A DNA stretch of 64,000 nt from a virus (IMGVR_UViG_3300021399_000002:96001-160000); one strand, 5' to 3'. Numbered from the stretch's first letter, positions 1 to 64,000 are shown. Program-made: numbers and translations. The notes: generated by a model from the letters alone, not told the origin.

Positions 1-1
1 T

Positions 2-94
2 GTACCTCGATTATGTGAATTGCGCGATGAGGTATTAGAATGGGAACAGAATGAAGTTAAAAATAAAAAACTATTTGTAGAATATGATTGGTAA
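2..94 (+). CDS. 3' end of hypothetical protein (partial)
   Basis: Open frame from the window edge to TAA at 92-94, followed by a terminator. Confidence 0.5.
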   Translation, partial: VPRLCELRDEVLEWEQNEVKNKKLFVEYDW

Positions 95-100
95 TTTAAC

Positions 101-125
101 GCCTATCATTAAGATAGGCATTTTT
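101..125 (+). terminator. Rho-independent terminator
   Basis: GCCTATC-attaa-GATAGGC hairpin followed by a T-run. Confidence 0.65.
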
Positions 126-138
126 ATATATTGGAGGT

Positions 139-333
139 GTGTGCTTTTTGATACAGACTATTATTGATAAATTTAAAAAATATATGGCAGATAATAGCCT
201 GACTCAAGGGCAGGCCGCCGCACAAGTAAATATTAGTAGAACACATTTAAATAAAGTATTGAATGGTAAAGAGACACCTTCTATTGCCCTTCTAATGCGA
301 ATCGAAAAAGCAATGGAGGGGTACAATGGCTAA
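139..333 (+). CDS. XRE-family HTH transcriptional regulator
   Basis: LTQGQAAAQVNISRTHLNKVLNGKETPS is a Cro/C1-type HTH; GGAGG RBS upstream. Confidence 0.85.
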   Translation: MCFLIQTIIDKFKKYMADNSLTQGQAAAQVNISRTHLNKVLNGKETPSIALLMRIEKAMEGYNG

Positions 334-775
334 TTATGCGAATCAAAAAACAATAGAAATAAAAAAAGAATCTGTTGATAAGGTTGCTCATGTGACTGGG
401 AGTAATGAAAGTTTTCTCCGTGCTATTGATTGGAAATATATAGAACAAGCACAACAGGTATTAACTGGAAATGAATTTATGTTACTTGTATATATATTAA
501 AATGGGCGGGAAAAGGTGAATTTGATTTTTCACCCGCGGCAGTAGAAATAGCAACACAAATGTCTGATAGTACAGCAACTCGTGCAAGAACAACCTTGGA
601 ACAATTAGGTTTTATTAAACAAAAAGAAGACAGTGCTAATAGATATGAAATAGATTTAAATCCGCCTGGACTAGAAGCATTGGCAATTCAAAAGCGTGCA
701 GAAAATATTGTGAACCGTCAAAATAAAAAGAAAGTTGTACCTAAAATGGATGAAACTTTCATAACCGAAGTTTAA
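326..775 (+). CDS. Winged-helix protein, putative replication initiator
   Basis: wHTH pattern (MSDSTATRARTTLEQLGFI...NRYEI); immediately followed by an iteron-like array. Confidence 0.6.
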   Translation: MANYANQKTIEIKKESVDKVAHVTGSNESFLRAIDWKYIEQAQQVLTGNEFMLLVYILKWAGKGEFDFSPAAVEIATQMSDSTATRARTTLEQLGFIKQKEDSANRYEIDLNPPGLEALAIQKRAENIVNRQNKKKVVPKMDETFITEV

Positions 776-950
776 CTCAAAATGAGTACAACTCAATACC
801 TCCAATTTGAAAGAAGGTTTAACTCAATTTGAGTTAAGGTTTAACCCAAAATGAGTGAAGGGTTCACTCAAATTGAGTTAAGGTTTAACCCATTTTGGGG
901 TAAGTATATAAGGATATAAGGATATAAGAATAATAAGAATATAAGGATAT
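767..950. repeat. 22-bp iteron-like tandem repeats plus ATAAGGAT-type short repeats (putative replication origin)
   Basis: Units at 814, 836, 858 and 880 (AAGGTTTAACTCAATTTGAGTT-like, palindromic cores), a degenerate copy at 767, then AT-rich ATAAGGAT/ATAAGAAT repeats at 907-950. Confidence 0.75.
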
Positions 951-976
951 GGCGCATTCGCGCATAAGGAGTAAAA

Positions 977-1183
977 ATGAAACTAAAAATTAAAATTTCA
1001 TATGAGTGGGAAGAAGATTTAACTGAAGCTTGGAAAGAATGGGAAGCAGATGGCTATACTATTGAAGAATTTAAGAATAATGAAATAAGTTTTCACCATG
1101 CAATTGAGCGCCTTGATGCTGCCGCGGATAATCATATCTGTTATGACTATAAAAGAAATTTAGAGGTAAAATGGAATGAGTAA
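977..1183 (+). CDS. Hypothetical protein
   Basis: ORF with AAGGAG RBS. Confidence 0.7.
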   Translation: MKLKIKISYEWEEDLTEAWKEWEADGYTIEEFKNNEISFHHAIERLDAAADNHICYDYKRNLEVKWNE

Positions 1184-1580
1184 AACAAATTGTTGTAATT
1201 GTGGTGCTGCTCTTGATATCTTCGCGCCAAAATGTGAATTCTGTGGCACAAAAAATATCAACATGACAGAGATAGACTTAGCTTCTGGCGAAGCCGCAAA
1301 TTTCATCTTTAAATTACCAAATAATACTACTATCAATGGTAATATGTATATGTCTATGCTTGCCGTACCAGAACTAAAAACATTAGAAATGACAAGTGAA
1401 CCAACTTATATATATGGAGATTGGAATAATACTAGATTAGCCTATATGAATAATTATTCATTAGAAATGGGATTAAATTTACGCGCTGTTCCTCATGCAG
1501 ATAATTCACTTTATTGTTTGACAAAACAAGAAAATCATATTATAATAAAAGAAAAAGGGGAATGTAAAGATGATACATAA
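1176..1580 (+). CDS. Zinc-ribbon protein
   Basis: CCNCG...CEFCG at the N-terminus; overlaps the upstream stop. Confidence 0.7.
   Translation: MSKTNCCNCGAALDIFAPKCEFCGTKNINMTEIDLASGEAANFIFKLPNNTTINGNMYMSMLAVPELKTLEMTSEPTYIYGDWNNTRLAYMNNYSLEMGLNLRAVPHADNSLYCLTKQENHIIIKEKGECKDDT
1518..1546 (+). promoter_or_regulatory. Sigma-A/70 consensus promoter
   Basis: TTGACA-17 bp-TATAAT. Confidence 0.75.
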
Positions 1581-1791
1581 GCAACAAATTGGACTTTATA
1601 GCACAAATGAGCCAACTGTACGCAGGGAAGAGAGCCGTGAACTACGAACAATTGAACATCCATTTGGAGACGATGAAGTATATAGGGCTACTATAGTTAG
1701 ATATTACTGTAAGAACTGTGGCGAGCAAGTTGATTCTGATGATAAGTACTGCGCAAAATGTGGCACTGAGCTAATTTTTGAGGAGAGATAA
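1570..1791 (+). CDS. Zinc-ribbon protein
   Basis: YCKNCG...YCAKCG. Confidence 0.7.
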   Translation: MIHKQQIGLYSTNEPTVRREESRELRTIEHPFGDDEVYRATIVRYYCKNCGEQVDSDDKYCAKCGTELIFEER

Positions 1792-1793
1792 GT

Positions 1794-2030
1794 ATGGTAC
1801 TAAGTCCTAATAAATGGATAAAGACAAATAAGAAAGCGCAACCATGTCCAAAATGTCAATCCTCCAATCTTTGGTTGGCTCGTTCTAATCGTAAAGTAAT
1901 GCGATGGAGTGTTTGGTGCCCAGACTGCCACTTGCGCGGAGCAAGAAGACGAACAATGGAATCAGCCGTCCACATTTGGAAGAGAACGTACAAAAACTTT
2001 AATTAGAGGAAAGGTGATCAATTTGTTTAA
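1794..2030 (+). CDS. Lar-like (restriction alleviation) zinc-finger protein; one TAG read through
   Basis: PCPKC...VWCPDC...AVHIWKR is the Lar-family pattern; reading through TAG at 2004 ends at TAA 2030, overlapping the next start. Confidence 0.55.
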
Positions 2031-2619
2031 AATAAAGAGTCTTGGTGATATTATACCAGCAAAAATTGATTGGCATGACGCTAAATATTTATGGCGAAAC
2101 ATAATGATAAAACAATGTGGACAAGACTATTATGAAGATCATTTTCTTCACAGTGCTGTCGAAATGGCGCCATTGCTGACATTGTTGGAAACTATTGAAA
2201 CTTACCCAGAACCATATAGTTTGTATATTCCAACAAACTATCAGCAAGAATGGAGTCATATTCATCCGTCATTTACATCTATCGGGATGATGTTAAAATG
2301 CTGTGAACAATGTAATTGTCGACTTGCAACATATGAGGAATATTGGTTCTATATGCTGGATCAAATAATTAACGAAAAACGAAACATAAAAGAATTATTA
2401 GTGGAAAAAAGTAGTCCTGACGAGCCTTCTTTGGCATTTATTAGTAGTGATAAACAGCATCTTGCGTTGGCAGGCAGCAAAGCTGGCGGATTTGCGGGCC
2501 GTGAAATGAGATGGAGAAACTCGAGAATTCATGTTTTTGAATCACCATACATAACTTTGGATTTTGTTAGAGCACTTATAGTTAGTAATACAATTCCACT
2601 TATGGTAAAACTAACATAA
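2023..2619 (+). CDS. Hypothetical protein
   Basis: TTG start after an AGGAAAGGTGA RBS, within ORF 1909..2619. Confidence 0.6.
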   Translation: MFKIKSLGDIIPAKIDWHDAKYLWRNIMIKQCGQDYYEDHFLHSAVEMAPLLTLLETIETYPEPYSLYIPTNYQQEWSHIHPSFTSIGMMLKCCEQCNCRLATYEEYWFYMLDQIINEKRNIKELLVEKSSPDEPSLAFISSDKQHLALAGSKAGGFAGREMRWRNSRIHVFESPYITLDFVRALIVSNTIPLMVKLT

Positions 2620-2636
2620 TAGGAGAAATGTAAAGT

Positions 2637-2825
2637 ATGACATACGGTGAAATTTATCAAAAAGCAAAAGGCGTTTTAGGAGAAGAAAATATATTGGATT
2701 ATCGCCCAGCTGTATTTGAAATGATGCCAGAATCTATGCTTGACGGAGTTCGTATGTGCATACCAAATACAATTATGATTTGGTTAAAGAATGGTGATTG
2801 TATTTGGTATAGAGCTGAAAACTAA
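2637..2825 (+). CDS. Hypothetical protein
   Basis: AGGAG RBS, ORF. Confidence 0.65.
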   Translation: MTYGEIYQKAKGVLGEENILDYRPAVFEMMPESMLDGVRMCIPNTIMIWLKNGDCIWYRAEN

Positions 2826-2839
2826 TAGGAGAACTACGA

Positions 2840-3112
2840 ATGATTGATAGAGAGAAAATTATAGAAAATATGAATATCGCAAAAGCGGTATTGTGTAATC
2901 AAAATATAATTACTCCAGAAATGTGTATTAAGATTGGGCAAACTATTTCGGATGTTCTTTCTTTACTTAAAGAGCAGGAACCACAGCAAGTAGTAATTAC
3001 AACAAACTCCTATGGAACAAAGTTTTACCATTGTCCGAAATGTAATCATGATCTTTATGCCTATCCACGACAAAATTATTGTAGTAATTGCGGACAGGCG
3101 GTGAAGTATTGA
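2840..3112 (+). CDS. Zinc-ribbon protein
   Basis: HCPKC...YCSNCGQAV. Confidence 0.7.
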   Translation: MIDREKIIENMNIAKAVLCNQNIITPEMCIKIGQTISDVLSLLKEQEPQQVVITTNSYGTKFYHCPKCNHDLYAYPRQNYCSNCGQAVKY

Positions 3113-3369
3113 TGACCGGAAAAGAAGCAATATCCAGAATAAAGACTGGAAATTTTAATAATGATTTTGGGTTTGATATGCAAATTTTAATTGATACAGT
3201 CGGAATTCTCGGAGAAATGTTTAGAAGCGGGCAAATTCATGAGGTTATCTATTGCAAGGAATGTCGGTGATATGATGAAAAAATTTCTTTTTGCAATAAT
3301 TGTAATCTGCCACGAGAGCAAACATTTTTCTGCGCTGACGGGAAACACAGGGAGGATGGAGGAAAATGA
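3112..3369 (+). pseudogene. Cys-rich small phage protein interrupted by one in-frame TGA (3268-3270)
   Basis: EVIYCKECR*YDEKISFCNNC...FFCADGK continues the common phage CKDC...C...FC motif and ends in an ATGA overlap with the next gene. Confidence 0.55.
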
Positions 3370-3614
3370 GAATGACGAAATATGGATGGGAATTGTTTGC
3401 TGAAAAATGTTTTTGTGCAAGAGATGACTGGGAAGAAGGTCTTGATTCTATCCCTGGAACATGGGATGAAAAAAATGGATGTTGGTATGAATTTAGACAT
3501 AGATGTTCATATTGCGAACGTGAAAATGAAAGTAATAGCTATACACGATATTGTCCTCATTGCGGAAAAGAAATGACATTTATTGAAAACATAACAAAAA
3601 CGGCGGTGAAATAA
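3366..3614 (+). CDS. Zinc-ribbon protein
   Basis: RCSYC...YCPHCGKEM. Confidence 0.7.
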   Translation: MRMTKYGWELFAEKCFCARDDWEEGLDSIPGTWDEKNGCWYEFRHRCSYCERENESNSYTRYCPHCGKEMTFIENITKTAVK

Positions 3615-3616
3615 AA

Positions 3617-3904
3617 ATGCGCGAACTAATTTATCGTGATGATTGTAATCTTAATGCGCCGTCCCTCGGCCGCGATGAAATGCTTTGGGATTTAATTTAT
3701 GAAATGCATATGCCAGATACAGAAGAAATGTTTAATTTTGCTAAAGTAGTTATGGAGAAGGCGCAAGCAGTTATTGATACTGCGCCAACTATTACCACTG
3801 ACGAAGTTCTTGCTTATAAATGCCCAGAGTGTAAGGTAGTAAGTATTCTTTATAATCCTGAAGAAGAGTATTATTGTCCAAACTGCGGATGTGCGAGGAA
3901 ATAA
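3617..3904 (+). CDS. Zinc-ribbon protein
   Basis: KCPEC...YCPNCG; IDTAPTI motif typical of small phage proteins. Confidence 0.7.
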   Translation: MRELIYRDDCNLNAPSLGRDEMLWDLIYEMHMPDTEEMFNFAKVVMEKAQAVIDTAPTITTDEVLAYKCPECKVVSILYNPEEEYYCPNCGCARK

Positions 3905-3905
3905 T

Positions 3906-4400
3906 ATGGAAGCAAAAGAAGCAAGAGAACTTATGAAAGGTTCTATTAAACATAAGGGGTTGTGGTTTAAAGCAAGATTAAACTGGTTTTGCGGCCGCAT
4001 TAATAAACAAATAGAAGACGCCGCGGAACGCGGAGAATCATATATACAATTTACAGTAAGAAGTGATAATACTGCAAAGCGATACTTTTCAATAATAACG
4101 CAATTTTATGAAGATTTAGGATATTATGTAGCTTTTGCCTATCATAATAATACACTTGAAATATATTGGGATTTATCTGATCTTAGCCAATATACAATTG
4201 AACGTTTATGTACTAACAGTTATTATTATCATCATATAAAATTGGAGGAATCTGAAAATGAAAGTAATTGCACGTCCAGTAGGAACAGGGAAAACGAAAG
4301 AACTCCTAGCAGAAGTTCAAAAGACAAACGGAATCGTACTAACCCTAAACAAAAGAGCCCTTCAGGAAAAGGCTCGGACATACGGAATTTTCGGTCTTGA
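3906..4400 (+). CDS. Hypothetical protein
   Basis: GAGG RBS; the 3' end overlaps the next gene by 143 nt, so the C-terminal tail may be spurious. Confidence 0.55.
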   Translation: MEAKEARELMKGSIKHKGLWFKARLNWFCGRINKQIEDAAERGESYIQFTVRSDNTAKRYFSIITQFYEDLGYYVAFAYHNNTLEIYWDLSDLSQYTIERLCTNSYYYHHIKLEESENESNCTSSRNRENERTPSRSSKDKRNRTNPKQKSPSGKGSDIRNFRS

Positions 4401-4548
4401 GATAGTAGATTGGAATGATTTGCTATATGGAAATTTTTCACAGGAAAAGCCATTATATGTTCATAAATTAGATGATGTAATGAAAGAATATTTTTGGGAT
4501 GATTTTGGCGTGAATTTAGAAGGTTATAGTATCGCAATGGAGGATTAA
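4258..4548 (+). CDS. Small P-loop-containing protein
   Basis: ARPVGTGKT Walker A-like motif; GGAGG RBS. Confidence 0.65.
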   Translation: MKVIARPVGTGKTKELLAEVQKTNGIVLTLNKRALQEKARTYGIFGLEIVDWNDLLYGNFSQEKPLYVHKLDDVMKEYFWDDFGVNLEGYSIAMED

Positions 4549-4549
4549 A

Positions 4550-4795
4550 ATGGCCCAGTGGTTAACTTGGGAAGAAATTATCCAACTTCCAAAAGATAAA
4601 AAAGTTTGGATTCAATATGATAATTATTCATTAGAATATGATAGTCTAAGATACAATAAAGAGACTGGTAATATATATCAAGACTATACAATAACTATAT
4701 ATACAAACGCGATTAAAACCTATCGTCATAATTGGGTAGTTTGGGATAAATTACCAACGGAAGAACAATTTTTTAAAGAAGAATGGAGATTATAA
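4550..4795 (+). CDS. Hypothetical protein
   Basis: GGAGG RBS, ORF. Confidence 0.65.
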   Translation: MAQWLTWEEIIQLPKDKKVWIQYDNYSLEYDSLRYNKETGNIYQDYTITIYTNAIKTYRHNWVVWDKLPTEEQFFKEEWRL

Positions 4796-4797
4796 GA

Positions 4798-5217
4798 ATG
4801 TTTCAAGTACACGATACAGATACTAATAAAACCTCTCAAATTTATGATGAAGAAGAACTTGCCACTGCGATAACCGATACTATTCAATATTATAAAGATA
4901 AATGTGAACATCTTAGAGAAGAAAATCAACAACTCATTCAAAATGCTCAAGAAGTTGTAAAAAAGAATTATGAGCAAACTATTACAAATTTGCGCGAACG
5001 CCTTAATCTATCTTATGGAGAATTTGCTTCTCAAAAAGAAAAAGATGCATATAATCAATTTACAATAGAACACATGCATGACAGATTAAGTTCAAGATAT
5101 AATGGCGGCCGCGCGCCTTACTTAATCCCAACTGGAGGTGGTATTGGTACTATCCTTAAAGTTGTATGTCCAATTTGTGGAGAATCAAAGGATATTACTG
5201 ATAATTCAGTTTGGTAA
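4798..5217 (+). CDS. Coiled-coil protein with C-terminal CxxC
   Basis: GGIGTILKVVCPICGESKDITD. Confidence 0.65.
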   Translation: MFQVHDTDTNKTSQIYDEEELATAITDTIQYYKDKCEHLREENQQLIQNAQEVVKKNYEQTITNLRERLNLSYGEFASQKEKDAYNQFTIEHMHDRLSSRYNGGRAPYLIPTGGGIGTILKVVCPICGESKDITDNSVW

Positions 5218-5220
5218 TTG

Positions 5221-5267
5221 AAGAAGTCAATTAAATAATTGACTTCTTTTTTAATTCATGATATAAT
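5221..5267 (+). promoter_or_regulatory. Terminator hairpin overlapping a sigma-A promoter for gyrB
   Basis: Inverted repeat AAGAAGTCAATTA/TAATTGACTTCTT plus T-run; TTGACT(5239)-17-TATAAT with extended -10 TG. Confidence 0.7.
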
Positions 5268-5295
5268 ATATTGTAAGAAAGAAAGGGGTGAGAGA

Positions 5296-7161
5296 ATGGC
5301 ATATAACGCAGACTCAATACAAGTACGAGATTTTCGTACCGCGGCAAGATCGACTCCTGGCATGTATATTGGTGCAGATGGACAAGATGCTATGTTTAAT
5401 TGCTTTCTAGAAATATTAAACAATGCCTGTGATGAAGCAATTATGGGTCGCGGTAATGAAATTACTGTAGAAGTTAATGATAATGATATTAAAGTCACTG
5501 ATAAAGGTGCGGGGGTGCCACATGGAAAAAATAAAGATACAGAAGAAGTACTCATCGAAATATATACTTCTGCTCATTCTTCTGGTAAATTTGATTCAAC
5601 TAATTATAAAAGAGTTCGTGGTATGCACGGTATTGGGTCAAGTACAGTGTGCGTTTGCTCGGAAATCTTTGAAGTCTGGACACGCAGAGACGGAGCAGAA
5701 TGGAACATTGTATTCAAAGACGGTATACCACAATCTTCTACTGCGAACAGAATACGAAGTACAAAAGAAACAGGTACAACAGTGTATTTTAAGCCTGATA
5801 AGACCATATTCCATTTAAATGAAGATACTCCTTCATTTGATAAAGAGCGTATTAGAAAAGAACTACAATTAACTAGCTATTTTATTCCAAATGTTAGTTT
5901 TGTATATAAAGTAGATGAAAAAGAAGAAAAATTTCTATCTAAAAATGGATTGAAAGATTTTGCAGCGAATAATATTTCTAAGCCACTTCATAAACAATAT
6001 ATTTATGCTAATAAACATTTTGATGGCGATATTGATATTGAAGTTTTCGCGCAATGGACAGGTGGAAAAGAGAAAAGTTATGTATTTTCTAATGGTGCTT
6101 TAAATGCGAATGGTGGTACTCCAATTGCAGGCATGAAAGCAGCTTTTACTCGTACAATTAATGATTTAGCTAAAGAATCATTTGATGGTGATATGATTCG
6201 TAAGGGATTAGTCACTATAATTAATATTAAACACCCACATCCTGTATATCAGAATCAGGTAAAAGATAAGATTCAAAATACTGAATTGCGTGGTTATACA
6301 CAAACAGTGTTTACTGAAGCAATTAAAGATTGGGCGATAAATAATAGAGATGATCTTGATAGAATACTAACAGTATTATCTAAAGAAGCAAAAGCCGATG
6401 AGGCCGCAGAACGCGCAAGAAATGCTATCCTTTCAATGGAGAAGAAAGAAACTGAACAGCGCAAGCGTAAAGTGACTTCTTCTGATAAGTTTAAAGATTG
6501 CGAGAAGCATGGTGCTGATTCCATGCTTATTATTTGTGAGGGTAATTCTGCTTTAGGTGGACTAATGCCAGCGCGAGATGTAAAGACAGAAGCACTTTAT
6601 GCTGTGCGTGGTAAAGTAAAGAATCTAATGAAACATCCTCTAGAAGAATGTCTAGAAAATCAAGAAGTATCTGATATTATTATGGCACTTGGATGTGGTA
6701 TTCAAGAGCGTTATAATGAGAAGAAACTTAATTATGGAAAAGTTGCAATTGCTACAGATGCTGATGTAGATGGATATTCTATTATGTGTCTAATTGCAAC
6801 TCTCTTCTATGTATTAATGCCAAAATTTATTGAAGAAGGACGGCTTGGCTGGCTGCGCGCGCCTCTTTATAGATTAAGTAAAGGCAAACAGCATGTATAT
6901 GCTTATGATGAAGATGAACTTTCTGAACTAAAGAAAACTCATAGTGGATGGGAACAGAGTCGCTATAAGGGATTAGGTGAAATGGTAGCAGAAGATATGG
7001 AAGAATCTATGCTACATCCGGTAAATCGGCGTCTAGATATTCTTACCATTAATGATGCTGAACTGGCGGCGGAATCACTAAAGATGCTAATGGGCACTGA
7101 GGTTGAAGGACGCAGAGACTTTTTGTTTGAGAATGTGGATTTTAATATTATAAATAATTGA
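5296..7161 (+). CDS. gyrB: Type II topoisomerase B subunit (GyrB/ParE-like)
   Basis: PGMYIG, EILNNACDE, DKGAGVP, GMHGIGSS GHKL motifs; EGNSA, RGK, DADVDG TOPRIM motifs; RYKGLGEM. Confidence 0.95.
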   Translation: MAYNADSIQVRDFRTAARSTPGMYIGADGQDAMFNCFLEILNNACDEAIMGRGNEITVEVNDNDIKVTDKGAGVPHGKNKDTEEVLIEIYTSAHSSGKFDSTNYKRVRGMHGIGSSTVCVCSEIFEVWTRRDGAEWNIVFKDGIPQSSTANRIRSTKETGTTVYFKPDKTIFHLNEDTPSFDKERIRKELQLTSYFIPNVSFVYKVDEKEEKFLSKNGLKDFAANNISKPLHKQYIYANKHFDGDIDIEVFAQWTGGKEKSYVFSNGALNANGGTPIAGMKAAFTRTINDLAKESFDGDMIRKGLVTIINIKHPHPVYQNQVKDKIQNTELRGYTQTVFTEAIKDWAINNRDDLDRILTVLSKEAKADEAAERARNAILSMEKKETEQRKRKVTSSDKFKDCEKHGADSMLIICEGNSALGGLMPARDVKTEALYAVRGKVKNLMKHPLEECLENQEVSDIIMALGCGIQERYNEKKLNYGKVAIATDADVDGYSIMCLIATLFYVLMPKFIEEGRLGWLRAPLYRLSKGKQHVYAYDEDELSELKKTHSGWEQSRYKGLGEMVAEDMEESMLHPVNRRLDILTINDAELAAESLKMLMGTEVEGRRDFLFENVDFNIINN

Positions 7162-7187
7162 CAAATAATAAAAACTATAATATAATT
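7158..7187 (+). promoter_or_regulatory. Sigma-A promoter overlapping the gyrB stop
   Basis: TTGACA-18-TATAAT; the TGA stop lies inside the -35 box. Confidence 0.65.
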
Positions 7188-7216
7188 ATTATAGAAAAAT
7201 ATGAAAGGATGTTTTT

Positions 7217-8026
7217 ATGATTAATAAGAAAGAAGATAATCAATGGTATGGTAAAGGATTTGAAATTGCTATATATATAATGTTTAATAAATTACCTCAG
7301 ACCAACCCTTTTCCTGAACATGTAGAAGATAAAGAATGGCAGCATTTACTTAATGATGCTCAATTATTTATTAATTATTATAATAAGAATGAAAAAATTA
7401 TTTCTATTGAATGGATTGGAAATCATACGTGTACGATGGATGGAGATTTAATTATTAATAAAGAAAAAGTAGAAATTAAAAGGGTATCTAAAGGATTGGG
7501 CACATGGGGCAATTTCACTATTAATCATATTTATAAATATCTTTCTAATGATTTTAAGCCACATACTGATTTTATGAAAAAAGTTGGATTATATGATAAA
7601 TTCACAACTATTTCAAAAAATCATAATTGGATGAAAGATCCATATACAACCAATCCTCTTTCTGTTGAAGAAGCTAAACAGTACGGAGATAATCTTATTA
7701 TATTAGATGAAGAGTGGCGTAAATTATTTGTTCAAGCAATATATCAAGATCTATTAAATCATCCTAAAAATATTCAAAAACTTATTAATGATTGTATTAC
7801 AAAAGAAATTAGTCCAAAAAAGAAAATGCCTAAAAAATTAATTGTTTATAATTATACTACTAATACCATTACTAATTTTGCTGACATAGATTTGATTAAG
7901 AATGAATATGATAATTTTATTAAAGCAAATGAATTTGGTATTATACTTGATAGCATAAGAATTAATTTTAGTTGGAAAAATCATTGTGGACATAATTTGG
8001 CTATGTATGTCTTTCTCAGGAGATGA
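7217..8026 (+). CDS. Putative type II restriction endonuclease (PD-(D/E)xK)
   Basis: GKGFE...DGDL...VEIK motif; directly upstream of a DNA methyltransferase. Confidence 0.5.
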   Translation: MINKKEDNQWYGKGFEIAIYIMFNKLPQTNPFPEHVEDKEWQHLLNDAQLFINYYNKNEKIISIEWIGNHTCTMDGDLIINKEKVEIKRVSKGLGTWGNFTINHIYKYLSNDFKPHTDFMKKVGLYDKFTTISKNHNWMKDPYTTNPLSVEEAKQYGDNLIILDEEWRKLFVQAIYQDLLNHPKNIQKLINDCITKEISPKKKMPKKLIVYNYTTNTITNFADIDLIKNEYDNFIKANEFGIILDSIRINFSWKNHCGHNLAMYVFLRR

Positions 8027-8030
8027 TTAA

Positions 8031-8876
8031 ATGGCAAATTTAGATAAATTTTATACTAAACCTGAAATAGCAATTCAATGCTATAATTTCTTAAAACAAT
8101 TTTATCCTTCATTAGATAATGAAATGTTTCTGGAACCATCTGCGGGTTCTGGAAACTTTTTGCCTCTATTAAAACATTATGAAGCCTATGATATTGCTCC
8201 TGAGGGAGAGAATATTACCAAAGCAGATTTTTTATCTCTAACATTAAATAAAAATGATTATATAACAATAGGAAATCCGCCATTTGGAAAACGTTCAAAA
8301 TTAGCTATAGATTTTTTTAATCATGCAGCAAAATTTAGTAAAATTATTGCTTTTATTGTCCCAGTATCATTTATGAAATGGGGCGTTCATAAAGAATTAG
8401 ATTCAAGATTTAAATTACAAGCATATATGTATATACCAGAAAATAGTTTTACCGATAAGGATAAAGACTTTTCAGTACGTTGCGTATTTCAAATTTGGAC
8501 TAGAGAAAATATTTCAGAAGATTTGAGAATTTTAAAAGCTCCGCCAATTAAACACGAAGATTTTAATATTTGGCAATATAATGCTACTCCAGAAGCAATG
8601 AAGTATATAAATGAAAATTGGAAATATGCTATCTATAGACAAGGATATAAAGATTATCATCGACTTTTTACTAGAGAAGAATATGATATTGTGAAGGAAC
8701 AAATGGAAAAGAATATACAATTCTTTTTTATTGAACCATTATGCTAGCGAGCAGAACAATTTATTTGTAAAGCTGATTTTGAAGAATTAGCAGAAAGAAA
8801 TACGTCAACGCCCGGATTTGGAAAAGCAGATTTTATATCATACTATTTACAATGGATACGAGATTTTAATAATTGA
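8031..8876 (+). CDS. Amino (N6-A/N4-C) DNA methyltransferase; one internal TAG (8745)
   Basis: DKFYT, FLEPSAGSGNF (motif I), IGNPPFG (motif IV); frame stays open 42 codons past the TAG to TGA 8876. Confidence 0.85.
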
Positions 8877-8901
8877 CCAATTCTAAAATTTATATTATAA
8901 T
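8873..8901 (+). promoter_or_regulatory. Sigma-A promoter for gyrA
   Basis: TTGACC-17-TATAAT overlapping the MTase TGA. Confidence 0.65.
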
Positions 8902-8925
8902 AAATGAAAAGAAAGGAGTTAGAAC

Positions 8926-10998
8926 ATGATTAAGAATGTAGACTTTCAAAAGACAACCGAAGAAGCATTTCTAAAATATGCAGCATCAGTAGCTCAAGAG
9001 CGTGCTCTTCCAGATGTACGGGATATGCTGAAAATCGGTTTGCGGCAAGGTCTATATGCTCAATTTACGAATAAGCTCACTCACAAGGATAAATTTCAGA
9101 AGGCACAAAAGAGCGTAGCTTCAGCTATGTCCCAATCATATGTTCATGGCGATGTAGCAATGTATGATGCACTCATTCGTGCAGCAAGGCCATGGTCAAG
9201 TCGTTATCCACTAGAAGATGTACAGGGTAGCTATGGTAATCCTTCATCTCCCGATAGCCATGCGGCTGCCCGTTATGTAGAAATGAAGTCCAGTGAAATT
9301 TCAGACTTCATATTTGATGGCCTAAAGAAAAATGCCATTACAGAATGGTATTGGAATTATGATGATTCAGAACAAATTCCATCTGTATTTCCATCCATTG
9401 GATATTGGAATATTGTAAATGGCTGTCAAGGTATTGCGGTTGCGATGGCAACTTCTGTGCCTCAGTTTAACCTTAAAGAAGTTAATGATGCACTTATTAA
9501 AATCATCAAAGATCCTTCAGTTGATTTTGATCAAATTTATTGTGCTCCTGATTTTGCTACAGGTGGTATTCTTACAAATGCTACTGAAGTAAAAGATAGT
9601 TTGCGAGTTGGACGAGGTAAATCTATACGCCTGCGCGCAAAAATAACTTATCAGCCTAAAGAACATATGCTTCAAGCAACAGAACTTCCATATGGAGTAT
9701 TTACCAATACTGTAATGGATCAGCTTGCATCATTAGTAAATGAAAACCCAGATTATGGTATTGATAAAGTTATTGACCATACAAAGAAAACTGCGGATAT
9801 TCGTATTTATCTTTCTAAAGGACAAAATCCAGATAAAATGATTGCAAAGTTATATCATGATACTTCACTTGAAAATCATTTCTCTGTAAATATGATTCTT
9901 TTGGATAAAGGACGATTCCCAAAAATATTTGGATGGCGTGAAGCATGTGATGCTTATATTGCTCATATTAGAGAATGTAAGCGTAATATAATTGAATTTG
10001 ATTTAAATAAAGCACTTGCGCGTGAAAACATCATTAATGGATTACTGATTGCCTTGGCAAATATTGATGATATTGTTGCTATTATTAAAGGTAGTGATAA
10101 CCCAAAGGATGCCGCAACAGCCTTGATAGCAAAATACAAATTCAATAAAGAGCAGGTTGATGCGATTCTAGCTATGAAGCTATCCTCTTTATGCCGACTT
10201 GACGGTGTAAAATTAAATGATGAGCTAGCAGAACTTACTAGGTTTATTGCGGATTGTCATTACCTATTATCTGAACCTACCGCTTTAGATGAAAAATTAA
10301 TTGAAATACTAAATCTAGTATCTCAAAAATTTGGTGACGCCAGACGCACGCAAATTACTGATACACTTGGTGATGAAGAAGAACCTGAAGAAATTAAAGA
10401 ACAAGATATTGCTGTTATTTATAATGGAAAAACAATTAAACTTGTTGAAAAAGGCAAAGAAGCTAAATTTAAACAGATTATTATATATACAACAAATCTT
10501 GGTTCCCTTACATTGATTACTGATGCAGGAAAAATGTATAATATTTCTCTTAGTAAGTTGAAGCTGGATAAAGAATATAAGATAACTGATATAGCTGATA
10601 TTGGAGGAGAACATCCGCGCCTACTAATTGATACTATGAGTTTTAATGCTTATAAGTCTTTAACTTGTATTACAAAGAAAGGTTTCATTAAAAAGAGTCA
10701 TATTGGTGAATATATTGCTCGCGCGAAAAAAGGTGTAGCAATTAATAAGATGGATGATGATGATAGTATTGTAGAAGTTATTTTAAGTAGTGATGATGAT
10801 GATAAAATTGTTATTATTGGAAATAATGATTATTATAATTGTTATCCATTAAGTGAAATTAGTTATACTGGGCGTATGACAAAAGGCGTTAAAGCAATTA
10901 AACTTGAAGCCGAAGGATTTGTAAAAGAAGCTAAATGGATAGGAGATTCTGAATATAAAATTACCGGTCGAGCGGTAAAAGGAGTAAAGAATGGATAA
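8926..10998 (+). CDS. gyrA: Type II topoisomerase A subunit (GyrA/ParC-like)
   Basis: RALPDVRD, YVHGD, AAARYVE (catalytic Tyr), GIAVAMAT, PDFATGG; reduced beta-pinwheel CTD. Confidence 0.95.
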   Translation: MIKNVDFQKTTEEAFLKYAASVAQERALPDVRDMLKIGLRQGLYAQFTNKLTHKDKFQKAQKSVASAMSQSYVHGDVAMYDALIRAARPWSSRYPLEDVQGSYGNPSSPDSHAAARYVEMKSSEISDFIFDGLKKNAITEWYWNYDDSEQIPSVFPSIGYWNIVNGCQGIAVAMATSVPQFNLKEVNDALIKIIKDPSVDFDQIYCAPDFATGGILTNATEVKDSLRVGRGKSIRLRAKITYQPKEHMLQATELPYGVFTNTVMDQLASLVNENPDYGIDKVIDHTKKTADIRIYLSKGQNPDKMIAKLYHDTSLENHFSVNMILLDKGRFPKIFGWREACDAYIAHIRECKRNIIEFDLNKALARENIINGLLIALANIDDIVAIIKGSDNPKDAATALIAKYKFNKEQVDAILAMKLSSLCRLDGVKLNDELAELTRFIADCHYLLSEPTALDEKLIEILNLVSQKFGDARRTQITDTLGDEEEPEEIKEQDIAVIYNGKTIKLVEKGKEAKFKQIIIYTTNLGSLTLITDAGKMYNISLSKLKLDKEYKITDIADIGGEHPRLLIDTMSFNAYKSLTCITKKGFIKKSHIGEYIARAKKGVAINKMDDDDSIVEVILSSDDDDKIVIIGNNDYYNCYPLSEISYTGRMTKGVKAIKLEAEGFVKEAKWIGDSEYKITGRAVKGVKNG

Positions 10999-11386
10999 GA
11001 AATATGTAACATTATTTAAGGATTTAGCGCAGGCTACTGCAGCTTCCGCCGAATAGGTAATGGATTATAATAGAAATCAGAATGATGAAAAAGGTCTGTC
11101 TACTGCTACTATTATACGTGATGATTTCCAAGCATTAGTAGATGTTATTAATGAAGCAGGAGATGATTATGCTCCTACTCATCCTGAAGCTGCACGATTA
11201 TTGGTGGGTGCAATGGTGATGGTAAATCAGCTACAAGATAAAGTAAATACACTTCGTAAAGCTATTACCGGCTATCAGACAGATGTGATTCCAAAGCTAC
11301 AAGAGATTGTAGACAAAGCAGGTTCAGATGATGAACTCACGCGAAAAATGGCAAACGAAAAATTTATTATTGAAGAAAAAGAATAA
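10991..11386 (+). CDS. Hypothetical helical protein; one TAG at codon 22
   Basis: ATG at 10991 with AAGGAG RBS overlapping the gyrA end, in frame with ORF 11060..11386. Confidence 0.7.
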
Positions 11387-11390
11387 TTGT

Positions 11391-11419
11391 TTGACATTCT
11401 GTAAAATTTAATATATACT
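11391..11419 (+). promoter_or_regulatory. Sigma-A promoter
   Basis: TTGACA-17-TATACT. Confidence 0.7.
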
Positions 11420-11519
11420 ATATATAGAAAAAGAAAGTAGCCCGTGTGCGGGATGAAGTAATTTAAAGTACAATTGAATAAAATAACAAATAAATCTATA
11501 CAAGATATAAAAAGGAGAA

Positions 11520-11894
11520 ATGTATATGACAGTTAATAGTGAGCGTGTGCTAAATTTTTTAAAGGAACATTATGGTAATGAGTATAGCAAGAAGGAAATC
11601 TCTGAAGCACTAGGAATTTCTCTAAGTGCGGTAATCGGTTCTATTAATCCACTAGAAAAGAATGGATATACTCGTATTACTCGTGAAGAAACCGTTGAAC
11701 TAGAACCAGCTACGGAGACTCGTAAGGCTAAGACAAAGGTAGTTAAGTATCATACTCTAACTGAAGCTGGTCTAACTTATGACCCGGTAGCTGAAGAACA
11801 GGCTAAACTCGCCGTGAAGCAGGTAGAAAAGGAACGCAAGGCCGCAGAAAAGGCAGCTGCAAAAGCCGCAAAGGAAGCAGAAACAGAATTTTAA
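11520..11894 (+). CDS. Winged-helix (MarR-like) DNA-binding protein with Ala/Lys-rich tail
   Basis: SKKEISEALGISLSAVIGSINPLEKNGY...YHTLTEAG. Confidence 0.7.
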   Translation: MYMTVNSERVLNFLKEHYGNEYSKKEISEALGISLSAVIGSINPLEKNGYTRITREETVELEPATETRKAKTKVVKYHTLTEAGLTYDPVAEEQAKLAVKQVEKERKAAEKAAAKAAKEAETEF

Positions 11895-11931
11895 TTAAAA
11901 ATAAAATAACGAAGCAAAGGAGAAATGTAAA

Positions 11932-12828
11932 ATGAAAAGTATTAGTATTCAGGCAACAAATAAGTTAAATCTAGCGGGCACTCTAATGGATGTATCTTTT
12001 GGTGATGGGAAACTATCTGATGGGCGTTCATACCAGCGCGCAACAGTAACAGTTCGTGTTACTCAGACTTATGGCGGAAAGGAAGAAACTAGTGATGTAC
12101 AGGTTAGTATGTTTGCGACCGAGCATACATCTACTGGTAAAAATAATCCCGCGTGGAAGAGTCTAAATGATCTAAAGCTAATGAAGACAGCACAGAATGT
12201 GGGTATTGATCATGCATCTCATGTACGTCTGTCTGGTGCTTCTCTGCAGGAAAATAATTTTGTATCTCGTACCGGACAGTTAATTAATGGATGGCAGATT
12301 CGTGGTTCATTTATTAATGAGGCTCGCGTTGCAGATGTAGCATCTTTTGTAACTGATATCTTTATTATGGATATGCATGATGAAGTAGATCGTGAAGGTG
12401 ATACTACTGGTCGTCTAGTGATTAAGGGTGGCATTGTACAGTATGGCGGAAAGCTCGATGTAGTTGAATTTATTGTTGAAGCTCCCGATACTGTTGAATA
12501 TATTTCTCGTAATTGGGAAACTAATGGTACAGTAACTGTTAAGGGCCGTATTCGTGTTCTTTCTCAGGAAGAAGAAGTACAGTCTAGCGGCTGGGGTGAA
12601 GATGTACCAGAAACCACAACTAAGTTTGTGCGTGAACTAATTATTACTACTGGCGATGATGAATGCAAGGAAGAAGATTTTGCATATGACCCAGTAGAAA
12701 TTAAGAAGGCATTTAATGAGCGTAAGGCGGCAATTGAACAAATGCAAATTAATGCACGCAATAGTACGACTGCAAAGTCTAGTGCTAATGCCGCGGAAGC
12801 TTCCTCTAAGAAGTATGATTGGGAGTAA
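11932..12828 (+). CDS. Single-stranded DNA-binding protein-like (tandem OB folds)
   Basis: NKLNLAGTL...VTVKGRI OB-fold pattern twice; acidic/aromatic C-terminus KYDWE; replication context. Confidence 0.65.
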   Translation: MKSISIQATNKLNLAGTLMDVSFGDGKLSDGRSYQRATVTVRVTQTYGGKEETSDVQVSMFATEHTSTGKNNPAWKSLNDLKLMKTAQNVGIDHASHVRLSGASLQENNFVSRTGQLINGWQIRGSFINEARVADVASFVTDIFIMDMHDEVDREGDTTGRLVIKGGIVQYGGKLDVVEFIVEAPDTVEYISRNWETNGTVTVKGRIRVLSQEEEVQSSGWGEDVPETTTKFVRELIITTGDDECKEEDFAYDPVEIKKAFNERKAAIEQMQINARNSTTAKSSANAAEASSKKYDWE

Positions 12829-12960
12829 TTGTAAGTCAAACCAGTGGCAGGAGTGATTAAAAGCATACCTGGCAATTGAATACTTACAATGTGATAGAGT
12901 GTTTGGGCATAGAAATAGGTCTATGCCCTACCTCGGACCATTATATGAAGGAGGATTAAA

Positions 12961-13956
12961 ATGGCAGATATTGATATTTTTTCTCTTGAGCCTTCTAAGA
13001 TTTCAAGAGATTTAAAGGGAAAATTCCTATTAATTTATGGCCAACCGAAAACAGGAAAATCTACATTTGGTAGTCAGCTTCCACGTGCGCTATTTATGAA
13101 TTTTGAGCAGGGCACTAATGCTCTTGCTGGTATCCGTAGTGCTCCTATTCTTCGTTGGACAGATGCAAAGAAAGTTCTAACACAGCTTCGTAAGCCACAG
13201 GCAAAAGAAATGTATGATTCGATTGTCGTAGATACAGCCTCGATTGCTTGGCAGCTATGCGAGAAGTATATTTGTCAGCGTGAAAATGTAGACAGTATTA
13301 GAGATGTGCCTTGGGGTCAAGGTTGGAATATGCTAAAAACTGAGTTTTCTGAATTTTGGCGTGAAATTACACTATTAGGTTTTGGTATCTTATTTATTGC
13401 TCATAGTAAAGATAAGCCAACCGAAATGCGTAATGAAGATGGCGAAGCTATTACTGCAGTTTGCCCCGATCTACCAAATCAGTGTTATACAATTATTAAT
13501 TCTATTGTAGATATTATTGGTTATCTGCAAGTACAGATGAATCCAGATGGGACTTCGGAAAGATATTTATACACACGGTCAACCCCATATATATTTGCCG
13601 GTAGTCGTTATCAATATCTTGCTCCAAAGATTAAATTTGGATATAAAGAATTGGTAGATGCAATTGGCGATGCTATTGATAAAGCAGTAGAACTTGATGG
13701 CGCGCAGGTAACTGACCATACAGAAATTGCACAGGTTAAGGATCGTCCATTTGCTGAGGTCATGGCTGAAGCTAAAGAAATTTGGATTAAGTATCTTGAA
13801 CTTGGCGGTGAAGATAATAAAGATCAGCATTTGATGATTATGAAGGATATTATTAAGAAGGTATTTGGTTCTGAAGACTTTAAACTAAGTCAAGCAGTTC
13901 CTTCGCAGTCTTCATTGGTTGAATACTTTATTGACGAAGTAAAACAGTTGATGTAA
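12961..13956 (+). CDS. AAA_24/Sak4-like ATPase (recombination)
   Basis: LIYGQPKTGKST, IVVDT, LFIAH; adjacent to SSB. Confidence 0.8.
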   Translation: MADIDIFSLEPSKISRDLKGKFLLIYGQPKTGKSTFGSQLPRALFMNFEQGTNALAGIRSAPILRWTDAKKVLTQLRKPQAKEMYDSIVVDTASIAWQLCEKYICQRENVDSIRDVPWGQGWNMLKTEFSEFWREITLLGFGILFIAHSKDKPTEMRNEDGEAITAVCPDLPNQCYTIINSIVDIIGYLQVQMNPDGTSERYLYTRSTPYIFAGSRYQYLAPKIKFGYKELVDAIGDAIDKAVELDGAQVTDHTEIAQVKDRPFAEVMAEAKEIWIKYLELGGEDNKDQHLMIMKDIIKKVFGSEDFKLSQAVPSQSSLVEYFIDEVKQLM

Positions 13957-13962
13957 TATATA

Positions 13963-13990
13963 TAAAAAGAGCCGAAAGGCTCTTTTTTTA
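13963..13990 (+). terminator. Rho-independent terminator
   Basis: AAAAAGAGCC-GAAA-GGCTCTTTTTTT. Confidence 0.85.
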
Positions 13991-13991
13991 T

Positions 13992-14020
13992 TTGACTTTT
14001 TCTGGAAATCATGATATACT
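13992..14020 (+). promoter_or_regulatory. Sigma-A promoter
   Basis: TTGACT-17-TATACT with extended -10 TG. Confidence 0.7.
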
Positions 14021-14051
14021 TTATATAGAATAAAATATAGGAAGTGATGGT

Positions 14052-14537
14052 ATGCAGATAACTAGAAAATGTGCAGGATGTAAAGGTGAATTTTATAAAG
14101 ATGAATTAATTCAATATGCATCTCTTAGCGGAAAAACTACATATTGGTATTGCCCAACTTGTTATGAAGAGAAATTGGCGCGAGAAAGATTTTCAAATAA
14201 AGTTTGTGAAATATTTGGAATTAAGAGTCCTGGACCGCGTATTTGGACAGAGAGAAAGCGCTTGAAAAATGAATACGGATATACTGATGATGCAATTGTA
14301 GATTGTCTTGATTATATTTATAATGTATCAAAGAAAGATAAATTATCTGAATCATTGGCACTAGTTGGTCCGCGTAGTATGGCAAATATGAAAGCTTGGC
14401 GTGCAGATAGACAAGCCAGAGCAGGTAGTATTGCGGCAGCAATTGCAAATACAGAAACACATGAATATGTAGTCCCTATTAAAGAAAACACTTCTAAGAA
14501 AAAAGAAATAAATCTTGATGATGCACTATTAGATTAA
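14052..14537 (+). CDS. Zn-finger protein upstream of the helicase (possible loader)
   Basis: CAGC...YCPTC; position in the helicase-primase operon. Confidence 0.6.
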   Translation: MQITRKCAGCKGEFYKDELIQYASLSGKTTYWYCPTCYEEKLARERFSNKVCEIFGIKSPGPRIWTERKRLKNEYGYTDDAIVDCLDYIYNVSKKDKLSESLALVGPRSMANMKAWRADRQARAGSIAAAIANTETHEYVVPIKENTSKKKEINLDDALLD

Positions 14538-14554
14538 AGTAAAGGAGGAATTAT

Positions 14555-17251
14555 ATGACGCTATCCGACACTCAGGCTTATCGCCAGATTATCGGTTGCT
14601 TAATGTATAAACCTCTATTATTTTTGGAATATCCAGACATACGTCCGCAAGACTTTGATTTTAAGTCAGCAAAAGTATGTCTAATGGCAATTAAAAAATT
14701 ATATGAGGCGGGCGCCACGGCATTGACGCCGATGGAGATAGACCAAGAGATTGAACGAAGCGGTGGTTTGGCCGCATCAACATATAAAAATGAAAACGGT
14801 CTTGACTTTCTTAAAAACGCATATGAGTACGCCCAGTTAGGCAACTTTGAAGTATATTATAAAAGATTAAAAAAGAATTCATTATTAAGAAAGTTACAGC
14901 AAGAACATTATGATATTAGTGAGTATTTTATTGATGATAAAGATGTAAAAGATCCGAAATTAGAAGTATCTTTAATTAATAAGTTAGAAGCAGCAACGCT
15001 AGATGAAATATTAAATAGTGTTGAAAAAAAGTATAATGAAATTCGTAGTGAATTTACGAATGGTAATAGTAGGCAGGGAAATCCCGCAGAAGGGGTTATG
15101 ACATTAATTGAAGAATTAAGAAGTTCTCCAAGTATTGGGCCTTCAATGGAAGGAAAGATTTTTAGTTCAGTGTGCAGAGGCGCGCGAGAAGGGTGTTTTT
15201 TCTTAAAAAGCGCAAGTACAAGCGCGGGTAAATCTCGTACAAGTATATTTGATGCATGTCATTTGGCTTATCCGAAGCGATGGTCGCATAAAAAGAATTC
15301 ATTTATTGAAGAATTGGATTCTGAAGGTAATGTACGAATGCCAAGAAAAGTATTATTCATTGTAACAGAAATGGATAAAGAAGAATTGCAAACAATTATG
15401 TTAGCATATCTTTCCGGAGTAGATGAAGATCATATTTTAACAGGGCATTATGATACTCCGATGGAATTGGCACGAGTTAAAGCCGCGGCGAGAATCATGG
15501 AGGAATATAGTGGATACTTTATTATTGAAGAAATAAGTGATCCAAACTTGCAGAATGTTCAGTCAACGATTCGTAAATATGCGACAGTTGACGAAGTTAA
15601 GTATGTATTCTTTGATTATATTCATTCGACAGCAAGCATGATTGGACAGTTTACAAAAAATAATGTACGCGAGGATGAACAATTAAAGGTTATGTCCTCT
15701 AACACTACTTTTCCGCTAATCAGCGGGGTCATAGAAATATGGCTAACGAGGAACACTGACTGTCAATGATAAATTATTGGCGAATAATTTTGAGAAAAAA
15801 GTGAATCTCGTGGGAAAATTTTACTAAAGTTATTTATCATTAAAATCACATATCCTATGGAGGTGATATCAATGATATTTAATTATTATAAAATCACAAA
15901 TAAAATAAACAATAGAGTTTATATCGGCATTACTGAATTGCCAGTAGAAAAACGATTTATTTAGCATAAAAAGATGTTAAATAATAACACACATCCTAAT
16001 TATCATTTACAACCAGATTGGAATAAATATGGTGAAAGTAATTTCTCATTTGAATTATTAGAAACAAGAGAATATGATAATTTAGAAGATGGTTATTATC
16101 ATGAATATGAATTAATTTCAAATTCAACTCTGGAATTATATAATATATAGCCCGGTGGAATAGTGAATCCAATAAAGAATATAGAATCATATGAAAAAAT
16201 GGTTCAGACTAAGCAAGCGGCAGTTCCAAATGTATATTGCTTAGAAGAAATTTCAGAAAATTGTTTTAAAATTATTGGAATTTATCCTTCACAAAAAGCC
16301 GCGGCAAAAGAAAACTCTAATTGGCATCAAGGTACTATAAATAAAGCTATTAAAGGGCATATAAAAGGGTCAGGTTATTATTGGGTATTAGAATAGGATA
16401 TTCAAGATGGACTAAAAAATTGGCGGCCAATTAGAACAAAAATGCGCCCAACTGCTTTATTAGATGATAAAGGAAATATTATAGAAGTTCATCATAATGC
16501 CAGAGAATTTGAAAAAATAAATGAATACAAGCCAGGAGTTATTTCTGCAAGTATATGTCATGGTAATAAATGTTTTGGAAAACAATACAAATATATTTCA
16601 GAAGAATTATATTATGAATTAATGCCAATAACTTTAGTAAAATAAACCTGTAACGACTATCTCCTTTCAACGGAGAGTACAACTTCTATTGATACGAAGT
16701 TGGAAAGAGTAGTGGCCCTCTTGCAAAGGGTTAAAAAATAGTCTACACCATTAGAAATAATGGATAAAGTGGTAATCTTAATGATGATGGCGAATCAGTT
16801 AAAACAACTTGCAAAAGATTATAATATCTTTATCTCATCAGCAACTCAGGTAAATGCACTTGGAATGGAGAATGATGAGATGGAGTTTAAAGATGAAAAA
16901 AGTATTCGTGGCGCAAAAAGCATAGCTGATAAAGCAGATATGGGATATGTAATGACTCGTATTTCAGAAAAAGGATGGCTATCATTAAAAGCTGGTTTGA
17001 AAGTGGCAGTTCGTGATGGCACAATTAAACCAGAGTGTATTGAAGATTCAACTCGTCCAACTCATGTATTAGATATTTATAAAATGCGGCGTGGCCGCTA
17101 TAAAATGATAAGAATTTGGATAAGATTACATTTAGGTACAGGAGAAAGAGAAGATTTATTTATTACAAATGCTTTGAATCAGCCTATTCCAGAACCGATT
17201 GATTTATTCTCAAGTGCAAGTGAACGAGCAATTAGTATGGAGAAAGGATAA
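14555..17251 (+). CDS. DnaB-like replicative helicase, split by an intron (exon 1 14555-15676, exon 2 16772-17251)
   Basis: SASTSAGKSR Walker A, TEMD, YVFFDYIH; spliced junction NVRED|VILMMMANQLKQLAKDYNIFISSATQVN; RGAKSIADKAD. Confidence 0.9.
15677..16771 (+). mobile_element. Group I intron (IA-like) in the helicase gene
   Basis: P1 GAGGAU/GUCCUC with U.G at the 5' splice site; P10 GGUUAU/GUAAUC; P3 CACUAC/GUAGUG; P7 GACUA(16655)/UAGUC(16739); P7.1/7.2, P8 and P9 hairpins; terminal G at 16771. Confidence 0.9.
15872..16645 (+). CDS. Intron-encoded GIY-YIG homing endonuclease (3 internal TAG)
   Basis: GGAGGTG RBS; YKITNKINNRVYIG...KRFI(TAG)H...WNKYGESNFSFELLE...YN; joins ORF fragments 16163 and 16442. 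Confidence 0.85.
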
Positions 17252-17256
17252 TATAA

Positions 17257-18378
17257 ATGACAGCATCATTACAAGGACTTGATCCAGAACTAGATTTGTT
17301 GGATGTAAGTATTCAAGATATAATAGATTCTATTACTCTAGATGATGTAAAAACATTTTTGGAAAGTTTAGGCGTAGATCAAATTGCGGTATATGAAGAT
17401 AAAGGATATTTAGTTTGTCCAACAATTTGTCATAATCCACTGGATGAAGCCGAATCAATGAAGTTATATTGGTATCAGAATAATAAAATATTTAGATGTT
17501 ATACAGAATGTAATGAAGCGATGTCAATCTTTACTTTATATCAAAAGTTTATGAGAATAAATTATCATAGAGTAGAGTTTGAAGAAGCAGTAGATTATGT
17601 AAAGAAATGTATTAAGCATATTACAATTTCTAACCATAAGAAATATAAATCCGATATTAACTTTGAACAATATAAGTTTGATTCTTCTATTCCTCAATTA
17701 ACTGAATATCCAAAGGAAATGTTAAGTTATTTTCTTCCTTATCATCATCCTTTGTGGCTTAAAGATGGAATCAAACCTGAAGTCATGGATAAATTCCATA
17801 TTGGATTTTTGAATGCTCAAAATAAGATAACGATTCCACATTTTGATATTAATGGCCGATTGGTAGGTATTCGCGCGCGAACACTTAATCCCGAAGAAGC
17901 GGAAGAATATGGAAAATATCGGCCAGTACAAATTGGTCAAACATTATATGCACATCCATTACATTTTAACTTATATGGTATATATGAACATCAAGATGCA
18001 ATTAGAAAGCGCAGAAGTGCAATAATTGCAGAAGGTGAAAAATCAGTATTATTGGATGAAGGATATTATGGTGAATACGCAAATGCAGTGGCATGTTGCG
18101 GATCAATGATAAATAAATTTCATGTGAGCTTGTTAACTAATATTCTCGGCGCAAATGAAATTACAATTGCTTTTGATAAAGAATATGAAGATTGGCGCTC
18201 AAATGAGGCACGAGAATATCGTACAAAAATAGAGAATATGTGTAGAAAATTTCAAGGGCAAGCAACATTTTATTATATATGGGATATGGATAATCTTTTA
18301 GGATATAAGGATTCTCCATTTGATAGAGGTAAAGAAGTTTTTGAAGAACTTTATAAACATAGAATAAAAGTAAGATAA
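17257..18378 (+). CDS. DNA primase (Zn-finger + TOPRIM)
   Basis: CPTICH...FRCYTEC; IPHFD...GIRAR; IAEGEKS; IAFDKE. Confidence 0.85.
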   Translation: MTASLQGLDPELDLLDVSIQDIIDSITLDDVKTFLESLGVDQIAVYEDKGYLVCPTICHNPLDEAESMKLYWYQNNKIFRCYTECNEAMSIFTLYQKFMRINYHRVEFEEAVDYVKKCIKHITISNHKKYKSDINFEQYKFDSSIPQLTEYPKEMLSYFLPYHHPLWLKDGIKPEVMDKFHIGFLNAQNKITIPHFDINGRLVGIRARTLNPEEAEEYGKYRPVQIGQTLYAHPLHFNLYGIYEHQDAIRKRRSAIIAEGEKSVLLDEGYYGEYANAVACCGSMINKFHVSLLTNILGANEITIAFDKEYEDWRSNEAREYRTKIENMCRKFQGQATFYYIWDMDNLLGYKDSPFDRGKEVFEELYKHRIKVR

Positions 18379-18390
18379 GGAGAACAGAAA

Positions 18391-18600
18391 ATGAAATGGG
18401 ATGAATTTAATAAAATGATATCTATTGATGCATAGGAAATGAAACCACGCTCACAAGTAAACATTGAATGTCCGAGATGCGGGGCAAAACTATTTCGTAG
18501 AAATGATATAATTTTAACTTCGAACCCTCCACAATATCAATATGAATGTGATAAGTGTAATTGGGTAGGATATTCTCATAACGCGGGTGATATGCTATGA
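18391..18600 (+). CDS. Zinc-ribbon protein; one TAG
   Basis: AAGGAG RBS; ECPRCG...YECDKC; ATGA overlap with recJ. Confidence 0.65.
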
Positions 18601-20369
18601 GATATAGATTAAGAAAAGAATATAGTACAAATCCAGATAAAGCACTAAAAGAACTCCTACAAGATAGAGGAGTTCAAGATATAGAACAATTTATGAATCC
18701 TAGTATATTATGTGAAAACGATCCATATCAATTAAAGAATATTGATACCGCCGCGGAGATGCTACTTCATCATTTGCGCGAAAAGCATAAAATTCTCTTT
18801 ATTGTAGACGCTGATACAGATGGATTTACATCAAGTGCAATTCTCTGGCTATATATTAAACATATTTTTCCAGAAATAGAATTAGAGTTTACTGTACATG
18901 ATCATAAGCAACATGGACTTAATGATAAAGTAGATTGGATTACAGATGAAGCACGTTGGGATTTAGTAATTTTACCAGATGCGGGTTCATATGATGTGAA
19001 AGAGCATCGTTTACTTGGCGAAATGGGTATGGATGTTATTTGTTTAGACCATCATGAACAGTTATATGATGACAAAGGTAATCCAGTTACTTCTAATCTT
19101 CCAACGACTATTGTAGTAAATAATCAGTTATCACCAGACTATCCAAATAAGTCATTATGTGGTGCAGGTGTTGTCTATAAGTTCTGTGAAGTTCTAGATG
19201 CAAAATTAGGAATAGATCAAGCACATAATTATATAGATTTAGCTGCACTTGGGGAAATTGCGGATGTAATGGATAGAACGAATATAGAGACTAACTATAT
19301 TATGATGGAAGGATTAAAGAACATCCATAATGAGGGCTTTAAAACACTTATCGAATCTCAAGCATATTCATTAAAAGATAAAGCCGTCTCGCCTTATAAT
19401 GGCTTAACTCCTATTGATATTGCCTTCTATATTGCTCCACTTATTAATGCTATTACACGTGTAGGAACACTTGCAGAAAAAGAAGCAATGTTTTATTGTT
19501 TTATTGAGCCGAATAGAGCAATGCAGAGTACTAAACGTGGTGCGCGTCCAGGAGATATTGAATATGCAGCTGAGCAGACCGCACGAGTAGGTAAGAATGC
19601 TAAAGCACGGCAAGATAGATTAAAAGAGCAGGCTATGGGTATTGTAGATTTTAAGATTCAGAAAGATGGCTTAGATGATAATAATATTATTCTTGTAGAA
19701 TTAGACGCTATGGATAATATTCCACAAGAGCTTACTGGCTTAATTGCAATGAATGTAGTAAGTAAATATCATAAACCTGTTATGATTGGTCGCCGCAATA
19801 ATGATAATGAAATTCAAGGTAGTATTCGTTCTGATGGGAATTTTGCTGGACTACCCAGCTTTAAGAAGTTCTTGGAAGATAGTGGATTAGTGACATATAC
19901 CGCTGGACATGATAATGCCGCAGGCTGGGGATTAAATGGCGATAAATTAGATTCTCTATTAAATTATGCTAATACGCATCTAAGCGCAAAAGACTTTGAA
20001 AATTGTTATATTGTAGATTATGTTCTAGATGGTAATGATTATAATGATGAATTACTTAGTTGTCTTGCTTCACATCCAGAATATTTTGGTAATCATATTG
20101 AAGAGCCAATGATTGTTATTAAGGATATCCCATTAATGAATGTTATGGTTATGGGAGCAAGTAAAGATAGTATTAAGATTTCATATAATGGTATTGACTA
20201 TGTGAAGTTTAAAGATACAGATTTCATTGAAGAGGTTATGAATAATAGAACTAAGAAATTAACTGTATATGGACGCGCGAACCTTAATGAATGGATGGGC
20301 AAACAATCAGTCTAGATTTTCATTAGTGATTATGAGCTAACGGAAGACAGCAGTAAATATGACTTTTGA
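18597..20369 (+). CDS. recJ: RecJ-like ssDNA exonuclease (DHH); TAG read as Gln near the C-terminus
   Basis: DADTDG, DHH, LCGAGV, INAITR, GHDNAAG; C-terminus NEWMGKQSV(TAG)IFISDYE matches the RecJ N-x-W-x-G...Q-hydrophobic...D ending. Confidence 0.9.
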
Positions 20370-20394
20370 CAAATGTTGAATTTTATGATATAAT
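20366..20394 (+). promoter_or_regulatory. Sigma-A promoter for the DNA polymerase
   Basis: TTGACA-17-TATAAT with extended TG, overlapping the recJ TGA. Confidence 0.75.
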
Positions 20395-20419
20395 AGATAT
20401 AGATAAAGGAAGTGAGTAA

Positions 20420-23400
20420 ATGTCGAAATATCCAGGTAGTATGCATAATCACACGATGTATAGTAACGAAACTCTTCGTGATTGTATTAATCGTGTTGAA
20501 GGCCTAATTGATTTAGCAATTGAACTCGGACACGAATGTATTGCAATCACTGACCATGAAACTATATCAAGTTATATTAAGGCAGAAAAGTATTATAAGA
20601 AAATTAAAGAAACACATCCAGATTTTAAGTTAATTCGCGGTAATGAAATATATCTTACTCGTAATGGTTTAACTGCGAAAAACTTTGATAAAACGAAGGA
20701 TAAATATTTTCACTTTATTCTTCTTGCAAAAGATAAGATTGGATATAAACAAATTTGTCAATTATCTACAAGGGCATGGCAGCGTTCATATATGAGTCGG
20801 CGCCAGCGCAGACGGCCAACTTATTATCAAGATTTAAAAGATATTGTAAAGCCAAATCCAGGGCACTTGATAGCATCAAGTGCTTGTTTGGGTTCTCAAT
20901 TAGATAAATTCTTACTTCAATATATGGATACGGGTGATGAAGAATTTTATGAAACTGCAAAGCGTTGGTGTTTATATATTGAAGATATCTTTGGGAAAGG
21001 TAATTTCTATTTGGAGATGCAACCTTCAAATGGAAAAGAACAAATATTTGTTAATAAGCAATTATTAAAGATTTCAAAAGAACTTGGAATTAAATATATT
21101 ATAACAACTGATAGTCATTATGGGCGGCCGGAAGAAGCTAAAATTCATGAAGCGTTTCTTAATTCACAAGATGGTGATAGAGAAGTTCGTTCATTTTATG
21201 CGACAACATATATGATGAATGACGAAGAAATTCATAGTTTCTTCCCATATTTATCTGAAGAAGAAATTGAAGTCGCGTATGATGCAATTAGAGAGATAAA
21301 AGATAAGTGTGAAGATTTTAGTGTATTGAAACCATTGAAAATCCCAAGTCTTCCATGGCGCGAGTTTGATATGTTTGAAGAAGAAGATTATGAATATTAT
21401 TTTTCAGTAATACCGGAATTAGAAAAATTCTCTTCTTCACTATATAAAGCAGATAGGATATTGGTAGATGCGGTTATCACTGGTATTAAAAAGCATGAAG
21501 ATTTACAAAATGAAGAAGCTTATGCCGCATTAAATGAATGTCTAGAAATGACTTGGATTTCTTCAGAAGTAAATAAAGCACAATGGTCAGCATATTTCTT
21601 AAATCTACAAAAGATTATAGATGAATGTTGGAATGCGGGAACGATTGTATTGCCAGCACGCGGGTCTGGTATGGGATTCGTATTACTTTATGCGCTTGAT
21701 ATTATTCAGATTGATTGCTTGCGTGAGAAAACCCGAACCTACCCTTGGCGCTTTCTTAATCCAGCTCGTGTTTCCGTGCTTGACATTGATGTTGATATTG
21801 AGGGCGTTCGTAGAGCACAGACTTTGGAGCATTTGAGAAAGGTGTATGGAGAAAATCGAGTATCAAATGTTGCTACTTTTAAGACAGAAAAGTCAAAGTC
21901 AGCTATTCAAACTGCTTGTCGCGGTTTAGGTATAGATAATGATGAAGCATCTTATATTTCTAATCTTATTCAGGCAGAGCGCGGTCAGGTTTATACATTA
22001 AAGCAAACTTATTATGGTGATGAAGAAAATGGAATTCCACCAAATCAGACTTTTGTAAATGAAGTTAATAAACATCCTGGACTTTGGGAAGTTGCTCAAA
22101 GAATTGAAGGCTTGATTTGTGGTCAGGGTATTCATGCAGGCGGTGTTGTATTTACAGATGAAGATTTTACAGAATCTAGCGCATTAATGCGCGCGCCCGA
22201 TGGTACAATCATTACACAGTTTGAATTACATGACCTTGAAGATGTTTCAATGATTAAGATGGACTTGTTAAGTGTTGAAGCAGCCGATAAGATTCATACA
22301 TGTTTGGATTTGTTAGTAGAACAGGGATATATTAAGGCTGGTAAAAATCTTAGAGAAACATATGAAAATGCGCTTGGCGTTTATAAAATAAATCGTGATG
22401 ACGAGAAAATGTGGGATATGGTTCAAAATCATGAAATTGTATCTTTGTTTCAAATGGAACAACAGAGTGGCGTGCGCGGTATTTCATTAACACATCCACG
22501 AAGTGTAGACGAACTTGCAGTTCTTAATTCAGTTATTCGTCTAATGGCCACTGAAAAAGGTGCAGAAAGTCCATTGGATAAGTATGCACGATTTAGGGAA
22601 AGGCCGCAAGATTGGGATAAAGAAATGATTCAGATGGGCCTTACAGATGAAGAGCGTAAGATTATGCATCGTGAATTAGATATCTCAGATGGTATGTCAA
22701 TCACACAAGAGCAGTTTATGCAGTTAGTACAATTGCCGGAATGCGGTGGTTGGGACTTACAGTTTGCGGATAAATTAAGAAAGTCTATAGCAAAGAAAAA
22801 TCCTAAAGAGTATGATGCATTAACAAAACAATTCTTTGATAATGTAAAAGAAAAAGGATTGAGCGAAAAGTTTTGTAATTATGTATGGAATATTGAGATT
22901 GCATTGAGCCGTGGATATGGATTTAATGCGGCGCATACATATTCATATTCAATGGTCGCATTACAAGAAATGAATCTTGCACGCTTCTTCCCTATTATAT
23001 TCTGGAATACCGCAAATCTTATTGTAGATAGTGGTGGCATTCAAACTGTTGAATATGATGAAGATGGTGAGGCATCTTTAGTAGTTGAAGCAGAACCAGA
23101 TGAAGATCCAGATGAAGAAGAAGAAGAACAAGAAGAATGGGAAGAAGAGAATGAAGTAACCGAGGGTGAAAAAGAAGATAAGAAAAAAGAGAAAACCAAG
23201 AGTATGGATTATGGTAAGGTTGCATCAGCAATCGGCCGATTTAGTACTTATGGAATTAAAGTTTCGCCGCCGAATATTAATGACTCTTCTTATACTTTCA
23301 CGCCTGTTGTTTCAAAAAATGAAATCTTATATGGACTTCGTGGTATAACAAGGTTATCAATCTCAATTATAAAAGATATTATGGATAAGCGTCCATTTAC

Positions 23401-24391
23401 TTCTATGGATGATTTCTTAGAAAGAGTTAAATTAAATAAGATTCAAATGTCTAACTTAATTAAATGTGGAGCATTTGATGAATTAGTAGGTTTACCTCGT
23501 GAAGAAATTATGGCAAAATATATTGATATGATTGCCGATAAAAAACAGAGATTGACATTACAGAATATGCAAATGCTTATTAATTATGATTTAATTCCAG
23601 AAGAACTTATCTTTTGTAAAAAGTTATTCTTATTTAATAAGTTTTTAAAGCAACAAAAGAAAGTTGAAAATTATCAATTAAATGATGCGGCAATTAACTT
23701 TATTGCGAATAACTTTAGTGCCGATTATATCTCAAATGGTGTAAGTATTTCTGCGGCGGTATGGGATAATCTATACCAGCGTGGTATGGATCCAATGCGT
23801 ATGTACTTAAAGAAAAATAAAGATGAGGTACTGAATAAATTAAACAAAGCATTATATGATGAGATGTTTAATAAATATGCGGCGGGAAATATATCACATT
23901 GGGAAATGGAATCTGTTTCATTTTATAGTCATCCACATGAATTAGCAGATTCTCAATATTTATATGATGATTTCTTTAAATTGCCAGAAGAACCAGAAAT
24001 CGATTATACATTCACTGGCAAAGATGGCAATGAAGTTAGAATATATAAATTAAGACGAATTATTGGCACAGTTATTGATAAAAATAAGATGAAGAATACT
24101 ATAACATTGTTGACGCCAACTGGCGTAGTTAATGTTAAAGTATATAAGAATCAATATGCAATGTTTGATAAACGACTATCTCAGAAAGGTGTTGATGGGC
24201 GCAAACATGTAATAGAAAATAGTTGGTTCTCCAGAGGTACATTATTAATGGTTCAGGGAATCCGGCGCGAAAGCGATTTCATTCCTAAAAAACGAAAAGA
24301 TAGTTTTTATCCTGTAATTTCTAAAATTACAGCAATACATGATGATGGAACTTTAGAGTTCCAGACAGAACGAGTTGAGGTGAATGAATGA
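20420..24391 (+). CDS. dnaE: DNA polymerase III alpha subunit (family C)
   Basis: PHP HNHT, ITDHE, SACL, TDSHY; ARGSG, LDIDVDI, HAGGVV, KMDLL, YGFNAAH; C-terminal OB fold. Confidence 0.95.
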   Translation: MSKYPGSMHNHTMYSNETLRDCINRVEGLIDLAIELGHECIAITDHETISSYIKAEKYYKKIKETHPDFKLIRGNEIYLTRNGLTAKNFDKTKDKYFHFILLAKDKIGYKQICQLSTRAWQRSYMSRRQRRRPTYYQDLKDIVKPNPGHLIASSACLGSQLDKFLLQYMDTGDEEFYETAKRWCLYIEDIFGKGNFYLEMQPSNGKEQIFVNKQLLKISKELGIKYIITTDSHYGRPEEAKIHEAFLNSQDGDREVRSFYATTYMMNDEEIHSFFPYLSEEEIEVAYDAIREIKDKCEDFSVLKPLKIPSLPWREFDMFEEEDYEYYFSVIPELEKFSSSLYKADRILVDAVITGIKKHEDLQNEEAYAALNECLEMTWISSEVNKAQWSAYFLNLQKIIDECWNAGTIVLPARGSGMGFVLLYALDIIQIDCLREKTRTYPWRFLNPARVSVLDIDVDIEGVRRAQTLEHLRKVYGENRVSNVATFKTEKSKSAIQTACRGLGIDNDEASYISNLIQAERGQVYTLKQTYYGDEENGIPPNQTFVNEVNKHPGLWEVAQRIEGLICGQGIHAGGVVFTDEDFTESSALMRAPDGTIITQFELHDLEDVSMIKMDLLSVEAADKIHTCLDLLVEQGYIKAGKNLRETYENALGVYKINRDDEKMWDMVQNHEIVSLFQMEQQSGVRGISLTHPRSVDELAVLNSVIRLMATEKGAESPLDKYARFRERPQDWDKEMIQMGLTDEERKIMHRELDISDGMSITQEQFMQLVQLPECGGWDLQFADKLRKSIAKKNPKEYDALTKQFFDNVKEKGLSEKFCNYVWNIEIALSRGYGFNAAHTYSYSMVALQEMNLARFFPIIFWNTANLIVDSGGIQTVEYDEDGEASLVVEAEPDEDPDEEEEEQEEWEEENEVTEGEKEDKKKEKTKSMDYGKVASAIGRFSTYGIKVSPPNINDSSYTFTPVVSKNEILYGLRGITRLSISIIKDIMDKRPFTSMDDFLERVKLNKIQMSNLIKCGAFDELVGLPREEIMAKYIDMIADKKQRLTLQNMQMLINYDLIPEELIFCKKLFLFNKFLKQQKKVENYQLNDAAINFIANNFSADYISNGVSISAAVWDNLYQRGMDPMRMYLKKNKDEVLNKLNKALYDEMFNKYAAGNISHWEMESVSFYSHPHELADSQYLYDDFFKLPEEPEIDYTFTGKDGNEVRIYKLRRIIGTVIDKNKMKNTITLLTPTGVVNVKVYKNQYAMFDKRLSQKGVDGRKHVIENSWFSRGTLLMVQGIRRESDFIPKKRKDSFYPVISKITAIHDDGTLEFQTERVEVNE

Positions 24392-25491
24392 TGATTGGCT
24401 TAGTAGATCTTTAGTTACAGAGTTGGCCAAAATCTCAACTTTGTCCTCCTAATCTTGAGATAATGAAGTTAGCTAATTATTATCAAACAGAAGAAAATAA
24501 GTTTTGTCGTTTAATAAATTTAGATGAAACTGAATTAACTAATTATGAAAAAATTTATATATTTAGTGAATCTAAAGAATATACTACGGTGCCCGAGGCT
24601 TTTCTTCGGGCGCCTAATGTGGTATACGGCGGTACTGCTTTTACAAATGGTATATATGTACCATTTAAAAATAAATTAATTGACTTTACATTACCACGCA
24701 CTCGTATATATCAAAATTTTCTTAAAGATAAGCGTATTGCAGGATTAGATGATAAAGAAATTGGAAAATTATTAGACAATTCTTATTATAGATGGCACGC
24801 GGGCAATGAAGTATTGCCGCTCCCTGCTGTTCATAAAAGACATAGATTTTATATTTATGATAATGATTTCTTTCAAGAGGGATGGAGAGAAGTTATTGAT
24901 AAAATCATGCAGCGAACTCCATCTTCAATACAATTTATTCATCCAGCACATTATAAGAAAATTTCAGACTTTTTGGAAGTGCGTGAAAATAGTTTAATTG
25001 CTCGCGGAAATGATGCATATTTAGATTTAAAGATTCCATTAAAAGAAACGCCAATTTTAATGAAACATTATAAGAACAGATTACTTGCAGTAATTCCGCC
25101 AAGTTCACAAGTTTACTTATCACTTGGTGGCTCATTCCACTATCAATCAGACTATTTTAAAGATATTATTTATAAACTTAATTTATTGTATGTATTTTGG
25201 AGTTGTGGTATTCCATTGAAAATAAAATATGAAGAGCCATCAATAGAATGCTATAACCCAATTACAGATATATCCAAGCTAATTGCAACTTGGACGCAAG
25301 GTGAAACAAGTAAATCTAAATCTATAGTAGAAAGGATTCCTAAAGACAAACGTATGACTGAAATTCGCCCCGAGCGCGAACAGCTTGAAATTATAATAAA
25401 AAAATATCCTTCTCAAAAGAACTTGTTTTATCAAAGCATGGAAACGGTTAAACAAGGAGGTTTTTGGAAATATGGAAACTACAGAAGTTAA
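24388..25491 (+). CDS. Degenerate radical-SAM-like protein; one TAG near the N-terminus
   Basis: MIGLVDL(TAG)...PNLEIMKLANYY...YGGTAF...YDNDF resembles the phage IGLID...PNLALMK radical SAM family, but no CxxxCxxC. Confidence 0.5.
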
Positions 25492-25678
25492 AAAGAAGTA
25501 TGCAGAATTAAGTGCAGAATTAAAAAAAGAATTAAGTAGAATGCAGCGTACTGATAGGGTATTTACTATTAGAAATGAAATTAAAGCATTACAAGCACTA
25601 TGTACACATGATATAGGGAATTATGATTTTTCTAATGCTGATGAATGCCCCTATTGTGGAAAAAAGTTTAAGGGGTGA
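25472..25678 (+). CDS. Small coiled-coil/Zn-binding protein
   Basis: CTH...ECPYCGK; AGGAGG RBS. Confidence 0.65.
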   Translation: METTEVKKKYAELSAELKKELSRMQRTDRVFTIRNEIKALQALCTHDIGNYDFSNADECPYCGKKFKG

Positions 25679-25683
25679 TTCAT

Positions 25684-27975
25684 ATGAAATTACAAATTCG
25701 TAAACGCACTGGGCAATTAGTACCATTTGATAAAGAAAAAATTCAAACAGCCATATGTAAAGCATGGCATGAAATTTATCCAACAGAAAAAGGATTTCCA
25801 CCTTATGCCGAAGAAATTGCAGATGAAGTAGAATATGTTGCTCATGAAATGGATGAACCTTTAGGTGTAGAAGATATTCAAGAATTAGTTGAAGATTATC
25901 TTACAGATTATGATTTAAAAGTTGGTAAAGCATATATTAAGTATCGCTATAAACATGGCATTATGCGCGCAAATTCAACCGAATTCATTCGAGCTATTAG
26001 CGAAAAACTTCAAGCATCCAATGTGCAAAATCAAAATGCAAATATAGATGAACATTCATTTGGCGGCCGCGTTGGCGAAGCATCTGATGAAATGATGAAG
26101 CAATATGCACTTGATTATTGTATGTCAGAAATGGCCCGTAACAATCATTTAAATAATGAGATTTATATTCACGATTTAAGTGCCTATGCAGTAGGTATGC
26201 ATAATTGTTTAAGTATCCCATTTGATGATTTATTAGCAAAGGGCTTTAACACTAGGCAAACAGATGTTCGCCCTGCTAATTCTATTAATACTGCTTTCCA
26301 GCTTGTAGCAGTTATCTTCCAACTACAATCTTTAATGCAGTTTGGCGGCGTTAGTGCTACACATTTGGATTGGACTATGGTTCCTTATGTGAGGAAGAGT
26401 TTTTGGAAACATTTTAAAGATGGATTAAAATGGTTTGATGAAGGAAATGAAGCACATTATTTTGCCAATGTAGATATTAGTAAAATGCCTATTGAACCTT
26501 ATCATAATTTAACAGTTGATGAAGATGTGCTTCCTTTAGTACAAACTGCGCAAGTAACAAAAGCTTATAAATATGCAATAGAAATGACTGAGCGCGAATT
26601 GCAGCAGGCAGTCGAGGGCATGTATCATAACCTTAACACGCTCCAATCCAGAAGCGGAAATCAGTTGCCTTTCACATCTATTAACTATGGCACCTGTACG
26701 CTACCGGAAGGTCGTATGGTAATTAAGGCATTGCTAGAAGGTTCTATTAAAGGCGTTGGTAAATTTCATAAGACTCCGATCTTTCCATGTGGTATTTTTC
26801 AATGTATGAAAGGTGTCAATAGAGCACCTGGGGATCCAAATTATGATCTATTTAGATTAGCCCTAGAATCTACAGCTAAGCGTATTTATCCTAACTATGC
26901 AAATGTTGACTGGAGTAATGCGGCTGGATATGATATAAATGATCCTCGTACTTACTTTTCTACAATGGGTTGTAGAACCGCAAACCTTGCTGATATCAAT
27001 GCAGAACCTGGCACCAATCCTCAAATGAAAGATGGCCGTGGTAATATTTGTCCTGTTACTATTATTATGCCAACATTAGCGATGGAGGCAAAGGAAAAAT
27101 GTAAAAAAGCCACTCTTTCTGATGGCAGCACGATTACATTTGAAGGATATATAATAGACGAATTTATGCAATTATTAGATGAAAAAATTCATGAAGCTAA
27201 AGATATGCTTCTGGAACGTTTTGAATGGATTTGTAAACAGTCTCCCGCATCCGCGAAGTTTATGTATGAAAATAATACTATGCTTGGCTATCATCCAGAA
27301 GAAGGTATTCGCTCTGCATTGAAGCATGGCACCATTGTTATTGGACAACTAGGACTCGCGGAAACCCTTCAAATTCTAATTGGTTGCGATCACACTACTG
27401 AAAAAGGAATGGAACTTGCCAAGAGAATTGAGCAACTATTTAAAGACAGATGCGCAGAGTTTAAGAAAGAATATAAATTAAACTTTGGTGTATATTATAC
27501 CCCTGCCGAAAATCTCTGCTACACCGCAATGAAGAAGTTCAAGGCAAAATATGGCGAAATTCCAAATATTTCCGACCGTGAATATTTTACTAATAGTATT
27601 CATGTCCCAGTATGGCATGATATTTCAATCTTTGACAAAATTGATATTGAGAGTCAATTAACGGGTTATTCTAGCGCCGGATGTATTACATATGTAGAAG
27701 TACCATCTGGAGTAAAGAATAACATTGATGCTCTTGAAATCATTGTAAACTATGCTATGGATCATGATATCCCGTATTTCGCTTTGAACATACCCCTAGA
27801 TATGTGTAATGACTGTGGTTATCAGGATGAAATTGGTGAAAGCTGTCCTGAATGTGGCAGTAAGAATATTTCAAGACTTAGACGCGTAACTGGATATCTT
27901 ACTGGTTCTTATAAAGATGCTTTTAATCTTGGAAAGCAAGCTGAAACAGAAGAAAGAGTAAAACATATTCATTGA
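25684..27975 (+). CDS. nrdD: Anaerobic (class III) ribonucleotide reductase with ATP cone
   Basis: KRTGQLVPFD ATP cone, HNC, TMGCRT, TPAENL, CNDC/CPEC, RRVTGYL glycyl-radical motif. Confidence 0.95.
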   Translation: MKLQIRKRTGQLVPFDKEKIQTAICKAWHEIYPTEKGFPPYAEEIADEVEYVAHEMDEPLGVEDIQELVEDYLTDYDLKVGKAYIKYRYKHGIMRANSTEFIRAISEKLQASNVQNQNANIDEHSFGGRVGEASDEMMKQYALDYCMSEMARNNHLNNEIYIHDLSAYAVGMHNCLSIPFDDLLAKGFNTRQTDVRPANSINTAFQLVAVIFQLQSLMQFGGVSATHLDWTMVPYVRKSFWKHFKDGLKWFDEGNEAHYFANVDISKMPIEPYHNLTVDEDVLPLVQTAQVTKAYKYAIEMTERELQQAVEGMYHNLNTLQSRSGNQLPFTSINYGTCTLPEGRMVIKALLEGSIKGVGKFHKTPIFPCGIFQCMKGVNRAPGDPNYDLFRLALESTAKRIYPNYANVDWSNAAGYDINDPRTYFSTMGCRTANLADINAEPGTNPQMKDGRGNICPVTIIMPTLAMEAKEKCKKATLSDGSTITFEGYIIDEFMQLLDEKIHEAKDMLLERFEWICKQSPASAKFMYENNTMLGYHPEEGIRSALKHGTIVIGQLGLAETLQILIGCDHTTEKGMELAKRIEQLFKDRCAEFKKEYKLNFGVYYTPAENLCYTAMKKFKAKYGEIPNISDREYFTNSIHVPVWHDISIFDKIDIESQLTGYSSAGCITYVEVPSGVKNNIDALEIIVNYAMDHDIPYFALNIPLDMCNDCGYQDEIGESCPECGSKNISRLRRVTGYLTGSYKDAFNLGKQAETEERVKHIH

Positions 27976-27984
27976 GGTGATTAT

Positions 27985-28104
27985 ATGACTAAATTAGAAG
28001 ATATTATTGAAACTGATATTGGTACAATAGAAATATGGTCGCAAGATGAATTTGAATATTATCCTCCATATATAAAATCATAGGAGGATGATAATAATGA
28101 GTAA
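27985..28104 (+). CDS. Small acidic hypothetical protein; one TAG
   Basis: GAGGTG RBS; read-through end overlaps the nrdG start. Confidence 0.4.
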
Positions 28105-28591
28105 AATCGCAGGAATCTATTGGGATGATACCGCGGCGGCACCAGGTATCTCCCTTTCAGTGTATTTTTCGGGATGTCATTTCCATTGCCCCGGATGTCA
28201 TAATCCCGAAGCACAAGATTTTAATTATGGTAAAGAATTTACCTGGGATTATATTAATGAAATTTTACATAAAATAAAAAAGAATGGCGTAATGCGAACT
28301 TTAAGTATTCTTGGCGGTGAGCCATTAAATAATGAAAATATTGATGCTGTAAAGCAATTAATCGGGTGGTGTAAACATGATTTTCCAGATTTAAAAATTT
28401 ATGTCTGGACTGGTTATACTATAGAAGAATTAGAAAAGCGAGATGATGATGATGTTAGAACGGTCCTCCGAAATATAACCTGTTTAATAGACGGGCGATA
28501 TGAGGAGGATAAAAGAGACACGACGTTGCCGCTACGTGGTTCTTCAAACCAGCGAATCATTATGATGGAGGATTATTTAAATGGCCATTAA
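28097..28591 (+). CDS. nrdG: Anaerobic RNR activase (radical SAM)
   Basis: GCHFHCPGCHN, LGGEP, WTGY, IDGRY, RGSSNQR. Confidence 0.95.
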   Translation: MSKIAGIYWDDTAAAPGISLSVYFSGCHFHCPGCHNPEAQDFNYGKEFTWDYINEILHKIKKNGVMRTLSILGGEPLNNENIDAVKQLIGWCKHDFPDLKIYVWTGYTIEELEKRDDDDVRTVLRNITCLIDGRYEEDKRDTTLPLRGSSNQRIIMMEDYLNGH

Positions 28592-29144
28592 ATTATCAAG
28601 AGCAATATTTGCAGGTATGGCTATCGCGCTTGGAGGTTGGGCGTTCTTATCAGCGTCCAATCCTCTTGTAGGCGCAGTAATATTTGCCTGCGGATTACTT
28701 ACTGTAAGAATTTATAATTTACATTTATTTACTGGTAAGGTTCAATTTATGCTTACCAAAGAAAATCCTTGGTATTATTATCCATTGATACTTTTATGTA
28801 ATTTTTTTGGAGTGGCTATAATTGCTAGTTTATCACATATGGTGGTACATGATGCTGCCATAGCAGTAGCAACAGCCAAGAGTGCTCAAACAATATCAGC
28901 AGCATTAGCAAAAGGAATTGGTTGCGGAATGCTAATGTCTTTTGCAACCTATAAGAATACTCCACTTTGGGCGACGGTACTTGGAGTAGCAACTTTTATT
29001 ATAGCTGGCTTTAACCATTGTATTGCCGATTTCTACTATATGTTAGTAGGCGGTCAATTTAGTATAAATCTATTATTTACTATTTCAGGAAATATTATTG
29101 GTGGTATCTTATTTAGCGCACAAAAATTAAAATCTAATATTTGA
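28581..29144 (+). CDS. Formate/nitrite transporter (FNT) family channel
   Basis: AGMAIALG, LFTG, GIGCGML, GFNHCIAD, GNIIGG signature motifs; several hydrophobic helices. Confidence 0.85.
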   Translation: MAIKLSRAIFAGMAIALGGWAFLSASNPLVGAVIFACGLLTVRIYNLHLFTGKVQFMLTKENPWYYYPLILLCNFFGVAIIASLSHMVVHDAAIAVATAKSAQTISAALAKGIGCGMLMSFATYKNTPLWATVLGVATFIIAGFNHCIADFYYMLVGGQFSINLLFTISGNIIGGILFSAQKLKSNI

Positions 29145-29169
29145 CAAACTCCCAGAAATCTGATATAAT
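29141..29169 (+). promoter_or_regulatory. Sigma-A promoter
   Basis: TTGACA-17-TATAAT with extended TG, overlapping the FNT TGA. Confidence 0.75.
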
Positions 29170-29197
29170 TAAGTATAAAAGAAGAGTGGTGATATAA

Positions 29198-30232
29198 ATG
29201 ACATACGCACTTATCGGTTGCTTAATTATAATTGGATTTCTGGGAGTTAAACTTTATTAGAAACAGAAAATTGATAAAGCTGTTTTAGAAAAATATAAAG
29301 CAGATATAGAAACAGTTCGTAATGAATTACATAATGTTGAAGTAGAATCATTGGCTATGATTCAAAAGTCTGTTAAATGTAAAGCAGAATACGAAGATTA
29401 TAAGAAAAAGCGTGAATATGAAGAATATAGACTTGAGGAATGTAAGAAAGATCTTCAAGCAGCACTGGATACTTATCATGATATTACTGATAATAAATTA
29501 AAAGAAATTGATAATTCTATTGAAGAATAGCGGCAAAAGCGCTAGCAAGAATTAGATTTGGCACTAGAAGAAAAATAGAATTATTATAATAAATTGCTTG
29601 AAGATACTATTAATCAATGCAATCTATAGGATGAAACAATTAAAGAAGCTTCAGAAGCTAAATGGCGCGAAGCTATGGAACAAATTGAACAATATAATAA
29701 TTCCATAGCAGAAGTTAAAGAACGATTTGAAAGTATTGAACAAACTTTAGCTTAGTATGAGAAAGATAAACAAGCAAAGTTATTTTATACTATTCAATTG
29801 CCTGATGAATATAAAGATGATATTGAGTTTTTGCTAACGACCGTTTCTATGAAAGTGCAACATCCAGATATCATTTCTAAGTTAGTTTGGGCAGAATATG
29901 TTAAACCAAATTTAGATGATACATTCAAACGAATTGAAATTAAATCAGAGCCGGGAATTTATAAAATAACTAATATAGATACTGGTAAATGCTATATTGG
30001 AAAGAGTACTAATGTAAAGACTCGTATTGCCGACCACTTTAAAAGCGCAATTGGAATTAAGTCAATAGCCGATTAGGCAGTGCATCATGCTATACTAAAA
30101 GAAGGATTTTGGAATTGGTAGATTGAAATTATTACTTATTGTGATAAGGATAAATTAAGTGAATTAGAAAAATATTATATAGAGTTCTTTAAATCATAGG
30201 AATTTGGATATAATAAAAATGCAGGAGGCTAA
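29198..30232 (+). CDS. Membrane-anchored coiled-coil protein with C-terminal GIY-YIG nuclease (about 9 TAG)
   Basis: MTYALIGCLIIIGFLGVKLY TM helix; long E/K/Q coiled coil; PGIYKITNIDTGKCYIGKS...RIADH...ELEKYYI...GYN. Confidence 0.8.
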
Positions 30233-30233
30233 T

Positions 30234-30593
30234 ATGGAATACGCATCAAAAGAAATTCCAAATGTAAGATTAGTTTTCTTAAATAATGGAACTTAGGTTA
30301 GAGTAATTGATATAGAAACTATTGTTGACTATACAGAAGATATAGAAACAAATACAGAATTAGATGGTGCTCAAATTTATTTTGCTACTATTGATACTGA
30401 TGATTTTGATTTTATAGAATCAAAACAATATACAGAAATTTTATTATATCGTTGCTTAATTATGAGGAATTGCGATAACTATGAAGATAAATTATATTTT
30501 CCTCCCACCCTTACTTTTCATAAATTAAATTTTGAATATAGCCTAAATGCAGAAGGAGACCCTACACGATGGATGATAAGATTGAGCAATTAA
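30234..30593 (+). CDS. Hypothetical protein; one TAG
   Basis: AGGAGG RBS; 119 codons open under TAG read-through. Confidence 0.55.
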
Positions 30594-30973
30594 ATACAGA
30601 AGAGCCTCTAACTTGTCAAGAATTGATTGAACGCTATGCTAAAATACAAAATATCAGTACTGAGGAAGCATATGAACAGGTTGGCGCGGATACACCCGAA
30701 GAGGTACTAAAAAAGATCCAAGACAAAACTATTGAAAAAATTAACTCAACTAGAGTACCAATGAATAGAGCACAGAGGCGCGCATTAAAGAAGAAAGTTG
30801 GCGCGAAAAAGTACGCTGAAATGATTAATGAAAGTGGAGATGCAGTTGGCGCTGTGAGCGAGACTGCAAAGAAACTTAATTATATTGATTTGATACAAAA
30901 ACTAAGAAAATTAAACGAAGAAAAAGAAAAGGAGATTAAAGAAAATGGCGAGACAGCTACTGAAGACAACTGA
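30569..30973 (+). CDS. Hypothetical protein
   Basis: AAGGAG RBS; NRAQRR motif. Confidence 0.7.
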   Translation: MDDKIEQLNTEEPLTCQELIERYAKIQNISTEEAYEQVGADTPEEVLKKIQDKTIEKINSTRVPMNRAQRRALKKKVGAKKYAEMINESGDAVGAVSETAKKLNYIDLIQKLRKLNEEKEKEIKENGETATEDN

Positions 30974-31154
30974 TGTATGGCGTGTGGATACTGAGGAAGA
31001 AGCTATGGAAATGATTGAAGATGCTAAAGATAGCCAGGCAGCCGGCGGATATACACTAACTAAATCTGGATATGTAGTAAAAACAAAGAAATCCAAAGGA
31101 GAAATAGTTGATATGTGGATGGTTGTTACAACAGAAAAAACATTCAGCGATTGA
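30945..31154 (+). CDS. Hypothetical protein
   Basis: AAGGAG RBS. Confidence 0.7.
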   Translation: MARQLLKTTDVWRVDTEEEAMEMIEDAKDSQAAGGYTLTKSGYVVKTKKSKGEIVDMWMVVTTEKTFSD

Positions 31155-31165
31155 GGTGAAAGGAA

Positions 31166-31939
31166 ATGAATGAATTACAGACATTAATTGATTCTATTAA
31201 GGGATTAACTGATATAGATGATGAAAATTTAACTGATGATATGATGAAAATTATTCTTGATGGAGTAGAGCAGCAATTCTCAACTGAATTAGTACAGCAG
31301 TCTATTAATCAGATTGTAAATAATATGGAAGACCAAGGTTTAAGTAAGGCAGAAGCACAGGCTGCGATTAAGGCGCTATCTGATACTATGAAAGAAATGA
31401 TTTATAGTGAAGTGTCTTATACTGGAAATAAAAAGTTGCTAGTAGACACAATTATGAATAAAATGTTTAGTATCTTTGATGCCGCTGCGGAAAAGTATCA
31501 TTCCTATGCTATTGAACTTCCTATTCAGCTAGAAGAGGGCGCACAAGTACCAACATACGCGCATGATAGTGATGCTGCCGCTGATATGTATGCAATGGAA
31601 GATACGACAATTTCAGCTCATTCTATCGGAACACCAGTAAAGACTGGAGTACATATTCAATTACCAGAAGGATGGGTTGCATTTGTGCTACCTCGCTCTA
31701 GTATTGGCGCGAAAACTCCTCTTCGTTTAAGCAATAGCGTCGGCGTAATTGATAGTGGCTATCGCGGGGAGGTACGCGCGCTATATGACAATATTAGTGA
31801 TGAGCCTTATCAAATTCATAAGGGAGACCGTATAGCACAGATGCTTGTAATGCCATCTTATAGATTTAAGGCTAATGTAGTGGATTCTTTAGAGGATTCT
31901 GATAGGGGCGAAGCTGGCTTCGGTTCTACAGGAGTATGA
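31166..31939 (+). CDS. dut: Trimeric dUTPase with ~115-aa N-terminal extension
   Basis: AADMYA, PRSSIG, GVIDSGYRGE, GDRIAQM, RGEAGFGSTG (motifs 1-5). Confidence 0.9.
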   Translation: MNELQTLIDSIKGLTDIDDENLTDDMMKIILDGVEQQFSTELVQQSINQIVNNMEDQGLSKAEAQAAIKALSDTMKEMIYSEVSYTGNKKLLVDTIMNKMFSIFDAAAEKYHSYAIELPIQLEEGAQVPTYAHDSDAAADMYAMEDTTISAHSIGTPVKTGVHIQLPEGWVAFVLPRSSIGAKTPLRLSNSVGVIDSGYRGEVRALYDNISDEPYQIHKGDRIAQMLVMPSYRFKANVVDSLEDSDRGEAGFGSTGV

Positions 31940-32688
31940 GTACTATAAATATTTATTCTGTCTCTAATGCGTTGGAAGCAGAGGGATGGAAACTTATAAG
32001 TGAAACATATAAGAACCTCAAGACTCCACTTGAAATGCAATGTCCGGTTGGACATAAATAGGAATAGACTTTTGAGAACTGGCGCAAACATAAGATATGT
32101 GATATATGTATGGCCGGCGATCCATATAAAGTCAAAAAAAATAAGGTACCCAAAAAGGGTACAGATGTATAGCGTATTCTAGCCTTAGATGCGGCAACAA
32201 GCACCACAGGCTATGCAATATATGATGATAAAGTATTGGTTGGGTATGGGACTTTTAAGACAAGCACTACTCTGCCAGCTACTGAGCGTATTAATCAAGT
32301 TAAAAATTGGCTTAAGGCCGCATTAAAAGAATGGGAGCCAGATTTTGTAGGTATAGAAAATATTCAGTTGTAGAAGTATGGTTCTAAAGCAACTGAAGTG
32401 CAAGTAAAAACTTTTTAGACTCTTGCAAATCTTCAAGGAGTATTATTAGATACTGTCTTTGAAGCGTGTATAGACCATGACTTGGTTTACCCGAGTGAAT
32501 GGCGCTCCTATTGCGGCATAAATGATGGCGATTAGCATCGAGATCCCAAGAAAAAATAGGCTTAGGCTAAGGTAAAAATTTGGTATAATATGGATTGCAC
32601 TGAAGATGAATCTGATGCAATATGTATTGGTAAGTATTGGTGCGGAAAATTACGCAATAATAAAATTACATGGGGAGAAGATATATGA
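31936..32688 (+). CDS. Zn-finger + RuvC-like Holliday junction resolvase (about 8 TAG)
   Basis: CPVGH...CDIC, then RILALDAATSTTGYAIYD, VGIENIQ, PSEWRS, DESDAICIG. Confidence 0.85.
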
Positions 32689-33068
32689 TTAAGGTTAAGA
32701 TTAATGATTTATTAAATGCAACAGAAGTTTTACAAGCACTATCAAAGAAGAGTCTAAAAGCTAGACTAGCATTTGATATTTCTCGTATTTTAAAAGCAGC
32801 AGATGCTGAGGTATCTCAGTTCAATGAAGCGCGTATGAAGATTCTTCAGAAATATGGAGAAAAGGATGAAAATGGTGAATTAGCATCAGATGAAAAAGGG
32901 AATTGTAAAATTACAAAAGAAAATTTAACTGATTTTAATAATGAGTTAAATGAGCTAGTTAATGCAGAAGTTGAATTAAATGCTAATAAAATTTCAATGG
33001 AAGCTCTTGATTCTCTCAATTTTATGCCAGTTGAAATGGTTGCGTTAGAGCCTTTTATTGAAGAATAA
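32685..33068 (+). CDS. Hypothetical protein
   Basis: GGGGAG RBS, ATGA overlap with the resolvase stop. Confidence 0.7.
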   Translation: MIKVKINDLLNATEVLQALSKKSLKARLAFDISRILKAADAEVSQFNEARMKILQKYGEKDENGELASDEKGNCKITKENLTDFNNELNELVNAEVELNANKISMEALDSLNFMPVEMVALEPFIEE

Positions 33069-33110
33069 AAAAAGAAAGCCCGGGACATTTAAGTCCCGGG
33101 CTATTTTTTT
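33069..33110. terminator. Bidirectional terminator between the convergent early and virion arms
   Basis: A-run, AGCCCGGGAC-atttaa-GTCCCGGGCT, T-run. Confidence 0.85.
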
Positions 33111-36100
33111 ATTTATCATAAGCATACATATTATGAACTACCACTTTTTCTACAACAAAAGTACGACAAGGTTCAACATGGCAAGTATATACTGTTTCAT
33201 CTTGTAAATCATCACGATATTTTATCTATTTAATATAAACTTTTTCATTATTAATTGTAACTAATTCATCACTTTCATGAAGTAATTTAGTCTATACTTC
33301 ATGCTCTTTATAAGCTTGTTCACAATTTAATGAACCCCATCCTGTAGTTGTTAATACTGGATGACTATCCGTTAGAGTTAAAATTGTATCATTAGATAAT
33401 ATCAAATCATAAATCTAATTTTTATGTTTTAACATCTATACTGAAGCAATTTCACCCATTTCAATTTGATGTGTAATTTCATTATATGACTTTACCTTTA
33501 ATCCTACCTATAATTTTTCAATATTAATAGTAGAACCATCATATAATTCTATTTGCGTTCCTGCGATAAAGCATCCACCACCGCTTGCTTTAGGTATTAC
33601 TTCAGCAGATGCTCCACTTGGTGGATTCGTTGGGCTGACCGCCGCGGCCGAACTATTAGATGTATTATTCGCAGTACAAACAGCATCCCATAATGCTGTA
33701 CCATCAATACATTTCCATTGAAAGGTGCCAGTTCCAGTTTTTACAAATACCCATAATTTTCCTACATGATTATCCCAATTACCTTGGACCACTTCATTAC
33801 GAGATGCGTCCGATGGCCCATTACCTAAACATAATATTTCTGTATATACTTCCCCATTGTTAGTAATTCTAAAAGGAGCCCAATATTCAGGACGAGTGCC
33901 ATCCCATTTACCTGGTGTTGCATTTTCTGGATAACTTGCGCCAATATACATAGCCCAATTTCCAGGTGTATTATACCCACCATAATTAACTTTCTTTCCT
34001 AAGAATACATTAGATATCCCCGTATCACCATTAGTTAAATTATTATCAACAATGCTCCAATTACCAATAGACCCACTAGTTGCATTTATATTACCTTTAA
34101 TTTTTAGTCCACCACTAGAAGAATATTGAATTCCCTATGTAGCATCTTTCCAAGTTTTATTATCGGCTATATATAAATTTGTATTATAATCAATAGCATT
34201 ACTTCTAAGAATAAATTTAGAACCATTTGCTACAACTGAAAAATGTGCTCCTGCTGTTATAGTTAAATCTTTATTAGCATTAATATTTCCATATTTATCA
34301 ATAGTTAAATAAGCTGTGGTGCCATCAGAATTAAAAAATCCCATATCATCATTATCTACAACAAAGCGGCCATTATTACTATCGGCAATGAGCTTTGTAG
34401 CTGTTATATTACCTTTTACAGTAACATCCCCACTTGCATCTAACTTAAAATTAGTCATATTAACTTGCAATGTCCCGGTCCCACCAATAATAATACCTGT
34501 TTTTTTAATATTAACGAATGAACCACTAGTTTGATTATAACTAGTTCCTAATACTATTTCTGTTGGAGCTATATATACTAATGAACGATTACTTGCATCT
34601 CCAGATGCAAGGCCAATAAAATTTTTTGTAGCTTTTATACCAACTATACTAGAATTCGATCCAAGAGTTTCTTTTGTAGCGTCTCGTAATGCTGTTAATG
34701 ACTTATTACCGCCCGCGCCTAAAATAAAATAAGAATCTGTCATTTCTACTGCAGTACCACTAGAAGTATTAGAGACTCCAAATAATAAATGTGAAGGTAA
34801 TAATTCTACACTTACACCAGTAGAAGGGGCAGTAATTGTTTCAGTATCTTTATTATACTAAAATCCTCCTGCATATAATCTAACTCCTTTACCACTACCA
34901 ATCAGAACTCCATTTTCTGGACTGATTTCTATAACAGAAGTAGAAGCAATAGTATCTAAAGATGTAACCATCTAAATTTTATTTTTGCCACGCATTAGAA
35001 TATTAGAAGATGCCATTTCAATTTTAGTCGGATTAATTAATACTTTAGAGATGCCAGAATCTTCTTCAGAATCTTCTATTAAATCATTGATTTCTTCTTG
35101 TGGATCAATATGTTCGCCATCTTTATTTTCAAATTGTACATTATTACCGCCACTACTAATTAAATTAATACCACTTATCTCTTCCTACTTAGTTTTTGGA
35201 TTTCTACCGCTAAGTAAATTAATAGTAGTACCACCAATATTTATTGCTTTATTACCAACAATATCTACGCGTTCATCCGCGGCAATATATATATTTCCTC
35301 CGGATCCCATATTAATCTAATTTTCTGCTTTAATATCAATAATTCCTGTAACCGCATCAACATTTAAGTTAACACCTTTAATCTAAGCAAGTGTACCATC
35401 ATAGATTTTTCCCCAGCCATCTCCACTATTAGATTCACTTGAATTACAAACAGCAAGATAACGATACTTTTCCGTTTTACCCTCATCAATCTATATCCAA
35501 ATATCTCCAGCTTTAAAAGTAGTTGGTGGGTCTGTCTAAGTATAAGTCTAAACCGCAACTTCCCTACCAATATCTTGAACAAAACTTGCTAAAATCGCGG
35601 CATTTTCAGTATTCAATGTACGAATATTATCTAATCCTTTACTAGCATCAGCTAATATAGACCCCGCTTCATTAAATATAGAAGTTAATTTTTCTTCTAC
35701 AGTAGGACTGGTATTAAAATAAGTATCTAAATAATTATTTAAAATAGGAGTATTCTATGCTAATGTATCAGTAAAGCCTACATTAGATAATCCAGTCTAT
35801 CCAGATAGTAGACCACTAATACCCTAAGATACTCGTTTCATTTCTTCCGTAGAAGCAACTATAGTTGAAAATAAATCTTCAAATTTAGTTTTATAATTTC
35901 TAACTTCAATAGTGTCCTTCCAAGGTGCATCTAAGTCTAAGTTTAATCTAGATATATATCCAAAAGTATCTTTAAACTTCAATTCAGTATCATTAATCAT
36001 TAATAATTGCGCGAGTCTATTATATAATGTATGTGACACCCAATATTTTGTATAATCAAGGTTAATATGACTAATACTATTTTCATAGTATTTTGTATCT

Positions 36101-38934
36101 ATTAAATGAGCATCTAATTCATATGATACTTTTGGATAAGCATTTTCATGGGATATTTCTAGCGCATCTAAATATATAGAAGTATTGGCATTAGAAATTA
36201 TATAATGAACATTTAATTCTTTTTCCTCACATTCTAGATGTCTAAAAATTACTTCTGGTTTAAGAGTAACAAAATATTCAGTATAATATATATCATTTCG
36301 TTTTGTTTCACGAGTATTTATATAATAATCATTAAACATTGATAATAATTCTGCGTCATAATGAATAATAATATCACTACTCTAAGTTTTTAAATTCATA
36401 GAAGAAAATTTAATACGCGGATATACAACTTCATAATCTTCTGGATGTGCAACCCATAATGCTGGTCTAGATAAATCAGGCGTTATTTCTACTTCTATAC
36501 CATCACCCGTAAGAGACATATCTGTATAATTAATTTTTCCAAGATATCCAGTATTTTTCATACGAGTAATCTATGCTTCAGTTAATGTTTTCGCGCCAAG
36601 CAAAACTATAGCAGGCAATATAGTATTACTATCACTCTTTTTTTTAATAAAAACTAATTTAGCCTAAGACCCTATTGAAAAAAACTATCTATATTTTAAC
36701 TCAAAGGGCTCATTATAATTTTCTCCAGCATTATAGTTAGTATCAAAATAAAAACTATATTCTGTTAAATCAACTCCCTTATATAAATTAGCAACGCTAA
36801 TTATAGGGTAATAAATTTTCTTCTATAATGCCGCGCTAGATGTATAATATAATTTTTGCTCATTATAAAATAATCTAGAATCATCTTCATCAGTAGATTC
36901 TTCTTTTCCAAAATCCCAAATAAACTATGCATTGTTTCCAGTATCAGCAGTAATAATACTACTATCTGCGGTTAAATTTAATTTTGTAGTATATTTTCTA
37001 ATATCTCCATAATCAGAATAATCATCAGGCTGCCAGTATCCTTCACGCAATGCTGGTCCCATCATTTGTTCAAATTGTAAAATTAGCTTCTTTTTTTCAT
37101 TTAATTTATTACTAATATCTGTCTTTACTTTTTCAAGTGTTTTATATAATCCAGTTTTATTTTCTGGATTTATATCATCTTCTCCTAAATGTTTTTTTAA
37201 CTAACTTAAATCAATGCTATCATTAGCTAATCTTTGATCCCACATTGCTAATACTTTATCATAATATGAATCAGGATTATAGCTATATGTCATATAAACA
37301 ATATTAGAAGCCTCAGTATTATAAGTTAAATTATTAATCTACTCTAAATTACCAGATTCATTATATTGAGCTGTAAAATCACTATCACTTCTCTCTGCAG
37401 TACATTGTACATTTGAAAAGAACTTTATAGTCTAAAATATAATTCCTAAATTACTTTTTAATACAATATGCCCCTTATTATTTCCATCTGGGATAATTAT
37501 TGCACTTGCAGGATTGCTTGAATTTACTACTAAATTACTCCCGGCGGCATCGCCATACTTCTAAACTAACGCAGTCTTTAAGGCATTGTTTGCGTCTACC
37601 TGTTCCTAATCTAATTTAATAGCGTTTTCTAGAACTGTTTTTCGAGCTTCTAAATCTACAATATCTGCTTCTATCGCGGCCTAGCGCTATTGTAAAGGAA
37701 CTAGTTCATCATTTAATTGCCTTACTTTCTTTTCATATATACCAATCTCTTCATACTGCTCATCTGAAATAGTACCGATTTCATGCAAATAATCAAAATT
37801 TAATATATAATCTTCTTTTGTTTTATTAGCTTCACTGTCCATAATACTATGGAAGCCCTGTAATGTAGTATCATCATCAACTTTTAATACATACAATTTA
37901 GTAGTTAAATCTGTGCTATCCATTTTTCTACTAATTTTATTAGTATCATAAGGATAAGTTAATGATAAATAACCTTCTTCTTCTTTAAAAAAGTTATTAT
38001 AAAAAATTACTGTACGAGAAATAATCTAATTATTCTCATCATGTCCATACTCATAAGCACAAAATACTCCGAATGTTTCAGCTATTGTCTAAGTAATATT
38101 ATATTTATTACTATTTTTAACATCTACCATTCTTTGTTTTATAGTAAAAGACTATGTTTTTAAAGGCTTTAAATTCTCATCCCATGAAGTAGTATATGTT
38201 TCTTCATACACCTAATTAGGTAAACGCTAACTAGTATTTGATAATCCATTTTCAAAAGAATTCCAATTCATATTAATTTTATAATACCAAATATTAGGAT
38301 TAATATTATTACGATTCTTTTCATAACTCTATAACTCAGTTTTTTCACACCAGTAAGCTAAATCTGCCATAGGCTCTTTTTCTGGATGCGCTTCATCTGG
38401 TGGTTCTGGATCAATACCAGTTTCAGCCCACTTTTTATATCTTTCATAATATTCATCATATGATAATGAGAGCTTATATCCAATTTTTCCTAACTCATGA
38501 AAGGCTAATCCTTCACATTTAACATTACAAGTTAATACATCATTTTCATGTAATTCTTCAACATCAAGAATTACAAATTCAAAAACCTTCTTATTCTAAG
38601 GTTCTTCTTTATTAAAAATAACTTTAATTTTGCGTAAACCAGTAATAAGATTTCCGCTATGAATAGTATACCAATTTGGATTTGGCTATAATATCCCATT
38701 CTGATGATAATACATAGGAATACTAAAAGTTAATTCCTAAGTTCCATCAATATCCAATATCATTTTAGGATTTTCTATTCTACCTTTTTGCTCCACATCG
38801 GACCACTTTAGGACAGTAATAAAACTGTCCTAAAGAGTCCATAGGGAGACTTCATAACTACGAACTTCTTTTTTTTCAATACCATATGAATTATTTATTT
38901 CAACAATCAAATTTTTTTGCTCATCCGTAATCAT
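33109..38934 (-). CDS. Large tail tip/central fibre protein (~1941 aa) with C-terminal Hint domain; many TAG
   Basis: AAGGAGG RBS; ORF fragments 37687, 35824, 34135 and 33508 share one frame and all end in TAG; lies after Dit; beta-rich fibre region; ends CFIAGT...TDSHP...VVHN-MYAYDK. Confidence 0.8.
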
Positions 38935-38962
38935 GTGTCTACCTCCTTTTAACTCATTTATA

Positions 38963-40711
38963 TTATAAGTACATATTTTTATAATAAATTACAAAATTAG
39001 TTAATGGAGTACTAAAATCATGTGTAATACGATGTGAATAACGCCTACCTTCTGTTGTATTATTCCATCCTACAATGCGTCCATACTAATTTGGATAATT
39101 TCTTTCTCTTATAATTATGTAATTTGAGTTCAACATATCTCCTACATCTTCTTCAAATATTTTTCCATATTCTGAACACATATCTGTAAGATCAGTTTTA
39201 TTAGCATCTGGAGTGTTATACTAAATTTTTCCGATTGCTTTTCCATACTAGCTATTAAAAGTCAAAGTTAAGGTATATGGTGTATTATTAGTATCTGTTA
39301 AAAATCTTAACATTGCATCTTTAACATTAATTATATTAGCTCCGCTAGTAGTTTCTCCATCTTTAATAATATCTATTATTTTAATCGCCCATGCGCGCAC
39401 TCCAGCATGTCTCACACTATCTCGAATATTCGCACGCACATCTTCCCATGTATACTCAGTAGAATTTAGCATCTTATAAAATATCTATAATGCTTTATTA
39501 TAACTAGTTAAAATATTTGGTGTAGTTAATTTTAATACCTACTGATTAACACTTTCAACAATAATAGTATTATATGATGGATTAGAGCCTACAATTGAGT
39601 TATTTGGACAAATTACATAACCTTGGTCATTAAACTATGGAGTCAGATTAAATTTAATTTCAGTAAATGCAGGAGCATTTCCAGAGTAATAGAAATATGC
39701 ATCTGTATTAGAGCTAAGAGAAGTAATACCCTATCCATCTGCATTCATAATCGCGCCCGCTATTGCTCCATAATATGTCCCTGGGGCAGACCTAATCTTA
39801 TTATCAGCCTCTTTATCAGCGGCAGTAACAGTTCCATTAATACGCGCACCAGTGCCGCGAGGAACGCCGTCTGTCCAAATACTATCATCGTCAGATGCAA
39901 TGCTCCAAATCTAAGATGTTTCATTATCTTCAACTTTTGCTAAGGCTCCATTACCAAGCATCATATTCTAATCTATCATGCTACCTAATGGAATACCATC
40001 CTCATATAATATTTTTAAAGCATCCTAAGAAGCAAATATATTTGTATAATATTGTTCTTCATCTGGGTCGTTAGGAGCTTTCCACATATCAATATACCTA
40101 GTTGGATGTCCTTCTTCTGAAATCTTACGACCAAGTATATTCTAAATTGCATACCAATGAGGTTCATCCATTACTAATTTTAACTAAATATCTCCTTTAT
40201 ATAAAGTAGTTTTAGTTTTATATGATATTTCATTAATAGTAATTGATACATCATCTTCAAATGGAAGTAGTGATAATTGAGGAGGCTCTGCCACACGCGC
40301 CAAAGTAGCTCTATTCGGATGCTCAGCTAATATTAACTCACGAATTTCTCCGGCATGGAACCAATATAAAAAGTCATCAAGCATTTTCTAATCAATACCG
40401 TCAGTAGAAAGAGTGAACTCCATTTGATTTGGATTATAATGCGTGCCCCAATAGTACTGCCCATCTAAATTTTCATACGATGTAGTAATGTCATTAAAAG
40501 GAGAATATCCTATTCTATCTAACCTATTATTATTAATTGTTGCGATTAAATTAAAATCTTCAATATATTTTCCGCCATAAGTAAAACTTATAAATGAGCG
40601 ATTCATAAGGGAGATTCTAACATCTCCCTTATGAGTAGCCTGGTAGACCTAACCCTTGCGGGTTAGGTCTACCGGTATATTCGCGTTTATGATATCTCTA
40701 TATTCCGGCAT
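38963..40711 (-). CDS. Distal tail protein (Dit)-like, ~582 aa; many TAG
   Basis: FISFTYGGKYIEDFNL...DGQYYWGTHY; ends IYYKNMYL; follows the TMP; fragments in one frame. Confidence 0.7.
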
Positions 40712-40716
40712 CTCCT

Positions 40717-43700
40717 TTACCTCCTTATTCTATTCTATGCCATTGTTTTACGAGCTACATTAATAATTTTATCTAGCGCTTGTTCTCCTGCGCGTTGAGC
40801 ATCGTAATCATTAGCAATCTAAGATACTTGCATTACAACTTCAGCCTTTTCAATAGTAACTCCATCTGTATAATTATTACTAATAGAAGAAGTATCGGCT
40901 AATCCAGTAACGCTATCGCGCCAACTAGTTAATAGAGAAAGTAAGGAATTAGGTTTATTACTTAAAATTTCATCACGAAGAATAGCAGTTTGAGAAGCAT
41001 TTAAAACAGCTTCAGGCTTATTCTTTGTGCCATGAAGGATTGCAGGGCCGGTATAATCATTTAAACCGCCTTCTTCATACTTTTCCGCATTTGCAGTCCA
41101 ATAATTAGACTGCCCCTCTTTTGATTTAATTTTTTTAAATGCAGCATCTTCAGCGTTAGCATATGTTCTACCTTTTCCTTCAACAGAAAATACTTTTCCA
41201 TTATCCCAATAATTTAATGTAATTTTCCAGCCATGCTCATTATTATTACCTTTAGTATTACCACTAGTAGCCTCTCCAATCAATCCTCCAGAACCATTAA
41301 ATGAATAATTCTTTCCATCAATTGCCTAAGTACCAGTAACCATATAGCCATTTTTATCAAAGTAATACCAAATACCATTTTCTTGCATCCATTCATTTTG
41401 CTTATAACTACCATCAGCATTTTCATACCACCAGCCCTTATCATCCTATTTCCAAGAGCCTTGTGTAACAGACTTTTCAGCCCTACCAGAAGCAGTACTC
41501 TAAGTAGCAGCCGCGGCAGTACTAGTAGTAGTTGTACCATTAATTGTATTGGTAGCCTAATCTGCAAGTTCAGTATTATTTCCAAGACCAACATTAGTAT
41601 TATTATAATGATTAATTAAAGTCTCAATTCCTTCAAATCTATTAGCAAAGTCTTTATAGGCTTGAGCTTCAAACAAATCATCACGCTAAGTCTTTAATAA
41701 TTCAGTTGGAGATTTGCCCCAATATTCACTATTATTTTTAGCAATATATGCCGCAATTCCTTCTGCATTTTCACCATGCATTATTTCATAAACCTTACTC
41801 CATAATAATCCATATTCTTTTTCATACTCTAACATTTCTGTTTCTAAATCAATTTGCTGCTATAATTTCTCTAATTCATTATCTGAAGCCTGCTGAATTG
41901 CATCAATCTATCTCTATTGCTCGTCAAAATAAGCATCAGATTGCTTTTCAGTGATCTGCGCCTATATTCCAGCAATTTCGGCCGCGCTTGCGCCAGACCG
42001 CTATAGAATACCAAGTTGCCGCTGTAGTTTAGTAAGGTCATCACTCTTTGCCTACTAATTATACATATCTTTCTCATTATTCAACTAATCCTATAAGCCA
42101 TTAATAAGTTTATCGGCGCTATTTTGAATTGCATCTTTAGTATCTTCTAGCTCTTGTATAGCGCGCTCTCGGCTATCAACCATTGCTTCATATACTTTAT
42201 TTTCTACTGAAATCTAATTATCTTCAATATCGCGTAATATCTCATTAATTGATTCATAATCTGCAAGTATATCTTTCTTTCCTTCTTCTATAGAATCATG
42301 TAAAGACTACATTTCTTCTTTATCGGCTTCAATTTTATTCCAGAAGTTTTCAACCGCGGTTACATAGTCTTCATTCTTCCAATTGCCCTCATCGTCTTTT
42401 TCCCATTCAATTTTTTCACCGTTATCATTATACTACATATATTCCTCAAAACGAGGATCCATAGCAACAATCATTTCATATTGCTCTTGTGCAGTATAAT
42501 TGGCTTCTCCATATTGATTAGTTCCCATTAATTTAGATAAGTTAGCAAGCTAACCATCTTTATATTTTAATTGGCCCGCCTCATCAAATTCATATAAGGA
42601 ACTAAATGGATAAGCCTGGTCATTTAATTCTTGACGACGAGTATTAAAATACTCTTCTTGTGAATTAACTAAATCTTGACGAGTGGTTACTGATTGTTCT
42701 AATTTATCAAGAGTAACTAGCTAGCTCTAGAAGTAATCTTGTCCATGTGATACCATATCAGATTGAATCTTAGAACGAAGTTGCTCTTGATAGGTAATAT
42801 CTGTTTCTAATTGAGCAATCTTTTGTAGCCAATTATACCATTTTTCAAGATCTTTTAGGAAAGCTTTATTAGATTCGGAATCGCTTCCTCCACCACCGCC
42901 GCCTCCACCGCCAGCTGCGCCAGCGAGATCTTTAGCAGTTAAATCTTTTAATGATTGCCACATTGCACGAAGTTGTTTTAGAGAACTTAATGCACTTGCC
43001 GCAGAAGCCATAGCTTCGCCGCCATTCCAATTACCGGTCGCAAAAGCTAAAGCTCGTTCTTCTGAAGTATAAGCTTTACCACGAGTAGAATGCCCATTAT
43101 TCATTAAGTTGCGAGTCTATAGATGGTTAAATACAATAGCATCATCAGGTAAATCAACAAATTCAGCGCCATTTTGTCCAGCTATGTAATAGCGGCCACC
43201 AGTAACATAAAGCTCAGGGCCAAGTTCACCCATTAATGTACCTTGAGCGAGAGCTACATTGCCTTTTGCGCCTGTTACATTACCAAATTCATCTATTGTA
43301 TCATCACGATTGTTAGAAGAAGTATTACTAACTTCAGTTTTAATTTTCTAGATTACGCCACGATTTGCAATTTTAATATTTTCTAATAATGCTGTCTATG
43401 TTTCATTTATAACATTGTTAATATTTTGTGTAGCCGGATTAGCTCGAGCATAATCTCTATTTTCATCTATTTTATTTTGTACTTCATCTTTAGGCGTTAC
43501 TTGCTATTCTGCTGGAGTATCTGCAGCAACTTCAGCATTGGCTTTTACCTGGCCTGTAACATCAAGAGTAGTATTATATGCCTATTCTACTTCATAAGCA
43601 TTAACAAAATTATTCCATTTTTGTTTTAAATCTTCATCATTTTCAGAACCTTTATCAACTACTTTCCATTCTCCATCTACAACTTCTAATACCATATTAG

Positions 43701-46700
43701 TTGTAACCTATCCTGGAATAGTAATAGATACATTGCTCCTAGTTATTTCAGTATCAGTACCAGTTTCATCGCCAGTTATATTCTACTAAGTCAATGATTC
43801 ATAAGCTTTAATCATAGCAACTAAAGCTGGCTAACTATCGGCAGTAACTTCACCGCCATCTTCAAAATGAGCAGTATACACGCCGCTTTTTACATTATAT
43901 TCTACAGTAGTATCAATAGCTCCATGATAAGTTACTTCTCCGGATTCTTCAATTGTATAATTGTTACTTAATAATTCATCAAATTCCGCAGCCGCCATGG
44001 CAGAAACAATCTTATCAGTATCATTTTTACCAAATTGAGTTTCTTTTCCATTTATAATGGCCTTGTTATCTTTACTCCATGTAATAACTGTTCCTGCAGT
44101 AAAGGTAAGGTGCATATCACCAATATCAATATCTCCTTCAAAACCAGTACCAGATAATACGGATTTAATAGATTCAAATAAATGATCTAAATCATAATCT
44201 CCAGATAAATAAGCTTGATAGAAAGAATTTAATATTGCAGTATATGCTTCAGCGTCAATATCAATATCTTTTACACCATCTGCAGCATCTTCAAACATCT
44301 AACGCATAGTAACAACTTGGCCATTAACTGTTACTTTCATTTCATCTAATGCTTTAGTTAAATCTTTATTATCTTTAGCACTATCTAAAATTTTCTGTGC
44401 AGCAGTTTGAAATTTTTCAGTATAAGTATTAAGTATTTCTATAATACGATCGGAATCCTCTGGGTCATATTTAACATCAAATATTTCTCCTAAATCTAAA
44501 ACATTATCTTTATCGATGTCAATATCACCTAGTTTTTCCATAGCAACTACAGTTTCAAGTAATTGAATCATACTATCAAGCATGTCAATCTATTCATCAG
44601 CTAATGCATCAATACCTTTATCAACACCAGCCGCCATTTTATCTACGCCAGATGAAAAATCAATACCGATAGCACTTAACTTAACGCCCATCTCGCCAGT
44701 AGACATATTCGTTAACACACCAGCCGCTTGTGTTATTAGATCCGCGGCTTGCTAAGAATTTTCTACTGTCTTTCCACCAATATTAACTGCCGTACCTGAA
44801 ATCTCCGCAATCTTTCCCATTTCTGTAACAATATTATAGAAATCTTCATAGGCCATTTTACCGCGGTCTTTCCCTTTATAACTAGTCTGTTTCATTTTTG
44901 CAAATGCATCATACCAATTAGACCAGTAATTTAATGGATTATTCTATCCGCTAGGAATTTTATTATCCATAAATTTAAAGGAATCATCTTCGGTTGTAGA
45001 ACGAGCAGCATTAATTTCTTGAGCAAGACTTAATTCTTCTTCTAATGCCGTAATACGCTTCTAATTATCAGGAGTTTCTTCTTGATCGCGTAATTGTGAT
45101 AGTTCTTTTTCAAGACTTACAATATATGAAGTTGTACTACTAATTGATTTAAATTCATCCTGGGTTTCAATTAATGATTCTTTTAAAGCATCAAATACAA
45201 TACTACCTTGAATATCATCAATATTTTTAATTACCTAATATAATTCTTTTGCAGAATTAGTAGATAATTTTAAACCATCTGCTGTAGTTGTAAAATCTAA
45301 CTAATGAATCCCATACTAGTCAGCCCATGAAGATAATTTCTAAGCATCCACATTACTTAAACTACCACTAATACCGCCACTAATTAATGAAGCTATATCA
45401 GCTAACATATCAGAAATTGTATCTGCTAATTCTGCCATCTATTCTGGAATAAGTTTTCCAGCTTTCGCCGCAGCTTCTGCAGTAGCTTGAATTAATTTAG
45501 GAATATCTACAGTTTCATTAAAAACATAAATACCATTCTAAATCTATTCACCATAAGAGCCAATTACTTCCTTAAGCTTTCCTTCTGGCAATACACTTTC
45601 TAGATATGATAAATTAATAGCTTTACCTGGCTTAATTTCAGCTAATTCCTAAATCTATTCAGCAACACTATCTATAATATTATTAGTATTATTATAGAAT
45701 TCAGTCATTGCATCGGCATATTCATTACGAAGCTCATAATATTCAGGAGAACTCGCATCTAAACCTAATGTACCTAAGAAGGCATCAATATCAAAAATAC
45801 GAATGCCGCCAAAACCTGTTAATCCAACAGTACCACTCTCAACTAAATCTGGCAAAATTGTAGCTATATTTTGACCATAATTACTATATAGCTAAGCTAA
45901 AGTATCAAATGACATATCTGCTGCATTTTCTAATGCTTCTTGAGCATCCATGCGTTTCTAATCATTTGCAGTCAATAATTTAGCGTAAGCATTATTTAAA
46001 TCAGATACAGTTGCTCCAGCAGTATTACTCATCTGCTCATAAATAGCAGAATATACTTCTACAGCATTAAAGGTTTTATTTACAACGCCGTTGGCATCTA
46101 CCATTTCTAACTAGCTTAATACCTAACGCAACTCGCCAGTAATGACTTGCCCCTAAATAATTCCTTCAACTTCACCTAAAGCATCATTCCAACGATTAAT
46201 AGCACTAGAATAAATTTCAGCTAATTCAGATTCAGTTAAATCAGGTTTAATCTCACGAGCTTTATTAACAGCCCTTTCTCCACCTGCCTATAGAGCTTTA
46301 ATAGCATATGAAGCATCTTTAGTAGCGCTATTTATATCTCTATTAACTGTAGCATAATATGTTTCTAAAGCTCTGCCTAATTTATTAACATCATTTTGAG
46401 TCCTATCACCAGATAAGAAACTACCAATATCAATATTATTCTAAGCAGCTTTAATAGTATTATCTTTAATCCACTAATCAATTTTAGCTTCGGGCAAAAT
46501 ACCCATATTCTTTAACTGTTGAGCCTATGCTTCAATATACTTTCTAATATATTCAGGGCGCACAGTAAAGGCATCAAGAATATCATCATAATAACTTACA
46601 TTTTCAATTTGTAAATTTGTACCAAGCATCTAATTATAATTCTCAACAAAAGAACCTAAATCTGCTAAATTATTAGTACCACTAGATAATAAGGACACAC

Positions 46701-49700
46701 CAGTAGAAATATTCTATAAATAAGAATCACCAATCGCGGCAATTTCCTACTAGAATAATTCATTAACATCATATCCAACTTGTGCTAATTTCTAATTTAA
46801 GCCAGCTAAATCTACTCTATTATGGCCCCATTCATCAGTATTAATAAAGTCTCTAATATTAATACCCCAGTTTGCGAATGCAGTCTGGAAAGCGGCGATG
46901 GACTCTTCAGATAAATTCTAATAATTAGAAACTAAATCTTGAATAGCATTATATCTCTAATTCTATAATTCATATTTTAATTTATTATATGCTGCTTCAA
47001 GATTGGCTACATCTTCAGCAGTACCATTTTCACGTGCCGCAGCTAAATCAGCACTTAAATTCTTTAATACTGCTGCGGTTGCTTCCCATTCTTGAGTATA
47101 TTCGTTAAAAACATACCCGCGTTCACGCATTACCTACTCAGCATTAATAGATTCATTTTCAGTTGCAATAGCAAAATCCTAAGCTGCCTGCTAACTTACT
47201 TTCATAGCGATAATAGCATTAGTATTAGTAGCAATATTTCTCTTACTCTTAACTGCTTGCTATGATTCTATAATAGCACGCTTTACAGCTTCATTCTATT
47301 CTTTAGAAGCATCTAATGCTAAAATCCAATTGTCTCTCTATACTTCAGAAAGAATAGTAAGAGTATCAGTTTCAGCACTTACTCCTAATGCCGCCTTCAT
47401 TTCAGATGATAAATCATGAATATTAACGGTATCTCCAACATTCGCTCCAGCCAGATTAGAAATTTGTGTTTTAATACGAGTATTAACATCACGAGAAGCA
47501 TTATCACTAATAGTAGCATCAACCCATGCACTATAAGCCGCTTTATATTCTTCTGAAGCATCATTCCAGCCTCTTCTTGCAGCATATCCAGCAAAATCTT
47601 TAATACGAATTTGTCCATAGTCATTGATTTCAATTAATTCATCATTTATTAACTTTTGAAGTGCCGCATCATAATTATACCGATCCTTGCCATTTTTGTC
47701 TTTTCCTTCATAGACGCCAAATATTTCGCCAGCATCAGTATAAGTCTATATTAGTTCGTCAATACTAAGTGTATTCTTACTTAAAGTTTCTAAACCATTA
47801 CGTTTTCCTTTATATTTATTATCTAGTCCTAAAGCAGCAATATTATTTAATTGTGAAATAGTTGCTTCTCCAGTTTCAGCCATCTAATTATATAAATTTT
47901 TATAGGCTTCAGCCAATGAGGTGGCAACAGAAACTACAACATTATTTTCAATTGTAAATCCTGCTTTAGTTAATGCTTCAATATGTTCCGTTGCAACAAA
48001 AGAACCAACTTCTAATGAATCTACTAATTCTGCAGCAGCTTGAATAGGAGCAATCTAAGCTTCATATGCGGTTTGTAGCTCTTCAGTAGTTGCTTCTGGC
48101 TTAACACGCTTTAATTCTTCAACTGCCACTGAACCGCCTTTTGATAGAATTTCTAATGTAGATTTTGTGTGTTCTTTTGCCCATTCATTGATAGTTGATT
48201 CTGAGCCGTAAACTCCATAATCTTTAGCTTTGGTTATAAAATATTTTTGTAAATTACTTTTTAAAGTATTAGATTCTCTTACAGTGGCTGTTCCAGATAA
48301 GAACTTACTAAAATCTAAATTATCTTTAAACAAAGCATCTATCTAATTCTATATATAAGCTTGCTTCTCAGCTTCAGAAGCGAATGTTAAGTTTTCGGCT
48401 GATCTTTCAATCATACGACGCATATCATTAGTATCAAGAATCCAAGCATCTAATAATGCATCATATATAAATGTCGCGCTTTCACCATTAAATAACTACC
48501 CAAAAGCTTTCTAGAAGCCCTATATTTCTACTTGACTTGAAGTGCCACTTACAGCTAATGAACCGGCTTTAGAAATATTATCAATATAAGAATCTGCGAT
48601 CGTAGAGATATATTCATCAAAGATTTTAGAGTATTCATCGTCCATGGCTGTTTTAAACCCTTCAAAATCTTTAATAAACTTATTTCCTAATGCATCCGTA
48701 CCAATATATTTATCATACTTATTTCCAAATTCTGCTCTAAAATCGTTTAAAGCCTATTCACTTATGTTTTCATAAGAATCTAAAACTCCAATTAATGCTT
48801 CATTTTTATAATTCTTATTTAATTCAGTTGCAAGAGCTTCTCGTTTCTATTTTAATTCACGAATAGTTTGTTCCGTCGCACCAGAACCTGGAGCTTCTGC
48901 TTCGGCAATTTGTGCATCAATATCTGCTAAAGTCTATTCTGTCGCAATTAATTGTTTAGACCACTCATCATATTCATAGCCCTTAGCTTCTGCATATTGT
49001 CTAATCTACTCATCATTTATTATGTTTTTATCCAATAGTCCATTATATCCAGATTTTGTAGCTAGTGACTTCCTATAATCGTCTAAATTAATTGAAGACT
49101 AAATAATATTTTCTAAATTTTCACCGCGAGTTCCACGAGAAGAAATAATACTATCATTAATGGTTCTATAAACAGCCTATAAAGCTTCTTTTCCTTCGCC
49201 TTCATAGCTATCAATATAAGTCTTAAGTAATAATAATAAATTATCACGCAAATATTCATTACTAATAGTTATTGTACCATCAACGGCCCCAATTGCTGCT
49301 TGCATTTCAGGTGTCAATGAGCTAACATTAATCTCGTCTCCAACTTTTGCAGAAGATAAATTCTATAGCTAAGAAGCTATCTATTTACCTTTATTATCTT
49401 TCGCACGCTAAGCGATTTGACTATCAATAGTTTCAGTCGCAAAATCTGTAAAGCCTGCTAATGTTACACCAAATGCTTCAGCGAGCGCAGTTATAATCTA
49501 TTCAGCACTTGCATTTGCGTCTGCTTCAAGAGAATTAGTTTCTGGATTATATTTATAAATACCTTTAAGAGTTTCATCTTTAAATTCATTTGTTTCTTCA
49601 TTATATAATTCAGATAATGCAATTTTATAAGTATTAGCATAAGTTTCTAATTCATCTAAAGTAATACTTCCATCACTAGCCATATCAGCTACAGATTTAG

Positions 49701-52700
49701 CTTTTAATACATCTTTATTATTCGCTTCAGCCTAAGCTTTAATAAATTTATTATAATCTTCTGCTGAAATTATTCCATTCTTAAATAATGATTCCATATT
49801 AGTCTATAATTGTTTGACTAATAATTTAACCATCATAGGATATTTTTTAACATTTTTATATCCTAACTAACTAGCTAATGCTTCTGAAGCATCACTTAAT
49901 GTAGTATTATTATTATCTAATAATTCTTCAATTAAAGTAGTATACTACTAAGCATTGGTCTGTCTACTCTATTTTTTAATAGTATCACTAATCTTAATTC
50001 CTAATACATCTTCTAATGGCTTGAAATTAGCTTCCTTTAAAGCTTCCCAAATTTCAACTGCTTTTTCCGCGGCTTCGCCGCCAAGAATATTCATATATGT
50101 AATAAAACTTTCATATATGGTATCTGATGCAGTTCCACCTGCAATAGCATCAAAGTCCATTGAAGCAATATATTGTAATGGAGAATTTTGTAAATAAGTC
50201 TATAAGAACTCTAATTCTTTTTGATCATATTGATTTAGTGCATCAATAACCCAAGTATTCCATTCTAAATTTTTATTTTCTGCTTTTTCTTTTTTAAACT
50301 AATCCTATAACTATTGTAATGTCTAACTTAAAACATTTTTTTCAGGTTCAGATAATCCTTCTAATTTTCCTAATTGTTCAGTAATATTTTCTCCAGTAGA
50401 ATCAGCAGTTAATTGTTTAATTACTTCCTATACAGAACTATCCTAAATAATTTCTGCTTGTCTACTGATTGCTTCTAATCTATCATTATTAGCTTCAGTA
50501 ATCTATCTATATGATTCATCAAGAGCTTCTGAAGTAAGAACCCATTTATTTAAATCAGCATTCCACTCAATTAAATTATCGGCTGTTCTATCTTTCTTTT
50601 CAGATTTAGCAATAATTTCCTATGCGGCTTTTAAAGCATCAGAATAATCCATTCCTTTTCCTATATTTCCTAATGCTTTTTCAGCCTCTTCTGCAATTTT
50701 AGAAGTTTCAGACATCATTGAAGAGATAGTTAATCCGATATTTGTATAAACTCTTTCTCTTATTTCTGTTAATTTAGAAACAATATCAGTTAAACCTAAT
50801 GCTTCAAAATTCTTAATAGCCGTATCAATTGATTCAACATCAGTTAAATCTAATTCACGAAGTATAGGAGATATATCATGTTGCTAATCATCACTTAATT
50901 GTCCAATCTATTGATATAAAGTAGTTAAGCCATTTAAATAATTATCGGCAGCAATTGTATAACCTTTATCCATTAATTGCTTGTATTGTGGTAATGAAGA
51001 TTGCAAAATAGTAGCAACTTCTGCAGTTATGTTATCTTCGGTATTACTCATATCAAATAGTCGCCATAATTCTGTGTCCAATCCACCAGTATTTAAACTA
51101 CCAACATAAGTTTTAATTGCATTATATAAATTAGTACGAACTAGCTATAAATTAGACTAATAATCTTTTTGTATTGAAGTAATAATATTAGCATTTATAC
51201 CATGCTCTGTATCAAAATTATGACTAGTTAAAAATTCATTTAATTTTTCAATACTACTAATCTATGAATAATTTAAACCAGTAATTAATTCATCCGCTAA
51301 CCACTAATTTTGATCAATATAAGTAACAAGTTCATTATAGAGAGTGGTTCCTAATGTTGTATTTCCCGTTTCAGTCCAATCTACATTTTTTTTATACCTA
51401 GATATCATTGAACTAATAAACTATCTATATTGATTTAAATCAATTCCAGAAGTAGATTTAGAATTAATTAAAAGCTAATTTTCTGTTAATGATAAAGCTG
51501 AAGCAGAAGTAACAGAATCTGTAATAACTTCAATATCATGTTCTGTTTTTAACAATCCATTATTAATAAATTCACGAGTGTGCTAAATTGCTTGTACTAA
51601 ATCGCTCGTACTTAAATTAGCTAAAGTTTTATCTAAATTATCTGCATTAATATTAGTGATTCCAGTAAGCTATTCATAATTTAAATCTTTATTATTCTCA
51701 ACTGCTTTTTTTAATAAATTAGAATAATTGGTAAGTGCAATATCTGTGTTAGTTGCATTATTTAAAATCCAGTCATTTAAAACTGCATTGATTTCTTCCT
51801 AATGCTCTTCATATAGCTATTTAGTTTTTTCCTCAACATCCCAGTCATCTATATTAATTAAATCACCGATTTGTTCTCCTTCATATCCTAAAAATTGCAC
51901 TGCTCTATTATATGCCATTATTAATGATTCATAAACAGTTCGTCCTTGCTCAATACCACTATAACTTTCACTTGGAATAATTTGTTCTCTATTCTTATAT
52001 CCTTCACTATCTTTAACATATAAATCAAAATTAGCATATATTCTATCAAAAATTTCATCAGGAGATAAATTAGAAATAACATCTTCAGTTAACTGAATAT
52101 TGTCAGCAGCCTATAACTCTTTCCAAGCATCTTTTTCAATTAGAATACGCTCTTTTTCTTTATTTAACGCTTCAACAGTAGATGAAGCAGCTTCTGCACG
52201 CGCGTCAGCTAGAGCCAATTCTAATGATTCTAAGGTTATAATCTAATCACCGTTAATTTCCATAGCAGATATCAATGCTGGATATGAATCAGCCAACTAA
52301 TTCATATATTCATGATATTCAGTTAATGCTTCAGCAGATTCATACTATTTAGAAGATAACTCATTTAATTTATCATAAGCCTATTGTAAATCATCTACCT
52401 TACCTCGATCTAATGTAGCTTCTTGTTGAGCCTTAGTTTCTGCTTTCTCGGCTAATTCTAAACGACGGCTTAGACTTACATTAAACATATTAATACCAGA
52501 AATTAAAGAGGGTAATGCACTTGCTACAGCTCCGACTCCTATAGCTATAGGATTGCCGCCACTCATTAGGCCTCCCTAAATACCGCCTGAAATAGCATTA
52601 GCAATTGTACCTCCGACTCCAGCCCATAGTCCTGCTGATTGGTCTTGAGCAACGCTAGTACTGGCTCCATAATCAGAAGTTGCTTTTACATTTGCTAATG

Positions 52701-55700
52701 CTCCTGCAGCAGAGAACGCAGTAGAAACGAAGGTTAGTGCTGTACGCGTTTTATTAGAACCAAAAAGTGCTTGCAGCTTTGTTCCACCCTAGGCCATAAT
52801 CTAATTCATCTCTGCACTAGCAGCTTGCGCCCAAGTTCTACCAAAAATTTGTCCCTAACGCTATGCTTCAGAATTTAAAGAAGATAAACTAGTAGATACA
52901 TCAGTCTTCATCTAATCTAAGCTATTTTGTAATAATACAATAGCTAACTATGCAATATTCTTAATAGTAGAAATAATCTATACTCCTAATGCCATGGCCC
53001 ATATTGGTATATTACCTAAAGCTTTAGGTAAATTATTCGCACCATCAATAACATTAGTAATAGTGTCTAATATTCCTTTATATAAATCCTAAATTCCAGA
53101 GCTAGTATAGAACTCTTGGACTGTTACTTTCATACGCTCTATCTTAGCATCTATAGAATCCAAAGTTTTTAATGTCTATAATTCGCCAACATCTTCAGAA
53201 TTATTAGCTAATTCTAATGCTCTTCTATACTCTTCAACATTACCAACCAAAGCTAAGAAACGAGACTATTGTCTATTACCAGCCATAATAGTTGCAATAT
53301 AACGTTGAGCATTTTTATCAATAGAATCCCATTTATCGCCTAATTCTAAAATGACATCATCAAAATCCCTAAATTGCCCATTAACATCATGAATACTAAT
53401 ACCAATAGTCTATAAAGCTTTATCAACTCTGTTCAGACTCATTTCTTCCCCTTCAGAGTCAACCATTTTAGAAGGATCCGATGTCATTTCACCATAACGA
53501 CTAATAACAGATTTTAAAGCAGTACCAATATTTGTTGCAGATTCACGAGTAACTGACACCATAGTAGCAATCATTGCAGAAGTTGCTTCAAAACTTGCAC
53601 CAACAGCTTCAGCAGACGAAGCAGTTTTACTAATAGCAGTAGCTAATTCTTCAGTATCGGATGCCGTATGCGCAGCTAAATTACTAAATACATCGGTTAC
53701 ATGAGCGGCTTCGCTCATTTCTAATTTAAAACCACGCACAGCAGTAGTCATATAGTCTGCTGCAGTCGCATAATCAATTCCAGCAATACGTGCCATCTTT
53801 AAAGTTTCAGTTGTAAGATTCATTACATCGCCTTTATTTAAGCCTTGCTGATAATAAATCTATGAAACTTCATAAACGCCCTTAATTGCTACACCATATT
53901 GACGAGCAATTTCACTGTAAGTACTAATTTGTCCCCATAAATCATTTTGAGACATATTAGTAACAACAGCAATTTGAGTCATTACTTTATCAAGTTCTTG
54001 AACATGAGTTTTCATGTCCTAAATTGCTTTTTTAGTTAAATTTAAAACTTGATAAAAACCCATCCAACGAGCAACAGCGGATGATACATTGGTTAATGAT
54101 TTAGAGGCTTTTTCATATTTAGCAGTAGTAGATACATAATTTTCTAAAGCCCTACGTGCCTAATCAATCTTATCTTTATCCTATTGCATGCCGTTAGCTA
54201 AACCACCATTAAGTAAAGCTAAAGTTGCTTGTAATAAATCCTAAATCTATTGTGATAAAGCCTATGCTGCATCTTTTTTACTAGTTAAAGCCGCGGTATC
54301 AGCCGCGGCAGTAGCAGTCACAACACCCTGCGCTGCGCCATAATTGCTTGTAGTTGCCTATAATTGCTAGATCGCACTATCTAAATCCTTTATTTCTGTA
54401 TTACTAATCTAACTCTAAATCTAAGCAATAATTTGATTAATAGCGCTTTCAACACTAATACCATTTTTAATAGTACTCCAATCAATATTAAATGAACGAT
54501 TAAAAACTGACTAAATTACAGAAGTTATACTACTTTTAAAATCATTTATATTAGAAATTCTATCTACAGTAGCGCCAGAAACATTTAAAGCATCATTAAT
54601 TACTGTTTCTATTTTAGACTATAATTCAGTTTTAATCGCACTAACATCAACAGTCGAAGAATATGTTTGTAATTCTTTAATTAACTAATCAATATATCCC
54701 TATATTCCTTTACCTGTTTTAGTATTGACAAAATCATCTTGAGAAGAAAAATTGATTAAATCTTTATACTGCTCTTTAATTTTATCAATTAATGGTAAAC
54801 GATTCTGCCAATTTGTTCTACTACCATCAGGATTTTTCTACATCTTTTTAATATCAGTTAAATCCTAAATAGCTTTAGAAACATCTGCTTTTCTAGCATT
54901 GGCAAAATCTATTAAAACCTAAGTTGATTTATCAATACTTTCACGCTATGTATCAAATAATTTATTTGTACTCGCGCCCTACTTAATCTATAAATTTAAA
55001 TTTAATTGTTTTAATGCGTCATCACCCAAATATCCTTTATAAACATCCGCTAGCTAAGTACGTAAATTATCCGCGCCAGCCTTAGTTAATGTTCTATTAG
55101 CTATTTGAGCATATTCACTAGAACTCACAATTGTATTCATAATAGAATCTTTATTAATCTATGGATTATTAATAAAATTCTATAAATTTTTTAAATTCTA
55201 TTGTAAATCTGCAATTTCTTTATTTGCTTTTTCAATTTCAGTAGTTAAATTATCAGAAAATTCTGTAAAAGTAGTCTTAGATAAATCAATATTTAATTCT
55301 TTCGCCGCCTACCTTACTTTTCCAAAATCAGCATTATTTACATCATCAAATACTTTGCCTATTTTTCCAGATTCAATCCTATCAATCTCTCGCTCAAGTC
55401 CTTTCAAATCTTTAGTTAACTGAGAAAACTACCCTTGTATATTATTAGGTAATTTTAAATCATTTAAATTTAAAGTAGAAAAGGAACTTACAATCATTCC
55501 AATATGATCAAATACTTTATCATAATCCTATAGAAATTTTTTCGCTCCTGCACTAGTAGAGAATGAAGTAGCCATTTCTGAACGCAATTTGTTCACTTGG
55601 CGTAAAGCAGCATCTAATTCTTTAGTAATATTTTTCATAGAAGCAGTATTAGGCGAAACTGCATCCTAAAGAATCTACCTCAACTATTGAATCTAATTCT

Positions 55701-55755
55701 AAGCTCCCTATAAACCTAATGATACCTATATCTCTAAAGTATTGTTCGCAGCCAT
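40717..55755 (-). CDS. Giant tape measure protein (~5012 aa) with cell-wall-binding repeats; many TAG
   Basis: Ten track fragments share one frame; TMP domain (ELDKVMTQIAVVT...ELATAISKTAS...IGTALKSVISR) at ~53200-54050; GELGPE motif; WWYENADGSY...WYYFDKNGYM repeats at ~41290-41460. Confidence 0.85.
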
Positions 55756-55780
55756 TCGTATTCATCTCCTTTTCTCGCAT

Positions 55781-55818
55781 AAAAAATAAAGAGCCACCTT
55801 CCGAAGAAAGTGGCTCTT
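55781..55818 (-). terminator. Terminator upstream of the TMP gene
   Basis: AAGAGCCAC...GTGGCTCTT stem with a T-run on the minus strand. Confidence 0.65.
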
Positions 55819-56704
55819 AAAATTCCTCTTCAGGTTTTCCTAAACGAGTAATTTCCATAATCAAATTCTTTTTATCTCCAACAGTTTCTGGCAGCCCTAT
55901 TATATTAAAAGTAGAAACAGTTGGATCTGCCCTTTCTCCCAGTCGTAAATTAATATTACTTACAACCCTAACTTTAGGCATATATAATACATTTGTATAA
56001 TTAATGCCTTCATTCTCATCTTTAGAATAAAATTTAGCTTCTAAAGTAAATAATCCATTAAAGCGTTCTTTCTATACAGTATATATCAACGCTTCATCAC
56101 TATATTTATAGTAATAATCAACGGCATATTTTCTATTATTTTCTGCTGGTGTTTCGAAATTTTTATCCTTAGCTAAAGCTAATCTATAATGTGGATTATC
56201 AAAAGGGTCAAGAACTTCTATATATTTTCCATATAATTTTTGCTATATAGCATTTCTAGTATATTCAAAAATAAAAATTTTTTTATCTGGATAAAATATA
56301 GGCTTATTCGTTAATTCAACAACAGGAAACAATAAACCATTATGCTCATATTCATCTACAATTGTTAAATTTTCTTCTTTTATAGGAATATATAATGGTT
56401 CATCTTCCTTCTAACTGGTGACATTCGCACTTAAAAGTATACTCATTCCAACTGAAGACATAACTCCTTCAGTCATTTGAAATGTTACTTCAGTGCGCTC
56501 ATCCCATATTACACGTGGCATATTAGCCCAGCCGCCACGAGCAAAGACTGGCCTATTCTATTCAGACAACAATGAGAGGTTAACATTATTAAAATATAAT
56601 ACTGGCTCTTGTGATTCAATATATCTATCTCCAAACTACATAGGGGTTTTCGCGCGAAGGATTACTTCATATAACTCTTTATATCCAAAATATTCATCAT
56701 TCAT
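55817..56704 (-). CDS. Paralog of the major tail protein (minor tail tube protein); several TAG
   Basis: FGYKELYEV...ARGGWANMPRVIWD...EGVMS aligns with MTP YGIKEVANV...AQGGWGNPRLIQWD...DALMS. Confidence 0.7.
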
Positions 56705-56718
56705 AGGTATCACCGCCT

Positions 56719-56752
56719 AAAAAAAAGAAAGGGGTCCCCATTAGGGAACCCC
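56719..56752 (-). terminator. Terminator after the major tail protein
   Basis: GGGGTTCCC-taat-GGGGACCCC-TTTCTTTTTT on the minus strand. Confidence 0.8.
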
Positions 56753-56764
56753 GGTATAACTCGA

Positions 56765-57727
56765 TTACTGAGCTACAGAGCCGATATCGTCTTCAGTAGT
56801 GCCACCAGAGGTAGTACCGATGTTATAACGAACTAGCTTCATCATTTCATTCTGACCATCATCGTTGGTAGAACGTAATACATTTAGAGTCATTTCAAAG
56901 GTAGAAGGATCGCCTTCAGCCTGTAGAGTAATAGTAACATTGCTCTGTACCTTTGCCTTATTAATAACGAACTGGAATGGCTCATCCTTACCAGTCTTTT
57001 CAGAACGCATGAAGGTATCACCAACAACCTTGTAAGTTCCAGGGAAAGTATCAGGAGAAATGGTTACTTCAATAGCAGTCTCATTTCCTTCATTATTCTG
57101 AAGAACTTCTTCCCAGAAAATACGAATGTGATCGCCAGCAGCAGTTAGCTGTTCAGCAGGTTGTTCAGTAGAATCATAACCGATCATAGCAGGGTTGACG
57201 AAATTAATTGCTTTATTACCCGGTAAACTAATCTCCGCTGCGCCTTTCGTAGGTCTAATTTGAGTACGAGTACCCTGAGTTAAGTTGATTAAACGAATTG
57301 GATGTTCGTAAGAAGCTTTTGGAGTTAATTGAACACCAGTTAAATGATCTTTAGGTAGTGGTACAACACCATTAGTGCCGCAAACTACTTCTTCAGTATG
57401 ACGTACGATAACAGGCTTACCAGATTCTGGCTTTTTAATAGCGCCACCTAACATGAAACGTAAAGATTCTAGAGACATTAAAGCATCTTCTAGAGTAATA
57501 TTGATTTCCTTACCATAATCCCACTGAATTAGACGAGGATTGCCCCAGCCGCCCTGCGCAGCTGTATTTTCTGCAGTGGTCTCAATGGTGGAAACTTTTA
57601 GGGTATCTAAGAATAGAACAATATCACCAGCATATACGCCAGCGGCGAGATCGTCTTCTAGAGCTTCAAAATAAACATTAGCAACTTCTTTAATGCCATA
57701 TTTATCAAAAATATTTACATTAGCCAT
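56765..57727 (-). CDS. Major tail (tube) protein
   Basis: AAGGAGG RBS; beta-rich; ITLQAEGDPSTFEMTL; position before the TMP; own terminator; no TAG. Confidence 0.75.
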   Translation of the reverse strand: MANVNIFDKYGIKEVANVYFEALEDDLAAGVYAGDIVLFLDTLKVSTIETTAENTAAQGGWGNPRLIQWDYGKEINITLEDALMSLESLRFMLGGAIKKPESGKPVIVRHTEEVVCGTNGVVPLPKDHLTGVQLTPKASYEHPIRLINLTQGTRTQIRPTKGAAEISLPGNKAINFVNPAMIGYDSTEQPAEQLTAAGDHIRIFWEEVLQNNEGNETAIEVTISPDTFPGTYKVVGDTFMRSEKTGKDEPFQFVINKAKVQSNVTITLQAEGDPSTFEMTLNVLRSTNDDGQNEMMKLVRYNIGTTSGGTTEDDIGSVAQ

Positions 57728-57746
57728 AAAAGTTACCTCCTTTAAA

Positions 57747-58526
57747 TTAAGTTTTTTCTGTACTTGCAATGGAACGCATCCAATGCTTTAACTAAGATTT
57801 TTTTAGCTTAGCTCCTGCGAGAGCTGCTTTCTAATTTATATTAAACTAATCACGCCAGCCCATCCGCTTTAGCTAATCATGAAAAGCATAATATGTAATA
57901 TCCCAAATATTTATCATATTTAGGCCACAATCATTGATAGCAATACTACCAATTAAATCAGATAACTTTAAATCAGAACCTTCTTTAGCATTCTATTTTG
58001 CTTTTGCTCTACGAACTTTTTCACGATTTTCACGCATTTTTTGTTTTAATTTTTTTGTCGCAGGTAAATCATCAGCATATATAATAATTTCCTCGCCTTC
58101 AACTTCTAAAAAATACATACGGCGCAATACACGCTACAAATCATAAAACTTTTCTTCATTTAATATGCGTTTATCAGTCAAAGGCCCTATAAAAATTGAA
58201 GGAGGGTCTAAACTTAAAGTTATTTCTTCATGAGTAAAAAATTTAAAAGCTCCTTTTAAATTTTCATTCATATTAATATCTAAATTTGCCATTAAAAGAA
58301 TAAACTAAAAATCTGTTAATGAATCAATCATTTTCTTCATTTCAGCATCAATATTCTTTTGCTCTATAGGTTTAGTAGAAGTAATAACAGATAAATATAT
58401 CTAAAATTTATCATATCCTAAATCTACTATTTCACCCAAAGTAGCAGGATAAACTGCACAAATATCGTCAATAAAAACGGGACTTCCTTTTTGAAATTTT
58501 AATATTTCTGTATCAGTTAAATTCAT
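57747..58526 (-). CDS. Tail-region hypothetical protein; several TAG
   Basis: MNLTDTEILKFQKGSP... open to TAA 57747 under read-through. Confidence 0.6.
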
Positions 58527-59016
58527 TAATCTAATACTGCATAGTATAGCCGCCAATTTGTGAAGTAAAAACTGTTCTATCAGCCCGTACAAATTGTAAA
58601 GTTCCAATTCCTGCCATCTATGCTCCATTGAATATGTTATCAATGCGTTCCATAATTAAGTATGGCCGCAAAGAATGCTCATTTAAAACCCATTCATCAT
58701 AAGGACAAGCTACTTCGACACCAATTGTATCTATCTTATAATCTGGGTTTATTACATTGGTAATAAAACTATTAAATAATACTACTACATATGAAGTTTT
58801 TTCTGTACTATCATCCCATATTTTAGGAGTAATCATAATCTATTTATTTAATAGTAATATCCCATCTACTTCTTCGTATTTTTCATCAAAAGGATCCCGT
58901 ACCTAATATTTTAATAGACGACAAAGTTCTCTATCTTTCATAAGCTTATTTGCCATATTAAATGCATTATTACCCATTACAGCAAATCTGCGCTAAGTAG
59001 GTCGTTCTATTGCCAT
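58513..59016 (-). CDS. Putative tail terminator/completion protein; several TAG
   Basis: GAGGTGAG RBS; LCRLLKY...LRPYLIMERID; position upstream of the tail genes. Confidence 0.55.
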
Positions 59017-59026
59017 TTATCTCACC

Positions 59027-60247
59027 TCACCATAAAGGAATAATCTCTACAGTTTTGGTATATTCCTTACCCTAATAAGTAGCAATTAAAATAACCTTTC
59101 CTAATTTATTTTTATCATTTGCATGAAGTACATATATTTTATTATTATTAGAATCTACGTCCTCTTTAATAGTTGCATAATCATAAGTTTTTTGATTCTT
59201 TTGAATACTTATTTCTGCATTTATAATATTTTCATCAGCTTTTAAAACATAAGTTCCATAGCGATCTAATTTAATATTATCTGGCCCATCAATATAAATC
59301 AAAGATGGTTCATCTTTAGGATAAATAGTAACTTCTACTTCATGTTCTACAGCAGGCCGATTTTTTAATTGCATTTTAATTATACACTATCCTGGCGCGA
59401 TAGCATTAAAATTATCATCAATAAAATCACAATCATCCGGTTTGATTAAATTAATTTCCCACTAATTCAATGTGTCTTCTTCGAATTTAGGAACAATCTA
59501 TTCGCCCACCTTATATAATGTTGGTAATGCTGGAAATTTATATCTATCAGTATCAGCAACATCTATATCCCTATCATCATACTAATAATTGACTTTACTT
59601 TCTGTTAATGAAATATAAATAATTCCTTCTACACTAGTCCAGTCACACTCAATAACTATCCATCCTTCATTTTCAATAATAAAAGTAACTCCTCTCATTA
59701 ATTCATTATAATCCTCACTATTTTTTCTAAAAATAGGTCTTGGCATAATAATTTCTGCAAACTTATTTGGCTATGGAGAAATCAAAGAATGCCACATTCT
59801 AAAGTTACTTTTAATTTTACTATCTACAGAACTTACAGCATAAGCCCAAGACTTGCGTAAATATCCATCTGTATCAATCCATTTTAATTCATAATTACAT
59901 TTAACCATCTAAAATGTCTAATACTATTCATGTACTTTATGTATTTTCTATAATAAAAGCCATTTTTCAATAGCTCCATTATCCTATCTCCATGTTACTA
60001 TATCACCAACTACTATAGGTATATCATTGGCAACATATAAATACATAATTTTCTGTTCTTCTTTATCTTTACTTGTCTAAATAATCCCACTAAAATAATA
60101 TCCACGTTCGACAGATAAATCAGTAACAGTAAATGGAGATTGAGCCAGCCATTTTTCAAAAGCTACAATCCCACTATTATTAATTCTTTCAGCTATTGTC
60201 TCTCCAAAGTGATTCACACGGGAAAAATAAACATCAAGATAATTCAT
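59027..60247 (-). CDS. Putative head-closure/neck protein with Ig-like C-terminus; several TAG
   Basis: MNYLDVYFSR...; IYIDGPDNIKL Ig-like end; frame continuous under read-through. Confidence 0.55.
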
Positions 60248-60569
60248 CTGGTATTGTTAATCCACCAACTAGATTGATACACTCAAAAATATTTTTTCTA
60301 AAATACTCATATGATAAATATCGTAAAAGTGCAACTTTTCCTAGTAGTGGCCACCAATTGATAGAATTTGCCCCAAGACCTAGTAATTCAATTAAAATTG
60401 AATCTAAAAATTTTTCCCATTCTCCATCTTTTTCTCTTTCGCAAAGTAATCCGTAAAAGCGGCCTTTAAGTTTACTTTTATAACTATCAAAAGTTATTTG
60501 AGTAAACTTGTCGCTTCCCTGCCAGTTTTCTAAATATTTCTGAAGGGGTTTTTCCACGCGATCTGTCAT
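60234..60569 (-). CDS. Hypothetical neck-region protein
   Basis: ORF; start uncertain (83-nt overlap with the upstream gene). Confidence 0.55.
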   Translation of the reverse strand: MTDRVEKPLQKYLENWQGSDKFTQITFDSYKSKLKGRFYGLLCEREKDGEWEKFLDSILIELLGLGANSINWWPLLGKVALLRYLSYEYFRKNIFECINLVGGLTIPDELS

Positions 60570-60990
60570 ATATATCCTACTATTCTTCGACCTCTCGCAT
60601 CACATTTGCTTCAAGGTCATTCAATTTATCTAAATGATTTGCGGCAGAGAAATCTTTGGAGGTATAAAGCTATCCAATATGTTCCCAACTAGCGACGCAT
60701 CTTTTTACCCACTCATGTTTCATATATACAGCAAGTAACTAAATTTCATCGTTAGTTAAATCTTCTACAAACTAATATATTTTAAACTAAGGAGCATCAT
60801 CCGTACTATCGACATTAGATACTTCTTCAAAATCTAAACTCACACGAGGATACTTAAAGCGAGCAATGGCCATTTTGAGAAGTTCTTGCCAGTCTCGTTC
60901 TACGATGGCTAACTCTTCTTCTAATGTCCATTCATCAGCAGTTATTCGCGCGAGAAAAGCATCATAAACCTTTAAGAAGGGCGTTGCCAT
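60487..60990 (-). CDS. Putative head-tail adaptor; several TAG including a tandem TAG-TAG
   Basis: MATPFLKVYDAFLARITAD...KDFSAANHLDKL; follows the capsid genes. Confidence 0.6.
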
Positions 60991-60996
60991 TTTTCA

Positions 60997-61437
60997 TCAC
61001 TTCTCTTCTGCGTCGTGCTTCACGGCAATAGCCTAAATTACATCAACATCGCAGTATCTTTTAATTAGGGCTACAATGCCCGCATTGGTAATTTTATGTT
61101 CTACAGCAAGAGTAACAGCACTTTCTTTTTCCGCATCAGTTGCATGTGGAATAAATTTAGCAAATGCGGTTACATCACCTTTAACTAGCATTTTTTCAAT
61201 TTCAGAAGCTTCAAATACATTTTCAACAACTTCTACCTGCTGCTCTTCTTCAACACCAGTAATTTTAATATAATGTCCATTTACTAGGGACATAAAACCT
61301 GGATCAAAGGTCAACTCTTCATATTCTTCCTGTGATACAGGAATTTCACGTCCCGGCATTAATTCACGATTAAAACGAATGGCCGGTAAATATAACGAAA
61401 TTAAACTCGTACTAACATTCTTAATTTTAATACTCAT
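60997..61437 (-). CDS. Hypothetical head-associated protein; one TAG
   Basis: GGAGG RBS; read-through to TGA 60997. Confidence 0.65.
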
Positions 61438-61458
61438 AATGAATCCTCCTTTTATCTC

Positions 61459-61500
61459 CAAAAAAAGAATCATGGGAGGGAGAGAAATCTCCCTCCCATT
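61459..61500 (-). terminator. Terminator after the major capsid gene
   Basis: ATGGGAGGGAGA/TCTCCCTCCCAT stem with a T-run on the minus strand. Confidence 0.8.
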
Positions 61501-61507
61501 ATATTAA

Positions 61508-62614
61508 TTATCCTTGAATTTCATTATTGGCTACAATGCTAGCATTTTCGGTTTCCCAACCGCTACCCTGAGATAGAGCAGCATTGTAGTAAATTCCCCA
61601 ATAATTAGGAGTAGTGAATAGACCTACACCAACTTTTACATAACCCTGTAGAGTGAAGCTATTGTCGCCCTCATGGTCATCCCATTCACGGAAGTAAGGA
61701 GATCCTTCGAAAGCCATCTTAATGATCTTTTCCTTACCAGCAGGTAGGACATAAGCAAAAGCAGGATTAAACTGTAACTTAGTATTGGTTTCATCAGTCC
61801 AAGACTGTGGCATTACAACAACTGGTACGCCCTGGAACTTGCCGATATAGCCGCGTTCACGGATATCAATCATATCCTGATCAGAAATCTTACCACCAAC
61901 CCAACTTGGATTAGCATTGCTATAAACGATAGCATTTACCATTTCAGCTGCAAACTCAGGAGTACAATAAATAATTGGGCTGCCATAAGGAGCAACGGTA
62001 TTGCATAGTTTCTTCATAGCAATAGGATTGAACTGATTGGTTGCAACCTTGTTGCGAGCGGGACGGCCTGCGGCGTTCCAAGAATTTAGTAAGCAACCCT
62101 GTACCATTTCAAATAGACGGTCAACAATACCTTCCTGGATAACTTCATAAATATCAGTCATGGATTCTAGACCATCAAGATAACGCTCAAAGTCTACATA
62201 TCCAGCGCCGCCAATAGCCTGAATGTATAGATCGAAACGATCATGATCTAGACGGAAGGTCTCATAGTTACCAGATTCAGTAGCACGAGTAACGAACTGC
62301 TTACCACGAATCTTGCCACGAACTACGCGGAACTCTGGGCGCTGACCCTGAGCATAATTCTTTACTTCAACAAACATATCAAGAGCACTCTTGACATTCT
62401 GTGGTAGAACTTCCTGTAGATTTTCTTCTAATAGTTCAAATACATCTTCTTTATTACGATTGAAGACGTGACGATTGAAGTGTACGCCATCCTTTGTCAT
62501 TAGCTTAGCTAATTCATCACGGAGAGCAGCTTCGTAATCATAATTTTCTGCTGCAAATTCAGCAGGAACGGCACGACCAAATACGCCGTTCATTAACATA
62601 TGTAGCTTATTCAT
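61508..62614 (-). CDS. Major capsid protein
   Basis: ~368 aa; GGAGG RBS; GYIGKFQGVPVV HK97-like segment; follows scaffold and decoration genes; own terminator; no TAG. Confidence 0.8.
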   Translation of the reverse strand: MNKLHMLMNGVFGRAVPAEFAAENYDYEAALRDELAKLMTKDGVHFNRHVFNRNKEDVFELLEENLQEVLPQNVKSALDMFVEVKNYAQGQRPEFRVVRGKIRGKQFVTRATESGNYETFRLDHDRFDLYIQAIGGAGYVDFERYLDGLESMTDIYEVIQEGIVDRLFEMVQGCLLNSWNAAGRPARNKVATNQFNPIAMKKLCNTVAPYGSPIIYCTPEFAAEMVNAIVYSNANPSWVGGKISDQDMIDIRERGYIGKFQGVPVVVMPQSWTDETNTKLQFNPAFAYVLPAGKEKIIKMAFEGSPYFREWDDHEGDNSFTLQGYVKVGVGLFTTPNYWGIYYNAALSQGSGWETENASIVANNEIQG

Positions 62615-62628
62615 AAGTCGCACCTCCA

Positions 62629-63258
62629 TTATAGTTTGATAATCTGATACTTAACGCCCTTTCCGCCATTAGGAATGGTGTAATATTTAGTTACACGAGC
62701 ATAGATACCAGACTGTGGTTTAGTTTTAGTTAGCTGTGGAACAGCCTTATTTACGCTACCCTGAGCAACGCCAGGTACTACATAAAGAGCATTAGCAGCT
62801 AAGGATAGATCCTTTTCAAGAGCTTCCCATAGTTTAGCTTCAGTAGCGAATTCAGATTCATCATACTGTAAGCAGTTAGTAGTTACAGTATCACCTACGC
62901 CTAATAGACCAACACGAGGATAATCCCCAGCGATCTTGCGGCCAAAACGTTGTAGACCATAGTGTTCACGATCATATTCTTTTTCAGTAGTATAAACAAT
63001 ACCAATAGGGGCATCAGTTGCAGCGGCGGGTGGATTGATAGCGCCAGCGGCCTTGTCAGCAACGACCCACATACCATTCTCACAAGGAGCGGCCTTTGTA
63101 AAAGCGTCTCCGAGAGGAGTCTGGGAAACTACCATACCAGTCTTTGGGAATGCTACCTGGTTTAGTTCTAGGCTGGCATATAGCTTTTCATCGGGATCGC
63201 GATGCTGGTCAACTAGATCGCCCACAACATTGGTAATAGGAAATCTTTTCATTGCCAT
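62629..63258 (-). CDS. Capsid decoration/cement protein
   Basis: LELNQV...ENGM...PRVGLLGVGD; between scaffold and MCP; no TAG. Confidence 0.6.
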   Translation of the reverse strand: MAMKRFPITNVVGDLVDQHRDPDEKLYASLELNQVAFPKTGMVVSQTPLGDAFTKAAPCENGMWVVADKAAGAINPPAAATDAPIGIVYTTEKEYDREHYGLQRFGRKIAGDYPRVGLLGVGDTVTTNCLQYDESEFATEAKLWEALEKDLSLAANALYVVPGVAQGSVNKAVPQLTKTKPQSGIYARVTKYYTIPNGGKGVKYQIIKL

Positions 63259-63271
63259 AAGTTATTCCTCC

Positions 63272-64000
63272 TTAATTCTTGCGATATTTTTCCATAAATA
63301 ACGCGAATTCATCAACAACGGGTTCTGGTAGTGGAACTACTTTGTTGTCAGCACTGCCAGCCATGTGTTTTTTAGCATAGCAAATTGCGAGTTTGCTTTC
63401 CAATTCATCTAAAGAAAAATTATTTATATTTTCACGAATTGGGCTAATTTCTTCCTCAGTTAAATCAGTTGCGTACTGTTCAATTAAGGAATTTTTTTGT
63501 TCTACTTCTAAACGAGTGCGCTCGGCTTCATAGGTAGCAATCTCATTACGCAAGGTAGCTTCAGTCTCAGACGCGGATGTTATCTGGGCCTCAAGTTCTT
63601 GAATACGAGTTTGAGCATTCTCATAATTAGTAGTCATTTCATTTAATTGATTTTCAAGCTCAGTAATGCGAGCTTCAAAATCTGGTGCGGGTTCGGCCGC
63701 GGGTTCAGGCTCCGTAGCAGCTGGTTCTGCGGGTTCTGCCGCAGGTTCAACTGGTTCAGCAGCAGGTTCTTCAGCAGCAAAATTTTCTGCTGGTTCTGCG
63801 GCTGGCTCTGCAGCTGGTTCAGCCGCAGGCTCAACTGGAGCTACTGGCTCCTGATTTACAGGTTCTTCCTGTACAGGAGTGGGTTCATTTACTTCGGGAT
63901 TTACAACATTTTCCATTTGATGTTCCCCTCCTTCTTTTGGTTGTTTTTCAGCCTCTTCAACTTTAGCTTTCAAATCCGCCAATAGAGAAGAGAACTTTTC
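63272..64000 (-). CDS. C-terminal scaffold region of a prohead protease/scaffold protein (partial)
   Basis: Frame open to the window edge; EPAA repeats and coiled coil; internal AAGGAGG-ATG start at 63916. Confidence 0.65.
   Translation of the reverse strand, partial: EKFSSLLADLKAKVEEAEKQPKEGGEHQMENVVNPEVNEPTPVQEEPVNQEPVAPVEPAAEPAAEPAAEPAENFAAEEPAAEPVEPAAEPAEPAATEPEPAAEPAPDFEARITELENQLNEMTTNYENAQTRIQELEAQITSASETEATLRNEIATYEAERTRLEVEQKNSLIEQYATDLTEEEISPIRENINNFSLDELESKLAICYAKKHMAGSADNKVVPLPEPVVDEFALFMEKYRKN

Follow-up and report, generated by a model that had tools for sequence, protein, structure and literature searches.

A 183-kb long-tailed, rumen-type phage, probably with a Bacillota host, very probably reads UAG as glutamine, as in genetic code 15, judging from its sequence. 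The stretch analysed here (the window) is 64,000 nucleotides long and corresponds to bases 96001-160000 of a 182,655-bp phage contig, which is complete, with identical ends. A megablast comparison with deposited phages returned no relatives at the DNA level. The original prediction had TAG as a sense codon, likely Gln, and ORF coverage, protein alignments and a phage tRNA-CUA all agree with this. Recoding of amber to Gln in gut phages of standard-code hosts, which it had also mentioned, is already documented (preprint 10.1101/2021.08.26.457843; PMC9523058; PMC10607447), and the phage described here is a further example. A standard-code annotation shatters approximately one third of the genome, with the portal, the terminase and the 5012-aa tape-measure gene among the casualties; annotation pipelines need code 15 for this phage.

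Coding density rises sharply if TAG, and no other stop, is read as sense. Within the minus-strand block at 33109-61473, ORF coverage (greedy) rises from 0.37 with code 11 to 0.98 if TAG is taken as sense, but only to 0.41 if TGA is. For the whole genome, the corresponding values are 0.66, 0.91 and 0.70. TGA was rejected since it brings no gain; TAA as sense gives a coverage of 0.78 in the same block, where nearly all of the gain lies on the wrong strand, and was also rejected. Counting genes of 100 aa or more, the window contains 285 in-frame TAG codons, far above the number expected by chance. The minus strand accounts for 257 of them (12 genes, 9,916 codons) and the plus strand for 28 (30 genes, 9,640 codons). 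Alignments of relatives include 1,718 in-frame TAG codons compared with 64 TAA or TGA. It had been noted that no well-supported gene ends in TAG, and this holds throughout the genome: of the TAG-free genes that reach 100 aa, 77/77 terminate with TAA or TGA. Among the relatives (n = 370), the stops are TAA (230), TGA (131) and TAG (9).

Recoding does not extend over the whole genome: TAG serves as a normal sense codon in genes for tail, virion and packaging proteins, homing endonucleases and resolvase, and is lacking from the replication genes and from those virion proteins that are likely the most abundant. The replication and nucleotide-metabolism block (5239-29144, plus strand) is nearly TAG-free overall. 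Its genes for GyrB, GyrA, AAA_24, a DnaB-like helicase, Pol III alpha, NrdD, NrdG and FNT (Pfam assignments) contain none, and the exceptions in the early/middle block are RecJ and a methyltransferase (MTase), with one TAG each. Tail and virion genes carry from 1 to 167 TAG codons per gene; four likely abundant virion genes have none.

The most extreme case is the tape-measure protein gene (40717-55755, minus strand; PhageMin_Tail, E 1.5e-31), with 167 in-frame TAG in 5012 codons, or 3.3% of codons. The PhageMin_Tail match (residues 621-823) spans TAG codons 632 and 782. Relatives have open frames of 2,500-3,150 aa with 0 to 112 TAG at this locus, and the tape-measure ORF of a standard-code sister is 5158 aa. 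On either side lie further minus-strand genes. These include a 582-codon gene with 14 TAG (38963-40711), possibly a distal tail protein (weak Sipho_tail, E 0.0056), and a tail or virion gene of 1941 codons with 40 TAG (33109-38934) and a weak C-terminal Hint-like stretch. A virion structural protein paralogue with five TAG (55817-56713; phrog_2729, E 1.9e-19, residues 12-283) has Gln at TAG codon 157 in 15/15 relatives and at codon 214 in 16/20. Its neighbour (56765-57769; phrog_2729, E 2.5e-49) is a virion structural protein that has no TAG and is likely the major tail protein. A search with the latter protein returned 36 related loci; long match spans raised the suspicion of an insertion or intron in its homologues, which proved to be simply the adjoining paralogue joined on. 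There follow a 298-codon gene with eight TAG (57747-58643; phrog_4051, E 4.9e-37, residues 48-292), whose conserved TAG columns are four Gln and one Asn, and a 406-codon gene with 12 TAG (59027-60247; phrog_5251 and others), in which 27/27 relatives have Gln at codon 159. A 167-codon gene with six TAG (60487-60990; phrog_3853, E 7e-24, residues 1-142) has Gln at codon 84 in 31/31. Finally, a 158-codon gene (60997-61473) has a single TAG at codon 147, beyond which relatives remain aligned to the end of the protein and then stop with TGA or TAA. Outside the window, a candidate late sigma factor with seven TAG (genome 164827-166137) was set aside since it has one PHROG match without Pfam backing.

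Plus-strand genes provide further examples of domains that continue across TAG. RecJ exonuclease (18597-20369; DHH, DHHA1 and RecJ_OB domains) has its sole TAG at 20313-20315 (codon 573) and its true stop, TGA, at 20367-20369. The RecJ_OB match (473-578) spans this codon. Gln fills the column in 32/32 relatives and also in PDB 8y30, as the prediction of a conserved Gln anticipated, and the alignment runs on beyond it. The adenine methyltransferase-like gene (8031-8876; motifs xPxxGxG and NPPF) has TAG at 8745-8747 (codon 239); its sole aligned relative has ACG there and shares the terminal TGA. A RuvC-like resolvase gene with eight TAG (31936-32688; 24.6 bits, cut-off 22.2) has a match (81-181) spanning TAG codons 146 and 161. 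Two GIY-YIG genes were also found, one with three TAG (15857-16645) and a homing-endonuclease-like gene with nine (29198-30232; E 1.1e-9), whose match (252-339) spans TAG codons 293, 308 and 334; relatives mostly have Gln at codons 186 and 293. The latter gene sits within the otherwise TAG-poor replication block. The portal, TerL and several PHROG matches likewise continue across in-frame TAG. Read-through into recognisable domains had been claimed for RecJ, RuvC, GIY-YIG, the tape-measure protein and Hint; the first four stand, but the Hint match (1782-1893, spanning four TAG) scores 21.9 bits, below the Pfam cut-off of 29.7, and was rejected. The observation that TGA stops fall inside the next -35 box could be reproduced for all four genes concerned: those of gyrB (7159-7161), the MTase (8874-8876), RecJ and FNT (29142-29144) all lie within TTGAC(A/C)-N17-TATAAT.

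The residue inserted was examined using conserved columns across 69 related loci. Gln occupies 15 of the 17 well-conserved TAG columns, and over 195 TAG sites its log-likelihood (natural log) exceeds that of the runner-up residue by 69 units, which bears out the choice of Gln over other residues. Many TAG sites fall in variable columns, and the site-weighted share of Gln among aligned residues is only about 20%. In three standard-code sisters, Gln is the commonest residue opposite TAG, and in the Gln columns of these sisters the window has TAG as frequently as Gln (24-30 versus 26-28). Codon usage points the same way. TAG-free genes use CAA at 18.0 and CAG at 16.0 per 1000 codons; the values for TAG-bearing genes are 17.3 for CAA, 5.5 for CAG and 17.7 for TAG. 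TAG has largely replaced CAG in these genes, the loss of one being about equal to the gain of the other.

The window contains no tRNA genes, as had been remarked. A search of the rest of the genome, proposed for a suppressor tRNA, RF2 or a synthetase, succeeded for the first: a single tRNA-CUA gene lies at genome positions 55157-55242, some 41 kb upstream of where the window begins. No release factor gene (RF2 included) and no GlnRS/GluRS core gene was found in the genome, and no gene to deal with RF1 was recognised there. The tRNA-CUA is preceded by a host-type promoter (TTGACT-17-TATAAT) and is conserved in recoded relatives. The Rfam tRNA model does not detect it, and the tRNA-Sec model gives it no more than 33 bits. 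ARAGORN calls any CUA anticodon 'Pyl'; pyrrolysine was rejected because the alignments give Gln. An Rfam search of the 260 nt 3' of the gene matched no family, although Rfam may lack a model for the theta ribozyme; these HDV-like ribozymes follow tRNA-Sup genes in recoded gut phages, which resemble the present case in having a phage tRNA-CUA within a code 15 genome (PMC10879173).

Could TAG specify another residue? The tRNA-CUA is 86 nt long with a 19-nt variable region, as in class II tRNAs, which would suit Ser, Leu or Tyr, and its anticodon arm matches that of the phage-encoded tRNA-Trp(CCA) at all but the middle anticodon base (C35U), which would suit Trp. Moreover, Kienbeck et al. predicted Trp, Ile or Tyr isotypes for approximately 30% of phage tRNA-Sup. 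We nevertheless consider this very unlikely. Ser, Leu, Tyr and Trp account for 0/17 conserved TAG columns and fall behind Gln by 80, 228, 235 and 297 log-likelihood units (natural log), respectively, and the codon depleted where TAG appears is CAG, not any Ser, Leu or Tyr codon. A Ser-type class II molecule (supD-like) requires C72, R4-Y69 and C11-G24, where the tRNA-CUA has A72, C4-G69 and U11-A24. Its extra arm pairs by just 2 to 4 bp, unlike the long, well-paired arm of class II tRNA-Ser. Descent from phage or sister tRNA-Gln, tRNA-Trp or tRNA-Ser was also considered and not retained: whole-molecule similarity is unconvincing, and it is the anticodon arm alone that equals tRNA-Trp.

We prefer Gln, and infer that the tRNA-CUA is charged with it because the protein alignments, not the tRNA itself, point to this residue. 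Compared with the Gln identity set (G73, U1-A72, G2-C71, G3-C70, G10, U35, G36, A37 and U38; PMC9976931), it resembles tRNA-Gln at the acceptor end and has G73, U1-A72, G2-C71, G10, U35 and A37, and departs from tRNA-Gln in C3-G70, A36, A38 and the 19-nt variable region. It is no ordinary tRNA-Gln, although it may act like a Gln suppressor. Gln-inserting amber suppressors of Escherichia coli include supE (tRNA-Gln CUA) and a tRNA-Trp altered from CCA to CUA and charged by GlnRS (PMC9976931). The phage molecule resembles these in its CUA anticodon with U35, G73 and weak first pair U1-A72, and resembles the second in its tRNA-Trp-like anticodon arm. It differs from them in having C3-G70 where tRNA-Gln has G3-C70, and its variable region, which includes CUCUGAA, has no counterpart.

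This CUCUGAA is identical to a Gln anticodon loop (triplet CUG). A scan of IMG/VR in which the arm was left unspecified yielded 44 distinct long variable regions beside the same CUA anticodon arm. In 30 of the 44, a 7-nt loop carries CUG or UUG where an anticodon would lie, and the stems closing these loops have 16 different sequences. The hairpin of the present phage has only 2 bp, and a competing 4-bp pairing is possible. We tentatively suggest, while regarding it as rather doubtful, that the extra arm might be functional, a mini Gln anticodon loop letting host GlnRS, or GluRS plus GatCAB, accept a stop-reading tRNA. Such a design of suppressor tRNA was not found described in the literature. 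This odd tRNA offers a testable handle on how such molecules acquire Gln.

Just as improbable as another residue, in our estimation, is a host whose own code has TAG as a sense codon, so that the phage simply shares the host code without any switch on infection. The single TAG in each of the middle genes RecJ and MTase would fit this. On the other hand, 77 genes, including the whole replication block, shun TAG and use CAG, and the tRNA-CUA is encoded by the phage itself. We know of no described bacterial lineage in which TAG is Gln. Moreover, the Borges et al. survey found that such recoded phages infect standard-code hosts (preprint 10.1101/2021.08.26.457843), and sister phages of the same family are themselves standard code. 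The standard-code sister genome has no tRNA-CUA and uses TAG as a stop, in 10/144 genes (7%). Recoded and standard-code sisters have a common gene order and the tRNA-CUA is confined to the recoded members, and for these reasons they represent a clean natural comparison for how a code change begins.

Least probable of all is that TAG is still a stop, the minus-strand block being decayed, non-functional or an assembly artefact, or else expressed by leaky, low-efficiency read-through: with code 11 the block does fall apart, no fragment exceeding about 200 aa, and no release-factor or recognised anti-RF1 gene was found, but decay cannot yield a single 15-kb frame without TAA or TGA yet with 167 TAG, frames are kept in dozens of independent contigs from other samples in which the TAG sites differ, phase 0 excludes TAA and TGA yet has 574 TAG, the essential portal and TerL genes carry 10 and 4 TAG, and read-through of 90% or less would give a full-length tape-measure fraction below 1e-7.

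With TAG read as Gln, a plausible course of infection can be proposed. Host RNA polymerase would transcribe the tRNA-CUA early, a host enzyme would charge it with Gln, and the charged tRNA would outcompete host RF1 almost completely. The near-complete win would be required because, with 167 TAG, read-through of 99% per codon leaves about 19% full-length tape-measure protein. A gene with so many TAG imposes a firm minimum on how fully a phage must suppress termination at UAG. The TAG-laden late genes might then be made only once the tRNA-CUA has accumulated, in which case the phage would have a translational timer. The host-type promoter ahead of the tRNA-CUA would suit early expression of the suppressor, whereas the single TAG in each of RecJ and the MTase runs counter to such timing. 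The gene pattern is that of the late-gene switch (Borges model), with early and replication genes fitting the standard code and structural genes recoded.

Code 15 gut phages include the crAss-like, Lak, Garnet, Amethyst, Sapphire, Agate and Topaz clades (preprint 10.1101/2021.08.26.457843; PMC7886860), and the decoding has proteomic proof (Peters et al., PMC9523058). Like them, the present phage concentrates TAG in structural and late genes, keeps its replication genes in the standard code, has its own tRNA-CUA without a synthetase, and has close standard-code relatives. By description, it is similar to the large Jade, Sapphire and Agate clades in genome size and in its scattered recoded modules. 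It differs from the code 15 phages in that RF2 was not found here and in its very high TAG density (3.3% in the 5012-aa tape-measure gene), and the long extra arm of its suppressor tRNA is absent from descriptions in the corresponding papers. TerL is related to that of phAss-1 (Phassvirus group, OQ749652) with 34% identity, a distant relationship. Both are siphovirus-like phages that encode Pol III alpha and a giant tape-measure protein (3149 aa in phAss-1), carry TAG in TerL and the tape-measure gene, and have suppressor tRNA without a synthetase; the host of phAss-1 is predicted to belong to the Clostridia (PMC10607447). phAss-1 is a 136-kb human gut phage with three suppressor tRNA genes (PMC10607447), whereas the phage described here is a 183-kb rumen-type phage that has a single tRNA-CUA and a tape-measure protein of 5012 aa.

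Under the standard code, the late block (33109-61473, minus strand) breaks up into pieces of about 200 aa or less. When TAG is read as a sense codon, the same region resolves into nine long abutting genes. Greedy ORF coverage of the block rises from 0.37 to 0.98, and that of the whole genome from 0.66 to 0.91, which bears out the proposal that coding density would increase if TAG were a sense codon in this phage. Reading TGA as sense gives coverages of 0.41 and 0.70, respectively. TAA as sense raises the late-block value to 0.78, with nearly all of the gain on the wrong strand.

Counts of individual codons are similarly one-sided. Across the whole genome, genes of at least 100 aa contain 574 TAG in phase 0 and no TAA or TGA. 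Those of the window carry 285 in-frame TAG, of which 257 are on the minus strand. Matches to Pfam and PHROG families span TAG codons in RecJ, RuvC, both GIY-YIG genes, the tape-measure domain and four virion families. For the domains originally predicted to continue through TAG, this holds for RecJ, RuvC, GIY-YIG and tape-measure; the Hint match falls under the Pfam threshold. The otherwise TAG-free replication block includes three TAG-rich islands on the plus strand: 15857-16645 (GIY-YIG, three TAG), 29198-30232 (GIY-YIG, nine) and 31936-32688 (RuvC-like, eight).

All 77 genes without an internal TAG terminate in TAA or TGA, in agreement with the claim that no gene ends in TAG. Where relatives align to the final residue of a window protein, the following codon is TAA in 230 cases, TGA in 131 and TAG in 9. 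The TGA stops of gyrB, the methyltransferase-like gene, RecJ and the formate/nitrite transporter (FNT) gene do lie, as had been noted, within -35 boxes (each within TTGAC(A/C), with TATAAT 17 nt further on).

To identify the inserted residue, relatives were retrieved from IMG/VR metagenome contigs (69 related loci, of which the TAG-free tail protein gene gave 36 and RecJ gave 33) and the window proteins were aligned to them with an X at every TAG. Within these alignments the relatives themselves carry 1,718 in-frame TAG versus 42 TAA and 22 TGA. Opposite the window TAGs, they most commonly have Gln (CAA 404, CAG 146) or TAG (394). When the residues opposite TAG were compared with the substitution profile of each amino acid, Gln had the highest log-likelihood (natural log), with Lys next at 69 units behind. 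The other residues considered, Ser, Leu, Tyr and Trp, trail Gln by 80, 228, 235 and 297 units. TAG columns had been expected to align with Gln, and this is the residue in 15 of the 17 conserved columns (at least eight informative relatives, 80% agreement). The case originally singled out is RecJ codon 573 (20313-20315): all 32 relatives have Gln at this position, as does the solved RecJ structure 8y30, and the alignment continues beyond it. Codon usage provides an internal check in accord with the assignment from relatives. TAG-free genes use CAA and CAG at 18.0 and 16.0 per 1000 codons, while the values for TAG-bearing genes are 17.3 for CAA, 5.5 for CAG and 17.7 for TAG. TAG has replaced CAG, a single C-to-T change.

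The original prediction was therefore right overall on both counts, that TAG is an in-frame sense codon and that it specifies Gln. TAG recoding, its late-gene bias, a phage tRNA-CUA, the lack of a synthetase and the existence of near standard-code kin have already been published (10.1101/2021.08.26.457843; Yutin et al., PMC7886860; PMC10607447), and proteomic proof of TAG recoding was obtained by Peters et al. (PMC9523058). Three features stand out from the routine: a 5012-aa gene with an extreme load of TAG, the pairing of recoded and standard-code sisters in one family, and an unusual suppressor tRNA with an extra arm.

The window contains no tRNA genes and hence, as first reported, no suppressor tRNA. 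The genome includes an array of 24 (genome 55,157-66,065), and the tRNA-CUA that was to be sought outside the window is its first member (genome 55157-55242; L037:658-743 in the fetched own-genome segment). It is 86 nt long with 66% G+C, and was missed by the Rfam tRNA model because of its 19-nt variable region. Compared with the bacterial Gln identity set (PMC9976931), it carries U1-A72, G2-C71, G73, G10, U35 and A37, and departs at C3-G70, A36 and A38. The anticodon arm matches that of the phage's tRNA-Trp(CCA) except for the middle anticodon base; glutamine charging is known for an amber suppressor derived from tRNA-Trp (PMC9976931). Neither a release-factor domain nor a GlnRS/GluRS core, both of which the original prediction proposed to look for, was found in the genome. 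Charging is therefore probably carried out by host enzymes, as also proposed by Borges et al. (10.1101/2021.08.26.457843) and in the phAss-1 paper (PMC10607447). Elsewhere in the array, ARAGORN calls a tRNA-like sequence (genome 64854-64925; L037:10355-10426) with a 6-nt anticodon loop and no assigned anticodon, which has a partial Rfam tRNA match (32.8 bits).

The variable region of tRNA-CUA includes CUCUGAA. This motif differs from the anticodon loop of tRNA-CUA itself, CUCUAAA, by a change of A36 to G, and equals the anticodon loop of tRNA-Gln(CUG). The sequence CCUCUGAAG is unchanged in all four aligned copies from the phage's family. We scanned IMG/VR with the CUA anticodon arm and T-arm, leaving the variable region free, and obtained 99 distinct sequences, of which 44 have a normal short loop and 55 a long region. 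The latter collapse to 44 distinct long variable regions, 30 of which have CUG or UUG at positions 3-5 of a 7-nt loop, with 16 different closing stems. This spare Gln-loop design is widespread in IMG/VR phage contigs, with covarying stems. Within the clade of this phage, the hairpin is formed by just two pairs and competes with a four-pair fold that places CUG in a stem. We found no description of this extra arm in the literature searched.

tRNA-CUA is preceded, 480 nt upstream, by a strong promoter (TTGACT-17-TATAAT, extended -10) of the type seen in the replication block. The promoter is followed by a cow-rumen-4 RNA leader (Rfam; genome 54710-54775, L037:211-276) and then by a 114-codon TAG-free ORF directly before the tRNA. 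A cow-rumen-3 RNA (genome 57910-58053, L037:3411-3554) also occurs in the tRNA region. In the model of Borges et al. (10.1101/2021.08.26.457843), the suppressor is made early with standard-code genes and the recoded genes become translatable later. Judged from its sequence, the promoter arrangement appears to fit this model: the host polymerase would transcribe tRNA-CUA alongside standard-code genes, and TAG-laden genes would be translatable only at a later stage. The early/late split is not absolute since RecJ and the methyltransferase-like gene contain one TAG each.

The tape-measure gene (40717-55755, minus strand) has 5012 codons, very long for a tape-measure protein, of which 167 are in-frame TAG. 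Such a number would require near-complete read-through: by calculation, 19% of ribosomes would yield the full-length product at 99% read-through per codon, but only about 2e-8 at 90%. TAG is absent from four virion genes whose products are likely abundant (56765-57769, 61508-62629, 62629-63258 and the next gene), which suggests that use of this codon still carries a cost. Large tandem repeats were not found in the tape-measure gene. Should its entire product act as a ruler, the phage would have an extremely long tail. The phAss-1 tape-measure protein is reported at 3149 aa (PMC10607447).

Several relatives use the standard code. The longest frames of loci L023, L028, L030 (also L063) and L031 (also L074) have no in-frame TAG, and ORF coverage of these four is equal under both codes; in L023, L030 and L031 they are tape-measure frames of 2,500-3,000 aa. 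One sister genome fetched whole (G005; 181,042 bp) encodes 19 tRNAs, including tRNA-Gln(CUG) and tRNA-Gln(UUG) but none with CUA, and 10 of its 144 genes (7%) stop at TAG. Its tape-measure ORF is 5158 aa in the standard code. At the Gln columns of the standard-code sister, TAG is as frequent in the window as Gln. The giant gene of the window is therefore real and the code change arose within the family, as is also the case in other phage clades (Borges et al., 10.1101/2021.08.26.457843).

The window spans bases 96001-160000 of a single contig of 182,655 bp (35% G+C) whose ends are identical over 127 bp, and which is thus a complete, circularly assembled phage genome. Plus-strand genes at 1-33068 serve replication and nucleotide metabolism. 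They encode GyrB, GyrA, an AAA_24 ATPase, a DnaB-like helicase, RecJ, Pol III alpha, NrdD, NrdG, the formate/nitrite transporter, dUTPase and RuvC. Minus-strand genes at 33109-64000 encode tail and virion proteins, among them the tape-measure protein and members of several PHROG structural families. GC skew changes sign at the junction of the two blocks. The portal, large terminase (TerL) and a possible sigma factor are just outside the window. TerL is nearest to those of Bacillota phages and shares 34% identity with that of phAss-1, a published TAG-recoded gut phage. The promoters (TTGACA-N17-TATAAT, in many cases with an extended TG) and strong ribosome-binding sites point to a probable Bacillota host.

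Three further observations concern the plus-strand block. The methyltransferase-like gene (8031-8876) has the adenine-methyltransferase motifs EPSAGSG and NPPF, and may form a restriction-modification pair with the 269-codon gene upstream, which has no family match (the pair spans 7217-8876). A short FNT-like gene (187 aa) immediately follows NrdD and its activase (25675-29144) and may be an auxiliary supply gene, since formate is the reductant of NrdD. Finally, an uncalled open frame between two called genes (about 1582-1791) encodes a zinc-ribbon-like peptide (CKNC...CAKC).
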